From the IMG/VR virus record IMGVR_UViG_3300042691_016420, positions 1 through 64,000 of that record: a stretch of DNA of 64,000 bases; one strand, given 5' to 3'. Below, one piece after another: positions 1 to 64,000 of the stretch; the first letter of the stretch is position 1, and each line of letters starts with the position of its first letter. A program made the translations under genes and the position numbers. The notes beneath the pieces were generated by a model, which saw nothing but the letters and a program-made list of their open reading frames with translations, was not told the origin of the DNA and ran no database searches. The DNA is from a virus.

Positions 1-2
1 CT

Positions 3-254
3 AGGAATCCATATGCAGATGCAGATGTAGTACTTGCTACTATGTCAGCTTTTAAGATGGATATGCCTACTTGTCTTGGATATGATATTAATAAGCTAAA
101 AGATAGCTTTATTATGTTGAAGGTAATTAAGAACAGACTTGGGAGAGACAATATTGCTGTTGGTTTATTAGCCAACCCCAAAGCAGGTAGCTTCTCAGAG
201 CTACCACCTGCAAAATCTGAGGATATGCAAATAGTTTATGATTCTTTAAATTAA
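3..254 (+). CDS. dnaB: Replicative DnaB-like helicase, C-terminal fragment (runs off window start)
   Basis: Frame open from nt 3 (RNPYADADVVLATM...); ADADVVL and VIKNRLG resemble DnaB motifs H3/H4; replication context. Confidence 0.7.
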   Translation, partial: RNPYADADVVLATMSAFKMDMPTCLGYDINKLKDSFIMLKVIKNRLGRDNIAVGLLANPKAGSFSELPPAKSEDMQIVYDSLN

Positions 255-258
255 AAAG

Positions 259-570
259 ATGGAACTTCCAACAAGTAAAACAAAGGCCACTCTAACAGAT
301 CCTGGTAAGTTGATTATCTATAGCAAGCCTAAGACAGGTAAAACCAGTCTTCTTGCAGAATTGGATAACAATCTTATCATAGATTTAGAGAATGGCACTC
401 AATATTATGATGCACTTAAGGTTAGTATTAACTCTGTGCAAGAATTAATGGACCTTATTAAAGCTATCATAGCTGCTGGTAGGCCATATAAGTATATCAC
501 TCTAGATACTCTAACCAAGTTGGAAGATTTAGCATTGCCTTATGCCTTAACTCTTTATAAAAACACGCCT
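259..570 (+). CDS. AAA-family (Sak4/AAA_24-like) ATPase, exon 1
   Basis: Walker A-like YSKPKTGKT, IIDLENG, Walker B-like ITLDTLT; frame interrupted after ...LYKNTP by group I intron. Confidence 0.8.
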
Positions 571-635
571 AGACAAACATGGGCCTTATAATAGTGATAT
601 TATAAGCAAATTCCTTTAATTTCTGGGACATCCTT

Positions 636-645
636 CGTATATTTG
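636..645 (+). promoter_or_regulatory. Putative promoter of the intron endonuclease (CGTATATTTG)
   Basis: Contains Bacteroidota -7 consensus TAnnTTTG and the CGTAWAW motif; lies in P5 hairpin just before ATG 649. Confidence 0.5.
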
Positions 646-648
646 TAT

Positions 649-1278
649 ATGGAAGGACAATCAGAAGCTAAGGTTTTGACTGACAAGCAATTAAAGTATC
701 TTGGAAAAACATTTGGTGCTATTACTGTAGTAGATTTACATGAAGTTAAAAAATACCGTGCCTATTTTAAAGGTATTTGCAATAGATGTAATTCTGAAAC
801 AGTAGTAAGAGCTGACCATTTGTTAAATAACCCAAAATCTTGTACAAATTGTGTGGATGATTTGCAAAAAGAAATTGCTCATGCAAAATATCCACCACAT
901 TTAACAAAGTATAATTCTAAATTATACATGTATAAATTAAATGCAAAACTTTCAGAAAGAGTTTTTGAACTTACTAAAGATGAGTTTACAAACATACTTA
1001 AGTCAGATTGTATTTATTGTGGAAAACAAGAAGCTTTTGGAGTTGATAGAATAGATAATTTAAAAGGTTATACATTAGAAAATTCTGTACCTTGTTGTAG
1101 AATGTGCAATCAAATGAAACATATTTTTCATAAAGATGCATTTTTAAAACAAGTAGAATTAATATATAACCATCAGTTAAAACAAAGTTCAACGACTATC
1201 TCGAAAGAGAGTACATCACAAGCTAATGGTGATGGAAAAGGGGAAAATCTTGTTATTCAAGATTGTGATATAGTCTAA
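649..1278 (+). CDS. Intron-encoded HNH homing endonuclease
   Basis: CxxC pairs, CIYCG...GVDRIDNLKGYTLENSVPCCRMCNQMK HNH-type signature; 3' end overlaps intron core; ATG 649 preferred to TTG 643. Confidence 0.85.
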   Translation: MEGQSEAKVLTDKQLKYLGKTFGAITVVDLHEVKKYRAYFKGICNRCNSETVVRADHLLNNPKSCTNCVDDLQKEIAHAKYPPHLTKYNSKLYMYKLNAKLSERVFELTKDEFTNILKSDCIYCGKQEAFGVDRIDNLKGYTLENSVPCCRMCNQMKHIFHKDAFLKQVELIYNHQLKQSSTTISKESTSQANGDGKGENLVIQDCDIV

Positions 1279-1348
1279 TCTGCATAGTAATATGCAGCAG
1301 TTCATAAGAGAACGTGGTAAACAGTTGCGTGTTTACTAGAATGTAATG

Positions 1349-1759
1349 ATGGGCAAGTCTTATACAGGAACTAATGTGCTAGATCTTCCTAATGGTGCAG
1401 GTTACAAATATCTGAGAGATGCCATGACAAACCTACTGAATGCCATTTATAAGTGCGCAGATAGGGTAATTCTTCTTGGTCACCTAAAGACCACTAACAT
1501 AGAGAAGAATGGCAAAGAAGTATCTGCCAGAGAGTTAGATCTCACTGGCAAAATTAAGAGTATGGTCTCTGCTGATGTAGATGCAATTGGTTTGCTATAC
1601 AGAGGTGAAGACAACAAGAATATTTTGTCCTTTAAGACTACAGATGATGTTATCTGTGGTGCTAGGCCAACCCATCTTAAGGATCAAGAGATAGTTATCT
1701 CTGAGCTGGTAGATGGAAAATTTATTACCCATTGGGATAAAATTTATAATCAAAAGTAA
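1349..1759 (+). CDS. AAA-family ATPase, exon 2
   Basis: MGKSYTGTNVLDLPNGAGY...VILLGH...DLTGK...DAIG continues the ATPase fold of exon 1. Confidence 0.8.
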   Translation: MGKSYTGTNVLDLPNGAGYKYLRDAMTNLLNAIYKCADRVILLGHLKTTNIEKNGKEVSARELDLTGKIKSMVSADVDAIGLLYRGEDNKNILSFKTTDDVICGARPTHLKDQEIVISELVDGKFITHWDKIYNQK

Positions 1760-1771
1760 AATTAAAAACTT

Positions 1772-2209
1772 ATGTTTCAAGTAATTGCAACTACAACCAG
1801 AAAGTCTAGGAAGACTCAGAGCTGGGACCTTCGTGCTAAGAATGAGAGATTAGAGTTCTCTCAAACATTCTTTAGCCTAAATGAGTTACAGAACAATGAA
1901 CTTACCTTTGGTAAGAGCAATGATACTTATCTGCTTCTTATCTCCCCAAATGGTCAGTTCTATAAGAAGACTAAGAGAGGTGAGAATAAGAGTAGAACAT
2001 TCTCTAATCCTACTCTCTATCAGTATCTTATCTCTTTAGGATCTCTCTTCAAACTGGAAATATTCCAGAAAGATGAGACAGGTACTTATTGTAAATTTGT
2101 GGCTATTGAGCCAGAAGACGATGAGGAAGCTGTAGAAACTTCTGAAGAAGTAACAGTAGATGCTCCTATTGAAGATAGGAGAGATAATTTCCACAACTAT
2201 ATTCATTAA
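1772..2209 (+). CDS. Hypothetical protein with acidic C-terminal region
   Basis: 145-aa ORF, operonic spacing. Confidence 0.6.
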   Translation: MFQVIATTTRKSRKTQSWDLRAKNERLEFSQTFFSLNELQNNELTFGKSNDTYLLLISPNGQFYKKTKRGENKSRTFSNPTLYQYLISLGSLFKLEIFQKDETGTYCKFVAIEPEDDEEAVETSEEVTVDAPIEDRRDNFHNYIH

Positions 2210-2236
2210 TCTTAAAACTAAAAACTCATAAATAAT

Positions 2237-2824
2237 ATGTTTAATACTAATAGTGTAAAAGCCCCAGCTGCTTCAGTTAAACCAGGTATCAATGTTAATG
2301 TTCCTGTAGAAGCTATTTTTGAACCTCTTAGAAAAGATGGTTCTGGTGATCCCGTCCTCTGTGTTAGAATCTCTGATACTAACATTAAGAAGATTATGTG
2401 GGAGCCAAAGCAACTTGGTAATAGCCAAGGCAGAGCTTGTCCTTTCAACTTTGAGTTCAATGGAATTAAAGGTCAGAAGGGTGTAGAGATGTCTGATGAG
2501 GTAGCTAATGCCCTAGAAATGATGGGCTTTATCAGGGATACCAAGACTGTCTTGACAGCAGTAGTAGGTGATGTTACTGTAGAAGGTAAAACTTATGCAG
2601 AGTTTGCTAAAAACTTTGTAGCTGCAGTAAACAATGACAAAACTGCTGATGTTAAGTTAGTCTATGGTAGAAGTGGATATCTTGAGTTTGCAAGTAAGGG
2701 TTATATTGCTGCTCCTAATAGCAACAAACTTATCCTTACTCCTGCTGATGTTATTGTAAAGCCAGAAGTTAATGCTGACTTTACTAGCATGCCAGCTTCT
2801 GTAGATCAAGAACTCCCCTTCTAA
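2237..2824 (+). CDS. Putative single-stranded DNA-binding protein
   Basis: C-terminal acidic DQELPF tail typical of SSBs; between ATPase and primase. Confidence 0.55.
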   Translation: MFNTNSVKAPAASVKPGINVNVPVEAIFEPLRKDGSGDPVLCVRISDTNIKKIMWEPKQLGNSQGRACPFNFEFNGIKGQKGVEMSDEVANALEMMGFIRDTKTVLTAVVGDVTVEGKTYAEFAKNFVAAVNNDKTADVKLVYGRSGYLEFASKGYIAAPNSNKLILTPADVIVKPEVNADFTSMPASVDQELPF

Positions 2825-2828
2825 ATAA

Positions 2829-3836
2829 ATGTATGTCTCTAATTTAAGTAGGGACTACATTTATAAAACCTTCTCACAGGAAGCCATCTTTGAAGCTTAT
2901 GGTATTCCAGTAGTCAGAGGTAACTTTGTAAGTCCCTTGAGGAGAGATAGGTCTCCAACATGTGCATTTCAATATTATGGTAATATCCTGCGCTATTATG
3001 ATAATAGACCAGGAGAATTCTGTGGTGATGCAGTAGCTATGGTTATGCATCTAAAACATCTTACCTACCAAGAAGCACTGTTGGATATCTATAAGACTAT
3101 GAAGAACTTAATACCATTATCTAAGGATTCTAACTTAAAAACAGAATTGGATGACACCTCTTCCTTAGGTAATGACTCTCTAAATGAATGTATAACAAGG
3201 AAAAGTATACGTAAATTTGATTTGGTAAAAAAAGAGAGTACTGAGATTAAAGTTAAATTCAAAGAGTTCTCTAACAAGGAACTAGAATACTGGAAACAAT
3301 ATGGAATAAGTTTAGAGACTTTACAGAGATTCAATATCCACTCATGCAGCCATTTATATCTTAAAACTAAAAGTGGAGACTTTGAAAACTGTGTGAGAGG
3401 CAGTGAGATGTGCTTTTTGTACATCTTTGCTGATAACTCTGTAAAGGCATACTTTCCTGAGAGAAAAGAATATAGGTTTCTATCTAATAGTAGATGGATA
3501 CAAGGCTTGGAATATTTAGATGATCCTAAACTCTTGATCATAACCAAGAGTTATAAGGATGTAGTATGTTTATCATTATTTGGTATACAAGCTGTTGCTA
3601 TGCAGGGGGAGAGTGTTCTCCCTCCAGCATGGCTTGTAAATAAGTACAATTGTGTGTATCTTGCAGACAATGATGCTCCTGGTAAGAGAGCTGCTGTACT
3701 TATAAGAAGAAAGTATAATATTCCAATAGCATTATTCCCTAAAGAATACAGAGAAATGGGGATTAAAGATTTCTCTGATGCCTATAAAATCCTCGGGCAT
3801 GAATATATGGAGGATTTATTAAATACAATTTTATAA
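2829..3836 (+). CDS. dnaG: DNA primase (Toprim)
   Basis: SPLRRDRSPTC N-terminal domain, IITKSYKDV, LADNDAPG Toprim DxD, KDFSD. Confidence 0.85.
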   Translation: MYVSNLSRDYIYKTFSQEAIFEAYGIPVVRGNFVSPLRRDRSPTCAFQYYGNILRYYDNRPGEFCGDAVAMVMHLKHLTYQEALLDIYKTMKNLIPLSKDSNLKTELDDTSSLGNDSLNECITRKSIRKFDLVKKESTEIKVKFKEFSNKELEYWKQYGISLETLQRFNIHSCSHLYLKTKSGDFENCVRGSEMCFLYIFADNSVKAYFPERKEYRFLSNSRWIQGLEYLDDPKLLIITKSYKDVVCLSLFGIQAVAMQGESVLPPAWLVNKYNCVYLADNDAPGKRAAVLIRRKYNIPIALFPKEYREMGIKDFSDAYKILGHEYMEDLLNTIL

Positions 3837-3840
3837 AGTT

Positions 3841-4416
3841 ATGCGTAAAGTAACTGTTGTAACAACAAATAACTCTCAAGTTAATCAATTTGAGGTTGAA
3901 GCTGGAGTAAGCACCTTCTCTCAGCTAGTATCTGCTCTTCCTGCTGTTGATTTCTCTAACAAGACTGTCACTGTAGGTAAAGCTCTCTATTCTCTGGAGC
4001 ATCCTGATGCTGTTCTTCCAGAGGGTAACTTAAAAGTCTTCATCTCTCCTAAAGATATGAAGGCTGCTCTACCTGCTGAGTATTATGATCTTAGAGCTAA
4101 GCTCAAAGATTTCAGATATGATGCTGTAGAGAATGATGATGATGAGGTATTAGACATCATTGGTAATTATACTCATGACAGTGTTAATGTTATGAAGGCT
4201 AAAGTTGCTGATGTTGAAGCTCTTCTTGCTGATAGAGAAGAAGATGAGGAAGAATTGGTGGTAGAAACACCTCAACCTATTTCATGGGTAAACCTCTCCT
4301 CTACTGAGGATAGACTCTTTGAAATTGAGTGGCAGCTTGGCATTAGGAATGCTACTAATGCTCAACGCTTTAATCAAAGGGCTCTAGAGGAAGCTAAAAA
4401 TGCTACCAAGAAGTAA
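3841..4416 (+). CDS. Ubiquitin-like (beta-grasp) precursor with acidic C-terminal extension
   Basis: N-terminal ~76 aa with Ubl-like pattern (RKVTVVT...TFSQLVSAL...SLEHPDAVLPEGNLKVFISPKDMKAA); first gene before E2/JAB/E1. Confidence 0.6.
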   Translation: MRKVTVVTTNNSQVNQFEVEAGVSTFSQLVSALPAVDFSNKTVTVGKALYSLEHPDAVLPEGNLKVFISPKDMKAALPAEYYDLRAKLKDFRYDAVENDDDEVLDIIGNYTHDSVNVMKAKVADVEALLADREEDEEELVVETPQPISWVNLSSTEDRLFEIEWQLGIRNATNAQRFNQRALEEAKNATKK

Positions 4417-5548
4417 GAAGCATGCGGAGATTATGGGGTTTCTTAGGAGACCCCAACTTCTCCAACCTAAGTTTAGCTTAGATACTGATTTACAGGAATA
4501 TAAGAAATCTATTAAGAGACATAAGCTCTATGAATTTGTAGCTCAATATTATAGTTATAATGGTATAATTAAAGAGATACATTCTAATAGACATGATAAT
4601 TTCTTTTTAGATATACATAATGCTGTTAAGCATAGTGGTTATACTAATAGTACTCATGTAAAGATTCTTAAGATGTATAACATTCTTAAGCAATCTGAGA
4701 TGTATGATGAGAGTGTTTGCAAGATGGGTCTTGTAAGTGTTAATGCTCATGAGCAATATCTTGGTATACATTTCCCTGTAATATTTTTACAAGAGGTTAA
4801 TAGTAATAGAGAACCTATTGAGATTAGAGATATTTATTTCTATATAACTAATTCTTCTTTACATGTATTTAGAACTACATTAGATGTTGTTAATAAGGAT
4901 TTTATACATCCTCATGTTAGTGGCAACTTTGGTAGTTTTTGTACAGGTGATTCTCCACTAAAGATGTCTTTGAATAATTTGCATTATAATATAGATTCTA
5001 TTACTCAAGATGATGCTGATATTTTCTGGGTAAACTTGTATAGAACTATTACTCAGAAGACAGAGGTAGGTGATCATTATTATGCCTTAAGTAGATTAAA
5101 TCAAGGTATTACACTTGCTTACACAGAATTCTTAGATAGAGTTTATAATGATGAGGAGTTTCTAAGTAAAGTTACTAACTATATCTCTGTAACAATGTCT
5201 AATGAGGCTATAGAAGTAAGCTTTGATAAAGATGCTCTAAAGAAAGATTTCTTTCAACTTTTCTCTACAGAATCTTCTGAGCAGGCAAAAGAAGAAGCAC
5301 CTCTTGAGAGAGCTGTAACCTTTAATAATATTGCTCTTAAGAAGAAGAAATTTATTCCTCTTTATAAGAGACCAAGAACTATGATTAAGAATGTAGACCA
5401 ACTCCTAGATCAACTTCTAATGGATTGTGTCCCAACTTCATTTATTAATAATGTTTATGATGATTATAAAAAAACAACTGAAGAATCCAATAACTCTGGA
5501 GAACAGAGTACTGGACAAAATCAAGTATTTGAATTCCAGATGCTCTAA
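4400..5548 (+). CDS. Prokaryotic E2-like (UBC-fold) conjugating enzyme
   Basis: HPHVSGNFGSFCTG (His at 4907, Cys at 4940) matches the E2 HP(N/H)...C active-site signature; start uncertain (4400 or 4433). Confidence 0.7.
   Translation: MLPRSKKHAEIMGFLRRPQLLQPKFSLDTDLQEYKKSIKRHKLYEFVAQYYSYNGIIKEIHSNRHDNFFLDIHNAVKHSGYTNSTHVKILKMYNILKQSEMYDESVCKMGLVSVNAHEQYLGIHFPVIFLQEVNSNREPIEIRDIYFYITNSSLHVFRTTLDVVNKDFIHPHVSGNFGSFCTGDSPLKMSLNNLHYNIDSITQDDADIFWVNLYRTITQKTEVGDHYYALSRLNQGITLAYTEFLDRVYNDEEFLSKVTNYISVTMSNEAIEVSFDKDALKKDFFQLFSTESSEQAKEEAPLERAVTFNNIALKKKKFIPLYKRPRTMIKNVDQLLDQLLMDCVPTSFINNVYDDYKKTTEESNNSGEQSTGQNQVFEFQML
4426..4463 (+). promoter_or_regulatory. GC-rich hairpin just after the Ubl stop codon
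   Basis: GGGGTTTC-TTAG-GAGACCCC core (4435-4454) with outer GGAG/CTCC pairing. Confidence 0.5.
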
Positions 5549-6527
5549 TATAGAGTGGAGTGGTGTTGGTGTAATGAAAGTAGAAGGAGATCTGCATGAT
5601 GATAGTCTAAAACTACATGTAATAGATTTGCTCCTTAAAGATGTAGGTACTGCCGGTTATACAGAATATGACTGGGGTACAACCTTAGCTGAGTATTTTG
5701 AGGAGAATGAGGATAAGTGGCCTGTAATGTTCTTCAGTATCCACTCTCATCACAATATGGGTGTCACACCATCTGGTGTAGATGATAAGCACTTATATGA
5801 TAATATAAGTAACTTCCCCTTCCATCTCTCTGTTATTGTCAATAACAAGTTAGACTTTAATGCTAGAATTGCTACTGATATGGTAATTGAGAGTGTCTCT
5901 GTTAGAGGCATGGACAGTGCCTACTTTAGTAAGCAAGTAAATGATGGAAGAATTATTGTAGAGTATTCTTTACCTGTAAATATCTCTAGTGCTGATAATG
6001 ATGAGTTTAAGGATGAATTTGATAGGGTTGTAGAGAACAAAAAGTTACTTGAGGAAGCTAAGAAACCTACTTATGGCATGCCTACTAAAAGAAATGGAGG
6101 TCTTCAACAATCCATTCCTTTTGTAAGTCCTAAAACTCAGTTTGGTATTACTCAATATACTCTTGGTACTCTTAACTATAAGTTTACTACTCTTAAGGAA
6201 GTACTAGCAGAACTTAAAACAGATGACCATGTAGATGTCTACCTTGATCAAGTAGAAAAGATTTGCATGGATGCTGTTGATGAGGGTAAGATTAAACAGG
6301 TACAAAGTTCTCTCTATCAGTTGATGACTACATTTGAAGATATTGCTCCTCACCATAAACTAATTAATAGTCTTGTTTATGGATTAGCTGCAATCCATTC
6401 TCTTGTAGAAACTGCAGATATGGAAGATGATTTTAAAGATGTTCCTTTTGGTAATAAAAAAGATAAGGATATCTCTAGAATGACTGATAAAGAGTGGAAT
6501 GAATATATCTCTGATAGAAGATACTAA
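5451..6527 (+). CDS. JAB/JAMM (MPN+) metallo-isopeptidase
   Basis: EWSG and HSHHNMGVTPSGVD (E...HxH-x7-S-x2-D); start probably ATG 5451-5460 rather than GTG 5427. Confidence 0.85.
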   Translation: MFMMIIKKQLKNPITLENRVLDKIKYLNSRCSNIEWSGVGVMKVEGDLHDDSLKLHVIDLLLKDVGTAGYTEYDWGTTLAEYFEENEDKWPVMFFSIHSHHNMGVTPSGVDDKHLYDNISNFPFHLSVIVNNKLDFNARIATDMVIESVSVRGMDSAYFSKQVNDGRIIVEYSLPVNISSADNDEFKDEFDRVVENKKLLEEAKKPTYGMPTKRNGGLQQSIPFVSPKTQFGITQYTLGTLNYKFTTLKEVLAELKTDDHVDVYLDQVEKICMDAVDEGKIKQVQSSLYQLMTTFEDIAPHHKLINSLVYGLAAIHSLVETADMEDDFKDVPFGNKKDKDISRMTDKEWNEYISDRRY

Positions 6528-6532
6528 GAACT

Positions 6533-7213
6533 ATGAGTAGATATAATCGCTTAGAATATAGTAGATTCTCAGCAGCACCATTTGTAACAAAAAAACCCCT
6601 AGAAATTACTCTAGGGGGTTTAGGTGGTGTTGGTGCTTATGTAGCTTTCTTCTTATCCAGACTTAGACATGAGTTATTCTGTTATGAGATGGATACTGTA
6701 GAAGATGTAAATCTAGATTGTCAGTTCTTTAAGTATGAAGACTTAGGTAAACCCAAAGCTTCAGCAGTTTCTGATATGATTAGACAATACTCTAATGGTT
6801 ATCTTGACCATCTTGGCAAATATGAGGAAGGTTGTGATGTAACTCCTTATTGCTTTGCTATGTTTGACAATATGGAGGCTAGGAAACTTATGTTTGAGGA
6901 ATGGTGTAATAATAAAGATAGTCAAATCTTTATAGATACCAGACTTCAAGCAGAGGAATTCCAGATCTTCTGTGTACACAAAGAAAAGCACATTCAGATG
7001 TATCTAGATTCCTTGAGAAATGATGATGAGATACCTGATTTACCTTGTAGTTATAAGCAAACAGGTCACTATGCAGCTATGGTAGCAACTCAAGCTGTAG
7101 CACTATTCTGTAATTATCTTGCTAATCAAAAACATCTTGCTGATATTGGTGAGGAAATTAGAGAAGTTCCATTCTTTACAACTTTTAATGGTTTAACATG
7201 GCAGCAACAATAG
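6533..7213 (+). CDS. E1/ThiF-family adenylating (activating) enzyme
   Basis: GGLGGVG nucleotide loop, DTVEDVNL..Q, GKPKA, FDNMEAR, IDTR, candidate catalytic Cys in LPCS (7046). Confidence 0.9.
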   Translation: MSRYNRLEYSRFSAAPFVTKKPLEITLGGLGGVGAYVAFFLSRLRHELFCYEMDTVEDVNLDCQFFKYEDLGKPKASAVSDMIRQYSNGYLDHLGKYEEGCDVTPYCFAMFDNMEARKLMFEEWCNNKDSQIFIDTRLQAEEFQIFCVHKEKHIQMYLDSLRNDDEIPDLPCSYKQTGHYAAMVATQAVALFCNYLANQKHLADIGEEIREVPFFTTFNGLTWQQQ

Positions 7214-7788
7214 CAGAGATTAGAGAGAAACTTAATAGGTATTCTGATAGTAATTCTAAGGTGCCTCATGTTTTTAGTCCTTATCAGAATTCTCATTATT
7301 GTAACTTTGAACCATTCTCTCAGAAGAAAACTAAGAATTCTCTTGAGGATATATTTATCAAGTTAATGAGGCAATATAAGAGTACTCATAATAGAAAGTA
7401 TCTTCAATCTTTCTTTCCATATTATGTATTCTTAGATTCTATCTTTGATATAGATGGTAAAATTGTACTTAAGATACATAAAGAAAGACCTCCTAATACT
7501 AATTATAATACCAGATATGTATTAGAAGTTACAAGAGATTTCTATGATAAATATTCTAATCAATTAATTAACTTTCTTCCTGCAATTGGAGGTGCTAATA
7601 TGAATGTTGATTATAGACCTAGGGTAGTTATTCATGATGGTATTGATGATATATTTTTCTTATACAATAAGGAATATACCTTCAAGAATATTGCTCAGAG
7701 AAAGGAGTTTAAGGAAATTCTTCTTAATAAAATAAATGGTAAATTTATTTATAAAAAAGAAGTACATTTGCAAGGGCTTCCTTTCTAG
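7198..7788 (+). CDS. Hypothetical protein overlapping E1, ends in LPF
   Basis: 16-nt overlap with E1 gene; 196 aa. Confidence 0.6.
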   Translation: MAATIAEIREKLNRYSDSNSKVPHVFSPYQNSHYCNFEPFSQKKTKNSLEDIFIKLMRQYKSTHNRKYLQSFFPYYVFLDSIFDIDGKIVLKIHKERPPNTNYNTRYVLEVTRDFYDKYSNQLINFLPAIGGANMNVDYRPRVVIHDGIDDIFFLYNKEYTFKNIAQRKEFKEILLNKINGKFIYKKEVHLQGLPF

Positions 7789-7794
7789 AACAAC

Positions 7795-8340
7795 ATGAGA
7801 AAATATTATTCCACTAAGAAGGTTAAGTATAATAACTTAACCTTCGACAGTGGTCTAGAGCTTTATTTCTACAAGCTCTTGGAATCTAATAATCTACTGG
7901 AACACTTAAAGATGCAAGAACCATTTGAGTTACAAGCATCATTTAAGTATCAAGGAAGTACTATTAGAAAAATTGAATATGTATCTGATTTTTATCTAAC
8001 AGACAAGAAGATAGTTATAGAGACTAAGGGTTTACTAGAAGAGAAAGCTAAGATTAAGCATAAGATCTTCAAGTTTAAGTACCCAGATCATATCTTCTTT
8101 ATGCCTAGAAATCAGATGCAATGTAGAGAGGTACTAGAGGAAATTAAGAAAATTTATGCAGACCAATTATTACGAGAGGAGGGACATAGCCAACAGCAGC
8201 CTGTCCCTGATAAACCCAGAACAAGGGGGAAGTCCAAAGCTGTTTCTGTCTTATCTGGAGGGGACAATACAAAAGACACCTCCAAGTCCAAGTCTGGAAA
8301 ACGGAAGTCTGCTACATCTCTACGTGGAAAATCCAAGTGA
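7795..8340 (+). CDS. DUF1064-like PD-(D/E)xK endonuclease
   Basis: FDSGLE...QEPFEL...YVSDF...VIETKG. Confidence 0.7.
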   Translation: MRKYYSTKKVKYNNLTFDSGLELYFYKLLESNNLLEHLKMQEPFELQASFKYQGSTIRKIEYVSDFYLTDKKIVIETKGLLEEKAKIKHKIFKFKYPDHIFFMPRNQMQCREVLEEIKKIYADQLLREEGHSQQQPVPDKPRTRGKSKAVSVLSGGDNTKDTSKSKSGKRKSATSLRGKSK

Positions 8341-9094
8341 GTTTGTAGTATCAGAAGTTGTTAAACCTAATGAGAGTATGTGTAATGTAGTTACACAGTA
8401 CTTCCTTATCAAGGATTCTCATTTAGTTGAGACACAAGACGAAGTTCTTCTTAAAGCTGCCAGACTTGCTAACTATTACAATAATTACAAAGATGAGACT
8501 CTCTTAAATACCTTAAAGAAGAGTACTATCTATGAGTATATTGCTGAGTTAGAGAAGAATCAAGGTAAGCAGTTTATGACTAAAGAGCAGAAAGATGTTA
8601 TTGAGGGGTGTATAGAAGCCTTAAATAGCCATGCTGCTTGTGCCAAATATCTTTTTCAGGAATGGCCTGGATGTGAGATATTTAATGAGTATGAGATTTA
8701 CTTTAAGTGTAGGGATCTTGATTGTAAAGCAAGATTAGATAGACTGATTGTAAATCATGATGAGAAATATGTTGTGCTTATAGACTTGAAGACAACTTCT
8801 AAGAGAGCACAGTTCTTCCCAGATAGCTTTGAGTTCTGGAAGTATTATAGACAGATGGCATTCTATAAATATGCTCTCTCTATACAGTTCCCAGGATATG
8901 AGTTCTCTTGCTACATGCCAGTAGTTGATACTCAATACTTTACTAGACATTGTTACAAAATCTCTGAAGCACAGATAGATAGAGGTACTATTGAGTATCT
9001 TAGTTTACTTGGTAGAATTAAGTGGCATATGGAGAATAATCAATGGAATTATACTGTTGAAGAGTTTAATAACAATCATCTTATAACTTTATAA
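8156..9094 (+). CDS. PD-(D/E)xK exonuclease (RecE/ExoVIII-like)
   Basis: NSSLS, GSLLH, KARLDRL, IDLKTTS, YYRQMAFY. Confidence 0.8.
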   Translation: MQTNYYERRDIANSSLSLINPEQGGSPKLFLSYLEGTIQKTPPSPSLENGSLLHLYVENPSEFVVSEVVKPNESMCNVVTQYFLIKDSHLVETQDEVLLKAARLANYYNNYKDETLLNTLKKSTIYEYIAELEKNQGKQFMTKEQKDVIEGCIEALNSHAACAKYLFQEWPGCEIFNEYEIYFKCRDLDCKARLDRLIVNHDEKYVVLIDLKTTSKRAQFFPDSFEFWKYYRQMAFYKYALSIQFPGYEFSCYMPVVDTQYFTRHCYKISEAQIDRGTIEYLSLLGRIKWHMENNQWNYTVEEFNNNHLITL

Positions 9095-9097
9095 AAC

Positions 9098-9565
9098 ATG
9101 GCTAGAAAAGTTAGTGAGATTGGGACAAAAGGTTGGCATAACCTTTCCCTCAACTTTCAGATTATAGAAACACAGGTCATCAATGAAGTAAGGATGGCTA
9201 AGTGCTTAGATGAGAGTGGTAAAGAGTTTTATCTAGAGATAGACAAAAGTATTCTTCCTTATGTAACTTCCTCAGATATTTATTATGATATAACTGGTGG
9301 AGTAAGTAGAGAAGATGTTGTTAGAGTTATGCAAAACTCTAAGACTATTTTTACTGTAAACTACTTAGGTAAAGATAGTAAATGGAAAGCTGTTACAGGC
9401 TACTTTCTTTCTTCTAATCTTCTTGGTTATAGTATTATTTCTTCCCTAAAGGATGGAGAGGAGGTTGTTATTGATAATAGGGATATAGTATCTTTGATAA
9501 TTAATGGTATAAGGTATTATGTATATGAGCAAGACAATGAAGGACAAGAAGAGGACAGTTTATAG
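9098..9565 (+). CDS. Hypothetical protein
   Basis: 155-aa ORF in operon. Confidence 0.6.
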   Translation: MARKVSEIGTKGWHNLSLNFQIIETQVINEVRMAKCLDESGKEFYLEIDKSILPYVTSSDIYYDITGGVSREDVVRVMQNSKTIFTVNYLGKDSKWKAVTGYFLSSNLLGYSIISSLKDGEEVVIDNRDIVSLIINGIRYYVYEQDNEGQEEDSL

Positions 9566-9800
9566 GCATCCAGTAACTAATAAGTTTATCTCTAAAGCTG
9601 AGTGGGAATCTTTGCAAGAACCTAAAGGTGCAGACTTTGATGTAGAAGAAAATTATATCAAAGAGACTAAGGAGTTTATGAAAAATATTGAAGAAGACTT
9701 CAATAAACTTAGAGATAAGCTCGTAGAAACTAGTCCACCTCAGGAAGAAGAACCATCTACTTGGAAACTCTTCTTTAGTAAACTTAAGTTTTGGCAATGA
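9519..9800 (+). CDS. Hypothetical protein
   Basis: 93-aa ORF in operon. Confidence 0.55.
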   Translation: MYMSKTMKDKKRTVYRHPVTNKFISKAEWESLQEPKGADFDVEENYIKETKEFMKNIEEDFNKLRDKLVETSPPQEEEPSTWKLFFSKLKFWQ

Positions 9801-9958
9801 GCAGCTCATGTTATAAGATAGACTTTAAAACTAAAGTTATAGAGATCTATAACAAAAAGGGAGTAGGGGAGTTATTAACTTCCCTACAAGCTTTTTTAAA
9901 GGACTGGAGTGATTTTAAAATAGTTATACATAACAATGAGAGCAAAGCTGATATTTGA
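9797..9958 (+). CDS. Small 53-aa protein not in the ORF track
   Basis: ATGA overlap with upstream stop; MSSSCYKIDFKTKVIEIYNKKGVGELLTSLQAFLKDWSDFKIVIHNNESKADI; fills the gap to the next gene. Confidence 0.55.
   Translation: MSSSCYKIDFKTKVIEIYNKKGVGELLTSLQAFLKDWSDFKIVIHNNESKADI
9863..9897 (+). terminator. Hairpin with T-run, possible intrinsic terminator/attenuator
   Basis: GTAGGGGAGTT-ATT-AACTTCCCTAC then AAGCTTTTTT; lies inside the small ORF. Confidence 0.4.
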
Positions 9959-10163
9959 CTTGGATAATATGGATGATCTTGCAGCTTATGAGAGGTGCAA
10001 TAGGTCTTTAGATATGTCTCTTGCTTTATGGGATTTCTCTCAAAAGCTAAGGTCTATCTCTAAGTATGGTAGTGGGGAGGAAGATGATATAGAAAGTATC
10101 TCTAAGAGTTTCTATGAGATTCTTGAGGAGCACAACATTAATTTAGAAAAATTAATTCTTTAA
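9936..10163 (+). CDS. Hypothetical protein
   Basis: 75-aa ORF directly upstream of RNR. Confidence 0.6.
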   Translation: MRAKLIFDLDNMDDLAAYERCNRSLDMSLALWDFSQKLRSISKYGSGEEDDIESISKSFYEILEEHNINLEKLIL

Positions 10164-10169
10164 ATATAT

Positions 10170-12077
10170 ATGAGTAACAGTAATATTGGTCTGGAGATTC
10201 TCTCAGACATTGTAACATTTAATAAGTATGCTAAGTTTAAACCTCTCTTTAACAGGAGGGAAACTTACTCTGAGATTGTAGACAGGTATGTAGACATGAT
10301 GAAAGAGAAGTATCCTATGCTGTCTAAAGATATTGATGATAATGCAGTATACTTATATGAGAAGAAAGTTTTACCATCTATGAGAGCTATGCAGTTTGCT
10401 GGCGATGCTATCCTTAAAAATGAGGCTAGGATTTACAACTGCTGCTATCTTCCAGTAGATGATTATAGAGCTTTTGGAGAAATTATGTTTCTACTTCTTG
10501 GAGGCACTGGGGTTGGATACAGTGTACAGTATTCTCATATTGAGAAACTTCCAGAAATTAGAAAGCCTCTGAAGGAACAGAAGTTCTTAGTAGGAGATAG
10601 TATTGAGGGGTGGGCTGATGCTGTGAAACATCTTGTAGCTTCTTATCTTGGTGGTAGAAATACTAAACCTAGGTTTGATTTCTCAGATATCAGACCAAAA
10701 GGTACTAGATTGATTACTGCAGGTGGTAAAGCACCTGGTCCTGAGCCACTTAAAGATTGTCTATTTAGAATTGAGAAGATTTTGAATAGAAAGGAAGATG
10801 GTGAAAAACTTACTTCGCTAGAGGTACACGATATTGTATGTCATATTGCAGACTCAGTTTTAGCAGGTGGTATTAGAAGAGCAGCTCTAATCAGCCTATT
10901 CTCTGCTAATGATGAAGATATGCTTACCTGTAAGTTTGGAAGTTGGTGGGAACAAAATCCTCAGAGAGGTAGAGCTAACAACTCTGCAGTTCTTGTAAGA
11001 CATAAGATTACTAAGGAGTTTTTCCTAGATCTTTGGAAGAAGATTGAGCTCTCTGGTAGTGGAGAACCTGGATTTTACTTTACTAATAACTCTGACTGGG
11101 GTACTAATCCTTGCTGTGAGATTGCACTGAGACCCTATCAGTTCTGTAATCTCTGTGAGGTTAATGTATCTAACATTGATTCTCAGGATGATTTTCATAA
11201 CAGAGTTATTGTAGCTTCATTCTTTGGAACTTTGCAAGCAGGATTTACAGATTTTCATTATCTTCGTCCTATCTGGAAGAAGACTACTGAGAAGGATGCT
11301 CTGATTGGTGTAGGCATGACAGGCATTGCTAGTATGGAAGTTTTCAAGTATGATATTGAGGGGGCAGCAGAATTAGTTAGACAAACAAATGAATACATTG
11401 CAAAAATTATTGGTGTTAACAAAGCAGCAAGGACTACATGTGTTAAGCCGTCTGGGACAACTAGTTGCGTTCTTGGTACTAGCTCTGGTATCCATGCTTG
11501 GCATAATGATTACTACATCCGCAGAATGCAGTTGGGAAAACACGAAGAACTTTATAAGTACCTTCATGAGAACCATCCTGCCTTAGTTAAGGATCATCTC
11601 TTGATTCCTAACTCTGCTGTAGTTGAGATTCCTATTCAGGCTCCTGAGGGTGCTGTAACTAGGCATGAGAGTGCTCTAGAATTACTTGAGAGAGTTAAGA
11701 GTATTTCTGATAGATGGATTAAACCAGGACATGTTAAAGGTGATAATACTCACAATGTATCTGCTACTATCTCTATTGATAAAGCTAGGATGTATCCTAG
11801 AAGTATGAAGATGAGTGACTATGAGGAGATAGATGAGTGGGAAATGGTAGGAGAGTGGATGTGGAATAATAAAGAGTCTTTTAATGGTCTCTCTGTACTA
11901 CCATTCTTTGGAGGCACATATTCTCAAGCACCATTTGAGGATATTACTAAAGAGCAGTATGAGGAGATGGTATCTCATCTAGATTCTATAGACTTATCTA
12001 AAGTAGTAGAGTTTGATGATGTTACAGACCTAAAAGGTGAGGTAGCTTGTGGTGCCGATGGTTGTGAGATTAAATAA
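10170..12077 (+). CDS. nrdJ: Class II (B12-dependent) ribonucleotide reductase
   Basis: PSMRAMQ, YNCC, GTGVG, RRAALIS, TNPCCEI, CNLCE, KPSGT, C-terminal CGADGC; no adjacent NrdB. Confidence 0.9.
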   Translation: MSNSNIGLEILSDIVTFNKYAKFKPLFNRRETYSEIVDRYVDMMKEKYPMLSKDIDDNAVYLYEKKVLPSMRAMQFAGDAILKNEARIYNCCYLPVDDYRAFGEIMFLLLGGTGVGYSVQYSHIEKLPEIRKPLKEQKFLVGDSIEGWADAVKHLVASYLGGRNTKPRFDFSDIRPKGTRLITAGGKAPGPEPLKDCLFRIEKILNRKEDGEKLTSLEVHDIVCHIADSVLAGGIRRAALISLFSANDEDMLTCKFGSWWEQNPQRGRANNSAVLVRHKITKEFFLDLWKKIELSGSGEPGFYFTNNSDWGTNPCCEIALRPYQFCNLCEVNVSNIDSQDDFHNRVIVASFFGTLQAGFTDFHYLRPIWKKTTEKDALIGVGMTGIASMEVFKYDIEGAAELVRQTNEYIAKIIGVNKAARTTCVKPSGTTSCVLGTSSGIHAWHNDYYIRRMQLGKHEELYKYLHENHPALVKDHLLIPNSAVVEIPIQAPEGAVTRHESALELLERVKSISDRWIKPGHVKGDNTHNVSATISIDKARMYPRSMKMSDYEEIDEWEMVGEWMWNNKESFNGLSVLPFFGGTYSQAPFEDITKEQYEEMVSHLDSIDLSKVVEFDDVTDLKGEVACGADGCEIK

Positions 12078-12084
12078 GAAGAAT

Positions 12085-12237
12085 ATGGAAAAAATAACCT
12101 TAACAGAGCAAGAAAGAGAAGCTCTTAGGGCCTACTTTGATGAGGTAACTATCAACCTCAGCTCATTAATCAAAAAGATAGGATTAGATAAAGTTAAATT
12201 GCTTTCAGCTACAATAGATAAGATTTATGGAAATTAA
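12085..12237 (+). CDS. Small hypothetical protein
   Basis: ATG 12085 after RNR stop; overlaps next start. Confidence 0.5.
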   Translation: MEKITLTEQEREALRAYFDEVTINLSSLIKKIGLDKVKLLSATIDKIYGN

Positions 12238-12766
12238 TTATAACAACTATGAAGAACTTGCAAGTACAACTTGCAAAGACTTAGGAACAGAGGGTGCTAA
12301 TATTCTTCACATGAAGATGGGTATTATCACAGAAGCTGCAGAGGTAGTAGATATTCTTAAAAAGAAACATGCCTATGGTAAGGATATAGATATTCCTCAT
12401 CTAAAGGAAGAACTAGGTGATATCATGTGGTATGCTTCTAACTATTGCAAGTTTATGAATATGGACTTTGCTAATGTTATTGATAATATTACCTATGAAC
12501 CTCTATATGATAGGAGCACAGACTTCTCAATGTATGAGCTAATGGAGCTTATTGTCATCAATGCTACAGCATTAGATATTAACTCTGTCTATGATATTGT
12601 AGATCTTACTCTATATGCTATTGAGCAAGTAGATGGTACTCTTGATGAAGTTCTTACTACTAACATTAAGAAACTAGCAGCTAGGTATCCAGAAGGATTT
12701 TCTTCTTACTATGCTCTGAATAGAAACTTAGATAAAGAAAAGAATATTATTGATGGAAAAGAGTAA
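12227..12766 (+). CDS. MazG-like NTP pyrophosphohydrolase
   Basis: GIITEAAEVVDILKK, KEELGDIMWY, NIKKLAARYPEGF. Confidence 0.85.
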   Translation: MEINYNNYEELASTTCKDLGTEGANILHMKMGIITEAAEVVDILKKKHAYGKDIDIPHLKEELGDIMWYASNYCKFMNMDFANVIDNITYEPLYDRSTDFSMYELMELIVINATALDINSVYDIVDLTLYAIEQVDGTLDEVLTTNIKKLAARYPEGFSSYYALNRNLDKEKNIIDGKE

Positions 12767-13094
12767 GCAACTAGAGCTCTATCAAGAGATTGATGAGAAG
12801 ATTAGAAAAATTGCAAGCTCAAAAGCACATGATTATGCAACAGAGGATGTCTTAAATAACTTTAAGACTGTATCTGCTGCAGCTAAGGAGTTGGGTCTGA
12901 ATGTTACAGACCCAACAAATTATGCTCTCTTCATGGTACTGCTTAAGATTGCAAGAATTAGTAACCTTATTAATAATAATAAGTGGCCTAATAATGAGAG
13001 TATAGATGATAGCTTCTTAGATGGCATTAACTACTTTAAGCTAGCATACTGTAACTATAAGGACAGAAAGATAGAACTAGATTTAGATTGGTGA
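12750..13094 (+). CDS. Small helical nucleotide-metabolism-associated protein (DUF1599/DUF6378-like)
   Basis: KAHDYA...NNF, LKIARI, ESIDDSFLDGINY. Confidence 0.55.
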   Translation: MMEKSKQLELYQEIDEKIRKIASSKAHDYATEDVLNNFKTVSAAAKELGLNVTDPTNYALFMVLLKIARISNLINNNKWPNNESIDDSFLDGINYFKLAYCNYKDRKIELDLDW

Positions 13095-13978
13095 TGAAAA
13101 TACAAGCAAAGATATTAGCAGATAGTATTAGTGAGAGAGGAGATAGGATAACAACCTATCTCCTAACTTTCCCTAGGATTATACTTGCAGAATTTAATAC
13201 ACACAGAGCATTCTCTAGAAACTCAGCAAGCAGTAGAGCTATCCCTTTCAAGAAGATGGTAGAGAGTGTACAGACTAATCCCTTTATTCCTATTGCTTGG
13301 CAGAAAGATCATAAGGGTATGCAGGGCACTGAGTACTTAAGTGATGCCCCAGCTGGAGTTAGTGATAAAGAATTTGCTATTGATATGTGGTTAGAAGCTA
13401 GAGATGCAGCTGTAATTAACTCTAAAATCTTGAATGATACTGGTGTTACTAAACAGCTATGCAATAGACTTCTAGAACCCTTTATGTGGCACACAGTTAT
13501 TTGTACTGCTACAGAGTATGAAAATTTCTTTAAACTTAGAGATCATGAAGCTGCAGAAATTCATATCCAGGAGTTAGCAAGAAGAATGAAAGAAGCTATG
13601 AGTAATAGTACTCCTAAGGTTTTGCAAACAGGAGAATGGCATATACCATTTGGTGATACTATAGATTTATCTGGAGAAAAATATGCTGAGGCAGCTATTA
13701 ATGAAGAGGGTAACTGGGAAGAAGTTGCTATGAAGATTGCTACTGCAAAATGTGCCAGAGTATCTTACACAACTGTAGGCTCAACAAGTAGTAACTCACA
13801 TACAGCTGATATAGAGTTGTATAACAGATTGTTAGAATCTGGGCACATGTCACCATTTGAGCACTGTGCACAAGTTATGGAGCCAGAGAGATACTTTGAG
13901 AGACCTTACAGTAGGAACTTCAGAGGATTTATGCAGTATAGAGAGTTGGTAGAGGATGTAGAGATTATTCCTCACTAA
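13094..13978 (+). CDS. thyX: Flavin-dependent thymidylate synthase
   Basis: EFNTHRAFSRNSASSRAIP, KQLCNRLLEPF, FFKLR, ARVSY, GHMSPFEH. Confidence 0.9.
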   Translation: MKIQAKILADSISERGDRITTYLLTFPRIILAEFNTHRAFSRNSASSRAIPFKKMVESVQTNPFIPIAWQKDHKGMQGTEYLSDAPAGVSDKEFAIDMWLEARDAAVINSKILNDTGVTKQLCNRLLEPFMWHTVICTATEYENFFKLRDHEAAEIHIQELARRMKEAMSNSTPKVLQTGEWHIPFGDTIDLSGEKYAEAAINEEGNWEEVAMKIATAKCARVSYTTVGSTSSNSHTADIELYNRLLESGHMSPFEHCAQVMEPERYFERPYSRNFRGFMQYRELVEDVEIIPH

Positions 13979-14276
13979 CTCCATTCTTCCTCTTAAAAAC
14001 TATCTTCTCAAGATACTCATTCTTGAGCCTTAGAAGAAGATTATCTGTCTCAGATTTAGAATAGCTATCCTTAGTCTTACTGTCTAAGATATCTATTTTA
14101 TTCTTTAGAGAAGTAATCTCTGAAGCAAAATTAACCTTAAAACCTTGAAACTCTTTCTGTACTTCTCTGGAATTGTTTCTAATATCCCAAAGGAATCTAA
14201 TTACAGTTGTAATTCCTATTACAGTAATAGGAACAATGATTTTCATAATCATTATAAGAGTTTCAATGCCAGTCAT
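13965..14276 (-). CDS. Single-TM coiled-coil membrane protein (holin-like?)
   Basis: N-terminal hydrophobic helix followed by coiled coil; last gene of late arm. Confidence 0.45.
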   Translation of the reverse strand: MTGIETLIMIMKIIVPITVIGITTVIRFLWDIRNNSREVQKEFQGFKVNFASEITSLKNKIDILDSKTKDSYSKSETDNLLLRLKNEYLEKIVFKRKNGVSEE

Positions 14277-14704
14277 TATTCAAAGAAGCGTTTAAAATTA
14301 AAAATAGGTTTAGGGATTGGTTTAGGCTTTAGTTGAAGTATCCTAGATTTTGTTTGAATCTTAGGATACTTCTCTTCTAAAGTTCTGATTTTTACTATAC
14401 TATATCCCTCTTCAAGCTTCAAATCTACATAATCATCTGGAGCTAAGTATAGGACATCATATGGTGCAAGTGTTGTTCCCCTAAATAAAGCTATTCTAAT
14501 TGGGCTTACTGAACTGTCGGCTTTATAATACCATCTACTTTCTTCTGTGTAAATAGTATCAGTATCCACTTCTAGTTTAGAATTAATACAGACTTTCTGC
14601 CCAACAGGTCCCATAAGGACTACTGCTAGTAATAATGTAACAAATAGGATTCCTAATCCTACATATGCTACACTATTGCTGTAATCTATATTATCCTGTT
14701 CCAT
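14276..14704 (-). CDS. Membrane-anchored hypothetical protein
   Basis: TM helix VAYVGLGILFVTLLLAVVLMG. Confidence 0.5.
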   Translation of the reverse strand: MEQDNIDYSNSVAYVGLGILFVTLLLAVVLMGPVGQKVCINSKLEVDTDTIYTEESRWYYKADSSVSPIRIALFRGTTLAPYDVLYLAPDDYVDLKLEEGYSIVKIRTLEEKYPKIQTKSRILQLKPKPIPKPIFNFKRFFE

Positions 14705-14718
14705 CCGTGGAGTTTTTT

Positions 14719-15027
14719 TTAACTGACTAGTTTCTCAAATGCTTCAAGCTCATCTGGCCCTTTGATGATGATTCTCATCTCATCTTCAGAGAATGTAGGA
14801 AGCTCATATTCTGTAGTAGTCTTATCAGCAAATACTTCCTGAACAGTAACCTTGGCTTCTTCCAGAGCATCCATAGTAATTTGTAAAGACTTCTTAATAG
14901 AGAGGAGTTTTACACTCAAATCATAATTTAGAAATTGCTCTTGTTTGTTCCTAGCAGAAATTCCCATTACTGCTGTAAACAGGATGTAAGCATCACCCTT
15001 ACTCAGATCAAATGTCTTTTTTGTCAT
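14719..15027 (-). CDS. Hypothetical protein
   Basis: 102-aa ORF. Confidence 0.55.
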   Translation of the reverse strand: MTKKTFDLSKGDAYILFTAVMGISARNKQEQFLNYDLSVKLLSIKKSLQITMDALEEAKVTVQEVFADKTTTEYELPTFSEDEMRIIIKGPDELEAFEKLVS

Positions 15028-15487
15028 GTTGTACTATTATTTTGTTTTTACCTACACTTTTATACGAGGATAATAGGGTATTAGCTGTAGCTAACCAGTA
15101 ATCTTTTAATCTAAAGATATATGCAATGCTTTGAAAACAGTTAGAAGTCTTCATATCTGAGAATTTTTTTGTAAGATATGTCCAATATCCTGCATCATAT
15201 TTATTCCCTAGTATCTCATCAAACCTTTTTCTTGAGTATGTAGGAATATCTATAACAATAAAGTCTCTTTCTCTTTCTTCCTGCTCCATCCACCACTTAT
15301 CCAAAGTTTTAGTTACTCTAAACCCTGTTGTTCCACTCTCGCAAATATAAAGCTTTCCATTAAAATCTCTAACTAATTGGGCATGGTTATAGTTACTTTT
15401 TGTAAAGTATCTAATAAGCCACCAATATACTCTTTGAAAAATATTACCTTTGGTATTTTTCACTAGTATGATATCCCAATCTTTCAT
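15008..15487 (-). CDS. Permuted papain-like NlpC/P60 (YiiX/YebB-like) enzyme
   Basis: DIILV...YNHAQL (His before Cys), LGNKYD, NCFQSIAYIF. Confidence 0.7.
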   Translation of the reverse strand: MKDWDIILVKNTKGNIFQRVYWWLIRYFTKSNYNHAQLVRDFNGKLYICESGTTGFRVTKTLDKWWMEQEERERDFIVIDIPTYSRKRFDEILGNKYDAGYWTYLTKKFSDMKTSNCFQSIAYIFRLKDYWLATANTLLSSYKSVGKNKIIVQHDKKDI

Positions 15488-15488
15488 C

Positions 15489-15848
15489 TTAGTTAAAGCG
15501 TCCTAGGCTATCTGCCCAAGCTACCTTAGCTTCTACGATATCAGAGATAACTACTGGTACATCCATCATAGCCATGAAGAACTCATACTCAGTCATTACT
15601 GCAGTAGGGTCTCCTTCTGGAACTATATTACCATTCTGATCTACCCAAGTAGTATTATCTGCTCTTAGAGTAACCCATTTAAATGGTATAAGTCTCATTG
15701 GTGTAACACCATCATTCTCATAATACTTTACTAAAAGTTTTAGGTTTACACATTGACCAGAAACTTCTTCTATCTCAATGTAGATAGAACCTAATTCTAC
15801 CTTTCTTTTAAAGCCATATTTAGGCTCATCACTTATATTGTATATCAT
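15489..15848 (-). CDS. Hypothetical protein (possible fibre chaperone)
   Basis: Directly follows tail fibre gene. Confidence 0.5.
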   Translation of the reverse strand: MIYNISDEPKYGFKRKVELGSIYIEIEEVSGQCVNLKLLVKYYENDGVTPMRLIPFKWVTLRADNTTWVDQNGNIVPEGDPTAVMTEYEFFMAMMDVPVVISDIVEAKVAWADSLGRFN

Positions 15849-15858
15849 AATTTTATTT

Positions 15859-18528
15859 TTATGTCAATCCTATTAAACCATGACCAGCTGTTGCATGTAA
15901 ATCATCTATAAGAGCTTTCATTCTTTGAGATAATATTACTACATGATCAGATATTGTTTGAACTTGAGCTTGAGTAGGCGGGTTTGAAATTGTTTGTGGT
16001 GTAAAAGTAGCAAAAGTTCCTCTATTAGCTGTTCCAGTTGCTACTGTCCATCCTGTTTTTCTAGGACCAATTACTTGTTGTAATGTTCCTGAACCATTAT
16101 TAACTAATATTGTATTATTAGTAAGTCTAATATTTTCAGTAAATTGAGTCCAAAACTCAAAAGATCCATTAGCAGCAAATAATAAATTATTAATACTTGT
16201 AGCTCTACCTATATATGTAGCATAAGATGAACCATATTGTCTAAATATCAATCTTGCACCATTAGGTAATGGAGGACTTAGAATTCCTCCAGTTACACCT
16301 TCAGTATGAACCCAAGTACCACCACCATCTAATCCTTGTAAGTTTATATACATAGGGGTATTACTTGCCTGACTTATAGATAATATACTACTAAATGATT
16401 GTACTCCAGTACTCATTAAAAAGTTGGAGGTAGTTCCAACATTTGGAATAGTATAAGTTTTAGCACCACCAGCATTAGGTGCATTAATAGTTGTAGAATT
16501 AGTAGCTCCTAAAGTTAATTGATTAGTTAGTTGAGAAATAGTTAAGGCTAATGTAAATGTTTTAGAACCTCCTATACTTTGATCTCCACTATTCATCACA
16601 AATGTACTTCCTGTTCCTACATCAGGTACAGTATATATTCTAGCAGCTGCACTAGTTCCGCTATTAATTGTTAATTGATTAATACCACTGCTTAAAATAA
16701 GTTGATTACTTGCAGTACTAATTGTAACTGCTGAAGAAAATGTTTTAGCTCCTCCAAATGTTTGAAGACCTGCTGTAACTACTCCACCAAAAGAAATACC
16801 GGCAGGTTGAAGAGTTAATGTACTTCCAGATATTGTAGCTCCATCGGCATTAGGAGTTGCTCCAATATTTGCCATTGTAGTAACACCAGTAACGGTGCCA
16901 TTAACCCAACTACCTATTCCTGCTGAAGTAAATTGCATATATTGACCATTTTGAGGTGCTGCAGTTGGAAAAACTATATTATATCCACCAGCTGCAGATG
17001 TAGCTCCAGTTCTTAAAGTTATGGTGTTAGTATTACTACTATTTCTAAATATTATTTCTCCAGTATTTCCTCCTGCTCCACTTGTACCTAAAGTTAAAGA
17101 TCCAGCAGATGTTAAGGTAAGTGTACTTAATGAGGGATTGGCACTCCATGCAGGAGCAGTATTTGTTCCAGCAGAAACTAAAACTTGTCCAAAAGCTACT
17201 GCTGAAAGTTTATCAAAAGAGCTTGTACCATTAGCATATAAGAGATCTCCTACCGCATAAGTAGAAAAACCAGTACCTCCTTTACCTACTGCAATAGTAT
17301 TTCCTTGCCAAGATCCACTATTCTTCCATAAACCAGGAGCAGTTGAATCATAATATAGATAGTGTCCAGTTAAAGGATTTAGAATTTGTACATCATGTAT
17401 CTCATCTAACTCATAACCATTCTGTATCTTAACATACATACTACCTGCATTTCCAGCATTAGCTCTTGTAATAGTAGCTACATATACCAAGTGGTTGGGT
17501 GCAGATGGTTTATCTTTAGTAAAACTACCATTAGTAGCACCTAAGTATAAAGATTGCCCATCAGCAAAACCATCAACAGGTTTTAAAATATTAAGTCCGG
17601 TTAAGAGACCTTGTATAATTATTACACCAGAGTTTCCTGCAGGTATATCAGCATAAACAACACCTATAGTTTTAGCAGAAGTAGAGTCTTGAGTATTATT
17701 TGCTAATCTAACTTCCATTCTATCTCCAGTACCACTATGGGCATATACTACTTGCCCCTTAGTTATAGTAACACCTTCACCATTAGTTACATAAGCAAAG
17801 AGAGAATTAGGTGAGGTGCCTATACACTGAAAACCATCTAAACTTGAATTAAAAATGCAAAGCATTTCTCCTCCTGCCCAAATATCCCCGCCTATTAAAG
17901 GTCCATCATTATTTTTATATAAGGTTTTAGTAGTTAAACCATTTATACTAAGATTAGAAGATCCAGTATTACCATTAGTAAATCTAACTAAGTATGTATC
18001 TCCATCAGTATATGCGGATACACCAGGGACTCCAGTTGCTGTATAAGTATTTGTACCACCAGCTGTAAACTTAGTTATTCCACCACCAGTTCCCCCTAAA
18101 ACAGTTACTAGCTGAAAGTTAGTACCATCGTAAGTAATAAGATATATTTTATTTTGCAGTATATCTCCTGCTGCAACAGTATCTGCAGCATTTTTTACAA
18201 TAGTCTTAGCACCAGCACCTGTAATATCAATAGTAGGTGCATTTCCAGTATTAGTTAAATGGAATTTAATAAGATAAGAGTCTCCTGCAGTGTAAGAACT
18301 TACTCCTGAGACAGTAGCTGTATAAGCAGTTGCAGTTCCTGAGGTAGTAGCATAATCTAATCCTCCACCACCTCCACCTACTTCAACACCACCTAAAGTT
18401 ATTCCATCACCTTTATAAATCTTTTTATTATCTGTGTCAAATAATAGTTCTCCTTCATCTGGAGTAATACCTCCACCAGTTGTAAGTCTTTGAGCTGTTG
18501 TAATCCTAGGTATCTTAAGTATTCCCAT
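15859..18528 (-). CDS. Tail fibre / receptor-binding protein
   Basis: Mtd_N-like N-terminus (PDEGELLFDTDNKKIYKGDG), G/T/S/A-rich repeats, GGTG fibre motif. Confidence 0.8.
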   Translation of the reverse strand: MGILKIPRITTAQRLTTGGGITPDEGELLFDTDNKKIYKGDGITLGGVEVGGGGGGLDYATTSGTATAYTATVSGVSSYTAGDSYLIKFHLTNTGNAPTIDITGAGAKTIVKNAADTVAAGDILQNKIYLITYDGTNFQLVTVLGGTGGGITKFTAGGTNTYTATGVPGVSAYTDGDTYLVRFTNGNTGSSNLSINGLTTKTLYKNNDGPLIGGDIWAGGEMLCIFNSSLDGFQCIGTSPNSLFAYVTNGEGVTITKGQVVYAHSGTGDRMEVRLANNTQDSTSAKTIGVVYADIPAGNSGVIIIQGLLTGLNILKPVDGFADGQSLYLGATNGSFTKDKPSAPNHLVYVATITRANAGNAGSMYVKIQNGYELDEIHDVQILNPLTGHYLYYDSTAPGLWKNSGSWQGNTIAVGKGGTGFSTYAVGDLLYANGTSSFDKLSAVAFGQVLVSAGTNTAPAWSANPSLSTLTLTSAGSLTLGTSGAGGNTGEIIFRNSSNTNTITLRTGATSAAGGYNIVFPTAAPQNGQYMQFTSAGIGSWVNGTVTGVTTMANIGATPNADGATISGSTLTLQPAGISFGGVVTAGLQTFGGAKTFSSAVTISTASNQLILSSGINQLTINSGTSAAARIYTVPDVGTGSTFVMNSGDQSIGGSKTFTLALTISQLTNQLTLGATNSTTINAPNAGGAKTYTIPNVGTTSNFLMSTGVQSFSSILSISQASNTPMYINLQGLDGGGTWVHTEGVTGGILSPPLPNGARLIFRQYGSSYATYIGRATSINNLLFAANGSFEFWTQFTENIRLTNNTILVNNGSGTLQQVIGPRKTGWTVATGTANRGTFATFTPQTISNPPTQAQVQTISDHVVILSQRMKALIDDLHATAGHGLIGLT

Positions 18529-18544
18529 TTTGTATTATTCTTTT

Positions 18545-20722
18545 TTATATTCTGCTACCCATATCTACTAATTCTAATCCATCCATTCTATATCCCATAT
18601 CTACTATAGCCCCACTTCCTCCTCCACTTCCTCCTCCAGGATTCAGTGAAGAGTTAGGACCTATGGTTAATACTTGGAAAACAGAACCATCATAAACTAC
18701 TAGATGTGTCTCATTTGTACGAATATCACCTGAAACTAAATTGCTTTGGGTTTTACTATTTACTAAGGTTTGACCATCTAATGTTGAAGCACCAGTATTA
18801 GGGTTTGTAAAATTAATAAGATATGTATCTCCTGTATTAAAGGTAGTTATAATACCTGTAATATATGTATCACTTCCTGAAGCTGTGTAATATGAGATAC
18901 CTCCGCCTATTACTTCAAGTGTCCATGTAGCAATACCTGTAGTAGCATCTGTACATATATAAGTATCTCCATTATCTAATATCCATCTACTTCCAACTAC
19001 AAATCCTTTAGTATTATCATCATCAGTAGTTGGGGTAGCTGTAAGAGTATATCTAACTTCACGAATCTCAAAACCATCTTGCTGCATGATATATAATCTA
19101 CCAGCTTCCCACTTCAACTCATACTCTACAGAACACTTTAAAGCTATACCTCCTAATGCTCCTGCATCTACAGTTCCTTTCTGAAGTTTAGCACCATTAT
19201 CAAATGTTACCTTAGCAGTATCTAAGAGAGCAATATCATTATCAGTAGTATTACCCACATCAGTTACTCCTTGTAAATTTTGAGCACCTGCTCCTCCAGG
19301 ACCTTCTGGACCAGTAACAAGAACTGTTCTAAAATCTATACTTGCATCAGGAATAATTAAAGTATCTTCACTAAAATCATTACTAGCTGAAATTGTATTA
19401 CCAGAAACATTTAATACTGTAAAGTAACCTACTCCATCAATAAAAATAATAGCTCCCTCAAGTACTCTACCTCCATTAGCTACATCAAATATCTCAGATG
19501 TTCCTGGGGCAATTGAGACAGGTCCAGTAATATTATCTGTAATAGTAATAAGTAATACACCTGCAGCACCCTGAGGGCCTTGTGGTCCTTGGGGTCCTAT
19601 TTCTCCTTGAGGTCCAGCAGGACCTTGTATACCCTGCGCTCCTATGTTAGCAAGTAGAGCCCAGTTTACTGTATCTACAGTAGGATCATTAGGAGATGGT
19701 CCTACAGGGTTTACACAGAAATAAGAAGCTCCTCCAAAACCTACAGCATCATTAGCATCATAAACTACATCAGGGCTCCACTCTCCTCTCCATATTAAAC
19801 CTGCTGGTCCAATAGCTCCAGGAACTCCTTGTGGACCAGGAGGTCCTTGTGCTCCATCAGGACCAATAGGACCCTGATCACCTTGAGCACCTTTAGAGGT
19901 TAATAGTCCCCAGTTAGGACTTATATCTGGAGTAGGACTACCTACATCATCAGTTCCTGCAAATATTCTCACATAAGAAGAACCTTGATAATATACTACA
20001 TCCCCTTCAGCATAAGTATAAGGTAAACCTAAGACTTCCCAATCTCCTACATAGTTAAGACCATTAATAGTAATACCGTCTCCAGGATCTCCTTTTAAGG
20101 AATCTATAAAGTCTTGTTCAGTACCTACATTACCTAAATCTAACCATATCTCATAAGCAGATTTACCTTGGTTACCAGTTAGTTTTATATAACCTCCAGC
20201 ACCAGCATTAGCAGTAGGATCCCAGTAATATGAGAAATCAGTATCATTAGCTATATATATAACATTCTCTACTCCTATAAGTGGAAAGTAATCTACTCCA
20301 GGAACATCTGAAGGTCCTCCAGAAAGATACTTAGGATAAATTTCTACAGAACCTGCACCACTTCCAGTTGGAACATAAGCTGGTGGATCAAGACTTGTAT
20401 CCCAATAATAAGATGTACTAGTAGATTTGTCTACATATATAACATCTAAATCTCCTGTAGGTGGAAAATCTGCAAAAGTATTAAGTACTACAACACTATT
20501 GTTTCCTGTAAATGGTACTAAATCTGTAGTATTATTTTTATACCAATATAATCTAGCTCCTAATGGAGAATTAGGATCAGCAATTATAGCAAATAAACCT
20601 TGTGCCCTATAGTTTTCTCCTACAAAATCTTTAGCAGCTTGAGTAGTTGGAAAAGGACCTTCTCTAGTATCTAGTAGAAAGGGGGTATTTGGTTCTAGAT
20701 TTTCGGTTAAAGGTATTGCCAT
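18545..20722 (-). CDS. Collagen-repeat tail fibre protein
   Basis: Gly-X-Y runs (GAQGDQGPIGPDGAQGPPGPQG), GKSAYEIW motif, CBM-like W..Y...D.V.Y.G..Y modules. Confidence 0.8.
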   Translation of the reverse strand: MAIPLTENLEPNTPFLLDTREGPFPTTQAAKDFVGENYRAQGLFAIIADPNSPLGARLYWYKNNTTDLVPFTGNNSVVVLNTFADFPPTGDLDVIYVDKSTSTSYYWDTSLDPPAYVPTGSGAGSVEIYPKYLSGGPSDVPGVDYFPLIGVENVIYIANDTDFSYYWDPTANAGAGGYIKLTGNQGKSAYEIWLDLGNVGTEQDFIDSLKGDPGDGITINGLNYVGDWEVLGLPYTYAEGDVVYYQGSSYVRIFAGTDDVGSPTPDISPNWGLLTSKGAQGDQGPIGPDGAQGPPGPQGVPGAIGPAGLIWRGEWSPDVVYDANDAVGFGGASYFCVNPVGPSPNDPTVDTVNWALLANIGAQGIQGPAGPQGEIGPQGPQGPQGAAGVLLITITDNITGPVSIAPGTSEIFDVANGGRVLEGAIIFIDGVGYFTVLNVSGNTISASNDFSEDTLIIPDASIDFRTVLVTGPEGPGGAGAQNLQGVTDVGNTTDNDIALLDTAKVTFDNGAKLQKGTVDAGALGGIALKCSVEYELKWEAGRLYIMQQDGFEIREVRYTLTATPTTDDDNTKGFVVGSRWILDNGDTYICTDATTGIATWTLEVIGGGISYYTASGSDTYITGIITTFNTGDTYLINFTNPNTGASTLDGQTLVNSKTQSNLVSGDIRTNETHLVVYDGSVFQVLTIGPNSSLNPGGGSGGGSGAIVDMGYRMDGLELVDMGSRI

Positions 20723-20731
20723 AATATTTAT

Positions 20732-21898
20732 TTACGAAAACTTAAGCCAAAATGAATTATTTAAAGAATCAATAGTTGTTGTAGCAAAATTTCCTATATA
20801 AACTTTAAATTCAACATTTGGCCAATTAGTTGTACTAAAGTTTTGAGTTGCAATTGTAGGAAATAATGCTGAAGGAGAACCTGTTCCAATTGGTGCAGGA
20901 TTAGAAAAATTTTGAGTTATATATGAAACTTTATTAGAACCTGTATGTGCAAACCATAACCACTTTCCAACTCTTGGAGAATTAAAATATACCTCCTCAC
21001 TTGAGGTAAATTTTCTTAATACTTTATTTATAGATGGTCCATCAGCAGTATAATTATTAACCAGTGTAGCTATATCTGCAGCAGTAGGTTTAGTATCTAA
21101 GTATCCATAATAATATGGATATATACCTTCTACAGTTAGAGAATTAGATTCAAAATTACTATCTCCTGCTTGAGGATTAGTAGTTATTCTTTTTAAGAAA
21201 GGTCTTGGATCATCAACACCCTCACTATTCTTCTTAGGTAATCCAGGATCATAATTTCCTTTACCTATCCAAGTAATTACTCCAGGAGTTATTTGAAAAG
21301 TATTAGTATAAGTTAGTACATACTTTTGGTTAGGAATATTAGGATTAGGATAATCAGAACCTTGTGGTTGATTTGCTTGTGGAGATCCTGTAGGATTATT
21401 TACTGTTGAGATTTGTATATTATCCTTAAATAAACTTAAGCTAGTATAAGGTCCAGCATCATTCTTTATACCTGTTAAGGTAAGATTATTAGTTTGAGTA
21501 GTACCAACTTCATATATAGGACCAGGAAGAGTTCCTGCTAATGATAATGTTGGAATAGTATATGTTGCATCAGATGGAGGAAATAGTATATCATCAAGTA
21601 CTTGTACTATTGTCTTAGTCTTCCATATGGAAGCATCTTTACTATTTAATTTATTAATTTGCTGAGACTTAAGGCCATCAGGAATTAAGGTGTTATACTT
21701 AGTTCTTAATTCATTTATAAGATTAAATTCCAAACCTGCATTAGGTTCTAATGCAATAGTAGTAAATACAGAACCTTCCTTAAATAAGTCACTAAATATC
21801 TGATAGAGAGTTTTACCCTCAAAATTATATCCTGCAGGTATACCTCCTAAGGCATTCTGTGCTATAAGATTCTCAAAAAATAACTGCTTACTCTTCAT
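20732..21898 (-). CDS. Putative tail/structural protein
   Basis: Beta-rich, YPYYYG motif, tail cluster. Confidence 0.5.
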   Translation of the reverse strand: MKSKQLFFENLIAQNALGGIPAGYNFEGKTLYQIFSDLFKEGSVFTTIALEPNAGLEFNLINELRTKYNTLIPDGLKSQQINKLNSKDASIWKTKTIVQVLDDILFPPSDATYTIPTLSLAGTLPGPIYEVGTTQTNNLTLTGIKNDAGPYTSLSLFKDNIQISTVNNPTGSPQANQPQGSDYPNPNIPNQKYVLTYTNTFQITPGVITWIGKGNYDPGLPKKNSEGVDDPRPFLKRITTNPQAGDSNFESNSLTVEGIYPYYYGYLDTKPTAADIATLVNNYTADGPSINKVLRKFTSSEEVYFNSPRVGKWLWFAHTGSNKVSYITQNFSNPAPIGTGSPSALFPTIATQNFSTTNWPNVEFKVYIGNFATTTIDSLNNSFWLKFS

Positions 21899-22790
21899 AC
21901 CAATATGTGATTATTACAGTGTCATTATCCTCAATATTATATCCAAATAGCTGAGAAGGTGAGTATGTTACTGAGTTAGCATTGTAATCAGTATATCCTG
22001 TATAATCTACACCATTGATAGTAAAAGCAGAGAAGTACTTAATAATCTTAGTTGGTAAAAATGAAGTTTGAGAAGAAGAAAGAGGTTTGATAGATTGATT
22101 TCTATCAGGAGTAACTGGTTGCAATGTATAAATATCTGTCCACTGTTTCATCTCTTTCTGCTTATCTTCATCAGGAGGATTGATTACTTTATCCATCATA
22201 AAGTAATTAGGCCACTCATCATCTATAACAGTATACGAATTAAGGTTAAATAGGGCTACTATAGGTTTGATATTCAGATTACACTCTCTAAAGTTAGAGA
22301 TAACATCATATATCTGATAGGTTGTCCAGTAGTAATCTGCAGTTCTAGCTAATCCTGAACGAGAATCATAATCCTTCTGGAGCCAAATAGATGAGAGATA
22401 ATCTATAAGTATCCTCATCATTCCAGTCTTAATATATCCTCCTTGAGATACTTTACCATAACTCTCACTGTATATAGAACTTTTTAAGAGCTCCTCAATC
22501 TCTTTGTGATATAGTTTAACAGCTAAGTCTCTTATATAATCTAACTGAGTAGGATATCTACATGTCTGCTCTAGAGGATCAATTTTATCATAATCCTCTG
22601 TAAATAAATACTTACTTAGAAGTGATGAGGTAAGGACATAAGCAGCTTTCTTCTTAAAATCCTCAGTAATTATATAACCTTCTTTATATTTAAAAGTAAA
22701 GAAATAGGCATGTATCTTCTTAAAATCTTCTGTCTTAAGATAGAGATTATAACTTTTAGGTGTTATAAGATATACACTAGAAAGAGACAT
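21888..22790 (-). CDS. Putative tail-associated protein
   Basis: 300 aa in tail cluster. Confidence 0.45.
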   Translation of the reverse strand: MSLSSVYLITPKSYNLYLKTEDFKKIHAYFFTFKYKEGYIITEDFKKKAAYVLTSSLLSKYLFTEDYDKIDPLEQTCRYPTQLDYIRDLAVKLYHKEIEELLKSSIYSESYGKVSQGGYIKTGMMRILIDYLSSIWLQKDYDSRSGLARTADYYWTTYQIYDVISNFRECNLNIKPIVALFNLNSYTVIDDEWPNYFMMDKVINPPDEDKQKEMKQWTDIYTLQPVTPDRNQSIKPLSSSQTSFLPTKIIKYFSAFTINGVDYTGYTDYNANSVTYSPSQLFGYNIEDNDTVIITYWYEE

Positions 22791-22808
22791 GTACTTCTAT
22801 TCTTTTAT

Positions 22809-24098
22809 TTAAATAAATCCAGTTGAAGCCCAAGTATAAAGTTGAGTATTATTTGCTGCAGGAATACTAGTTACAGATGGAAGTCTCTCACTAATCTCAA
22901 TTACATAAGTAGTATTCTTATCAAGTTTTGTAGGATCTTCAGAATAAGGGTTTACAAAATAAGCTATCCAGTAAGGAGCTTGCTGATTATTTGAAAAGAA
23001 AGAGTTTGGTAACTGAGAGCTATTAGCACTTCTATTATAGTAGAAAGTATTAGTTCTCTTGATTGAGCATGGGATAAGTTCTTCCTCATCCTGAGTAGTC
23101 TCATCAGATTTAAAACGGTTAGAGATTCTCTTTACTCTAAGCAAATCATTGAATGCAAAACCTGTATTCTTATTTACAATTTTATCATCAGAGGTTCCAT
23201 TACTTGTAGGATCTAAGCAAGGATAAACTGATCTTGTATTAGTAGGATCTCTCTCAACACCAATCAGAATATAAAACCCTTCATTAATATCTGTTTTTAA
23301 ACCCTTACCATTCCAAGAGTTTCTATAGTAATAGATGTCTTGAGGAATTGGAAATGTATCAGTAGATGTTGCAGTTCCAGTTCCAGTAGATGCAACTTCA
23401 TCAAGAGTATTTAAGATTGTAAAAGATCCAGGAGCTACACTATCTATAATTCCAGTAATATTATAACCAGATGGTGTTAGTCCTGCAACAGTTATTTCAG
23501 TTCCTGCAACAAAAGAATGACCTGCCGCTGTGTACTCAATAGTAGTTCCATCAGAAGTTGCAGCTGTTACAGTTGCTGTTAAAGCACTCTCATCAAAAGC
23601 AACTACAATATTTTTCTCAAACTGATAGAGAGCACCAGTAAGAAATTCTGGATCTGCACCAGTATAAACTTTCTTAATTTTTCCACCAAGACCTAAGTTA
23701 TTAGGATCTTCTCCCCAGAAAATATAATCTCCTACTGCTAAAGGAGTACTAGGTTCTTCATATGTAGTAGTAACAGCATATTCAGTTCCTGTTACATATA
23801 GTTTATCACCGTAAATAATTGCTGTACCTGAAGATTCTGGAGACCTGTTATATCCCAAAGAATTACTTTCATCTACACCCATAGCATGTAAAAGGTTTCT
23901 CTTAAGTATTGCAGAGTTACCAGTATCAGCATTCCATCCTGAGTTAGTTAAGAGATTTTCTGGTGGATATGTATCTTTAAACTCCTTACCTCTAGACACT
24001 ATTTCTGGTGTAGGTATAGAAGGATCCCCAAAAAGATTTCTGGTTTCTTCAGTATTCTTGAAAATAAGAATCTTAGTAAATTCTTTTAATTCTGACAT
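22809..24098 (-). CDS. Structural protein, paralog of 24138-25037 with inserted beta domain
   Basis: Shared blocks (KRIS, VNP[YF], KNT.Y) with neighbour. Confidence 0.55.
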   Translation of the reverse strand: MSELKEFTKILIFKNTEETRNLFGDPSIPTPEIVSRGKEFKDTYPPENLLTNSGWNADTGNSAILKRNLLHAMGVDESNSLGYNRSPESSGTAIIYGDKLYVTGTEYAVTTTYEEPSTPLAVGDYIFWGEDPNNLGLGGKIKKVYTGADPEFLTGALYQFEKNIVVAFDESALTATVTAATSDGTTIEYTAAGHSFVAGTEITVAGLTPSGYNITGIIDSVAPGSFTILNTLDEVASTGTGTATSTDTFPIPQDIYYYRNSWNGKGLKTDINEGFYILIGVERDPTNTRSVYPCLDPTSNGTSDDKIVNKNTGFAFNDLLRVKRISNRFKSDETTQDEEELIPCSIKRTNTFYYNRSANSSQLPNSFFSNNQQAPYWIAYFVNPYSEDPTKLDKNTTYVIEISERLPSVTSIPAANNTQLYTWASTGFI

Positions 24099-24137
24099 TT
24101 TATTTTATTTAAGTTATACTTATATACGATTTTAATA

Positions 24138-25037
24138 TTATGGTTCCCCACCTCCTTCAGTGGCTATTGGAAACTTTTGAGCAGGCATTTCCTCAAGAGG
24201 AATATCTACTCTATAAAAAGTATTTTTATTAAATTGATTACTAGTATTTCCAAAAGGATTAACCTCATATACTGACCAAATAGGAAATTTATCAGCATTA
24301 AGTTCTGTAAGAGGAAATAATGAAGTTTCACTATAAGTAGATACACCTTTTATAGTACATGTAAGATCTTCTACAGTATCAGGTTCATCACCAACATTTA
24401 CTTTAGATATTCTTTGTAGCTTAAAGTATGTAGGGTTAGCAGTTCTATTAGGCCCATATGCAAATACATTAGATGTTGGAGTAGTTACTGTTGTATCAAT
24501 ATTTAATACTCCATTATAGTTACCATCATCATCATAGTCTGCATTTTTTACAACCATGTAAAAATTAGCATTTATTGGAAATCCAATACTAACTGAAGAT
24601 TTAGGAAAACGATAAACAGTTTTTACACTAAATGCAGTTACTGATATAGGAGAGTTTTTATATAAAGTTAAACTATCACCATCTAATCCAACTGAATCAA
24701 CAATACCTAATAGTTTAAGATCTCCTATATCTTCTGTAGTTTCTCTATACAAAATGTAGTCTCCATTTTGTACATCTCCAAATATTTCTAAAGCAGAACT
24801 TATAGTCTTTGATGTAGTACTAGCACTATTTATATTACCAAGAGAAGTAGGTGTAAAAATCTCATAATTATTAGATAAGGTATTAAGATTAATAGGAGTA
24901 ATATTATCAAAATCTTGATTAGGATATTGATTTACTCCACTAAAAGATCCTGTAAATGGTGTAGTTACAAAGGCTGCTGTAGTCTCAGGAGTTTTTAAAA
25001 AAAACCTTATATCAGTAAAGTTTTTGATTGCAGGCAT
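24138..25037 (-). CDS. Structural protein, paralog of 22809-24098
   Basis: Colinear similarity with neighbour. Confidence 0.55.
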   Translation of the reverse strand: MPAIKNFTDIRFFLKTPETTAAFVTTPFTGSFSGVNQYPNQDFDNITPINLNTLSNNYEIFTPTSLGNINSASTTSKTISSALEIFGDVQNGDYILYRETTEDIGDLKLLGIVDSVGLDGDSLTLYKNSPISVTAFSVKTVYRFPKSSVSIGFPINANFYMVVKNADYDDDGNYNGVLNIDTTVTTPTSNVFAYGPNRTANPTYFKLQRISKVNVGDEPDTVEDLTCTIKGVSTYSETSLFPLTELNADKFPIWSVYEVNPFGNTSNQFNKNTFYRVDIPLEEMPAQKFPIATEGGGEP

Positions 25038-25804
25038 AAGTTTCTTATTCTATTATTTAGTAATGCAATATTTATAAGAGTATCTTTCTTAGAAAGAATT
25101 TTTTTAGTAGGTCCTAAATGATAGTAATCACAAGAATCAACTAGAAACTTATACGAGTAATTATAGTATTCGCAGATTTGTTTAAGAGAAGCTTGTTCTA
25201 TGAAGACCATATACTCCCAGTTATTCTTACTAATACCAGAATTATTCCTCATAAAGTTTAAAGCATTCTTACAATATATATCCTTAAGTTCTTGAGAATT
25301 AAAGAGTAAGGTACTAGCATTCAATCCATGTAAACTAAATTTAGTAAAGTTTGGAAACTTATAATTATCTGGTATTTCTATAACAGGAAACTGATATCTT
25401 TTCTTATCTTTATCTAAGGGGATATCATCATGAGCAGCAATCAAATCTACATCCTCATGAAGGATAGGAGTTCCCTTAAATACTGCATCTACATCCAGAT
25501 GCCACTCTCCTATAGGTTGTTTATCATATACCTTAATCTTGTGGTAAGCCCAAAAAGTTTTAAAGTTAATAGAGGGTTCTTCCTCAAGAGGTATAAACTT
25601 ATCAGGGATTATTCCTATACTACAACAGAGATCTTTAAATCTCTCATTGCAATGTATATTTACCTTAAAACCATGCTTTATGGTAGAAGATAGAAAGGAA
25701 TACTTAAATACAAGTTTCTCTAATTTAGAGAACTCTCTATCCTCTGCCAGATAATAAGTATAATTAACAGTTACATTTTTTGGTAGTGTCTCCACAATCA
25801 TCAC
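25007..25804 (-). CDS. GT-A-like (DUF6734-like) putative glycosyltransferase
   Basis: FWAYHKIKVY, HLDVDAV (DxD), NAS, FIEQ, YYHL. Confidence 0.55.
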   Translation of the reverse strand: MMIVETLPKNVTVNYTYYLAEDREFSKLEKLVFKYSFLSSTIKHGFKVNIHCNERFKDLCCSIGIIPDKFIPLEEEPSINFKTFWAYHKIKVYDKQPIGEWHLDVDAVFKGTPILHEDVDLIAAHDDIPLDKDKKRYQFPVIEIPDNYKFPNFTKFSLHGLNASTLLFNSQELKDIYCKNALNFMRNNSGISKNNWEYMVFIEQASLKQICEYYNYSYKFLVDSCDYYHLGPTKKILSKKDTLINIALLNNRIRNLCLQSKTLLI

Positions 25805-28202
25805 ACAGATTTTTTAATTCCAAATATAACTCATCTGCATCATATAGAGCAGTTAAGTTTTGGTCTATATCTGTACTTTGATATTGAATCTCATATACCC
25901 AATCTTTATCAAGTAACTTTTTCCAGGTCTCATATATTGAGATAAAGCGAAGAGCTTTCTGATAGAGAACCTTATCTAATTTGCAAGCATCACATAGAGT
26001 ATCATCAAGAAGTACTTTCTTCTGTAATTCTAACATACAATTCTCAATCTCACAGAAGTTTATAATATACTTAATTAAACCATCAGAAGTTACTTTGTAA
26101 ATACCGTCTTTATCAAATGTAATTTCTTGAAAAGCAAGAGGAGGTATCTCAACACTCTTAAGAATTCCTGTAGAGTTATAATTTGAAATCTCAAAAGTTA
26201 ATACGCTATTCTTGTAGTTATATATTCTATACTTACCACAAGACATTCTTCTAATCTTCCAAGTTCCACAAATTGGGAATACAACCTCCTTAGTTACAGT
26301 AACACTATAATTAGTTACAGCTACTACAAGCTTAACCATAGTAAGTTTCTCAGGTGCCCATAATCCTTTCTCAGTATCTAATGAACCATAGTAATACTTA
26401 GTTCTAAGATACTCACTTACAAATAAATCTGATTCTGCAGCATTTTCATCAGCAAAATTAATAGCATCCTCAAATAAAGTTGGTGTATCAGAAGCTGTAC
26501 CTTGTAACTCCCATACATATGTATTGGGATTCAGATAGTATAATGAGTATCTTATATTAGGAGTATTTGTTGCATCAAGTTGTGGTTCTGTAGGAACAAT
26601 GTGTAACTCCTCATCAGCATTAAAACAATTAAAGTTCAAATTCTGTAAGAAGATACTTGCATTCTGATTAATTTGTACACAAGAGATAGTTGGTAAATCA
26701 AAAGTAGGTTTATACTCTTGTACAACAAAAGGAACTTCTAAATCCTCAACTAAGGGAAGATCTGGATTAATTGCTTTGTAAACTACTTTATACTCAGCAT
26801 TTGGAGAACTTGCTTCTGAGAATGTATATGCATAAAATAATCCAGGAAGTACATTTTCATAGATAAAAATAATCTCATTATTCTTATAGATATAAGCCTC
26901 AGCTCTTGCATTATTCTCAGGAGTAATAATCAAATTAGGCTCTAATGGATCAAGATACTGAAAAGCAAATCTTATTGTATAAGATCCTGGATCTTGAGAT
27001 TCTGAGTGTAATGTCTCAGCATCAGATAATGTAAGAAGACCTGGACTAGTAAGAGTACTATGAGTAACTTCATTATTACAATTCCTTACTATAGTTTCAA
27101 TCTTAATTGGATTTCCATTTGGAGTAAAGGGTAAAGAGAAATTAGTAAAGTCTGGGTCATTATCATCCCAACCTGAACCTATTCCTAAAGAATAAGTTAT
27201 TGGAGAAAGAGATGCCCATACACCATTTACAAGTTCTGAGAGTGTGTATGTAATTGAGGGTTCAAAACCACCCTCTAGTGGACATACATTATTATTTAAT
27301 ACTAATAGAGATGGAGAGTAAGTATAATTAGCAGTTGGATTTAAGACTGTAGAAATACTAGTAACCTCAAATCCACCTTCATAGCCACTTATATAATCAT
27401 ACCCTTGACCTCCTTCATTGTCATCTAATGTATCATCTATAAGAACCCATCCTGTTAAAGGAAACTCATTAGGATTAGTGCTTGGGTTAGTAAAGTAACA
27501 AAAAGGATCATCTGCTCCAACCATTAACCTCCAGAAATTAACTGAAGGTTCTACATAAGGGTTTTCAGGATCTGAAAAATAACCACTAGTATTTCCAGGA
27601 GCTAAGAAATAAGCAATACCATTAAAAGCAGGATCTGGTGTTTTTAAGTAGTAATTGTATGTTCCAGCAACAGGAGTATTCATTCCTAAGTTACCATTAT
27701 CATATCCTAAAGGTCTAACAGCAACATCAGTCTTAATATAAGTTCCATTCAAATCACTCCACTTAGTACCACCTGTTCCCCAACCTGTTACATTATTAAT
27801 AAATCCATCTCCAGCATTGGTAATACCGCTAACTAAGATATTTGCATTATCAACATCTCCACTACTCCATACCCACTCTACCTGTATCTCATGTTCAAAA
27901 ACAACAACATTTAATTCCTCAACAAGAGTTTCATTAGGATTCTCAAGCTCATCAACATTTTCTGGATCAGGTATAGCAGTTACTGTTAAGTTTGAGTAAG
28001 CTTTGTTTAACTCAAGTATATAAACATCTCCAGATTTATAAACTTCTGGATCCCATGTTCCATTAAGCTCAAGGATTAATTCTTCAGCTACTTCATCATA
28101 TACTTCAATGTTAATACCTAAAGCGGTATATGTATCTGAGGTAGCTACAATCTCAAGATTATAACTATTAATCTGCTGTTCTACTTGTAAACTCAGTGCC
28201 AT
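25764..28202 (-). CDS. Acidic virion structural protein with Cys-rich C-terminus (tail hub-like)
   Basis: Ig-like beta-rich body; C-terminal CDAC...CDDC...CNC. Confidence 0.5.
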   Translation of the reverse strand: MALSLQVEQQINSYNLEIVATSDTYTALGINIEVYDEVAEELILELNGTWDPEVYKSGDVYILELNKAYSNLTVTAIPDPENVDELENPNETLVEELNVVVFEHEIQVEWVWSSGDVDNANILVSGITNAGDGFINNVTGWGTGGTKWSDLNGTYIKTDVAVRPLGYDNGNLGMNTPVAGTYNYYLKTPDPAFNGIAYFLAPGNTSGYFSDPENPYVEPSVNFWRLMVGADDPFCYFTNPSTNPNEFPLTGWVLIDDTLDDNEGGQGYDYISGYEGGFEVTSISTVLNPTANYTYSPSLLVLNNNVCPLEGGFEPSITYTLSELVNGVWASLSPITYSLGIGSGWDDNDPDFTNFSLPFTPNGNPIKIETIVRNCNNEVTHSTLTSPGLLTLSDAETLHSESQDPGSYTIRFAFQYLDPLEPNLIITPENNARAEAYIYKNNEIIFIYENVLPGLFYAYTFSEASSPNAEYKVVYKAINPDLPLVEDLEVPFVVQEYKPTFDLPTISCVQINQNASIFLQNLNFNCFNADEELHIVPTEPQLDATNTPNIRYSLYYLNPNTYVWELQGTASDTPTLFEDAINFADENAAESDLFVSEYLRTKYYYGSLDTEKGLWAPEKLTMVKLVVAVTNYSVTVTKEVVFPICGTWKIRRMSCGKYRIYNYKNSVLTFEISNYNSTGILKSVEIPPLAFQEITFDKDGIYKVTSDGLIKYIINFCEIENCMLELQKKVLLDDTLCDACKLDKVLYQKALRFISIYETWKKLLDKDWVYEIQYQSTDIDQNLTALYDADELYLELKNLCDDCGDTTKKCNC

Positions 28203-28458
28203 TATCTTCTATATTAAGTTCTTTATCTTTAGTAAATCTTCTTACACCAATTAGTGTACCACTAGCAGTAGTAAGGATAGCTGCTTGAGTAAAGAGGTCT
28301 GCATAACCATTAATCCCTTTTAAGAGGCAGAATAATCCAAAAGCATATAATACTAGTGCTGCAATCCCATATAAAAATCCAAACAGAAGACCTAGTGAGG
28401 ATTTACCCTTACTGTTATTAAGTGCTTCTATAAGTTTGAAAGCTTTATAAGTTGGCAT
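28168..28458 (-). CDS. Putative holin (2 TM)
   Basis: Two hydrophobic helices, charged tail; adjacent to spanin. Confidence 0.6.
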   Translation of the reverse strand: MPTYKAFKLIEALNNSKGKSSLGLLFGFLYGIAALVLYAFGLFCLLKGINGYADLFTQAAILTTASGTLIGVRRFTKDKELNIEDNGTEFTSRTAD

Positions 28459-28473
28459 ACACCTTATACGAGG

Positions 28474-29046
28474 TTATCTTTGTAACCTAAGGTGTATAAG
28501 TATTCCTGAGATTGTTAGCAATAAGAGTATGCTTACAAACCAGAATTCCTGATGAGAGTAATACTTGTCAGGAGGAAGTACTGTCTGAGGACAAGGTACT
28601 TTATACTTAAGGGATAGTGTACTATCAATAGGGTAAACATTTACATGAATACCTAAACTATCTTGTCTTACTACAGCTTTATAGAAGGTATCTTTAACTA
28701 CAATACTATCCTTAATACATTTGTACTTAGAGACTTTCTTAGCTACTTTCTTAGCTAGAGATGTATCCCTGCAACTTCTTATAATAGTATTATATACATC
28801 CTCTATAATAATAGTATCCTGATAGAAAACTACTGTATCTATTTGCTTAATAGGATTATCAATAGTAACTATAGTCTCAACAGTATCTACTCTTCTAAAT
28901 TGTGGATACTGTATATAAATCTTATCAAGCTTCTTCTGAAACTTATCTATATCATGTATAGCATTTTGTTCAGGGCTTCTAAATAATCTACAGGAAGCAA
29001 GTAGAAGAAGTATGAGAAGACGTGTAGTTTTTTTTACCAGACTCAT
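28474..29046 (-). CDS. Putative unimolecular spanin
   Basis: Lipobox LLLLASC at N-terminus plus C-terminal TM FWFVSILLLLTISGILIHL. Confidence 0.7.
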   Translation of the reverse strand: MSLVKKTTRLLILLLLASCRLFRSPEQNAIHDIDKFQKKLDKIYIQYPQFRRVDTVETIVTIDNPIKQIDTVVFYQDTIIIEDVYNTIIRSCRDTSLAKKVAKKVSKYKCIKDSIVVKDTFYKAVVRQDSLGIHVNVYPIDSTLSLKYKVPCPQTVLPPDKYYSHQEFWFVSILLLLTISGILIHLRLQR

Positions 29047-29061
29047 ACTTATTATACGCTC

Positions 29062-32000
29062 TTACCTACTTGCAGCCTTAAAGTCATTATACTGTATATG
29101 AGGGAATAAGTCCTCATAAGGATTATCAAGAGGATTAAGTTTAGAGATAGGTTGTAGAATCTTCAAATCTCCTTTCTCATATCTACCATAATCCCTCTCA
29201 TACTGTTTCCAAATAGAGATATTACCCTCATCATCCTCCTCAAAATCAAATGTTATTCTCATTATCTTAGCAAGTTGAGTAAGTGTACTTAAAGCAGCAA
29301 AAGGTTGGTTTACAAGTCTACTTTGATCAGAAAAACCAAATCCTGGAATGTATGTACCAATATCACCTCTTAATCTTGCAAGCTGGTAGATGGTTTCCCA
29401 GTGAATAAGATTCTCAAAATTACTATGTTCATCACTATCCCAATCATCATCATCTGCTCCAGCAAGAGGTAGGAACATAAAGCTTATAGTACCAAAAGCT
29501 ACTGCATCTACAAGACCTCTCCAAAAACCTTCCTTCTCAATCTCATTTAAGTTTTTCCAATTCTCACCAATCTTGGGAAGATTCCATATTTTAATTATAT
29601 TATCATATACAAATTCTCCAAATGCTCTATAGTAACCTAACTCTACTGAGCCAGCCTCAAAGTCCATTCTATACTTGTTATTACCCTTTTGAGTCATACC
29701 AGAGTATTTACTCCTAAAGGTAGGAACAATGTATTTTCTAAATTGCATAAACAATCTAAAGAGAGCCTCATCCTGGTGGTATAATCTATCAGATTCTGAG
29801 TATACACCATTGTTAGCCTTATTCAACTCATGCAATGTTCCTAAGAAATTCTCTGGCAATTTATCTACCTCAAATACACCATCTTCTGGGATCTCTACAC
29901 CCCACTTATCTAAAAGAGCTAACATAGATACAACTTGTATCTGATGTTCAGCCAAATTATTTAAAGCAAATGCTGAATTAAGTCCAAAAGTATCTTTAGC
30001 TGTTTGAAAATCAGCACCAATCTCATCTTTAAATCTACCTTGAACTGCATCAAGAGTCAGTATCATGTTGTTAAGTTTTTTCTTATCATTAACAATCATG
30101 CTTGTATATTTAGAGTGTGCTCTACCCAACTCTTTAAGAGTAAAGTTTCTACCTCCAATAGCTTCAGAAAGAGTTGCGTAATTACCTATAATTAAGTTAT
30201 TTAATGCAGAAGCAGGTTTAATAAACATTCTTGTTATTGCAGTAAATTTACCCATATAATCAAATACTCTATCCCACCATTGATTACCTGCTCTGGTCTC
30301 ACCATACAGTACTTGGTTAGTATATTTCTTAATTACCTCAGCTCTTCTATTTATTCTACTTCTATATGTCTCTCCTTCTTCTAATGGTTTAGTATTCTCA
30401 AGAGTTTTAGTTAATACCTCAACACTGCTAATAACATCACTCTTAGCTCTATACATCTGGACATCATTAGCCCAGTATAGGAATGATTGCATAATATTAT
30501 CAGAGCTCTCACTAACATCTAGAATTCTTGTATAACCTAGAGGTACATTTTGATAAGGCTCACCATTAAGTTTAGTAGTAGTTTTCTTTTCTTTCTTTCT
30601 TAGTTCTTGAGCATCATTATACTTATTTCTATTCTTAAGAGTTTTAGAAACATCTCTTAAGATACTTTGCTCATAAACTACAGGAACTACACCATTTAAT
30701 CTTAGGTGCTCAGGAAGCATATTATTCTTCTCATCATAAATTCTCTTCATCTCATTATAGAGATCAATAGTTTCCTGAGGTTCCTTCATAAGATTCTCAT
30801 ACTCTGGAGTCAAGAATATCTTATTACCAGTTTGTGGATCTACAGCTTCCTGATTGGGTTTATAGAAATTACCTTGGTAATTGTAATAAATTACACTATC
30901 CTTAGTAACTACCTTAAATGAGTTCTCACTCTCAGGTCCTATTTTATAGAAGTACTTAAGATTATCAAGAAACTTAGGAACATTACTTTTTCTAAGTTTC
31001 TCCATCATCTCATTCATCTCAGTAGCAGAGTAATTAAATGCAGTTGCTTTCTGATAGGCATTAAGTTTTGCAGATGCTTTCTTTCTCTGAGAGATTAAGG
31101 CATTTCTCTCATTAGTAGAGGTACTTGCATCTATCTTCTCATTCAAGGCCCTTATCTCTGCTTTATAATCTCTTACAGTATCATAATACTTCTGTAAATC
31201 ATACTTCTCAATAAATACCCTAACATTCTTCTTAACTGGTTGTACCTTAAGAACTCCATCCACATCTACCTCCTCCTCAGTCTCCATTTCCTTAATAGTG
31301 TAGAACTTCTTATATACCTCTACCATATTGGCACCAGTATCTTGTACTTTCTTAAAGTATGGAAGAAGATCTCTCTCAAGTTTAAGATGTAACTCTTTAG
31401 CATACTGTAGCATTCTTTTAACAGCTTTACTAAAGAGACCAGTAATCATATCATTAGCATTAGCTACAGGTACTCCATATGAGTTAAAGAAATCTAAATC
31501 TTTTCTAGGCTGCATAAGTTCCTTGATAAGATCTTCTTTAGTAAGTTCTTTCTCACCAACTAAAGCAAGTTGAGAATTAAGTTTCTTAGGAAAAGACATC
31601 CATAACCAATCTGCAAGATTGGGTATAGCTACCTCATAGAATGTATCAGTAGCATACTTTATCTCTAGTCCTAATACTGCAGCTTTCTCCTTAAGTTCTT
31701 GTGAGCTATCAGACTCATAAATATCATAAGACATCTGATGGAATACCATCATACTATCTACATAATCCTTTAAGAAAGATATCATAGAAAGTCTTCTATT
31801 AATCTCTGTAATCTTCTCATTCTCACTTTCAGGCAGTTCCTTAGATTCTGAGAGATCTTTCATTAAGGTTCTACTCTTAAGTACAGCAGTCTGCATAATC
31901 TTCATAAACTCTAAAAGATCAGCAGTACCTCTATAAGTATCTAAGTGTGTAAGAGCTTGTTGTAAGAGAGCAATCCTCTCAATTTGAAATTCAGATTTAG

Positions 32001-33222
32001 CAGTCTTAGAGAATCTTTCTATCTGTTCCTCAAGGAGTTTCTTCATCTCAGAAGCTCTTTGGAATATTTTTCTCTGATAGTTTTCCTTATCTAAGTCTTC
32101 ATATCTTATAGTATATCTATCCCCAGCAGCATCAATAATAGAGAAGTCCTCATTACCTATATCTACTATAGTTCCAGAATACATTAACCCATTAGAGTTA
32201 AAATCAACAGTCTTACCTACTTCCAAGTTACTCTTAAAGTAAGCTTGCTCATGCATCTCATACTTCCCAGGAACAGCCTTACTAATCATATTCTTGTATC
32301 TGAAGACTCTCTCCTCACCAGTAGGATATCTACCAGTAAAGCTATTATCATCAATACTTAATACCTCAATGCTCTTCTCAGATATTTGCTCAGATGTACT
32401 CTCACTCCAGTAATTAAAGTTTACAGTACCTCCCATTTGTAGAGAAGTTTCTAGAGCAGCTCTAAACTGTTCTACCTCTAAATCACTAAGAGTATTAGCA
32501 GGTTTAGGTTTAAACTTAGGTAAACTCTCAGGACTACTAACAAACTGTTTAAACCCCTCTACATCTTTTTGAGAACCTAATATGTGAATTTGTTCTGGTT
32601 CAAATACTATATATTTTCCATTATTGTTATAATCTAACCTTGCGTAAGCATCATTTATGTTTTCTAAATTTCCACCTAAGTTTTTATCTATAAATGGATT
32701 AGTAGTATTTAAAATAGCTGACTGAAGTTTTTTATCTTCAACCATCTTTTTAATATTAAAATTTCCATTTTCAAAATAATCAGTAATACCTTTAATTCCG
32801 TATTGTAGTAAAGTTTTTATAGAAGTAGCAAATTGAAATCCTTTTTTGTTTATACCACTATCAACTTGTGCTAAATTTTTATCAAAAGTATTATTTTGCA
32901 CAGTTCCAAAATGATAAACAATATCTTTTACTTTACTATTAGGAAATATACTATCAAGATATTGAGAATATTGTTCAGGTGTGCCTATAGAAGCAATTTC
33001 TGGATTCTCATTAAAAATATCTTCTACTCCTGGTTTAATAGGTTTATAAGAGATAGTAGGTGTAACATCTTGAGGAGTTACATAACTTGCAATTTCCTCA
33101 TCGGTGATATCTTCAATATCACCGTCTCTTAAGAAAAAGATATTGTAGGCAATGCTTTCATTGCCTACTCTTCTTACTAAATCTTTCCAAGTCTTACTTC
33201 TCTTATTTGGGCAAATTCTCAT
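29062..33222 (-). CDS. Large ejected/cargo virion protein with N-terminal ART-like domain
   Basis: 1386 aa; helical; C-terminal LFMQFRKY and hydrophobic segment as in crAss-type cargo proteins; VYH...GFQFATS...YIVFEPEQI module. Confidence 0.65.
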   Translation of the reverse strand: MRICPNKRSKTWKDLVRRVGNESIAYNIFFLRDGDIEDITDEEIASYVTPQDVTPTISYKPIKPGVEDIFNENPEIASIGTPEQYSQYLDSIFPNSKVKDIVYHFGTVQNNTFDKNLAQVDSGINKKGFQFATSIKTLLQYGIKGITDYFENGNFNIKKMVEDKKLQSAILNTTNPFIDKNLGGNLENINDAYARLDYNNNGKYIVFEPEQIHILGSQKDVEGFKQFVSSPESLPKFKPKPANTLSDLEVEQFRAALETSLQMGGTVNFNYWSESTSEQISEKSIEVLSIDDNSFTGRYPTGEERVFRYKNMISKAVPGKYEMHEQAYFKSNLEVGKTVDFNSNGLMYSGTIVDIGNEDFSIIDAAGDRYTIRYEDLDKENYQRKIFQRASEMKKLLEEQIERFSKTAKSEFQIERIALLQQALTHLDTYRGTADLLEFMKIMQTAVLKSRTLMKDLSESKELPESENEKITEINRRLSMISFLKDYVDSMMVFHQMSYDIYESDSSQELKEKAAVLGLEIKYATDTFYEVAIPNLADWLWMSFPKKLNSQLALVGEKELTKEDLIKELMQPRKDLDFFNSYGVPVANANDMITGLFSKAVKRMLQYAKELHLKLERDLLPYFKKVQDTGANMVEVYKKFYTIKEMETEEEVDVDGVLKVQPVKKNVRVFIEKYDLQKYYDTVRDYKAEIRALNEKIDASTSTNERNALISQRKKASAKLNAYQKATAFNYSATEMNEMMEKLRKSNVPKFLDNLKYFYKIGPESENSFKVVTKDSVIYYNYQGNFYKPNQEAVDPQTGNKIFLTPEYENLMKEPQETIDLYNEMKRIYDEKNNMLPEHLRLNGVVPVVYEQSILRDVSKTLKNRNKYNDAQELRKKEKKTTTKLNGEPYQNVPLGYTRILDVSESSDNIMQSFLYWANDVQMYRAKSDVISSVEVLTKTLENTKPLEEGETYRSRINRRAEVIKKYTNQVLYGETRAGNQWWDRVFDYMGKFTAITRMFIKPASALNNLIIGNYATLSEAIGGRNFTLKELGRAHSKYTSMIVNDKKKLNNMILTLDAVQGRFKDEIGADFQTAKDTFGLNSAFALNNLAEHQIQVVSMLALLDKWGVEIPEDGVFEVDKLPENFLGTLHELNKANNGVYSESDRLYHQDEALFRLFMQFRKYIVPTFRSKYSGMTQKGNNKYRMDFEAGSVELGYYRAFGEFVYDNIIKIWNLPKIGENWKNLNEIEKEGFWRGLVDAVAFGTISFMFLPLAGADDDDWDSDEHSNFENLIHWETIYQLARLRGDIGTYIPGFGFSDQSRLVNQPFAALSTLTQLAKIMRITFDFEEDDEGNISIWKQYERDYGRYEKGDLKILQPISKLNPLDNPYEDLFPHIQYNDFKAASR

Positions 33223-33710
33223 AGCATATCTTTTACGTTGTGCTCAAGAGTAATCATTACTTCTTTAGAGTCACCAAAGGTATTTATTTGATCTACAAAG
33301 GTTTGTGCCTTATCAAGTTCTTCTACTTGCTCAGCACAATACTTCATGCCCAAGGTCATAGTTGGAAAATCATCTAGAGCAGCTGCAGTCTTAGTAAGCT
33401 CATTACACTGTCTGGTAATCTCTTGCTCATGCTCAAGAGTCAACTCTAGAATATCCTTTAGAGAATTAAACTCATAATCAGGAGCAGGTAACTTAGTAAG
33501 CTCTGGCTGTACACCAAATGCAAGAAGATGATCTTTAGCAAACTTAGCATGAGCAAGTTCTTCATGAGCATACTTGTAATACAATGCTGCAAAGTTCTTA
33601 AATCCTTTATCATCAAGCCATAGAGCAAACTGCTCATAGATTCTGGAGGAAGCTTCTTCTTGTTGAATTCTGTAATTCAGAAGGTCTATAATTTTCTTAT
33701 CTAGTTTCAT
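33219..33710 (-). CDS. ftnA: Ferritin (non-heme, FtnA-like)
   Basis: QQEE, EELAH, EHEQEIT, EQVEE ferroxidase ligands; 163 aa. Confidence 0.85.
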   Translation of the reverse strand: MKLDKKIIDLLNYRIQQEEASSRIYEQFALWLDDKGFKNFAALYYKYAHEELAHAKFAKDHLLAFGVQPELTKLPAPDYEFNSLKDILELTLEHEQEITRQCNELTKTAAALDDFPTMTLGMKYCAEQVEELDKAQTFVDQINTFGDSKEVMITLEHNVKDML

Positions 33711-33715
33711 ATTTT

Positions 33716-36700
33716 TTATCCTTTACAAATATCCATTATTAGTGTTGATTTTCTCTCAGGAGAAAGGTCCATAAGTTCTTCTACGGAATTAATACCTATA
33801 TTTCCTAAGAGATCTTTATACTGTTCAAAGTTACTTGAAATTTCATTAATAACATCATTTTCTAAGTTAGTCTCAACTATAGGTTTAAATTTACCAAATT
33901 TTTTCTCCATATCTTTAGCTATTGCCTTTAACTCCTCATCCTCTTCAGCTTGCTTTCTAGCTTCCTGAGCTTTAATTAAAGCATCAGCATCTGCTTCTGG
34001 ATTATTAAAGGTTTCTTCAGCAGATACTACAGGAGGCTCATTTAATTGTACAGGAGGATTAGAGACAGCATTATCTTCTTTTTCATTCTCTACTCCAGAA
34101 TATGGGGCATCATTAAAGTCACCAAATTCTCCATAAGGATCATATCTTTCTGGAATATTATTATATGCTCCTTGTCTATACTCAGGTTCTTCAGGAAGAA
34201 TGTCTGAGTAAGATGCTCCTGTAAATCCTCTAGATTCCTCCTTAGGCAAAGTTTTAATAGCATTTTCTGCTTTCTCCTTAAATACATTATAAGGATATTG
34301 TCTCATCATTGCACTAGGAAGATAACCATTATTAATTACCTTAAGTCTTTTATAAACTATTCTATTAACAGGTATCTTATTCTCAGTTAAAGATTCTACC
34401 TTACTTTCATACACCTCCTTAACAAAGATAGCTTTCTTATCATTTATAACAGTACTAAATACTAAAGGAGAAATAATCTCATAAGGATTAACAGAAGGAT
34501 CTACCTCAACTACATAAGTATCCTTATCACTAGCAAAAGGAGTTAGCTCTACAAAATCTTGTTCCTGAGGTTTATAAAGAAACTTACTATTCTCAAGATC
34601 TTTAATATGTCTTGCATTTCTATTATCACTGAAGAAGTACTTAGCAAAGTTTCCAATTAAGGAAGTATAGTTATCATAGTTTGTATGATAGACAAGTTTC
34701 TGTCTTACAGTCTTAGGTTCAGGAACATTGATGCCTCTTTGCTTAAGATATTGTATATCCCTCAGTTCTTCAATACTTAAATCAGATTCTTTAAGCTCTC
34801 TGATAATGGGCTCAACATACTCAGTGTACATTGAGTTATATGTTCCAAAATACTCAGCTCTAATCTTACTTACTACTGAGCCCTGCAGGTATCTATAATT
34901 ATCATGTACAGCAATATGAGCAAGAACCTGATAGGCAAAGTTTTTAATATCAGCATCTTCTGAGTAGACCATCATATCAAAGCTATCTACAATACTTTGT
35001 TCTTGAGCAGGAGATAAGTTCTCAAATGTATCTATACCAATTCTTTTAAATGGATACTTAGGTGTTTGTGGTTTTTCCTCAAACATTTTACCTATTGTAA
35101 AGGCTCCTAGTCTATTCTTAACTTTCTCATAAGCCTCAGTAAGAGCTTTACCAGTAACTATATCATCACTGTATAAATCTATTCCCCCAAGTACATTTCT
35201 CTCCTTATGTTTGCTAAAGAAGATATTAATACCCAAGAAATCTATAAACTCCTTATTAAGGGAGGCTTGGAACTTCTTACTTAGGTAATCATTTCCTTCC
35301 TTATCTGTACTCCTAAGAATAGAGCTAGTTAAGGAACTTGTATTTTTATGATAGGAGATAAGTTTATTACCAATCTTATTACTCAATTTTGTAGAGATAT
35401 CATTAACTCCCTCAATAAAGACATTGCTGGTAATATTGCTAGAATTAAATGAGAAAGTTTTTATTGTATTACCATCACTATCAGTTTCTTCATATGCAAT
35501 ATTCTCATATGCAGAAAGAAGCTTATCTATCTCAAACCCTTCTTTACCAATATTCTTATTAAAGTTAAGAAGAGTATTTATCTGATAGGCATCTTTAGTA
35601 ATCTTACTAACCTCATTATAAAGAGAAGCTACTGTATACTGAACATTCATTCTATGCTTATCTTCATCTGAGAGATTACTGAAATCTTTCTCTCCCATTA
35701 AGTTCTCAATCCTCTTATTATCATCCCATGTAGAGATACTATCAACAAGATCAGCATCTGTAAGAGTAATTTCCTCAGCACCTTTAGCTGCAAGAGATTG
35801 CATAAACTCCTCAATAACTTTAGGATTATCTCTGAACTCCTGGTACTCATATATGCTCTTGCTAGGTACACTTAAGAGAGAGGCTATCTTTCTGGCAGCT
35901 GGAGTTTGTAGGATACCTGAGATTCTATTTATACCCATACCTAACATTGCCATAGTAGATATCTCAGAGATATTACTATCAGTGATATTAAAGAGAACTA
36001 GAGTTTGATCTTTAGCATTATCCACAGTAATGGATACCATGTTAGAGAGAGTATTAAATTTGAGGACATTCTCAGTCTTAGTTATAAAACCAATCTTGCC
36101 ATCTTGCATTATAAAATCAAAATCTTGCTCTAGTTCTGAGGAAGTATCATACTCTAAGTTTGCATACAAACTCTTCAGTCTTGCAACTAATCCACTATTA
36201 AGAGAAACACCATTCTTCTGCAAGAAAGCTGCTACCTTATTTATATTAGCTGCGCCTCCAATAGCCTTACTACCTGTAGAGATCTTTCTATACTCATTAA
36301 GCATAGTATCTTGTCCAGAGTATACAACATATTTCTGAGCTTCTTTTTTAGAGTTTGGATAACCAGCTTCTAAGAAATAAGCAGGTTTATTTTCTTTTTT
36401 ATCCCCACTATAAATTTCCTTCATGAAATCTTTAGCAGGAGTATTAATAAGCCTTACACCCTCTGGAGAAGTAAGGAGTTGCATTCTAAGTTCCAGCAAT
36501 CTATTAAAGTTACTTTCTGGAATTATAGAATTAACTGTTTTGCTTCCATCAGGATTCTTGTAATCCTTTAGATAACCTGTAAGAATTGCTCTTCTATCTG
36601 GGTTATCCTTATCTCTAATTAGAGTAATAGCCTCAGTAGTAGATCTTCTATTTACTTCTTCTAAAAGATCTTTTTGATATTGTATATCATTGTTTATAGC

Positions 36701-39700
36701 TTCTAGTTCCTTAAGCAAGGAATCTTTTTCAGCATAAAACTTATCTTTCTCAGCAGGAGAAGCTTCTTTAATATTAGCATTTGCACTCCTTAAATCTGAG
36801 AGTTGTTTACTAAATGAGTATTTACCTTTTCTTAAGTTTACTATTTGAGCAGAGATTCTTTCCCTCTCCTCAACATTTAAGTTAGAGGCTATCTCCTTAA
36901 CTATTTTATTAGTGCCAATAGATTTCTCAAAAGAGTAAGGATCTTCACCAAATAATTTAAACTTCTTTTTACCATTCTCAACAGTATGGAATACACTAGG
37001 CTTATGGATATATAAACTATCCACGTCATAGTCAGCACCTGAGATTTTAGTAATTTCTGCAGGAGCTATAATTGTACTACCATAACTAGCAGGAAGTACA
37101 TCTACAATCTTAATAGCAATCATAGAGTGTTGAGCCTGTGTAGGAATCCTGTAACCTACTGCTGTAGATAACTTCTCAAACAAGGCAGGATCATCTTTCT
37201 TGAGAGCATTCCACTCAGAAATTTTGAATCCCATCTGATTGATGTATTCCTCAGAGACAATAACCTCAGCATAAGGCTTCTCCTCTGTAGGCCAAGCAAG
37301 TCTTCTGGTAGAACACTTTTGCTTTTCTTCCTTAGAAAGCTCATTATACTCATAAGTACTAATAGGCTCATTGTTATACATTATAACTCCCTTAGTTAAG
37401 GAAGTTAAGAGAGTACACTTATTACCAGGAACTTTATGAGAAGCAATGTTGTTGTTATAGTAAGACATAACATACTGCTCAAACTTGTTCTTAATCATAG
37501 GCATATTAGGAGATACTTTCATAGTTCCTGTAATAGGATCTGTCTCAAAGAACTCCATTATTCTATCACTAAGAGCAGAACTTTGCATAGCAGCTTTAAC
37601 ATACTCCATGAAAGGATCATGTGTAACTCCATCAACAGTTGCTACTAACTCCTTACCAAAGAACTCATAACCATACTGCTTAATCTCAGAAACTAAGACA
37701 TCCATTTCTCTGGTAATATCCTTAGATAAATTTCCAGAGAAGTAAGCATCAATAAGTTGTAGTAACTGAGTACCATCTTTAATTTTCTCTTTACCAGATG
37801 GGTTTTCTTGCTGAAGTCTGTAATCCTTATAATCAAAGGATAAAGTCTTTCCTGCAAAACTCTCAGCAGTTACATCTACTATACTATTAACATTCTTCTT
37901 AATTGCAGACTCTGCAAAGATAGCTTGTGGACCATCTGGTTGCTGCATCTCATTAAGCATCTTCCAGCTATCAACAGAGGAAGGTAGAGGGAGGTAATAT
38001 TTACCATTAACCTCATCCTTTACTGCAGTATAAGATTTATCATTGATGGTAATAGTATCTCCTTTTTCTGCAAGCTGTGAGGTAGCATATCTTGTAAGAG
38101 TTGCTACAGCAGTCTTAATGTAATACTCTTCTCCATAACCAACAGTCTTATCAATCTTAAGAAGAGCATCATCATCCTGATGAGCATCTATATAATCTCT
38201 ATCATCCTCCAAGTAAGCTTTGAGTAAAAGATAGTTCTCATACTTTCTATCACTAACCCCACTGGTAGATTTATCTGTTGGAGATATTACTCCTTGTCTA
38301 ATATATCTATTAATTCTCTCAGAGATACTCTCAAATCCAGCAGCATCTGTAGAGTTAGCTCCCTCAATATCAATATCCTTAATTACACCAAACTTAAAGG
38401 TTCCTTCTCCATGATTAGGACCAGAAGCAAGTAGACCTGCACCCCTCTTAGTAATATCTACATACCCCTTAAATTGTGCAAGATTAGGACTAACCTGTGA
38501 TAGAATTCTACTCCTATTCATATACTGATTAATCAGGAAGTTTCTAAGGAACTTATCTGCCTCTACTTGTTTAAGATCTTTATTGTTAGTAATTTCCTTT
38601 AAAAACTTCATCTTATCAAGATTAAAATCCTTAAAGTACTCATTCATATTCTCAGTTTGCTTTGAGAGCATTCTCTCAAAATCTTCTTCAGTAATAGGAT
38701 TCTGAGATATAGTCTTCTCATTAGCATATGGAAGATTAGTATACTGGAAACCTCTTGGAAGTTGATCTCTTGTAATATCATCTTTTCTAAATCTCTCAAC
38801 AAGTGAGAGAGTATATTCTTTTGGAGATAATTTTTCCTCAGGATCTTCAACAGTATGATACCCATCAATTAATTGAGATTCTGCAGCTTTCTTAAGAGTT
38901 TCAAATGTCTCATCAATTCTAACAGCCTGTCTATCTACCTCAGCATTTAAGTACTTAAGAGTATCCTCTATAGGGTTAGCTGCATAATTATATCCTTGGA
39001 AAATAAAGTTAGTACTCTTACTCTCAAACTGTTGAATGAAGAAGTATGGAGTAAATTCTTTAGTACCATCACTCTTAGTATAAGAGTTATTGTATATATT
39101 AAAGGTTGTATATAGTAAACTTCTAGGATCTAATTTAGAGTAAGTATAAGCATTATCTCCAAACTCAGAACCTGAGAATGTACCAAACCTTAAGTTTGGA
39201 GGATTACCTTTATCCTCTGCCTTCTTCTTCTCACTTCTAGTATCTAACTCTGGAAGATAAATCTTAGAAAGTTTTTCTAGTAAGAATGAGTTACTGATAA
39301 TAGAGTACTGAGTTTTATCTTCAGCATTCTTATAATTAAGTTCTCCTATATCCAGTCTCTTAGTAAGATTTATAGCAGCAAGTTCCTCAAGTACAGATCT
39401 AGTCTTTTCTGTAGAGAAAACTTTATTAAAGTCTTTATCCTCAAGACTGCCCTTAATAATCTTATAAAGTTTATCAAAGACAGGTTGAGCTTCAGGATCT
39501 GTATAAACATCATCTTGGATAGTAATACCAAGAGCTTTACCCATATCTCTATTCTCCTTAATACTCTGATCAATTTGTTTACCAAACCCCTCATTTTTCC
39601 AGAGGTCCATTTGGTTTTTAACATGATCTTTCTTATTAACTTGAATTACCTTAGCCCCCTTAGTTCTTGTATTAAGGGTGTCAACCATTTGGAAGGATAA

Positions 39701-42700
39701 AGTAAATCTCTTATCAAATGCTGTATTAAAGATATTTTTAAAAGTCTCATTAGTAGTGTACATATTATACACTTGCTCCATAGACTTGGCAAAGTGAGAT
39801 TTATCTACACTCTCACTCTCAACTCTAGCAAGCTTAGCTAAGATAGCCTCATAGTTCTCAGGATCCTGATTACTCAAGGTAAAGAGCAAGTTGTTAATAA
39901 TACCTCTCTCATCTAAGAATACTGGTCTATCTAAATCAAAGTAGTATAGTCCAGATATCATATTAGCCAAATCTCTTGTAGAAGTTTCAGTAATTGGATT
40001 TCTAGATTGCACACTCTCATTGTGCATAGTATCCTTCTCATTCTCAGGATCTACTTCCTCATAAGTTTCCTTAAAGTTTCCTACTCTAATTACTTCCTCA
40101 GTAATCATCTTAATGTTTGAGGTAGCAAATATTGCAGGGAATACTAAGCCATTCTCTTTTACAAAAGTTCTCTCTATAAGAGATCTAAAGTTATTATATT
40201 GTTCTTGAGCTATAACTTTATTTTCATCAGTAGTTAAAGGGCTCTCAAGAATTTCTTTTAATCTTCTGGCCTCAACTATAGCTCCCTGATTAGCATACTT
40301 TCTAAGTATATTAATGTAATATCTTACAAAACCTTGTAGAGTGTTTCCTGCATCTTTAAGTTCTTGGAAATTTTCTAAGAGTACAGGATTATGCCTATCA
40401 GCATACATATGGATAAGTTCCTTAACAAGCTGTGTAGATTCTGATTCTGTCCTACTTCCAGGAATAACTTTATACTTAGCATCTACAACCTTAGGTTGAG
40501 TACCAACAATAGTCTTCTTCTTAAATTTGCCCTTAGTAGCATCTCTAAAGAAAGCCTCAAAAGAAGGCTCTTCTACAATACCACCCATAAGATTTACAAG
40601 TCTTTTAGCTTTAGTAAAGAACCCTTCAAGTATTACAGGCTTCTTACCCTCTACCATGAACTCTTGGAAGTGATCTGCAATCTTCTCCTCAAGGATAGTT
40701 TTTACAATCCAATCCTTACCTACAGTCTTTAAGAAGTTAGCATGACCCCTATCCTCATAAATCTTAATGAGTTCCATAAACTCCTCATTAGTAACACCCC
40801 ACTTATTACCAGCAATTCTAAGCAATCTATCCTGCTCAGCTTGTGGAAGTAAGGAAAAAATACCATGGAAAGCTTCATGCCACTGAGTACCCTTAGGAAC
40901 AAATCTATTTAAGTAGATAATACCATCTCTGAATTCTCCATAGTTTTGAGTATTACCTTCCTTATAAAACTCTACCTTAATTCCTGTAAAATTCTCAATC
41001 TCTCTAGCAACCTCATCTGAGATTTCTTCTAGATTAGAGTTATCCATTATAGGTTTAAAAGTAGGCTTCTTAGTAGTAGGATCTGCAAGACCGTCTGGAA
41101 TATCAAAATCATCTAAAGAAGGATCTACATCTGGTATATTATCCCCAAGTCCAAAATCAGAAAGAGTAGCATTGCTTGTACTACCAAACATTGCTAACTC
41201 ATCAATAGCTGCTTTATTCTCATTATAGAACTTTAACTCTTCTCCAGTTAAACCATAACTTGTATCTAAAGGGTGTGATTTAGAGTTAAGTATTTTATTA
41301 AGTATATATTCTTCTTTTTGAGTTCTATTTAAGGAAGCAAAGTTAGATGCAGGAGCAACTTGTTTTAATTCTTTAAGAGCTCTGTAGTTAATGATGTTTT
41401 CATATTCACCTATAGTATTTGCACCAGAATCTTCAAAAGATAATAAGCTATGTTGAAACTCATGCTCAATTACAAAATTTTCCCATTCCTCATATGTTTT
41501 AAAGGAGTCTTCAGGAAGAGCTTGAGCATAATATCCATCTTTTTGTTTACGAGGTTTAGTCCAAGCTTTCTCATCAAATTTCTTCTTAAGAAGTTCTCTA
41601 TTTATTAGTATCTTATTCTCAGCACGATTATACTGAGCAGCACCAGGTTCTCCTGTAGCTGTTGTAATAGAGGAACTATCAATAATTTGAATACCCTTAT
41701 AAGTTTTAGAAGGTGTTTCTACAGGAGCAGCAGTTTTCTTGCTAGGAGTTAATTGGTTAGCAGGAAAAAGTCTATCTTGATTTTTAGATTTTACAATATT
41801 TCCATTAGCATCTGCTAAGGTATAAAATGGAATTCCTCCAGGAACTACTTTAGCAATAGTATGTGGAGCACCATTCCAAATAACAGGATCTCCTACATTA
41901 TATACATTCTCAGAGTTAGCTGGAAATTCTTGCTCACCGGCAGTATATTTCTCAGAAACTTGATTGGTATTCTCATCTAAGAAATCTCTATGCTCAAATC
42001 TAAAGTATGTTTTCCATATAGCAGGACTAACATTAGTTACAAGATAATCCTTTAAGAAATCTTCATCTTGTGCTTCCTCAGAAGCTTTATATATTCTTCT
42101 CTTAGCAAGAGAAGAGATAGCATTCTCTGGTGAAGTAAATGTTCCAAAAGCAGTCTTTAAATCAAATGTAACTCCAATAGGTTTACCATCTAATCCAAGT
42201 TTAGGAGCTGCAATTACTGCAATCTTATTAGTCTTAGTATGATAGAATCTAATGTGGATAGGAATATCTTCTTGTCCTACTTTAACAGTTTTATTAGTAG
42301 CAAGGAAAATATTTTTATTTAAGGTATTAACTAACTCTGCAACTTCAGTTCTATCAAAAGCTTTAGGGTCAGCATTAATTTTAGTTACCTGCTCAATATA
42401 CTTTTGTTTCTCAGATGTAGGTAAATCTGCCCCCTTTAATCCAATAAATTGATAATTATTACTATCAGGTCTCTTAACAAGGATAGCATACTGTGTACCA
42501 AGAGATGCAGCTACATTAGGTTTACTTAAAGCTTCTTGTATTAAATCAATATTTGCTCTATTATTAACACTATCAATAGCAGCATAATTACCATTATCAT
42601 TCTGTACAATAACATACTCTCCATTAATTTGCCATCTCTTGGAGTAAGGAGAATTCATAATCTCTGCAAGAGATACTGGTGCATCTCCAGAGATAATTTC

Positions 42701-45427
42701 TGAACGTAACTTAAGATGTTTAGTAATATCAGTATCTCCCTTTCTATCAATAAGTTTTCTCCAACCATTAATAACATCCATGAAAACATTCCTACCTTCT
42801 TTATTAGGAATTTGTTTTCTTTGACCTTGCTCAGTTTGAGAATATGAATCTATAAACTTATCAATAGTTCCATGATTAACTTTAGATTGCTTACTGTCAT
42901 TTCCAGGTTTAGTATTCCTGTTTAAGAAGTAACCTATATGAGTTTCTTTACCTCCAGTTTTCTCTATAGCATAGAGATTTTTCTGTCCCCTCTCATCTCT
43001 TACTACAAACCTATGAGTTTCCCCAATCCTTTTCATATTGTCAATGAGAGCATCAACAACTTCTCTGGATTTATCAGCATTAGCTTTCTCTAAGGGAGTA
43101 GTTTCTTTACCCTTCTCAACTTTATAATCAAAGAGATCTCTATTAAGCTTAGGTTGAAAATCAGTCCAGTTACCATACTCAGAGTTAGGGTCTGTTGGAT
43201 CATATACAAAAGATTGTCCTCTAAAGTTTCCTGCAGCAGGTCTATCTAATGCATCTCTACCTAGAGATACTTTCTCAGGGTCTGGATCTTGAAATTCTTC
43301 ATCATAATGTTCAGTCTTCTCAATACCTATAGCACCGGCATCTCTCTCATCTGGATCAAAGATTACAGGACCTTGTGGAGTAGCACCTCTTACAGTACCA
43401 TCAGGAAGTTCTCCTTCTACTACTACTTTCTTACCATCAACAATAACTACACTACCTTTCTCAGTAGGATTATTAGTTGGGTTAGTTTCTGCCTTAACTT
43501 CTGGTTTCTCCTTATCAGCCTTCTCTACTTCCTTCTCAGCTTTCTCATTCTTCTTCTTATCCTCAAGTTTTTCTTGAGTGGCAGCTATAGAAGTAAGTGC
43601 TCTTAATTTCTCATTAGCTTTTTCTCTATCCTTAATAAGAAACCCTAAATCACTCATTAGAATTTCCCTCTCAAGAGGATTCTCCTCAGCAGCTAACTTA
43701 GTTTGTAATTCTCTTATTCTTTTATCATAAGTAGCGGCATCAGATACTGTCTTAATAATTTCCGCCCTAAATGGATTCTTTCCATAAACAGCATCTGTCT
43801 TATCAGTAATATCCTGAATTCTTTTAGCAGAATCTATTAGCTCCTGTACAGTCTTATCTTTCTTAACTCTATTATAAGATGTAGCAAATAACTCATTAAA
43901 GGTTCCCTCATCCATTCTCTTAAAATCATCAAGATCATCCATAAGATCTCCAAATCTTCCAGACTGTATTCTACTATTTACATAGTTATAGAAAGCCTCA
44001 TCCTGTGCACTTCTAAAGAGATACTTGGAAGAAGATTCTGCAACCCTCTCACTCAAGTCCCCCTTATTAGTTTGAATGGCATCATTAGTATGCTGAATGA
44101 TGGGGGCAATAGATTCTTTAGCCATATACTTATTAAGCAACTCTATACCCATCTTATTGAGTTTACCTTGCTCAATACCACTAGCTACTGAAGATGGCCC
44201 ACCTAGCATAGCACCAATTACCATACTTTCCTGACCTTCCTTACTACCAAAAGTTTCTTCTAAACCTTTAATGGTAGCTTGTATATAATCTCCAAATCCT
44301 CTTTGAGAAGATTGTAATTCTCTATCTGTTAAAGTTTTCTCAGTAAGAAACTGTCCAGCTTCCTGGAATGATTCTGCAAAAGCATTACCTCCATAATTCT
44401 TAACTAAGGATATACCTTTACTAATTCCAGTAAGAGGTTTATACATTCCTGTAGCAGTATCTCTTGTAGCATCAATAGCTCTTCTAGTTTCCTTATAACC
44501 TTTAAAGAATCTGCTATATCCAATACCGTCAATATTTAAGAGAGCCATGTTAATACCAAAAGCAGTATTAGCATACTTATTAGCTTCTTTCTCCCACTCA
44601 AGTTTAGTAACCTCATCAGCTACAGCATTTTCACCATACTGTAACTTAAAGTCTTTCTCCATGTTAGCAATATATTCTTCCCTAACACCTCTGGCTTCTA
44701 CACCAGCCTCATACATATTACTAACTGCTCTCTGAGTTTGAAATTGAGCAGCATTTTTAAATTTAGTACTAGTAAGAACACTCTTTACTTTATTAGCAAA
44801 GTTAGCATCCTTACCTACCTCAGCAGCAAGACCTGCCAGTTGTTCAGCCTCAGTAGCTGCAGTTACAGCTTTAGAGAGTCTTGTTGCAGTTAAGGCAGTT
44901 CTACCAAGTGCTCCTAAACCTTTTAAGAAAAGTCCTGTACCCATACCTCCAAGCATTGCACCTGCTACAAATCCTCCCCCTTCACCTAAGGCATTGCCCC
45001 AGAAACCTGCACTACCTAATACAGTACCAATATCAGAAGAGAAAAACTTAGCTTTTTTCTCAGACTCAGTATCATAGAATGGAGTACTGCTAACTAAAGC
45101 CTCATCTGCTTTCTTAAATATTTTACTTAAGTCATTCTCATATAAACTTGAGAAACTTCTATTCTTAATAGCAGCAATACTACCATAGCTAAGCATGCCA
45201 AAAGTTTCTGCTGCAGATAATGTTGCTCTACCAAGAAACCTACCTAGGATATTACCAGTAACATCCATCATTCCTTGCTCTTGAGCAAGTACATTCTCAA
45301 CAGATTCACCAGGAGCTATTGGTCTCTCATATTGAGAACCCTCAAATCCTGTGTAAACTCCTGTTGGTGTATGTGGTACTACTGGAAATCCTCCAGAGCT
45401 AAAAGTAGGTGATATTTTTTTTGCCAT
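33716..45427 (-). CDS. Giant virion-packaged RNA polymerase polyprotein with zincin domains
   Basis: 3903 aa; YRIPTQ and GADYDVD (DxDxD, 37019-37033); HEFQH (41450-41464) and HEAFH (40865-40879); N-terminal Gly-rich hydrophobic segments. Confidence 0.85.
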   Translation of the reverse strand: MAKKISPTFSSGGFPVVPHTPTGVYTGFEGSQYERPIAPGESVENVLAQEQGMMDVTGNILGRFLGRATLSAAETFGMLSYGSIAAIKNRSFSSLYENDLSKIFKKADEALVSSTPFYDTESEKKAKFFSSDIGTVLGSAGFWGNALGEGGGFVAGAMLGGMGTGLFLKGLGALGRTALTATRLSKAVTAATEAEQLAGLAAEVGKDANFANKVKSVLTSTKFKNAAQFQTQRAVSNMYEAGVEARGVREEYIANMEKDFKLQYGENAVADEVTKLEWEKEANKYANTAFGINMALLNIDGIGYSRFFKGYKETRRAIDATRDTATGMYKPLTGISKGISLVKNYGGNAFAESFQEAGQFLTEKTLTDRELQSSQRGFGDYIQATIKGLEETFGSKEGQESMVIGAMLGGPSSVASGIEQGKLNKMGIELLNKYMAKESIAPIIQHTNDAIQTNKGDLSERVAESSSKYLFRSAQDEAFYNYVNSRIQSGRFGDLMDDLDDFKRMDEGTFNELFATSYNRVKKDKTVQELIDSAKRIQDITDKTDAVYGKNPFRAEIIKTVSDAATYDKRIRELQTKLAAEENPLEREILMSDLGFLIKDREKANEKLRALTSIAATQEKLEDKKKNEKAEKEVEKADKEKPEVKAETNPTNNPTEKGSVVIVDGKKVVVEGELPDGTVRGATPQGPVIFDPDERDAGAIGIEKTEHYDEEFQDPDPEKVSLGRDALDRPAAGNFRGQSFVYDPTDPNSEYGNWTDFQPKLNRDLFDYKVEKGKETTPLEKANADKSREVVDALIDNMKRIGETHRFVVRDERGQKNLYAIEKTGGKETHIGYFLNRNTKPGNDSKQSKVNHGTIDKFIDSYSQTEQGQRKQIPNKEGRNVFMDVINGWRKLIDRKGDTDITKHLKLRSEIISGDAPVSLAEIMNSPYSKRWQINGEYVIVQNDNGNYAAIDSVNNRANIDLIQEALSKPNVAASLGTQYAILVKRPDSNNYQFIGLKGADLPTSEKQKYIEQVTKINADPKAFDRTEVAELVNTLNKNIFLATNKTVKVGQEDIPIHIRFYHTKTNKIAVIAAPKLGLDGKPIGVTFDLKTAFGTFTSPENAISSLAKRRIYKASEEAQDEDFLKDYLVTNVSPAIWKTYFRFEHRDFLDENTNQVSEKYTAGEQEFPANSENVYNVGDPVIWNGAPHTIAKVVPGGIPFYTLADANGNIVKSKNQDRLFPANQLTPSKKTAAPVETPSKTYKGIQIIDSSSITTATGEPGAAQYNRAENKILINRELLKKKFDEKAWTKPRKQKDGYYAQALPEDSFKTYEEWENFVIEHEFQHSLLSFEDSGANTIGEYENIINYRALKELKQVAPASNFASLNRTQKEEYILNKILNSKSHPLDTSYGLTGEELKFYNENKAAIDELAMFGSTSNATLSDFGLGDNIPDVDPSLDDFDIPDGLADPTTKKPTFKPIMDNSNLEEISDEVAREIENFTGIKVEFYKEGNTQNYGEFRDGIIYLNRFVPKGTQWHEAFHGIFSLLPQAEQDRLLRIAGNKWGVTNEEFMELIKIYEDRGHANFLKTVGKDWIVKTILEEKIADHFQEFMVEGKKPVILEGFFTKAKRLVNLMGGIVEEPSFEAFFRDATKGKFKKKTIVGTQPKVVDAKYKVIPGSRTESESTQLVKELIHMYADRHNPVLLENFQELKDAGNTLQGFVRYYINILRKYANQGAIVEARRLKEILESPLTTDENKVIAQEQYNNFRSLIERTFVKENGLVFPAIFATSNIKMITEEVIRVGNFKETYEEVDPENEKDTMHNESVQSRNPITETSTRDLANMISGLYYFDLDRPVFLDERGIINNLLFTLSNQDPENYEAILAKLARVESESVDKSHFAKSMEQVYNMYTTNETFKNIFNTAFDKRFTLSFQMVDTLNTRTKGAKVIQVNKKDHVKNQMDLWKNEGFGKQIDQSIKENRDMGKALGITIQDDVYTDPEAQPVFDKLYKIIKGSLEDKDFNKVFSTEKTRSVLEELAAINLTKRLDIGELNYKNAEDKTQYSIISNSFLLEKLSKIYLPELDTRSEKKKAEDKGNPPNLRFGTFSGSEFGDNAYTYSKLDPRSLLYTTFNIYNNSYTKSDGTKEFTPYFFIQQFESKSTNFIFQGYNYAANPIEDTLKYLNAEVDRQAVRIDETFETLKKAAESQLIDGYHTVEDPEEKLSPKEYTLSLVERFRKDDITRDQLPRGFQYTNLPYANEKTISQNPITEEDFERMLSKQTENMNEYFKDFNLDKMKFLKEITNNKDLKQVEADKFLRNFLINQYMNRSRILSQVSPNLAQFKGYVDITKRGAGLLASGPNHGEGTFKFGVIKDIDIEGANSTDAAGFESISERINRYIRQGVISPTDKSTSGVSDRKYENYLLLKAYLEDDRDYIDAHQDDDALLKIDKTVGYGEEYYIKTAVATLTRYATSQLAEKGDTITINDKSYTAVKDEVNGKYYLPLPSSVDSWKMLNEMQQPDGPQAIFAESAIKKNVNSIVDVTAESFAGKTLSFDYKDYRLQQENPSGKEKIKDGTQLLQLIDAYFSGNLSKDITREMDVLVSEIKQYGYEFFGKELVATVDGVTHDPFMEYVKAAMQSSALSDRIMEFFETDPITGTMKVSPNMPMIKNKFEQYVMSYYNNNIASHKVPGNKCTLLTSLTKGVIMYNNEPISTYEYNELSKEEKQKCSTRRLAWPTEEKPYAEVIVSEEYINQMGFKISEWNALKKDDPALFEKLSTAVGYRIPTQAQHSMIAIKIVDVLPASYGSTIIAPAEITKISGADYDVDSLYIHKPSVFHTVENGKKKFKLFGEDPYSFEKSIGTNKIVKEIASNLNVEERERISAQIVNLRKGKYSFSKQLSDLRSANANIKEASPAEKDKFYAEKDSLLKELEAINNDIQYQKDLLEEVNRRSTTEAITLIRDKDNPDRRAILTGYLKDYKNPDGSKTVNSIIPESNFNRLLELRMQLLTSPEGVRLINTPAKDFMKEIYSGDKKENKPAYFLEAGYPNSKKEAQKYVVYSGQDTMLNEYRKISTGSKAIGGAANINKVAAFLQKNGVSLNSGLVARLKSLYANLEYDTSSELEQDFDFIMQDGKIGFITKTENVLKFNTLSNMVSITVDNAKDQTLVLFNITDSNISEISTMAMLGMGINRISGILQTPAARKIASLLSVPSKSIYEYQEFRDNPKVIEEFMQSLAAKGAEEITLTDADLVDSISTWDDNKRIENLMGEKDFSNLSDEDKHRMNVQYTVASLYNEVSKITKDAYQINTLLNFNKNIGKEGFEIDKLLSAYENIAYEETDSDGNTIKTFSFNSSNITSNVFIEGVNDISTKLSNKIGNKLISYHKNTSSLTSSILRSTDKEGNDYLSKKFQASLNKEFIDFLGINIFFSKHKERNVLGGIDLYSDDIVTGKALTEAYEKVKNRLGAFTIGKMFEEKPQTPKYPFKRIGIDTFENLSPAQEQSIVDSFDMMVYSEDADIKNFAYQVLAHIAVHDNYRYLQGSVVSKIRAEYFGTYNSMYTEYVEPIIRELKESDLSIEELRDIQYLKQRGINVPEPKTVRQKLVYHTNYDNYTSLIGNFAKYFFSDNRNARHIKDLENSKFLYKPQEQDFVELTPFASDKDTYVVEVDPSVNPYEIISPLVFSTVINDKKAIFVKEVYESKVESLTENKIPVNRIVYKRLKVINNGYLPSAMMRQYPYNVFKEKAENAIKTLPKEESRGFTGASYSDILPEEPEYRQGAYNNIPERYDPYGEFGDFNDAPYSGVENEKEDNAVSNPPVQLNEPPVVSAEETFNNPEADADALIKAQEARKQAEEDEELKAIAKDMEKKFGKFKPIVETNLENDVINEISSNFEQYKDLLGNIGINSVEELMDLSPERKSTLIMDICKG

Positions 45428-45438
45428 AAGTTTTATTT

Positions 45439-47133
45439 CTATTTACCACTTATATCATCTCCGCAAACCTGGTATTGTCCATTGGAGAGACGAGTTAAGT
45501 AAACTTTCATTTTTGCTACTCTCTTATTACCCAACTCTGGATAATTCAGAGGATCAGGTTCAAAGTTATGAATAATTGCAGTCTTACCAAGATTTTCTAC
45601 CTCATATAATGATTGAGCTTGTTCATCTCTTGGATTTAAGGTACCAAGTGTTGCTACATAAGGTTTACCATTAAGATTAACAGTATAACTTTGTAAAGGT
45701 AATCCTGAGTTTTTATCTCTACCATAAGGAGAGGCTGTTAGTTTAGCACCAACAATAAGCTTAGGATCATCTTTACTAGCACCAATTACATTAGCCATTG
45801 CTACAGGTTCTTTAGGATCTTTAGGATCTAAGCTATATAACATAACACTAGTAGGGTTACCTAACATAGCATTAATAATATTAACCCTTTGGTCCTTATC
45901 ATCTATAGTAGTTCCATAGATAGGAGTACCTTCTTTTTGTTCTTGTATATAAGCAATAGTATCTTTAAGAGCTAACTCTTTTGCATTAGGACTTCTTCTT
46001 CTAGCATGCAAGAAGTTCTCATACACATCAGCATGCTTCTCTCTAATTAACCTCTCAACTTGAGAAATTGAACGAGAAATTTTTTCTTCTTTAGAGGCAA
46101 GTCCTGATTGTTTTCCAACATTAGAGTATCTACTAAAATCTCCTCCAGTTCCCATAATACTAGGTCCACCTAAAATCATAGGATTTTCTTGAGCAGGTTT
46201 AATATTACCCTTATCATCAATATACTGCTTAAGCTCTTCTTTAGTTTCTCTAAAATCTGTTTTAGGAATTGTACTAAGTGGTACTGCTAATTGTGCAGCA
46301 GCCTCTTCAGCAGCTCTCTTCTCATCAAAGTATCTAGCAGTAGAAGCATCAAATTTATCCTCAGAAACAGTTTCTCTCTTCTGATTGTAGGCAGCAAAAG
46401 TATTTATGAATTTCTGTATACCCTTAGAATCTAATCCTAGCTCTGTAGACATTTCTCCAATAGCATCAGGATTCATAGCTAGTGCAGTATTAATGCCACC
46501 TAGAATTGCATCCTTAGATTTAATGGAAATCTTTCTTCTTGATACTTTACCATTACTAAGAGCAACTGTAACATCCTGGCTTTGCTCAGGAGTATTCTTA
46601 GCAACATCCTCAAATATTTTATTATAATCTACTCTAGGTTTAAGACCTATAAAGTTATATCTCTGAAGAGCTCCTGTAGCAGGATCTACACCATTAAAGT
46701 TTAAATTATATCTATCTTGATAGGTAGAGTATTTACCATCAGCCATAAGTTTAGCAGCAGTTTCTCTACCCTTAATCCATTCTTGTGCAGAACTATTAAT
46801 TAAGTTTATATTAGGATCAGATACAAAACCATCAACAATATCTTGCAGTTTTCTCTTATACTCAGCAGAACCTTTATCAGGCATACTGTTATGTAATTTC
46901 ATAGCTTGAGATAAGTAATCTTGTTTCTTTTTCTCAAGATATTCACTGTGCCCTTTAATAGGAGTAGAGAGTGCAGAAACACTTCTCTTAGCTTCTCTCT
47001 CCATAGCATCAGCAGCATCATACCTTTTCTGCTTTTCCTGCATAGCAGCATACATCTCCTCAAAAGGTAGAGGTACATAAGTATTTCTACTTTCCCTTAT
47101 AGGGACATTAACTGAGTATGCGTTTATAGCCAT
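45439..47133 (-). CDS. Cargo/ejection protein
   Basis: YVPLPFEEM N-terminus; directly upstream of vRNAP. Confidence 0.55.
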   Translation of the reverse strand: MAINAYSVNVPIRESRNTYVPLPFEEMYAAMQEKQKRYDAADAMEREAKRSVSALSTPIKGHSEYLEKKKQDYLSQAMKLHNSMPDKGSAEYKRKLQDIVDGFVSDPNINLINSSAQEWIKGRETAAKLMADGKYSTYQDRYNLNFNGVDPATGALQRYNFIGLKPRVDYNKIFEDVAKNTPEQSQDVTVALSNGKVSRRKISIKSKDAILGGINTALAMNPDAIGEMSTELGLDSKGIQKFINTFAAYNQKRETVSEDKFDASTARYFDEKRAAEEAAAQLAVPLSTIPKTDFRETKEELKQYIDDKGNIKPAQENPMILGGPSIMGTGGDFSRYSNVGKQSGLASKEEKISRSISQVERLIREKHADVYENFLHARRRSPNAKELALKDTIAYIQEQKEGTPIYGTTIDDKDQRVNIINAMLGNPTSVMLYSLDPKDPKEPVAMANVIGASKDDPKLIVGAKLTASPYGRDKNSGLPLQSYTVNLNGKPYVATLGTLNPRDEQAQSLYEVENLGKTAIIHNFEPDPLNYPELGNKRVAKMKVYLTRLSNGQYQVCGDDISGK

Positions 47134-47136
47134 GTT

Positions 47137-49134
47137 TTATTTTCTCTTATACGCTTTAGCTTTCTTTAAACCTTTAGCTGCAGTTTTGCTAGCAGTTTTG
47201 GGCACTAATTTAAGCAATCCATCAATATCTTTAATATCATAATTTATACCTAGATCTCTTAGAGTTTGTAGTCTCTGCTCATCAGCAGCTCTTTGTCCTG
47301 CCATTTCCTGAGCAACTTCAGTAGCACTATCAATCTTTTGACCTAACCCAATAAGTTGTTGATCATAAGCAGCTCTACCCATAGCTCTTTGTTGAGCATA
47401 TTGATTTCTAAGACCAAGATTTGCTTGAGCTTCAACATTGCCTAAGTCTATATTCTTATTAGCAATATCCTGTCTAGCAAGAGTATCTTGGATTACAGCA
47501 TCATTAGCTGCCTTCATTCTAGCAGCAGATAAGTTTCCTGCTTGTGCAAGATATCTGCCAGCATCTCCTCCTACAATATCTCTAGCACCTTCTCTGCCTG
47601 CTTGTTCAGCAAGTTGTATTTCTCTAAGAGTCTTAGGTAATTGAGAAGCATAATTATATCTACCTAACTTTAAGTAGTTTTCAGGAACACCTTCTATACC
47701 TTTACCAAGAATAGAAGTTCTTGCAGCAATCTCAGCCATAGCTGGCATATTAGCTAAGAAGTTACCCTTTCTCTTATTTCCTGCAAAAGTATCATTCTTA
47801 TCCTCAGGTTCTGGTGGAAGAGTAGGAGTAATATCATCTTTAGGTTTTTCTTTTTCTCCACCTACTGGTTTTACATCTTCCTCAAGTCCAGAAAGATAAG
47901 ATTTACCTTTATAATCAAATTTAGTTAAACCTTTATTTACAGCTTCTCTTCTTGCTGTTTCTAACTCAGCAGTAACTTTAGGAATCTTTCCACTATTAAC
48001 AGCTGCTATATAATCAGATAGAGAAAGGTTATACATTTTCTTAGCAGCTTCCTCACTCATCTCTCTACCATATCCTCCACCATAACCAAGTGCAGACTGT
48101 TCAGTAAAAGTTTTATTAGAACCAATTACTGGTCTTTTCTTAACAATGCCCTCAATTGTTTTACCTTTAGTAGATTTTTTACCAGCCTGAGCTTTATCAA
48201 CATTATCCTCAGGCATCTGTTCTATAATATTATTTAAGAGTTTATAGTTACCTTTCTTATAAGCAGCAATAGCTTGTTTATTCTTACCACCATTAGCAGT
48301 AACAATAGCAGAACCTTCTGGAATAGTTAACGCTCCAGTGCCATATTTATATGGGCTCTTACCTTCTACAGCAGAGGTAATTCTTTTAACATTAGCTCTT
48401 ATTTCATTAAGCTCCTTTGTCTCTTGCCCTTTGAGAAAAGTTTTAATACTTTCTCCTTCAGTAGCTTTACGATACTTATTACTAGCATTCATAACATCTA
48501 TTTCTCTTTGTAAAATATCTCTTCTCTGTTGTTTATAAAGATTAGTTACTTTATCTTTTTCAGCATTAGAGAGATCTTCCCAATCATAACCAAGATTTTT
48601 CTTACCAAATCTTTCTCTTTTAGTAATAACCATTTTACCATCTACTGTTTGGTATCTCTTATTACCAGGAAATACAGATTCTCCATCATAGTTATTAAAG
48701 TATTCTGTAGCTCTATCAGTAGACTTAGGAACAACTCTAGTTTTAGTTACCGGAGCTTTCTCAATATAAACTTTCTTTTCTCCAGATACAGTAGGGTAAG
48801 TTTTCTTTTTTACAGGAGTAGTGTCTTTTTTAATAGTAGTTCTAGCAGGAACAGTATCTTTCTTAATAGAGACTGCTTTAGCAGTTTTAACTTTTGCTTT
48901 AGGTAATGGAAAATCATATGGAACATCAGGAAGCTCATCAAACTCATTTGGAGGATTCATTATGTTCTCAAATTCTAACTCATTAACATCAATATCTTTT
49001 CCACCAGGTTGATACTTATATTTTTTCTTAGGATGTTTACAGCCGCAATTCTTCATGCCTTTTTTAGCTTCAGGAAGATTCTCATCTCCTCTATATTGTT
49101 TTACGGCTTTAGCCCCAGATAAAAGTTTATACAT
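47137..49134 (-). CDS. Basic cargo/ejection protein
   Basis: Lys-rich N-terminus, Q/A-rich coiled-coil C-terminus. Confidence 0.55.
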   Translation of the reverse strand: MYKLLSGAKAVKQYRGDENLPEAKKGMKNCGCKHPKKKYKYQPGGKDIDVNELEFENIMNPPNEFDELPDVPYDFPLPKAKVKTAKAVSIKKDTVPARTTIKKDTTPVKKKTYPTVSGEKKVYIEKAPVTKTRVVPKSTDRATEYFNNYDGESVFPGNKRYQTVDGKMVITKRERFGKKNLGYDWEDLSNAEKDKVTNLYKQQRRDILQREIDVMNASNKYRKATEGESIKTFLKGQETKELNEIRANVKRITSAVEGKSPYKYGTGALTIPEGSAIVTANGGKNKQAIAAYKKGNYKLLNNIIEQMPEDNVDKAQAGKKSTKGKTIEGIVKKRPVIGSNKTFTEQSALGYGGGYGREMSEEAAKKMYNLSLSDYIAAVNSGKIPKVTAELETARREAVNKGLTKFDYKGKSYLSGLEEDVKPVGGEKEKPKDDITPTLPPEPEDKNDTFAGNKRKGNFLANMPAMAEIAARTSILGKGIEGVPENYLKLGRYNYASQLPKTLREIQLAEQAGREGARDIVGGDAGRYLAQAGNLSAARMKAANDAVIQDTLARQDIANKNIDLGNVEAQANLGLRNQYAQQRAMGRAAYDQQLIGLGQKIDSATEVAQEMAGQRAADEQRLQTLRDLGINYDIKDIDGLLKLVPKTASKTAAKGLKKAKAYKRK

Positions 49135-49652
49135 TATTTACCAGCTTTAATTTTCTTTTCTTGCTTAAGCATCTCAGGAGTAGGTTTTTTACCAGAACCT
49201 TTATTAGCTCTGATATTATCCCAAAGACCTCTCTGAGAAGTAGAACCATCAGCTCTCTTAATCATCTCCTTCTTCTTAAACTTAATGCTCTTAGTTCCCT
49301 CAGCATATTTCATACCTTTAGAACCACACATTTTAGAATCAGTTTTCATAGACTTGCTACCATTCTTAATTACACCTCTGCCTTTAAGAATATCAGCTCT
49401 TGTAACTTGTCCATCACCAGTTAAGTCTGGAAAAGAACCTTTTTTAGCACCAACAGATTTAGAACCATCCTCATGTTTCCACTTGGCTGCATTCTGTGCA
49501 AAGATAGCTCTCTTCTTAGTAATAGGATTCTTACTATGAGTAAGTTCTTCTGTAGTCTTACCAGTAGCTTTTTTGGTAGCTGTAAACTTACCTCTGTTCT
49601 CTGGTTTAATGTAAATACCAGAGTTTCCTTTTTTGTTCATCTTGAATTTCAT
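49134..49652 (-). CDS. Small highly basic modular protein
   Basis: Modules IYIKPENRGKF...FAQNAAKW; DLTGDGQVTRADI; RGLWDNIRA. Confidence 0.55.
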   Translation of the reverse strand: MKFKMNKKGNSGIYIKPENRGKFTATKKATGKTTEELTHSKNPITKKRAIFAQNAAKWKHEDGSKSVGAKKGSFPDLTGDGQVTRADILKGRGVIKNGSKSMKTDSKMCGSKGMKYAEGTKSIKFKKKEMIKRADGSTSQRGLWDNIRANKGSGKKPTPEMLKQEKKIKAGK

Positions 49653-49669
49653 AACTTTATTTTACGTTT

Positions 49670-50815
49670 TTAACAGTTCCACTTTCTAAGAGCAAGAGCT
49701 TTTCTTGTAGGCTTACCATTCTTTTCCATAGGTCCCTTAACACCAGACATTCTAGCACAAAAGGATTTTCTTCTATTAGCTGCTTTAGAACCTGGCTTAA
49801 GTTTAGATGGTGGAGTAGTAACAGCCATCTTTAGATTACCTCCAGTAGCCCTATTATACTTATCTACACCTTTTTGAGTCAAGCCTCCCTTAGGATCTTT
49901 CTCTTTTCTACTAAAGGATAGAGAAACACTCTTGCTCCCATCCTTATACTTAATTAATGGTTTCATATCTTTACTACCTTGTTTCTTTTTATTTAATGGT
50001 TTTCCTGTTTTAGGATCATAATATACTCTATCATATATCTCATAGGGTTTGCCTATTTTATCTGAGTAAGGAACATCAAAATCATATGTATCATAGATTG
50101 AGTAATAGTTTCCTTTTTTATCTTTACCTTTAGAATAAGTTACATTTTGTAAAGGTCTAAAAGAAGATTCTACACCTGTTCTCTTAGTTGGAGTATCTTT
50201 ATTTCCAAAAATTTTATCAGAAGCTTTTTGTAAAAAGTCTTTTTCTCTAACAAAAGCTTTTGATGCATTACTTATTACTGAATCCTCAAAAGCAGGATAT
50301 GCATTTCTTACAGTATAATATTTAGTATTTTTTGTTTTATTTTCTGTAGGAGTATATTTAGATCTAGTTACTGTTTTTTCTTTCTGAGGAATTCCCATAT
50401 AAAAAGCCCATGCATCTTTATCTGCTTGAGTTACATTCTTACTTTCTTCATCAGTTACTTTTCTTCCTGAAGTAAATCTTCCAATAGCAGGTATAGTTTC
50501 TAAAAGAGGATACTCATCAGGATTTACACTATCATATATTCTTCTTCTAAGACCTTCTGATAAACCAAAAGTTCTTCCGTTATTATAATCAGCTTTAGCT
50601 TTCTTAGTTCCTTTCTGTTTAAGAGGAGTCTCTACAACATAAGGAGTGTTAAACTTGTACTGACCAGTATTAGGATATAAAGTTTTACCATTAGCTTTAA
50701 TAGGAAAAGCCATACCTTGAGTAGTAATAAGGTTAGATGGGATTACATTGACTGGATTCTTAGCAGTCTTAGCTCCCTTTAAATATCCTGTCTTATTTAC
50801 TGGTAAATTTCTCAT
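49670..50815 (-). CDS. Basic modular protein with C-terminal DUF6321-like domain
   Basis: GGLTQKG...RRKSFCARM...ALRKWNC. Confidence 0.55.
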   Translation of the reverse strand: MRNLPVNKTGYLKGAKTAKNPVNVIPSNLITTQGMAFPIKANGKTLYPNTGQYKFNTPYVVETPLKQKGTKKAKADYNNGRTFGLSEGLRRRIYDSVNPDEYPLLETIPAIGRFTSGRKVTDEESKNVTQADKDAWAFYMGIPQKEKTVTRSKYTPTENKTKNTKYYTVRNAYPAFEDSVISNASKAFVREKDFLQKASDKIFGNKDTPTKRTGVESSFRPLQNVTYSKGKDKKGNYYSIYDTYDFDVPYSDKIGKPYEIYDRVYYDPKTGKPLNKKKQGSKDMKPLIKYKDGSKSVSLSFSRKEKDPKGGLTQKGVDKYNRATGGNLKMAVTTPPSKLKPGSKAANRRKSFCARMSGVKGPMEKNGKPTRKALALRKWNC

Positions 50816-52317
50816 CTATATACCTTAACTCTTTTAGAACCTTTATTAAAATCATTCTTAGTATTGAAGGTACTCCTTGGTGGAGGTGGCTTCATCTCAT
50901 ATAACATAGGAGGATCTATAATCCTATTAGTGTCAGGATTTTCCTTTTTATGCGACCTAGGAGTCCTGATTTTCTCCTTTCTTCTCTCATCAGGAATCTG
51001 TCTTGCAACTTGATGAAGCCCAGCTCTGGGCTGAATAAATTTATTAGCAGCATTGGCAGGAGTACTACCAGTAAGATTCTGAGAAAAGGCAGCAGTATTG
51101 AGATCATCAACTTTAATTTGTTTAGCACCAACAGCCATTTTACCAGAACCTAAGAGAGATACCTTACTTCTTTTAGGCATTAAGTTATTAGTACCTTGTT
51201 TAAAAGCAGGAGCTCCCATTCCTACAGTTTCTTTATTATAATATTGAGGTAGTATATTTCTTCCTTTATAAGTTCCCTTTATCTTATTATAACCTTCATC
51301 ACTTAAAGTTCCTCCAAGAATATCAGTTATAACACCCTTTCCTCTTCCTGCAAATTTTCCTGCTTCAAAACTTCTTTTTAATTTGCCAATAAGTTTTGCC
51401 TTTTTTACTAAAGGAAGTGCTCCAGCACTTTCAAGAGCTGCATCAATAGTTGCTTCTGTACTAGGATTATTTTTTACATTTTTAATAGATCTATATGCAT
51501 CATCTGAAGATGTTACTCCAAAAGGATCAATTATTTCTACAAAATTTTCAAACCAACTATCTTTATCTTCAGTATTTTCTGATTTAGTTTTAGATTTAAC
51601 AGATTGTTTACCAGCTTGTGCTCTAGGCATAACTACAGCCTTAACTCCACCTTCCTCATGAGTAGGATCATTAGGATTATAGTATAAGAGATCTCTACTA
51701 CCATCTTTCTTCTTAGGAGAGAAGATAGGTTCTCTACCCTCTGTCTCAATAAGACGAGGTTGTTTAGTTTTAACTTTATACTTACCCTTCTTAGCTAAAG
51801 CTGCTTGTACATCTGTAGAAGAACCCTCAGTATATCTTTTATTTATATTAGCAATCCTAGTAGCTTCTTCAGCTTTCTGAGCTTCTTCCTTAACTTTCTC
51901 TTGAGTAGTTTTACCAAATGGATTCTTCATACCAAGAGCTTGTAATCCTGCAGTAATTGGAACTTTGCTAAATAAATCTGCAGCAGCTGTTTTATCACCT
52001 GTAAGTGCAGAAAGTGCTTGACCAGCTGTTTCCATAGGATTAAGTCCCGTAGAAAGAATTTCAGAAAATTTATTTTTATAATTTCCTTTAGAATCTTTAA
52101 GTGCTGCATTAGAGATTGCACTTACTCCTTGCAATGCACTACCCAAACCTGGCATAGCTATATTAGCAGCAGTAGCTGCAATATTTCCTCCTACTTGGTT
52201 TTTAGCATCTTGTTCTTGTCTTAGTTTATAAGCAGTATGATAGGGAGGAGTATCTTCCTCTATTCTTTGAACCCCTCCTTGGAATTTATATTTATTTCTT
52301 AATATTTTTCTTTTCAT
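50812..52317 (-). CDS. Basic cargo protein
   Basis: Ala/Gly-rich amphipathic segment, IETEGRE...PTHEEGGV module. Confidence 0.55.
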   Translation of the reverse strand: MKRKILRNKYKFQGGVQRIEEDTPPYHTAYKLRQEQDAKNQVGGNIAATAANIAMPGLGSALQGVSAISNAALKDSKGNYKNKFSEILSTGLNPMETAGQALSALTGDKTAAADLFSKVPITAGLQALGMKNPFGKTTQEKVKEEAQKAEEATRIANINKRYTEGSSTDVQAALAKKGKYKVKTKQPRLIETEGREPIFSPKKKDGSRDLLYYNPNDPTHEEGGVKAVVMPRAQAGKQSVKSKTKSENTEDKDSWFENFVEIIDPFGVTSSDDAYRSIKNVKNNPSTEATIDAALESAGALPLVKKAKLIGKLKRSFEAGKFAGRGKGVITDILGGTLSDEGYNKIKGTYKGRNILPQYYNKETVGMGAPAFKQGTNNLMPKRSKVSLLGSGKMAVGAKQIKVDDLNTAAFSQNLTGSTPANAANKFIQPRAGLHQVARQIPDERRKEKIRTPRSHKKENPDTNRIIDPPMLYEMKPPPPRSTFNTKNDFNKGSKRVKVYR

Positions 52318-52319
52318 GT

Positions 52320-55300
52320 TTATGCTACAGAAGGTTTGAAGAAAGTCTTAACGTAATTTAAAACTAAGGGTTTATCCTGATTATACGAGAGCTTAGTGTA
52401 CAGAAACTTACCTTTCATATGTGCTCTAAAGTCTGCATTAATATCTAGATTACTGCTCTCAAAAATATTTACATAAGGATCTACTACAGCATCTAGTGGT
52501 AATTCTGCATGGAAAGAACTTCTATAATAATTTGTAGGTACTTTAGTAGCATCATAATTATTTAAGAAGTTATTCTCAAAATCATCAGAATATGCAAAAG
52601 GAAGTTCTGTACTATTTTGTCTATCTGTCCAACAATGAATAGTTGAGAAAGATTCATCATTAAAGATATAACTGTTAGGTTCTACAAATCCTGGAGAATT
52701 TATTCCTTGATTTCCACCTGACATGGTATTCATCTCTATCCTATCAAATCTCTTAAATGCATCAGGTTGAGTATTCTCTACAAAAGTTATATAAGAGTTC
52801 TTTCTAATTCCATTTGGATTATCCATGTTATAAAAACTATTCTCATTATTTCTCCAAGCATATGAGGAACCATTTATTGTAAAGTAAGCATTGGGAGAAA
52901 AGTCATGAAGGGATGTCCATGTTTGAGTCTTAGGATAGAAAGAGATGGCTTTTTCCTGAGTAATATTATTAATTAAGAGTCTCTTATTAGCCCAATCATA
53001 TCCCATAGTATACTTATCATTAGTATTTACAAATCCTCTAAAGAATGAGAAAAGTCCTAAATCTGATATTTCTACAGGGGCATCTCCAGCAAATAAGAAT
53101 ACCTTACCTTGTTTATGGTCTAAGAACACTCTACCAAATGGAGTATTGGTTCCACTCTTATCAAGTGTGCCCATATAACCTCCTTTAATATCAAGGATAA
53201 GTTTAGATGGAAGTTGGAATACTCCAGCATTACCAAGTATTACTTGACCTTGAGATGTAGCTTGAGTAGTATTAGGATTAAAGTAAGAAAGCCATAATCC
53301 ATATTCTGTATGATGAAAGAAGTTATTATTGAATACAAAAGTATCTGTAATTTCTCCTCTATGTCTAGGTACATCATGAAAACTATTAGGAGAAAAATAT
53401 CTATACTGATCTACCAACTCACTCTCAAAAGATTGTGAGGAATATATACTTCTATTTTTATACTCTTGTATCTCATTAAAGAATAAAGGTTTAGGAAAAC
53501 TTAACTTTAATCCTGTAAGAGAAGAATATTGTTTATTATAACCAGTACTTACTTTCCACCATTCAAAATTAAATAGTCCAAAATTAGTTTCCTGATCATT
53601 TACAATATACTTGTAATTAGGGTAGAATGGAACTTTACCATCTTCTGTGTGTCTAAGAGAATAGTTATTCTTAGACTCTACATAAACTCCCATCATACAA
53701 TGTCCTTCTACTGTCTCATTAGTAGTTTTTCCAACAAGTTTATCATAAAAATTAAAGAAGTATTTACTTATATAAATATCCCCCTCAAGTTCTGCTGTTG
53801 TTGGTAAATTATTACCATCACCTATTACAACAACTGCCGGAGTATATTCTGCATTTTCTAACTTACCATATTGAAACTCATTATCATTAATGATTCTAGA
53901 TAAATTGATGCTTAATCTTTGAGTCTCATCTAAATCTTCATAATGATAACCAGGATTAAACATTGAAAAATCATCTTCCTCTTCAAAATCTTCTATTTGA
54001 TTAACAATAAATTGAGGGTCTAAGTAATATTTACTTTCAGCATTAGAGTTGTCATCAAAAAAATGTGAGTCTGAAGTTTTTAAGTGTATATATTGAGATG
54101 AAAATTTAATTGTAATTTTACTATCAATAACTATATTATTCTCAGAACCAATATTTGTAATATATTCTGCATCTTGTATATTTACTAAATTGCCTTTATT
54201 AGAGATAAACTCATTAAACTCAAAGAATAAGTTGGCATACAAAAGAGTATCAGTTCTTTGAGCATTTCTATCTGTACAAATAGGAATTGTTAATTTAACA
54301 TAGAAAGGATCAGGGCCATAAGTTAAATACCATGCAAAATAAGGCCCATCAACTTCAGGATTTCCTGAATGAATTATAAGATTATTACCATACCCTACTC
54401 TTTGTATTTTATATCCTGCCTTTACTTTACTAGCATCTAATAGTGTATCTGGAGAATGATACATTGCATAGGTTCTATTAGTAAACCATCTAGGGGCCCA
54501 TGTATAAGCTTGCACACTATCTTCACCCTCACCGCTTCCAACACTTTCTCTGTGGAATACACTGCCTGTCCAAAGGTTGCCTATATACTTATCATTGTTA
54601 TACTCATTCTGAAGATAAGGTCTTGAGAAACCATTATCAATTATTCTAGTATTAGTATCATTATTTCTAGGTTGAAAGCCAATTACATATCCTTGAATAT
54701 TAGCTTTCTGTTCATCAGTAAAGTTTATATTCTCAGCTCTAACCCTAAGTATATTTATATAATCCTCATCACCAATATATCCAGTTTGATCATAGTCTGG
54801 CATTTGATGATGTCTAATTCTTCCTGTTAAACCAACCTCTTGATATTTTTCTGTATACTCTTCTTTTGAGTACCAAACTGCTAGTGTAGGAATATTTACA
54901 TTAGGAGTAAGATTTCCTGGAATATGATATGCAAATCCTAAACTACCATCTTTATAAATTGGTGTAATTGAGAATGAGTAAATTTCTTCTCTCTGAAAAC
55001 CTTTTAATACTGAAGGGTCAGCATAAACATTAGTTTTCTGAAAGTTTTGATCTCTAGAAATATTTACAGTTTGATTGGTTGTAGTATTTATAAGTGAGTA
55101 TATTCTATCACTTCCTGGAAAAAAACTCCCTATTATTTCATTTGGCCAATTTAATCCTCCATTTGATTTTCTAACAGATAAAAAGTTTCTTCTTGTATCT
55201 ACAGATTTTTCATCTATAAACCAATATAACTTAATATTGTTAGCAACTTCTTGAAAACCAGCATCATATTTCTTACTAGTAATATTAGATAGTACAAGAA

Positions 55301-56264
55301 TATTATCTTTCTGTTCTATACATTTTGCACTATTAACATTTACAGGTATTTCTAATAATGCACTCTCACTAACATCCTGCAAATATTGAGATTCATTGCT
55401 AAATGATATTTCTAAGTTTTCCCTTATCTCAAATAAACCTAAACTTTTTATAGAGAGAACATTTGTTAAACCTATATATGTAATTACAACAGGTTCAATG
55501 TATTGATAGTTTTCATCAAGATTTTGTAAACTTATTAATATTCTTTGATTACTATTACTTTGAGGTGGAGCTCCAGTTACTTTATCATTATATATTTGAG
55601 TACCATTAGATACATCGGGTACACCAGGAACAATATTTATAAATCTAGAAGGTATGTTAAAAGCAGTTTTATTATTCTCACTTGTAGCATATCTAAATGC
55701 AAATGAGTATGTCCCTGTTGGAAGAGTTCCTCCTTGTTGAACTGAGTAATTAGCATATGGCATTTTATAACTCAGTTGTAAATCCCAATCTTCAAGAGTA
55801 TTATATATATCTGAGTTGTATTCTAAATCTTGAAATTGAGTAACATTAAATCTTCTAGGTTTATTACCCTCCTCAACAAAATATACTACAATTTCATTTT
55901 TAGAATTTATTCTAGCTACAGAATCTATCTCTTTTTCAAAATTTAATTTATAAGGAGTAAAAAAGTCATTAAAGATTCTCTCATAAACTCCATTCTGAAA
56001 TAAACCTATCTCAGAATATTTATTACCATCATTACCTAATTGTTGAAAGAAAATAATAAATAAGTCTTGTACAGGACAAGAACCTAAATATGTATAGGAA
56101 GCAGCATCTTCTAAGGTTTTAGTAATACTCTCTAACTCCTCATTAGTAAGTCTACCACTATCATTCCTAATCCAGTTATAGGCATCAACATAACTACCCT
56201 CTGGTTGCATCTGAGGGCTATTGCTTCTGTGCAATCCTTTCTCAAAACTATTAGTACCTTCCAT
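52320..56264 (-). CDS. Tail stabilization/muzzle protein
   Basis: 1314 aa; NSFEKGL N-terminus, FQREEIYSF.I, WTSLHDF, HMKGKF; position after tail tubular gene. Confidence 0.75.
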   Translation of the reverse strand: MEGTNSFEKGLHRSNSPQMQPEGSYVDAYNWIRNDSGRLTNEELESITKTLEDAASYTYLGSCPVQDLFIIFFQQLGNDGNKYSEIGLFQNGVYERIFNDFFTPYKLNFEKEIDSVARINSKNEIVVYFVEEGNKPRRFNVTQFQDLEYNSDIYNTLEDWDLQLSYKMPYANYSVQQGGTLPTGTYSFAFRYATSENNKTAFNIPSRFINIVPGVPDVSNGTQIYNDKVTGAPPQSNSNQRILISLQNLDENYQYIEPVVITYIGLTNVLSIKSLGLFEIRENLEISFSNESQYLQDVSESALLEIPVNVNSAKCIEQKDNILVLSNITSKKYDAGFQEVANNIKLYWFIDEKSVDTRRNFLSVRKSNGGLNWPNEIIGSFFPGSDRIYSLINTTTNQTVNISRDQNFQKTNVYADPSVLKGFQREEIYSFSITPIYKDGSLGFAYHIPGNLTPNVNIPTLAVWYSKEEYTEKYQEVGLTGRIRHHQMPDYDQTGYIGDEDYINILRVRAENINFTDEQKANIQGYVIGFQPRNNDTNTRIIDNGFSRPYLQNEYNNDKYIGNLWTGSVFHRESVGSGEGEDSVQAYTWAPRWFTNRTYAMYHSPDTLLDASKVKAGYKIQRVGYGNNLIIHSGNPEVDGPYFAWYLTYGPDPFYVKLTIPICTDRNAQRTDTLLYANLFFEFNEFISNKGNLVNIQDAEYITNIGSENNIVIDSKITIKFSSQYIHLKTSDSHFFDDNSNAESKYYLDPQFIVNQIEDFEEEDDFSMFNPGYHYEDLDETQRLSINLSRIINDNEFQYGKLENAEYTPAVVVIGDGNNLPTTAELEGDIYISKYFFNFYDKLVGKTTNETVEGHCMMGVYVESKNNYSLRHTEDGKVPFYPNYKYIVNDQETNFGLFNFEWWKVSTGYNKQYSSLTGLKLSFPKPLFFNEIQEYKNRSIYSSQSFESELVDQYRYFSPNSFHDVPRHRGEITDTFVFNNNFFHHTEYGLWLSYFNPNTTQATSQGQVILGNAGVFQLPSKLILDIKGGYMGTLDKSGTNTPFGRVFLDHKQGKVFLFAGDAPVEISDLGLFSFFRGFVNTNDKYTMGYDWANKRLLINNITQEKAISFYPKTQTWTSLHDFSPNAYFTINGSSYAWRNNENSFYNMDNPNGIRKNSYITFVENTQPDAFKRFDRIEMNTMSGGNQGINSPGFVEPNSYIFNDESFSTIHCWTDRQNSTELPFAYSDDFENNFLNNYDATKVPTNYYRSSFHAELPLDAVVDPYVNIFESSNLDINADFRAHMKGKFLYTKLSYNQDKPLVLNYVKTFFKPSVA

Positions 56265-56269
56265 AAATT

Positions 56270-57079
56270 CTATCTAAATCTTCCGTGTCTATTTTGTTGT
56301 TGCATAATACCCAAGTACCTGAATGAGGTATAGTAATGATTGGTAATTGGAAGAAGCCTCATATTCTCATTAGAGAGTCTTTGCATCATATGAATATCTG
56401 GCATTCTACCCTCTGTTCTAGCTTGCAGACAGTATCTGTTCCACTTCTGCTCAAAGAACATCATCTTAAATTCTGGATTCTTAAACTTGTATCCCTGATA
56501 GGAGAGTTGCTTACAGCAATACCATTGTAAAGCTTCTATAAAAGCTTCCAAGTCTGGGATAAGTGGTAACTCATTCTCATCTGTAGGAACTGCCCAGTAT
56601 TGCATAGTAATAGTTCCTTTCTCAAGATTAAAGAGGAAGCAGTTATTCTCAATTCTATAATCTAAAACTGAGTTCCAAGTCAAATCATTCTCAGGAGTTA
56701 GCCAGTTATTTACAGAATGTCTAATGGAGTTATTAAAGGGGTTATACTGTTGTGTAGGATCATAAAAGTTTACTCTCCTATTAGCATAGATGTAGGAAGT
56801 CTCAAGATAATTAGGAAGTCTAGTCTCCTCTACAAAAGTTTCTTGAGTACCATCAGGAGTTTCAACTTTTAACCATCTCAAGAAGTTAACCATATCACAA
56901 GGAATCTCTGCCCTGTAATCAGATATCTCAAGAACTTTTTCCTTTAGTACTTGTGGATAATCTCCACCAATATGCTGCAATGCAGCAGCTATCCATTCAT
57001 AACAATCAGCTATTGGGAGTGGTTCCACCACCAGTTGTTCTAGCCTGTATATTACTGTATTTATGCTTGCTAACTTCAT
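56270..57079 (-). CDS. Tail tubular/ring protein (P22 gp4-like)
   Basis: EWIAAAL, YWAVPTDENELPLIPD, W..YC.QAR; start at ATG 57079. Confidence 0.7.
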   Translation of the reverse strand: MKLASINTVIYRLEQLVVEPLPIADCYEWIAAALQHIGGDYPQVLKEKVLEISDYRAEIPCDMVNFLRWLKVETPDGTQETFVEETRLPNYLETSYIYANRRVNFYDPTQQYNPFNNSIRHSVNNWLTPENDLTWNSVLDYRIENNCFLFNLEKGTITMQYWAVPTDENELPLIPDLEAFIEALQWYCCKQLSYQGYKFKNPEFKMMFFEQKWNRYCLQARTEGRMPDIHMMQRLSNENMRLLPITNHYYTSFRYLGIMQQQNRHGRFR

Positions 57080-57473
57080 AATATAATTTATACGCATCTA
57101 TATTCTGAAGTATATAAGCAGCTAGAGATCTAGCTAAGACTCTGACTGTCTTAAACTTGTATCTATTAAAGATACCTTTGGGAGTAAAGTTTACCATACA
57201 AGCATAACCATTAGTATGCTCATTTAAGTGTCTAATAGTATAACCCTCTTCTCTGGTAGCTTTAAAGTCTATAGGTTTTTTCTTAAACTCTCTAGTAGGT
57301 TTAAAGCGTATTACCTCAAAGGTTCCTAGAGGTGTTTCTATTGTTTTACCTTTAAATAGGTGAGAATAGAATACCTTCTGAAACTCTCTAAGAATTTCAT
57401 CATAAGGTAAGTGTTTTAAGTTTGGGTTTTCAATAAGGAAATTTCCCTTATTGTTGACTTCCATCATTTTCAT
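57006..57473 (-). CDS. HU/IHF-like protein of the crAss structural block
   Basis: GKTIETPLGTFEV, PIDFKAT, HLNEHTNGY; start probably 57473/57467. Confidence 0.6.
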   Translation of the reverse strand: MKMMEVNNKGNFLIENPNLKHLPYDEILREFQKVFYSHLFKGKTIETPLGTFEVIRFKPTREFKKKPIDFKATREEGYTIRHLNEHTNGYACMVNFTPKGIFNRYKFKTVRVLARSLAAYILQNIDAYKLYYEVSKHKYSNIQARTTGGGTTPNS

Positions 57474-58104
57474 GGTCTTTAGGAATAGCAAAGGTAAACT
57501 TAAACTCTGATTCCTCAAGCATTCTAATGATGGTAGATAGCATATTATTAGAGATAGGATAATCCCACTCTTGTCCTTGAAATGGAGCAATCTTACCAGC
57601 TAATTTTGCAACTAACTCTGGTTCCTCAAATACTCCTCTAACAAGTATTTTCTTAACTGTACAAGTAGGAGGAAACTTTAAGTATATCTTATTTTCTCTA
57701 GCAAACCATCTAGGAAATCTACCTGCATGTCTGGTATAAGCTACTGATTTAAGGGACTGTAAATCTAATTGTGTCCATCTATCCTCAAAGTCTGCTCTAC
57801 CTACATAAGTTAAGTAATCATGCATATGGCCTTCTATAGGTTTAGGTATCTCAATAGTAGTTCTAAGAATTCTATCCTTAGTATCAAAACCAATACCTTT
57901 ATCTACTTTCTCAAGATCTAAAGTTAGCTCTTGTATAATAAATGGAGATAAAGGTCTACCTTTCTCCATATCCTGTCTAATAAGAAAAGACCTATAGTAA
58001 TTCAAGATAAAGAGTACTTGTCTATCAGATAGTGGGTTATCATCTGACTGGGAGAACTTACTCCTTAGTTCTTGAATGGTATATATTATCTTAGATAGCA
58101 ACAT
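57448..58104 (-). CDS. Tail ring protein
   Basis: SDDNPLSDRQV...YRSFLI, VRGVFEEP, YPI. Confidence 0.65.
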   Translation of the reverse strand: MLLSKIIYTIQELRSKFSQSDDNPLSDRQVLFILNYYRSFLIRQDMEKGRPLSPFIIQELTLDLEKVDKGIGFDTKDRILRTTIEIPKPIEGHMHDYLTYVGRADFEDRWTQLDLQSLKSVAYTRHAGRFPRWFARENKIYLKFPPTCTVKKILVRGVFEEPELVAKLAGKIAPFQGQEWDYPISNNMLSTIIRMLEESEFKFTFAIPKDHENDGSQQ

Positions 58105-58111
58105 ATATTTT

Positions 58112-58118
58112 TTATACG
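58112..58118 (-). promoter_or_regulatory. Putative late promoter motif CGTATAA (representative copy)
   Basis: Exact copies also at 15060, 25149, 28464, 29052, 47147, 52381, 57088, 59666, 63629; this one sits between a terminator and ATG 58104. Confidence 0.6.
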
Positions 58119-58122
58119 ATAT

Positions 58123-58154
58123 AAAAAGAAAGAGGGAAGATTTCTCTTCCCCCT
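58123..58154 (-). terminator. Intrinsic terminator after auxiliary capsid gene
   Basis: Minus strand AGGGGGAAGA-GAAA-TCTTCCCTCT followed by TTCTTTTT. Confidence 0.8.
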
Positions 58155-58178
58155 AACTGTGAGTCTCCGATTTATATC

Positions 58179-59501
58179 TTAGGCATTAAGGAAAGTAAAT
58201 GAACCCCAACCTGAAACAGTATATGTTCCAAGCCAAGCATCTAAAATATCAAGGAAGTGGCCTACTGAACCAGTTGGAGTAGGTGTTACATCAAATTGAC
58301 CAGTATCAGCAATAAAAGGAGCAGCAATTACAACAGTTTGTAAAAACTCACTTTGATTAGATTGCATCACATTATACCCCCAATTTGAAACATATGATAA
58401 CGCAACTGTACAATAGAAAGTTCCAGGAGTTGCATTCAAAGGGAATGTTTCAAATGGGAACTCTCTGTAGTTAATCAAAGGATTAGAGTTAGTGTAAGCT
58501 TTTTCTTCAAGATCTCTAATTTGACGATAAGAACCAATTGGATAAACAGGAGCAGTTGCAGAAATAGTAATAAGACCAGCATCATTACCTTTAGGAGTAA
58601 TTACTACAAAGTCTACCATTCTAAACTGATCATATCTATTTTTCTGAGTTTGAGCAACAGCATCAAATTCAAAAGTAAATGAAGTAGGAAAACTAGCAAC
58701 AGGTACAACATATGCTTGAGTAGCACCAGTACCAGTAGCTATTGTAGCAGTTGTTTCTTGGAAAGCAGTATCAAGAGTAATTTTACCAGTTTCTACTTTT
58801 TCAATAAGATACCAGCTAGTTCCAAGATTAAGGAGAACTCCAGCAACAACTGCAGCATTAAGAGCTCCTGTAAAAGTTACAACTCTAGAACCTCTAGTAG
58901 CTGTAAGAGCTTGACCAGCAGCAACAAAACCAGTAAATGAAGTAGATGGAGATTTTCTATAAACATTTACCAACTGATAAGGAGAACCTGCAGAGGTAAG
59001 AGGATTAGCAGCAAAACCTTTAGCAATAGTGCTAGCCATTTCCATTTTAACAAAACCATCTGAAGGAATGCTAGCAGGAGTAGTATAAGAACCAATAATT
59101 TCAGTGTTCTTATTATAAGTACCCATCCTCAAATCTTCCTTAATCTGTACTCCAATTGAGTAAGTAGTAGAAGCAGCAAGTGCAGTAGCTCCTACAGTAG
59201 CAGTAGCAGAGGCTTCAGCAACTGCAGCTAGTGCTGGTGAAGCTATAGCATTTTCATTATCTTGAGAAGCAGCAATATACTTAACATTACTTCTTGTAAT
59301 TGGTGTAGAAAACACAGGAGTGTTTACACCATTCTTGTTGATACAAGAAACAATCTTAATTGTTTTACCTGCAACATTACTGATTGTAAGAGCAGTATGA
59401 GTATCTGCATCTACAATAAGAAGATCTCCAGGGATCATTGTATCAACAGTTGTTCCACTAGCTGTAGATCCATCACCTACGAAAACTTTTAAAAGTTCCA
59501 T
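58179..59501 (-). CDS. Auxiliary/minor capsid protein
   Basis: A/T/V-rich beta protein, GSYRQIRDLE motif, followed by terminator. Confidence 0.6.
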   Translation of the reverse strand: MELLKVFVGDGSTASGTTVDTMIPGDLLIVDADTHTALTISNVAGKTIKIVSCINKNGVNTPVFSTPITRSNVKYIAASQDNENAIASPALAAVAEASATATVGATALAASTTYSIGVQIKEDLRMGTYNKNTEIIGSYTTPASIPSDGFVKMEMASTIAKGFAANPLTSAGSPYQLVNVYRKSPSTSFTGFVAAGQALTATRGSRVVTFTGALNAAVVAGVLLNLGTSWYLIEKVETGKITLDTAFQETTATIATGTGATQAYVVPVASFPTSFTFEFDAVAQTQKNRYDQFRMVDFVVITPKGNDAGLITISATAPVYPIGSYRQIRDLEEKAYTNSNPLINYREFPFETFPLNATPGTFYCTVALSYVSNWGYNVMQSNQSEFLQTVVIAAPFIADTGQFDVTPTPTGSVGHFLDILDAWLGTYTVSGWGSFTFLNA

Positions 59502-59535
59502 TTTTTTAAATTTGTTTTTTAGTTATAAAATTTAT

Positions 59536-60171
59536 TTAAGTTACATCTTTAATTTGCACCTTAGACGGAGTCCTTTCAGACCCATATGTCTCAAGTGCAT
59601 ATATAACAGCTAGATTTATTATCTGCTCATGTAAAGCAGGATGTAAATCAGATGTTATATTCTGTTTATACGAGACTTGAATTGGTTTCTTTAAATAAAC
59701 CATATCAAACTTCTTAAGAATACTTCCTTTTGGAATATATGCTAAGATTTGAGATACTTTAAAGAATATTGCAATCTCAGTATCATCACTTCTTTCAAAG
59801 GGATTAGAGATTACTTTAGTCTCTGTATCAAGAATATGTCTTACTGTTCTTACTTTGCCCTCTATACCATTTATCTCAAGAGTAGCATTAGATTGTAGGT
59901 GAAAATAATAATCTGCAGGTAGAGTTACTGCATACACATCATCATCAAAAGTATCTAACTGAAATGGACAAGAAGTACGAAGAGTTTGAGTAGAGAGTAC
60001 ATCAGAGAGTTTCTGTGTAGCCTCAAACCCTTCATAAGCATCTTGTACAATCTTATTGATAGCTTTATTAAAGAAGACATCAACCACTTCAGGTTGTAGA
60101 CGTAGAGCACTCTCAGTATCAAGAGTATCTAGTTGAACCTTAAATGCTTGATGCCATTCTTTAATATTCAT
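59536..60171 (-). CDS. Head-tail ring/connector protein
   Basis: FFNKA, YLKKP, LHEQIINLAV. Confidence 0.6.
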   Translation of the reverse strand: MNIKEWHQAFKVQLDTLDTESALRLQPEVVDVFFNKAINKIVQDAYEGFEATQKLSDVLSTQTLRTSCPFQLDTFDDDVYAVTLPADYYFHLQSNATLEINGIEGKVRTVRHILDTETKVISNPFERSDDTEIAIFFKVSQILAYIPKGSILKKFDMVYLKKPIQVSYKQNITSDLHPALHEQIINLAVIYALETYGSERTPSKVQIKDVT

Positions 60172-60174
60172 ATC

Positions 60175-61038
60175 TTATGCAGTTAACATCTTATCATACG
60201 CTTTCTCAACAAGATCTTTAAGCTCCTGATTCTTTTTATCTTTCAGGAATTTATAAATCTCATCAAAAGTAAAGCCTAGTTGGATACCATTAAACTTGTA
60301 TCCATTATTATCTTTAATAATAGCTCCAGAGAGATATAGTTGGTTATACTTATACTTCTCATCTACTGAAGGATCATTCATCAGAGCTACAAAAGTATCT
60401 GCCTGTTTAGGGGAACCCTCAATGTAGTCTGTAAGTCTCTCATCAATAGCGGCATCTAGAAGATTAGCTGCACTCTTACCAGTAATAACTGTAAAGTACT
60501 TTCTCTTATCTTCTGGAGTAAGAGTGAGATACTTAGCATAAGCCTCAGCTTTATGTCTTCTATTCTCAACCTTCTGCTTAGAAACTTCTGCAAGAGAAGT
60601 AAGCTCTAGCATAGCAGCTGAGGATGGGTTAGGGTTATTATAAGCAATAGAGGGGTTAGCAATCAGAAACTTAATCTTTAAGTTGTTCCATACTTCCTCA
60701 ATATCAGCTTCTCCTGTCTCAATAGTAAGACCAGTATCTTTACCCTCAGTATCTAGGTTAACTTCATAGTCTACCCAGAAACCATTATGCATTTCACCAA
60801 AACACTCAATTGGACTATCATACCAAAAGTTGCTTCTAGGAGAAAAGTAACCCATTGGTTTACCTAATTTCTCCTCAAAATATTTTTCATCTTCTTTAGT
60901 AAGACCAGTAATAAAGTTATTAGACATATCCTTGTATGCCACAATCCTATATTTAGTCTTATCAAATTGGGTAAACTTTTTACCACCTTTTGTAAATCCC
61001 CAAGAACTCTTAGGAATACTTCTTAATCTATACTTCAT
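60175..61038 (-). CDS. Conserved crAss-type structural/cargo protein downstream of MCP
   Basis: TGLTKEDEKYFEEKLG...SPRSNFW; start at ATG 61038. Confidence 0.6.
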   Translation of the reverse strand: MKYRLRSIPKSSWGFTKGGKKFTQFDKTKYRIVAYKDMSNNFITGLTKEDEKYFEEKLGKPMGYFSPRSNFWYDSPIECFGEMHNGFWVDYEVNLDTEGKDTGLTIETGEADIEEVWNNLKIKFLIANPSIAYNNPNPSSAAMLELTSLAEVSKQKVENRRHKAEAYAKYLTLTPEDKRKYFTVITGKSAANLLDAAIDERLTDYIEGSPKQADTFVALMNDPSVDEKYKYNQLYLSGAIIKDNNGYKFNGIQLGFTFDEIYKFLKDKKNQELKDLVEKAYDKMLTA

Positions 61039-61081
61039 AATTTTTAATTTTAATTCTTGTTGTTGCAAATATATGTTGAAA

Positions 61082-61120
61082 TAGGATAGGAAGACAGGAA
61101 AAATTCCTGCTCCTATCCTA
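61082..61120 (-). terminator. Long hairpin after major capsid gene (terminator or mRNA stabiliser)
   Basis: TAGGATAGGA..CAGGAA-AAA-TTCCTG.TCCTATCCTA; weak U-tract. Confidence 0.55.
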
Positions 61121-61137
61121 CAACAACATGAGAAAAA

Positions 61138-62592
61138 TTAGACGAATCTACCAATCTTAGCAGGAATCAGTTCACCAGCTGAAAGGGGATCTTTCAACAG
61201 GATACCAGACCTTCTAATCATGTGGATTTGAGCACCATCAAGGGCAGAACTAGAAGGAGCAAATCCTTGCTTATAGTTACCATTGATATCAGTCATACCT
61301 TCAATCTGGATTGAACCCATCTGAGCACCCTTAAGGGTTACTTTTACAAGGTTAGCACCATTAGCATTGTTACCAATATTGAAGATAGTGAAACGAGAGG
61401 ACTCCAGAGGATATCCAGTAGCAGGGTCAAGTTGTCTGTTAAGTACAATATCATCATACAGAGGACAATGTACTACAGTTACCTCAAGACCATTAGGGAA
61501 CATACAAGTTTTGAACTGAGAACCAAAGCTCATATTCATTCCAGTGCCAGATACAAACTGTCCACCTTCATAAACTTTAATAGAGAGGTTCTTAACTTTT
61601 TCCTGAATTGCTCTATCAAACTCAATCATACCCTGTCTTCCAGTCATCATAACAAACTTGAAGTCACCACCAGATTGACCATTAGCAATCCAAGAGAGGT
61701 TCATCAGGTAATCCTGAAGCATATCATAAGACAGTCTGTTATAAGTCTGCTTGTTTCTGTTAGAGATTTGTTGTCTCAGACCAGCACCTTCAATGATAGG
61801 TCTACCATTAGGTCCAAGGACATTACCTTTAGACATAGTACCATACATCAGAGCAATTTCTTCTCTCTTTAAGAGTTGAGCCATAGCTTCCCACTTAGCC
61901 TTCTCAATCCAAGAGAAAGTCTTAGATCCATCAGACTTGGTCAGCTCAATAGCAATCTTTTGCTTCATAGCTTCAGCAGAGATAGCATGCTCAATTCTGT
62001 GAGTAGTGAAGTAGTTCTCAAACTTAGCAGGAGAGAAGAAATCTACCCAACCACCTCTGTCCGACATCTCAGATACAGGAGAGTAAGCTCTACTAAGTTT
62101 AGCACCAGCAACTACATCATTAGGATCAAAATACTGAGCAGGGTCAGAGAATTGGAAAGTATATAACCAACCATTACCAGTCTGAATAGGATCAGCAATA
62201 ATGTTTACAAGAGCACCACTATCAGTTCTTACTTTATCAATACCAGAGAACCACTTCTCTTCCAAGGTCATTTGTACAGGAGCACAGTTAAGACCAAGGT
62301 TGGTACCAGTAGCACCAGCAGTAATCTTGATAGTTCTATCATTCATGTAAGCTACATCCCACTGATAGATATTGCTATCAATTTCCTTTTCCTCAATTCT
62401 ACCAAGAGCCTCAGTGAGACACTGGAGAGAGTGACCATATTGCTTACCAAGAAGGTAAGATACTACCTGTCCAAATTGGAAAGGTTTGCGAAGCAGTAAC
62501 TGATCAAGCTTGTTGCTATCAGTTAAAGCACCTGAGACTGCCCTGGCATCAATGAGCCTGGGGAGACTACTGGAATTTACGTTAACATCCAT
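61138..62592 (-). CDS. Major capsid protein
   Basis: 484 aa; GAGLRQQI, MTGRQGMIEFDRAI, HCPLYDD, DPATGYPLES; position between scaffold and ring genes. Confidence 0.85.
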   Translation of the reverse strand: MDVNVNSSSLPRLIDARAVSGALTDSNKLDQLLLRKPFQFGQVVSYLLGKQYGHSLQCLTEALGRIEEKEIDSNIYQWDVAYMNDRTIKITAGATGTNLGLNCAPVQMTLEEKWFSGIDKVRTDSGALVNIIADPIQTGNGWLYTFQFSDPAQYFDPNDVVAGAKLSRAYSPVSEMSDRGGWVDFFSPAKFENYFTTHRIEHAISAEAMKQKIAIELTKSDGSKTFSWIEKAKWEAMAQLLKREEIALMYGTMSKGNVLGPNGRPIIEGAGLRQQISNRNKQTYNRLSYDMLQDYLMNLSWIANGQSGGDFKFVMMTGRQGMIEFDRAIQEKVKNLSIKVYEGGQFVSGTGMNMSFGSQFKTCMFPNGLEVTVVHCPLYDDIVLNRQLDPATGYPLESSRFTIFNIGNNANGANLVKVTLKGAQMGSIQIEGMTDINGNYKQGFAPSSSALDGAQIHMIRRSGILLKDPLSAGELIPAKIGRFV

Positions 62593-62633
62593 TTTACTTT
62601 ATTTTGTTTTTAAGGTTTTACAATTTATTTTAC

Positions 62634-63608
62634 TTATATGATAATATCATCAAAGTCATCTATATTACTATTTCTCTTACTACCAGAAGAACCTGAACGG
62701 ATATTATTATCCTTTTGGCTCTTCAAAGCTTTAGAGAGTTTATCAGCAACATTAGTAGTAGCTCTTTTCTGTAAGTCCTCACTATTAAAGTTAGTATAGT
62801 ACATAAAGGCCATTACTAATTGTTTCTCATAATCCTGAGAATCTTCCTGTAACCTAGTTAAGCCACTCTTAGTAGGCTGTGTCATATAGTTAAAGAAATC
62901 ATCTCTGGTTCTTTTATCCATCTTAAATCCCTGTATCTCCTCAATACTGTTGATTGTTTGTCTAAGAGTTACCATTTGTTCTCTGGCATACTCTTCTTCC
63001 TCAATCTTCCTTTGTTCTAAGGAATTAAGATATTCTTGCATTTGAGCTCTTTGTGAGTTTACAAGAGCACTATGTGCTTCTTCTACCTCATTACCAAAAG
63101 TTCCATCATCTTTAGAACTCTCAATAAGACGAGCTATTCTATCTTCAGAAAGACCCTTAGCAGTATAGTAATCTATTACTACTTGCTCTTGAGTTCCTGC
63201 ATCAGACATATCTAACTCACTGTAATTTACTTCTCCATAAATCTGCATTACATCTTGGATTGAACCTCCATTCTGTACTACATCATAGAGCATTGCTAAC
63301 TCCTCATTCTCTTGGAATGCAGCAGCTAGTCTAGCATTTACAGTATCCTCAAGGAGTTCTTGAATACCATCTTCACTGACATCATACTCCTTGTCCTCAT
63401 CTGCAAATAAAACTCCCTTTTCTACCAAATCCTCCATGAGAATCTGATAAGGGGTTTTATCCTCTTCATTAATCTCCTCCTCATAATCTTGTTCTTTAGA
63501 TTCTTCATAAGAATCTTCAGTATCCTCAAGATTTTCCTCCTCTACATCTGTCTCTTCAGGTGTAGGTTTTACATTTTCTAATTCTTCTTCTACAAAATCA
63601 CCAAACAT
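62634..63608 (-). CDS. Acidic scaffolding-like protein
   Basis: Very D/E-rich, coiled coil, immediately upstream of MCP. Confidence 0.65.
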   Translation of the reverse strand: MFGDFVEEELENVKPTPEETDVEEENLEDTEDSYEESKEQDYEEEINEEDKTPYQILMEDLVEKGVLFADEDKEYDVSEDGIQELLEDTVNARLAAAFQENEELAMLYDVVQNGGSIQDVMQIYGEVNYSELDMSDAGTQEQVVIDYYTAKGLSEDRIARLIESSKDDGTFGNEVEEAHSALVNSQRAQMQEYLNSLEQRKIEEEEYAREQMVTLRQTINSIEEIQGFKMDKRTRDDFFNYMTQPTKSGLTRLQEDSQDYEKQLVMAFMYYTNFNSEDLQKRATTNVADKLSKALKSQKDNNIRSGSSGSKRNSNIDDFDDIII

Positions 63609-63673
63609 GTTGTTCTAATTTTAAATTGTTATACGGAAATTATTATACTATCTAATATTTATTATTAGATTTT

Positions 63674-64000
63674 TTATTTCATAAACTTTTTATATAGTGT
63701 TCTAGGAAGCATTTCATATGCTGAAGGTGCTGCTTTAGAAGCCATATACATAATATTTAACTTTTGTCCTAAACTAAAATCTTTTGTTTTTCCTTTAGTA
63801 TTTTTAGTTGTAGGATTTACCTTTTTTTCACCAGAATCTGTAGTTACAGGTTTTTGTTTTTCTTTATTAATTGAGGGTTGTTTACTAGGTTGATTAAAAG
63901 GTATATTAAATCCTGCCATAGCATATGGATTATTTTTCATTCTAACCAATTCTTGTCCTTGAATAGGATTATTTCTTTTTTTATAAAAATCTTTCCATTG
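63674..64000 (-). CDS. Hypothetical protein, partial (frame open to window end)
   Basis: QWKDFYKKRNNPIQGQELVRMK... no stop before 64000. Confidence 0.5.
   Translation of the reverse strand, partial: QWKDFYKKRNNPIQGQELVRMKNNPYAMAGFNIPFNQPSKQPSINKEKQKPVTTDSGEKKVNPTTKNTKGKTKDFSLGQKLNIMYMASKAAPSAYEMLPRTLYKKFMK

Follow-up and report, generated by a model that had tools for sequence, protein, structure and literature searches.

What becomes of a ubiquitin-like protein (Ubl) when the residue at the end of its fold is an alanine where relatives have a glycine, and what would the protease and the activating enzyme encoded beside it make of such an end? The locus described here raises this question in a phage. 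It lies in a stretch of 64,000 nucleotides, which we call the window, from the genome of a crAss-like phage that also encodes a primase, a Sak4-like ATPase, a Holliday-junction resolvase and a ribonucleotide reductase. The best explanation of the open reading frame at 3841-4416 is that it is the Ubl precursor of a five-gene cassette that adjoins the primase gene in crAss-like phages. An alanine end would be unusual for a ubiquitin-fold tag, if the domain is cleaved and used for tagging, and no beta-grasp Ubl activated through a C-terminal alanine is known to us.

We propose that the JAB metalloprotease of the cassette would cut the peptide bond after Ala76 of this precursor. The carboxylate of Ala76 freed in this way would be adenylated by the E1-like enzyme and then handed on, probably by way of Cys172 of the E1 itself and Cys181 of a 382-aa neighbour. 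The acidic helical tail of the precursor (residues 77-191) would be released as a separate polypeptide with a job of its own. Cleavage, the exact bond, activation of the alanine end, conjugation and any target are all inferred from comparison, and on balance we think that cleavage after Ala76, activation of the alanine carboxylate and release of a tail with its own role is the probable course of events.

A conserved cassette beside the primase gene

Each of the four genes 3' of the Ubl precursor overlaps or nearly abuts its neighbour (Table 1). The order of primase, Ubl precursor, 382-aa-type protein, JAB, E1 and fifth gene is the same in all loci that are long enough. Synteny was followed through the clade of the window (L007-L014), two more distant phages that are uncultured (the Ala-ended L015 and the Gly-ended L016) and a set of named phages, and gene order is conserved in 15 loci, with crAss001, DAC15, cr85_1, cr128_1, cr126_1, cr106_1, bajarodcaudo virus 1 and Flavobacterium phage FpV4 among them. 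The JAB and E1 genes are found two and three genes downstream of the Ubl precursor in all relatives examined. Family searches with the fifth cassette gene returned no match.

Neither the DNA of the window nor its Ubl protein has a match in the INPHARED phage collection, and the named phages were reached solely by using distant homologues as INPHARED queries. Our search of the literature did not find a paper describing the cassette in crAss-like phages; a 2026 preprint makes passing mention of a gut-phage protein family with a UBA5-like fold. Database records label the cassette E1 'thiamine biosynthesis protein' and, once, 'E1 enzyme family protein'.

A further feature of this gene order is that the JAB gene starts ~60-125 nt before the 382-aa gene ends; the overlap is present in most lineages and was seen in the window (5427-5564) and in L008, L013, L015, L016, L001 and L002. 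The JAB start in the window is uncertain (GTG 5427 or ATG 5451), and either start overlaps the preceding gene. The catalytic Glu of the JAB (EWSG, 5553-5564) lies 5 nt past the stop of the 382-aa gene (5548). In many database gene calls the JAB start is placed ~40 residues late, leaving the protein without its catalytic Glu (rows with 89% coverage).

Table 1. Features of the cassette and of its Ubl precursor. Coordinates refer to the window unless another locus is named.
Feature	Coordinates	Strand	Remarks
Ubl-precursor ORF, 191 aa	3841..4416	+	begins 5 nt past primase stop; 138 homologues and 54 distant cluster representatives
Ubiquitin-fold (beta-grasp) domain, residues 1-76	3841..4068	+	AF2 pLDDT 92; ubiquitin-superfold matches; dN/dS ~0.05-0.11
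K74-A75-A76, predicted mature Ubl C-terminal tripeptide; predicted scissile bond after A76	4060..4068	+	aligns with K-[S/A]-G
Acidic helical tail, residues 77-191, predicted released second polypeptide	4069..4413	+	dN/dS 0.23-0.51; separate ORF in cr106_1
G-N-Y-T-H-D motif, tail residues 108-113	4162..4179	+	G-N-[YF]-T kept in most of the family
RLFEIEWQLGIRN motif, tail residues 158-170	4312..4350	+	kept in a subfamily
Candidate E2-like carrier, 382 aa	4400..5548	+	H170-P-H172-V ... C181-x-G183, nt 4907-4948
JAB/JAMM metalloprotease	5451..6527	+	EWSG 5553-5564; HSHx7SxxD 5742-5783
ThiF/E1-like adenylating enzyme, 226 aa	6533..7213	+	GGLGGVG 6614-6634; DNMEAR 6866-6883; PC172SYKQT 7043-7063
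Fifth cassette gene, 196 aa, no assigned function	7198..7788	+	syntenic in relatives
HNH insertion inside the Ubl-precursor gene, two intact ORFs (Ubl plus KF; tail with new start codon)	L020 (cr106_1) 1629-2832

A ubiquitin fold that ends in alanine

The initial annotation described a Ubl-like domain ending in VFISPKDMKAA without a glycine, followed by an acidic helical extension of about 115 residues, and both parts of this description hold. Translation places VFISPKDMKAA at residues 66-76 (nt 4036-4068), with AAG GCT GCT as the codons of K74-A75-A76. The glycines of the 191-aa precursor are residues 22, 46, 62, 108 and 167 only, and thus neither a Gly nor a Gly-Gly lies at the domain end or close to it. 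The extension comprises residues 77-191, has a pI of 4.4 with 27 Asp/Glu against 14 Lys/Arg across its 115 residues, and is predicted by AlphaFold2 (AF2) to form five helices.

The AF2 model of the precursor, made with 48 homologues, has a mean pLDDT of 92 and gives the domain the order strand-strand-helix-strand-strand of a beta-grasp (strands 2-8, 14-19, 41-45 and 64-70; helix 26-32). Confidence falls to 74 across residues 71-80, after which the five helices follow. Because the last strand ends at residue 70 and confidence dips across 71-80, the model suggests a six-residue flexible end, K71-D-M-K-A-A76, and this KDMKAA end would be arranged like the end of ubiquitin.

Structure searches with residues 1 to ~75 return ubiquitin-superfold proteins in nearly all matches. 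With VIA-align, 49 of 50 rows are beta-grasp proteins, at Z 6.8-8.9 and an rmsd of ~2-2.5 A over 65-73 residues, and with Foldseek the domain matches ubiquitin, NEDD8, SUMO, ISG15 and bacterial multi-ubiquitin at TM 0.55-0.66 (target-normalised), the E-values being weak (2.5e-3 to 1.5e-2). A viral structure library gave as its best matches the syntenic proteins of Fpv3, cr126_1, cr111_1 and cr106_1 and, ranking below these, giant-virus and baculovirus ubiquitins. An E1-activated modifier is expected to have a beta-grasp fold, a terminal glycine, usually as Gly-Gly, and a cognate E1. AF2, VIA-align and Foldseek all find the fold in residues 1-76, and the ThiF-like gene alongside, syntenic in the 15 loci, supplies the candidate E1. 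The glycine is missing, with K-A-A at 74-76 in the window and in all its close relatives.

Glycine at the same position in distant relatives

A check proposed in the initial annotation was whether this position reads KxG elsewhere, and it does. Our homologue sets comprise 138 close sequences (66-100% identical) and 54 representatives at the 50% cluster level that extend to ~25% identity. Among 58 compared sequences, the residue aligned with Ala76 is Gly in 46, Ala in 11 and Asn in one, and the glycine form reads K-[S/A]-G. The nearly invariant columns of the wide alignment are L29, L59, P60 and K74 only, and its end consensus is K-x-G. Across 171 sequences, 166 have Lys at position 74, 141 have Ala and 22 have Ser at position 75, and the residue at position 76 is Ala in 123 (nearly all from the window's clade), Gly in 46 and Asn in one. 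Ala76 is present in all ~120 close relatives of the window and in two further cluster representatives. The named phages have the glycine form in every case listed (a slash follows the glycine): KIKSG/AMS in crAss001 gp79, KNIKSG/ASM in cr85_1, KKIKSG/A in cr128_1 and bajarodcaudo virus 1, KKIKSG/AL in DAC15, KQVKSG/GRG in FpV4 gp53, and KKIRSG/AG in cr126_1, which has R-S-G instead of K-S-G.

Judged from this alignment, Ala76 is homologous to the conserved glycine of the distant homologues, and in the window's clade alanine stands in for the usual terminal glycine. Since KAA is found where most relatives have Lys-Ser/Ala-Gly, the JAB and E1 encoded beside the Ala-ended Ubl probably handle an alanine end. 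In a maximum-likelihood tree, the Ala state occurs in two well-supported groups, one formed by the window's clade with P0123 and the other by P0133. The backbone of the tree lacks resolution and so allows either one or two origins of the Ala state.

Asparagine appears at the terminal Gly/Ala position in P0127, a 50%-cluster representative and the sister of P0133 (KFKANA in P0127, KFKAAA in P0133). In the P0127 lineage, either Asn would be tolerated at the end or the cut would fall one residue earlier.

A search for JAB or E1 residues that co-vary with Gly or Ala found none that held. One candidate was the residue that follows HSH in the JAB, HSH[H] being paired with Ala-ended and HSH[N] with Gly-ended Ubls. 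The pairing was obeyed in eight lineages and was then rejected, as DAC15 and cr126_1 combine HSHH with a Gly end. There are columns in the E1 that separate Ala from Gly lineages, and the independent lineages are too few for these columns to be interpreted.

A break in conservation after residue 76

Across 18 homologues with overall identities of 70-89%, residues 1-76 are nearly invariant, and divergence sets in at residue 77. With overall identity at this level, a near-invariant stretch that breaks at 76/77 is more than chance. When the window is set against ten related, non-identical loci, dN/dS is ~0.05-0.11 for the Ubl domain and 0.23-0.51 for the tail. For the domain, dS in these comparisons is 0.3-0.8 and dN 0.03-0.05. 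A dS of this size means that the near-identity of the domain comes from selection and not from recent common descent; on these estimates it is kept by purifying selection, as in ubiquitin itself.

Within the Ala clade there are at most 4 differences in the 76 residues of the domain. A76 is invariant in the window's clade and position 77 varies between L, F and M, which fits the P1 and P1' positions of a cleavage site. In the wide alignment, several homologues have insertions of 10-20 residues immediately past the Gly.

The tail and a natural split

Searches with the tail found no match in Pfam, PHROGs, NCBIfam, PADLOC, PDB sequences or the ESM Atlas. The tail has conserved motifs of its own (Table 1), the one kept in a subfamily following the pattern RLFEVEYxLGIRN.

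In cr106_1, the homologue is in two pieces. The first is a 92-aa ORF ending in KKIKSGKF and a stop, two codons past KSG, so that this Ubl, like BilA, has a short extension, here of two residues only. An HNH endonuclease gene starts 1 nt after this stop, and 15 nt past the HNH stop is a new ORF (METKIMTRNELI...) whose alignment with the tail starts at its second residue. At the DNA level, the likeness of cr106_1 to the crAss001 group spans the Ubl domain and ends at the KSG codons. Because the HNH ORF fills nearly the whole insertion and Rfam detected no intron family around it, a free-standing endonuclease is a more likely explanation of the insertion than a self-splicing intron. Provided that cr106_1 is viable, its Ubl part and tail would function as separate polypeptides in this one genome. 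The motifs conserved within the tail and the split of the cr106_1 gene at this very point support the idea that the tail would be released as a second polypeptide.

Tails vary in other ways across the family. In the cr126_1 homologue (L021 2227-3153, 309 aa), the tail includes an insert whose name in UniProt is ribosomal protein bL12 C-terminal domain (A0A7M1RYT6, BFVD), and tails seem to be a site where extra domains get added. A short acidic motif, S-x-x-E-I-[DNS]-x-[ML]-F, is common to the ends of the tails in Steigviridae homologues (L001 6932-7609, L003 5992-6648, L017, L018, L019, L020 and L021) and looks like a short docking motif; the tails of the window's clade are without it and end in ...EAKNATKK. 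Some matches were set aside. P0110, P0111 and P0117 carry the JGI name 'ElaB/YqjD/DUF883 family membrane-anchored ribosome-binding protein', which is probably a spurious match to the helical tail, and the window's protein has no Pfam match. The profile-search matches P0146, P0159 and P0165 are repeat or coiled-coil false positives.

The constant presence of the tail, with its conserved motifs, could also be expected of a precursor that stays uncut. The beta-grasp would then be an integral UBL domain, as in Rad23 or parkin, docking the helical part on a partner, and the JAB and E1 would act elsewhere. In keeping with this, a search for a stand-alone short Ubl among close relatives found only fragments, and many of the beta-grasp matches are non-conjugated UBL, UBX or DIX domains. 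An integral domain is, however, at odds with the small residue that stands exactly at the end of the fold (46 Gly, 11 Ala and 1 Asn of 58) behind a near-invariant Lys, with the constant linkage of the Ubl gene to JAB and E1 genes, and with the two separate ORFs of cr106_1, split 2 codons past the Gly. We regard an uncut precursor as unlikely, although it deserves to be kept in mind.

If the precursor is cut, the bond could lie elsewhere: after Ala75, after Lys74, or in the linker (residues 77-78). A75 and A76 are both small, the initial annotation had allowed for a cut after KA as well as after KAA, and P0133 and P0127 share KFKA followed by A or N, which fits a cut after residue 75 there; for this pair, a cut after A75 would be equally possible. 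For the window's clade, we think a different bond quite unlikely, given that A76 is invariant and residue 77 varies between L, F and M in the manner of P1 and P1', and that the majority Gly aligns with 76, not 75.

The enzymes of the cassette

With their catalytic motifs intact, the enzymes of the cassette look active. The catalytic Glu of the JAB (EWSG) and its H-S-H-x7-S-x2-D motif are invariant in 20 of 20 aligned homologues; against Pfam Prok-JAB the protein scores 14.3 bits, the cut-off being 25. The conserved features of the E1 are an N-terminal Arg, GxGxxG, DNxxxR and a PC[ST][YM][KR]QT loop with Cys172. Its nearest solved relative by sequence is the NEDD8 E1 subunit UBA3, a weak match (E 0.009). 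E1 identity within the Ala clade is 84-89% (seven loci with a complete E1 gene), and the most conserved cassette products of this clade are the Ubl domain and the E1. The E1 of crAss001 (gp76; L001 10191-11342) is longer by ~150 residues at its N terminus, an extension that the 226-aa E1 of the window and those of L016 and FpV4 lack.

The 382-aa protein is a probable E2, if its H-P-H...C-x-G motif can be likened to the HPN...C signature of E2s. H170, H172, C181 and G183 are invariant, including in crAss001, cr85_1 and FpV4. The AF2 model of this protein is poor (pLDDT 63.7). Structural hints point to UEV (E2-variant) domains only (Z 5.0-5.3; Foldseek probability 0.2-0.33), and the protein has no Pfam E2 match and no significant match in fold searches.

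This weak E2 assignment would suit a pathway other than tagging, one in which the Ubl is a sulfur carrier of the ThiS/MoaD type that, once adenylated by the ThiF-like E1, provides a thiocarboxylate for replication-linked thio-modification and that the JAB merely trims. JAMM enzymes trim the precursors of some bacterial sulfur carriers. The best family matches of the E1 are ThiF models, and the domain aligns with MoaD structures (Z 7.2-7.3) no less well than with ubiquitin. The score against the ThiF equivalog is, however, far under its curated cut-off (38.1 vs 159 bits), and the domain ends in K-A-A, not in Gly-Gly as do all sulfur carriers known to us, which by sequence places the cassette outside the ThiF/ThiS sulfur-carrier systems. 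No sulfurtransferase was recognised in the cassette, and the invariant H-x-H...C-x-G motif of the neighbouring 382-aa gene also speaks against a sulfur carrier. We hold a sulfur carrier to be very improbable. The cassette lies outside PRTRC as well, with 24.6 bits against NCBIfam PRTRC_ThiF (cut-off 144.75) and no PRTRC match in its other genes.

Relation to known systems

The initial annotation had also claimed that JAB proteases mature Ubl precursors and that E1s of the Cap2 type accept a small terminal residue, alanine included, and the literature agrees on both. BilC pre-processes BilA by cutting after Gly97 and removing the residue beyond (PMC10557695). In the BubAB fusion, the cut made by the JAB domain of BubCD falls after Gly229 and yields a Ubl and a second functional protein (PMC11601596).

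Type I Bub resembles the cassette in having a Ubl fused to a second polypeptide of >100 residues (PMC11601596). There, the JAB of the operon cuts right after the last residue of the beta-grasp and frees both parts, as is predicted here. The part freed in Type I Bub is the E2-like BubB, whereas here it would be an all-helical acidic tail, and the candidate E2 is a separate 382-aa gene. Further differences are that JAB and E1 are fused in BubCD and are separate ORFs here, that the terminal residue is Gly229 in BubAB and Ala here, and that the present cassette is phage-encoded, within a replication module. With a partner that is not BubB and a JAB that is not fused to an E1, the cassette departs from the architecture of Type I Bub; the fusion itself fits in its architecture and in the conservation of the site, with a natural split in cr106_1 only. 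A tail of this length and conservation hints at a gene with two products, on the model of Type I Bub though with another kind of second product.

The anti-phage ubiquitination system BilABCD likewise unites four parts in an operon, a Ubl, an E2, a JAB and an E1, the E2 being a candidate in our case, and its JAB pre-processes the Ubl to expose a reactive end (PMC10557695), which is what we predict here. Homologues of Type II BilA have at most nine residues past the Gly, in contrast to 115 in the window's precursor, and the window's E1, at just 226 aa, is too small for an inserted catalytic-Cys domain. BilABCD belongs to the host and the cassette to a phage. By sequence, the cassette is not a member of this system: the PADLOC E1-E2 match to the E1 is weak (E 0.003, 14 bits), and the other genes have none.

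A phage example is offered by the lambda-type TAPI/TAPK proteins, which share with the cassette a phage beta-grasp, a conserved terminal Gly and an adjoining JAB; Iyer, Burroughs and Aravind (2006) predicted that the JAB releases the beta-grasp of these tail proteins at the last Gly (PMC1779556). Unlike the cassette, they have no E1 or E2 and belong to tail assembly, and we detected no sequence relation between them and the window's proteins.

Type II CBASS, with Cap2 and Cap3, is the sole documented case of E1-type conjugation in which the activated end is naturally Gly or Ala (PMC10097602). Cap2 conjugates CD-NTases with either end, some natural Ala-ended ones among them, and Cap3, a JAB, cuts at this activated end, in predicted likeness to the JAB of the window (PMC10097602). 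In CBASS, the conjugated protein is a nucleotidyltransferase instead of a beta-grasp, Cap2 is a fusion of E1 and E2, and the system serves host defence. A Gly-to-Ala change in E. coli cGAS lowers conjugation but does not abolish it, and the thioester intermediate accumulates (PMC10097602). By this precedent, the alanine could weaken or block transfer, leaving a Ubl that is processed, perhaps charged, and rarely or never conjugated, and that acts non-covalently, but we find this highly improbable, given that some natural Ala-ended CD-NTases are conjugated (PMC10097602) and that the Ubl domain and E1 are the most conserved products of the Ala clade, which argues against decay of the pathway.

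A possible alanine-ended modifier in crAss-like phages

Cleavage after Ala76 followed by activation of the alanine end thus remains our preferred reading, in line with what the initial annotation had proposed. What is new here is alanine in place of the reactive Gly, in a precursor of the JAB-processed type, with processing predicted, that has a long second product. A bolder proposal, which we put forward tentatively and with less confidence than the processing itself, is that the C-terminal Ala of a ubiquitin-fold modifier is activated and conjugated in a clade of crAss-like phages, with the tail as a second functional product of the same gene. If true, this would be the first natural beta-grasp Ubl with a reactive end other than Gly, and the switch from Gly to Ala would have arisen once or twice in an otherwise Gly-terminated family. 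Conjugates made through Ala may then be poorly suited to the Gly-specific deconjugating peptidases of the host or of competing elements.

Bacterial ubiquitin-type tagging has so far been studied as host defence, in Bil, Bub and CBASS, and here the kit is carried by a phage, amid its replication genes. The carriers of the cassette are relatives of some of the most abundant gut viruses, and crAss001, DAC15 and FpV4 are cultured members. The alanine end is a natural experiment on the near-universal rule that E1 enzymes and JAB peptidases act on a terminal Gly. Should the Ala form prove to be processed and conjugated, these phages would provide matched Gly and Ala sets of enzymes and substrates from which the determinants of specificity may be learned.

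What the first reader, a model, noticed from the sequence alone, without database searches (positions are those of the whole stretch)
15060..63635. Recurrent CGTATAA motif upstream of late genes, spaced for leaderless mRNAs
Seen: in a CpG-poor genome, TTATACG (minus-strand CGTATAA) occurs at 15060, 25149, 28464, 29052, 47147, 52381, 57088, 58112, 59666 and 63629, with variants CGTAAAA/CGTAAAT/CGTATAT at 33231, 49660, 20730 and 24122, nearly all at gene junctions. Distance from the motif T to the A of the next ATG is 12 (58104), 13 (57079), 13 (33222), 12 (20722), 12 (49652), 10 (29046) and 10 (28458), where a -10-type element would put +1 on or near the start codon. The copy at 58112 directly follows a terminator. 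Inference: a phage late promoter, resembling the 5' half of the host -7 element, that drives many leaderless transcripts.
Basis: partly seen in the sequence, partly recalled or inferred. Interest (0 to 1): 0.72.

Follow-up and report, generated by a model that had tools for sequence, protein, structure and literature searches.

The report
Late-gene promoter motif of a crAss-like phage
A 7-letter DNA word (CGTATAA) sits in front of about half of the structural genes of a freshwater crAss-like phage and is most likely the promoter read by a sigma factor that the phage itself encodes, which would be a way of switching on late genes not yet described for this phage order.

Summary
CGTATAA occurs 10 times in the window, all on the minus strand, against 0.78 expected. 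In the whole 88.7-kb phage record there are 14 copies, all in the sense of the local genes. It is the most over-represented 7-mer in a genome with CpG o/e of 0.085. Eleven copies or variants lie 5-8 nt before an ATG. Seven are embedded in the last 17-149 nt of the upstream gene, always as xCG-TAT-AAx.

Relatives at 65-88% nucleotide identity keep the motif's CG at 67 of 67 aligned sites, against 46% for other CGs. A relative with only 45% MCP identity has the motif at the same gene junctions. No -35 or other flanking position is conserved.

The phage encodes a 149-aa ECF-type sigma factor outside the window (genome 76773-77222). It was found only in the clade that carries the motif. CGTA is the known -10 core of ECF sigma-W promoters.

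Best reading (confidence 0.55): a -35-less late promoter class read by host core RNAP plus the phage sigma, giving leaderless or short-leader mRNAs. No transcription start was measured, because the metatranscriptome contigs cannot show one. I rate it a new variant of a known kind. Another first-stage reader of an overlapping window noted the same idea.

The parts
15060..15066 (-). CGTATAA, embedded as TCG-TAT-AAA in the 3' end of gene 15008..15487, 32 nt before ATG 15027
25149..25155 (-). CGTATAA, embedded as TCG-TAT-AAG in gene 25007..25801, 111 nt before ATG 25037
28464..28470 (-). CGTATAA in a 15-nt intergenic gap, 5 nt before ATG 28458; conserved in relative G002
29052..29058 (-). CGTATAA in a 15-nt intergenic gap, 5 nt before ATG 29046; conserved in G002
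47147..47153 (-). CGTATAA, embedded as GCG-TAT-AAG in the last codons of gene 47137..49134, 13 nt before ATG 47133; conserved in G002
52381..52387 (-). CGTATAA, embedded as TCG-TAT-AAT in gene 52320..56264, 63 nt before ATG 52317; invariant in 4 relatives while the flanks vary
57088..57094 (-). CGTATAA, 8 nt before ATG 57079 (the likely true start of ORF 56270..57097); embedded as GCG-TAT-AAA in overlapping ORF 57006..57470; invariant in 8 relatives, including one at about 68% identity
58112..58118 (-). CGTATAA, 7 nt before ATG 58104 (virion structural protein, phrog_9863), directly after the terminator
58121..58154 (-). Intrinsic terminator (10-bp G+C-rich stem, then a T tract) ending the highly expressed MCP operon
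   Evidence: RNA contigs of runs X1 and X2 stop at 58167 and 58165, and depth falls from about 29 to 1.5
59666..59672 (-). CGTATAA, embedded as TCG-TAT-AAA in gene 59536..60171, 164 nt before ATG 59501; a 13-nt block is invariant in 9 relatives whose flanks diverge strongly; an equivalent site exists in L032, L024 and L017
63629..63635 (-). CGTATAA, intergenic, 20 nt before ATG 63608 (the gene preceding the major capsid protein gene)
49660..49666 (-). Variant CGTAAAA, 7 nt before ATG 49652; conserved in G002 beside an indel
20730..20736 (-). Variant CGTAAAT, 7 nt before ATG 20722; conservation not testable with the loci held
24122..24128 (-). Variant CGTATAT, 23 nt before ATG 24098; conservation not testable
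33231..33237 (-). Variant CGTAAAA, 8 nt before ATG 33222; doubtful member, since G002 has TGTTAAA here
636..645 (+). CGTATATTTG: better read as a host-type TATATTTG box (638-645), 3 nt before ATG 649 of an HNH endonuclease gene, than as a member of the CGTATAA class
61066..61073 (-). TATATTTG box of the Bacteroidetes sigma-A -7 type, after the strong hairpin that follows the MCP gene and 27 nt before ATG 61038; belongs to the second promoter-like class

Best explanation
CGTATAA is the core, and apparently the only sequence-specific element, of a phage-specific late promoter class in a clade of freshwater crAss-like phages. The proposed mechanism is inferred. An early or middle gene outside the window (genome 76773-77222, itself preceded by a host-type TATATTTG box) makes a 149-aa ECF-type sigma factor. 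This sigma joins host core RNA polymerase, and its sigma-2 domain reads CGTATAA as a -10-type element on the non-template strand without needing a -35 box. Transcription then starts about 6-8 nt downstream.

Where the motif lies 5-8 nt before ATG (11 sites counting variants), the mRNA would be leaderless or nearly so. Where it lies in the 3' end of the upstream gene, it would give leaders of 13-165 nt.

Shown here: the motif's excess, its orientation, its placement, its evolutionary constraint, and the existence and clade-restriction of the sigma gene. Inferred: that it is a promoter, that this sigma reads it, and where transcription starts.
For: (1) Excess: 10 copies against 0.78 expected in the window. 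There are 14 in the genome, and it is the top 7-mer under a Markov-1 model. It accounts for 14 of the 430 CGNNNNN words; the next most frequent has 6.

(2) All 14 copies are in gene sense, and 12 lie in the 57-kb structural block. Whole records G001 and G002 show the same pattern.

(3) Placement: 9 of 14 lie within 50 nt upstream of a start (p about 1e-11). One follows a terminator at which RNA contigs of two studies stop.

(4) Constraint: the motif CG is kept in 67 of 67 aligned relatives, against 160 of 345 for other CGs. The motif is invariant while its flanks vary. Five of the genome's 12 TCG serine codons, out of 1857 serine codons, lie inside the motif.

(5) Deep conservation and turnover: L032 (MCP 45% identical) has 8 forward and 0 reverse copies against 0.16 expected, at the equivalent junctions. 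Four relatives have a motif 8 nt before the orthologue of gene 59536..60171 where this phage has none.

(6) The variable distance to ATG (5 to 164 nt) suits a promoter and does not suit a ribosome-binding element.

(7) P0020 matches Pfam Sigma70_r2 at 29.4 bits (cut-off 24), matches a PHROG sigma factor family at 9e-8, and has R. sphaeroides ECF RpoE as its best PDB sequence hit. An AlphaFold model (pLDDT 82) matches ECF sigmas in Foldseek, with the sigma-2 domain at rmsd 1.6-2.0 A.

(8) Sigma homologues occur in 5 of 6 motif-clade records. PF04542 is absent from 10 crAss-like records without the motif, 6 of them 94-100% complete, plus phi14:2.

(9) ECF promoters have CGT in the -10 element, and CGTA is selective for sigma-W (PMC5758882).

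(10) In 33 sites there is a weak A/T preference with no G at the 6th-7th nt after the motif, where a start would be expected.
Against: No transcription start site was observed. The RNA runs are held only as contigs, which cannot show 5' ends.

ECF sigmas normally need an AAC-type -35 element 14-17 bp upstream. None is present, and no position from -50 to -1 is conserved in 33 sites.

RNA depth downstream of the terminator and motif at 58118 is low (about 1.5 against 29). That copy is therefore not a strong promoter in that sample, or the per-contig depth figure misleads.

The high-depth RNA contig runs straight across the motif at 63635, so that copy is not the sole start of the MCP operon.

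The link between sigma and motif rests on co-occurrence within a single clade, which amounts to one evolutionary event.
Confidence: 0.55

Rival explanations
1. The motif is an RNA-level signal in polycistronic late transcripts. It could be a site for a sequence-specific endoribonuclease that trims mRNAs to leaderless or short-leader forms, or a binding site for a phage translational regulator or enhancer.
For: The orientation is sense-strand only. Eleven sites lie 5-8 nt before ATG, the spacing typical of ribosome-binding elements. RNA is continuous across the motif at 63635. No -35 element is present.
Against: Conserved copies lie 45-165 nt from the next ATG, inside upstream genes, with no start codon at the right distance. 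The motif is not complementary to the anti-Shine-Dalgarno sequence. No candidate nuclease was identified. This reading does not explain the co-occurring sigma factor or the CGTA match to ECF -10 elements.
Confidence: 0.2
2. The motif is the DNA site of a different late regulator. That could be an activator or repressor protein, or the phage's own giant virion RNA polymerase. It would not be the -10 element of the ECF-like sigma.
For: The motif has no -35 partner. crAss-like phages carry their own RNAP; here that is the 3903-aa ORF 33716..45427. The sigma-motif link is only correlative.
Against: In phi14:2 the virion RNAP transcribes early genes, and no common motif was found for its transcripts. 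Middle and late genes there depend on host RNAP (bioRxiv 10.1101/2020.03.07.982082). An asymmetric, unrepeated 7-mer is typical of sigma recognition and not of dimeric regulators.
Confidence: 0.15
3. The motif is a strand-specific DNA signal unrelated to gene expression, such as a Chi-like recombination hotspot, a primase site or a packaging-related site.
For: The strand bias is co-oriented with the replichore, since GC skew changes sign between the two gene blocks. The density is about one copy per 4.4 kb.
Against: The copies cluster strongly just upstream of start codons. The motif is nearly absent from the plus-strand replichore, with 1 copy in about 31 kb. Gain and loss occur at gene junctions.
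Confidence: 0.05

Closest known systems
ECF sigma-dependent promoters, e.g. Bacillus subtilis sigma-W (TGAAAC-N16-CGTA)
   Same: The -10 core is CGT/CGTA (PMC5758882). The candidate reader is a small two-domain ECF-type sigma.
   Different: No AAC-type -35 element at any spacing. The conserved block extends 3' to 7 nt (CGTATAA). The sigma is phage-encoded, no anti-sigma was seen, and its own gene lacks the motif, so it is not autoregulated.
Phage T4 late promoters (TATAAATA, read by gp55 with gp33 and the gp45 clamp). This comparison rests on my own knowledge.
   Same: A single short -10-type element without a -35. It contains TATAA. It is scattered before many late genes, often inside the end of the upstream gene. 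It is read by a phage-encoded sigma-like protein on host core RNAP.
   Different: The sequence differs, with an obligatory CG prefix. The candidate sigma has ECF architecture with a sigma-4-like domain and is not a gp55-type protein. Clamp dependence is unknown. T4 late mRNAs have leaders with Shine-Dalgarno sites.
Middle/late promoters of crAss-like phage phi14:2 (Drobysheva et al., bioRxiv 10.1101/2020.03.07.982082)
   Same: The same phage order and the same gene modules (portal, MCP, tail and RNAP genes). The boxes often lie only 4-6 nt before ATG.
   Different: The phi14:2 promoters are tripartite and of the host sigma-A type: an A-rich block, then TTG, then TAnnTTTG, as read upstream of g070, g075, g108, g110, g092 and g093. 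They are transcribed by host holoenzyme. phi14:2 has no Sigma70_r2 gene, no CGTATAA excess (2 plus and 3 minus copies), and CpG o/e of 0.46.

Membership tests
ECF sigma-dependent promoter | -10 element with a CGT core | tested here: met
   All 14 copies begin with CGTA. The reference consensus is taken from PMC5758882.
ECF sigma-dependent promoter | -35 element (AAC motif) 14-17 bp upstream of the -10 | tested here: not met
   No position from -50 to -1 exceeds 0.3 bit in 33 sites from four diverged genomes. Reading the 13 minus-strand sites printed by eye found AAC at irregular spacing in only a few.
ECF sigma-dependent promoter | A cognate ECF-type sigma factor is available | tested here: met
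   P0020 scores 29.4 bits on Sigma70_r2 against a cut-off of 24. Its best PDB hit is ECF RpoE at 1e-4. The top Foldseek hits are all ECF sigmas. That this sigma binds the motif is not tested.
ECF sigma-dependent promoter | Transcription starts about 6-8 nt downstream of the -10 | not testable with these tools
   Only contigs of the RNA runs were available.
T4-type late promoter | A single -10-type element, with no -35 | tested here: met
T4-type late promoter | Consensus TATAAATA read by a gp55-family sigma, with clamp activation | tested here: not met
   The consensus is CGTATAA. Only 5 of the 14 copies continue with a further A. P0020 aligns over its full length with ECF sigmas, including a sigma-4-like C-terminus. 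The only clamp-like hit is a sub-threshold DNA_pol3_beta_3 match (E 0.024).
Bacteroidetes sigma-A promoter (-33 TTTG / -7 TAnnTTTG) | A TAnnTTTG box near -7 | tested here: not met
   CGTATAA lacks TTTG. Separate TATATTTG boxes exist at other genes.
Leaderless mRNA | Transcript 5' end at the A of the AUG | not testable with these tools
   The geometry is compatible at 11 sites, with 5-8 nt between motif and ATG. No 5' ends were measured.
Shine-Dalgarno-type ribosome-binding element | Fixed 5-9 nt spacing to every served start codon, and complementarity to the 16S rRNA 3' end | tested here: not met
   Spacing ranges from 5 to 164 nt, and conserved copies lie far from any start. The motif is not complementary to CCUCC. 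The host 16S rRNA is unknown.

The most novel reading that the evidence does not exclude
A lineage of Crassvirales has replaced the host-sigma-A late promoters seen in phi14:2 with its own minimal system. A phage ECF-type sigma would work without any -35 contact on a 7-bp element. That element would be placed so that about half of the late mRNAs are leaderless, in a genome so purged of CpG that about one CpG in fifteen marks a promoter.
Probability: 0.3. Interest if true: 0.7.

Novelty: new variant of a known kind. Interest (0 to 1): 0.55.

Why it matters
Late transcription in crAss-like phages is currently attributed to unmodified host sigma-A holoenzyme, on the basis of one model phage, phi14:2.

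A phage-encoded ECF-like sigma with its own compact promoter would show that the order uses more than one late-transcription strategy. It would also give a rare case of a -35-independent ECF-type sigma.

It would offer a simple sequence rule for annotating late operons and true start codons in uncultured freshwater Crassvirales. One example here is ATG 57079 in place of 57097.

The idea is directly testable with one recombinant protein and short DNA templates.

Tried and rejected
- **Megablast against GenBank phages:** 8 kb of the window gave no match.
- **The look-up of encoding contigs:** The contigs of the graded MCP homologues P0003-P0016 could not be fetched. I used the search for related loci with an MCP alignment instead.
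- **Metatranscriptomes:** X1 and X2 hold the phage, but only as Logan contigs, so no 5' ends, strand or local depth are available.
  - Two X1 contigs have their upstream ends 25 and 26 nt below motif copies (47122 against 47147; 57062 against 57088). With only 8 of 34 contigs listed, I treat this as a hint and not as evidence.
  - Runs X3 and X4 hold only small shares from diverged relatives. I draw nothing about habitat or expression from them.
- **Search for a -35 or any second block around the motif:** nothing found.
- **Sigma-70-type consensus scan:** 75 hits against 78.7 expected, so it is uninformative.
- **Chance or composition artefact:** rejected.
- **Repeat or mobile element:** rejected, because nothing beyond the 7 nt is shared between copies.
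- **Protein-level selection on [S/A]-Y-[K/N]:** rejected as the cause, because the rare TCG and GCG codons are kept and half the copies are intergenic.
- **Literature:** searches found no paper describing a sigma factor, this motif or CpG depletion in crAss-like phages. This covers only the held library.
Full report
**What the window is.** The window is the first 64 kb of an 88,668-bp IMG/VR virus record. Its major capsid protein (61138-62592, minus strand; phrog_11589) is about 35% identical to those of gut crAss-like phages. The gene layout is that of Crassvirales. A plus-strand replication and nucleotide-metabolism block carries a Sak4-like protein, primase, exonuclease, RNR and thymidylate synthase. 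A 57-kb minus-strand block (13965-71313) carries the structural genes and a 3903-aa ORF of the size of a virion RNA polymerase. Near-identical sequence is held by freshwater metatranscriptomes.

**The observation.** CGTATAA occurs 10 times in the window, all on the minus strand. Dinucleotide-preserving shuffles, which keep the very low CG count, give 0.78 on average and never more than 3. The whole record has 13 minus-strand copies and 1 plus-strand copy, each in the sense of the local genes. Under a Markov-1 model it is the most over-represented 7-mer of the genome. Among the 430 words that start with CG it occurs 14 times, and the next most frequent occurs 6 times. It is also the only non-A/T-rich word enriched in the 50 nt upstream of ORF starts. 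Three of the ten exact copies, however, lie 63-164 nt before the next start, inside the upstream gene.

**Anatomy.**
- *Spacing to the next ATG.* Counting variants, the gap between motif and ATG is 5, 5, 6, 7, 7, 7, 7, 8 or 8 nt at nine sites in this genome. It is 8 nt at a further site that only some relatives have. The remaining gaps are 13, 19, 20, 23, 32, 45, 63, 111, 116 and 164 nt.
- *Coding-embedded copies.* Seven exact copies lie inside coding DNA. All are in the last 17-149 nt of the upstream gene, and all are in the frame xCG-TAT-AAx.
- *Rare codons.* These seven copies use 5 of the genome's 12 TCG codons (out of 1857 serine codons) and 2 of its 12 GCG codons. The constraint therefore acts on the DNA or RNA and not on the protein.
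- *Flanks.* Across 33 sites from four diverged genomes, no position from -50 to +40 outside the 7-mer is conserved. The only exception is a weak A/T preference, with no G, at the 6th-7th nt after the motif.

**Terminator and RNA evidence.** The copy at 58118 lies directly after an intrinsic terminator. In the best-matching metatranscriptome, contig depth is 28-29 from beyond 64000 down to 58167, and 1.5-3.7 downstream of that. A second study's contig stops at 58165. The terminator therefore works. Expression of the next gene needs either read-through or re-initiation within the roughly 25 nt that hold the motif.

**Evolution.** Fifteen IMG/VR relatives at 65-88% nucleotide identity keep the motif at every orthologous site while the flanks vary. 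The motif's CG is kept in 67 of 67 aligned cases, against 160 of 345 for other CGs in the same region. Four relatives have a CGTATAA 8 nt before the orthologue of gene 59536..60171 where this phage has none, so copies are gained and lost at gene junctions.

A much more distant relative, L032 (MCP 45% identical, 27.6% G+C), has 8 forward and 0 reverse copies against 0.16 expected. These lie before the equivalents of the portal gene, the gene after the portal, the gene before the MCP, the 440-aa gene (again inside the preceding gene) and the 218-aa virion protein gene.

Crassvirales loci with MCP identity near 33% show no excess, and neither does phi14:2. Of the variants, CGTAAAA at 49666 is conserved in relative G002, while the one at 33237 is not.

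**A candidate reader.** Outside the window, at genome 76773-77222 on the plus strand, lies a 149-aa ORF (P0020).
- It passes Pfam's cut-off for Sigma70_r2 (29.4 bits against 24) and matches a PHROG sigma-factor family.
- Its closest solved relative by sequence is an ECF sigma, R. sphaeroides RpoE, at 1e-4.
- It aligns over its full length with ECF sigmas, including a sigma-4-like C-terminal helix-turn-helix.
- Its AlphaFold model (pLDDT 82) retrieves only sigma factors, almost all ECF-type, in the Foldseek rows listed. Foldseek E-values are weak, at 0.009 or more, but the sigma-2 domain fits at 1.6-2.0 A.
- Homologues are present in four of five other motif-clade records; the fifth is a 48%-complete fragment.
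- Neither P0020 nor PF04542 is found in any of ten crAss-like records without the motif, six of which are 94-100% complete, nor in phi14:2.
- The sigma gene is preceded not by CGTATAA but by TATATTTG, 4 nt before its ATG.

**Two promoter-like classes.** TATATTTG matches the Bacteroidetes sigma-A '-7' consensus TAnnTTTG. I read the same box upstream of phi14:2 g070, g075, g108, g110, g092 and g093. Four of these (g070, g075, g108, g110) are the promoters that Drobysheva et al. mapped and showed to depend on host RNAP. In the present genome this box precedes six genes. Among them are a divergent pair at the boundary of the two blocks and the sigma gene.

This suggests a cascade. Host-type promoters, or virion-RNAP promoters, would express the sigma, and the sigma would then open the CGTATAA promoters of the structural block. 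ECF promoters typically carry CGT in the -10 element, and CGTA is the sigma-W-selective form (PMC5758882).

**Geometry of the start.** If CGTATAA occupies about -13 to -7, the start falls on the 7th nt after it. Gaps of 5-8 nt then put the A of ATG at -1 to +3, within the usual latitude of start-site choice. Leaderless or near-leaderless mRNAs are thus plausible for about half of the sites. The host-type boxes in this phage and in phi14:2 are likewise only 3-6 nt from ATG, so this compact architecture may be general in these phages.

**What is not shown.** No 5' end was measured. The lack of any -35 element is atypical for ECF sigmas. The C-terminal helix of P0020 lacks the arginines usual in the -35-reading helix. 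This is compatible with loss of -35 reading, but that is inference. The RNA contig that crosses 63635 and the low depth after 58118 show that not every copy is a dominant start in that sample. The sigma-motif association is one clade deep.

The main rival is an RNA-level signal for processing or translation. The conserved copies far from any start codon argue against it, but only 5'-end chemistry can exclude it.

**Verdict.** The late-promoter interpretation is the best supported and gains a concrete candidate sigma. The leaderless part is plausible for about half of the copies. The suggested likeness to the host -7 box is not supported.

I found no description of this system in the held literature. 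A first-stage note on an overlapping window proposed the same idea (e1-6107107). That note is not independent evidence.

Noticed in passing
whole window and whole genome record; also loci L009-L033, L058, L092, L093, L097: CpG depletion is extreme: o/e 0.074 in the window and 0.085 in the genome (215 CG in 88.7 kb). GpC is normal (1.02) and there is no TpG or CpA excess, so it does not look deamination-driven. It affects all codon positions: arginine is AGA/AGG 991 times against CGN 47 times. The whole clade with MCP identity of 45% or more shares it. At least two other crAss-like lineages are equally CpG-poor but lack the CGTATAA excess. The cause is unknown; restriction avoidance is one possibility.
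   Followed up: partly
window 638-645(+), 25821-25828(-), 61066-61073(-); genome 71324(+), 71339(-), 76761(+): A second promoter-like class is present. TATATTTG boxes of the Bacteroidetes sigma-A -7 type lie 3-28 nt before ATGs. They include a divergent pair at the boundary of the two gene blocks and one 4 nt before the sigma gene. The same box type lies upstream of the mapped phi14:2 middle promoters.
   Followed up: partly
genome 76773-77222(+), outside the window (L098:12773-13222): This is a 149-aa phage-encoded ECF-type sigma factor (P0020). Full-length homologues of 150-176 aa at 34-40% identity exist in public metagenomes, forming a small family.
   Followed up: yes
genome 76609-76681(+) (L098:12609-12681): A phage tRNA-Arg(UCU) lies between an HNH endonuclease gene and the sigma gene and is followed by a hairpin with a T tract. 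It fits the phage's near-exclusive use of AGA for arginine.
   Followed up: no
window 61075-61125(-): A very stable hairpin (-34 kcal/mol for the folded 105 nt, z -6.9) lies directly after the MCP stop codon. RNA contigs run through it at unchanged depth, so it may be a stabilising 3' structure or a leaky terminator.
   Followed up: partly
window 57006-57470(-) and 56270-57079(-): An unlisted ORF of about 155 aa (57006..57470) overlaps the next gene by about 74 nt. The next gene probably starts at ATG 57079 and not at 57097, since CGTATAA lies between the two ATGs.
   Followed up: partly
window 12227-12766(+) and 13094-13978(+): A MazG-like pyrophosphatase gene and a thymidylate-synthase-family gene lie close together, separated by one small ORF. 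In some phages this pairing goes with modified bases. I did not examine it, and a link to the CpG depletion is pure speculation.
   Followed up: no
window 649-1278(+) and genome 76194-76559(-): There are two HNH endonuclease genes, each with its own promoter-like box abutting the ATG: TATATTTG 3 nt before the first and CGTATAA 6 nt before the second.
   Followed up: no
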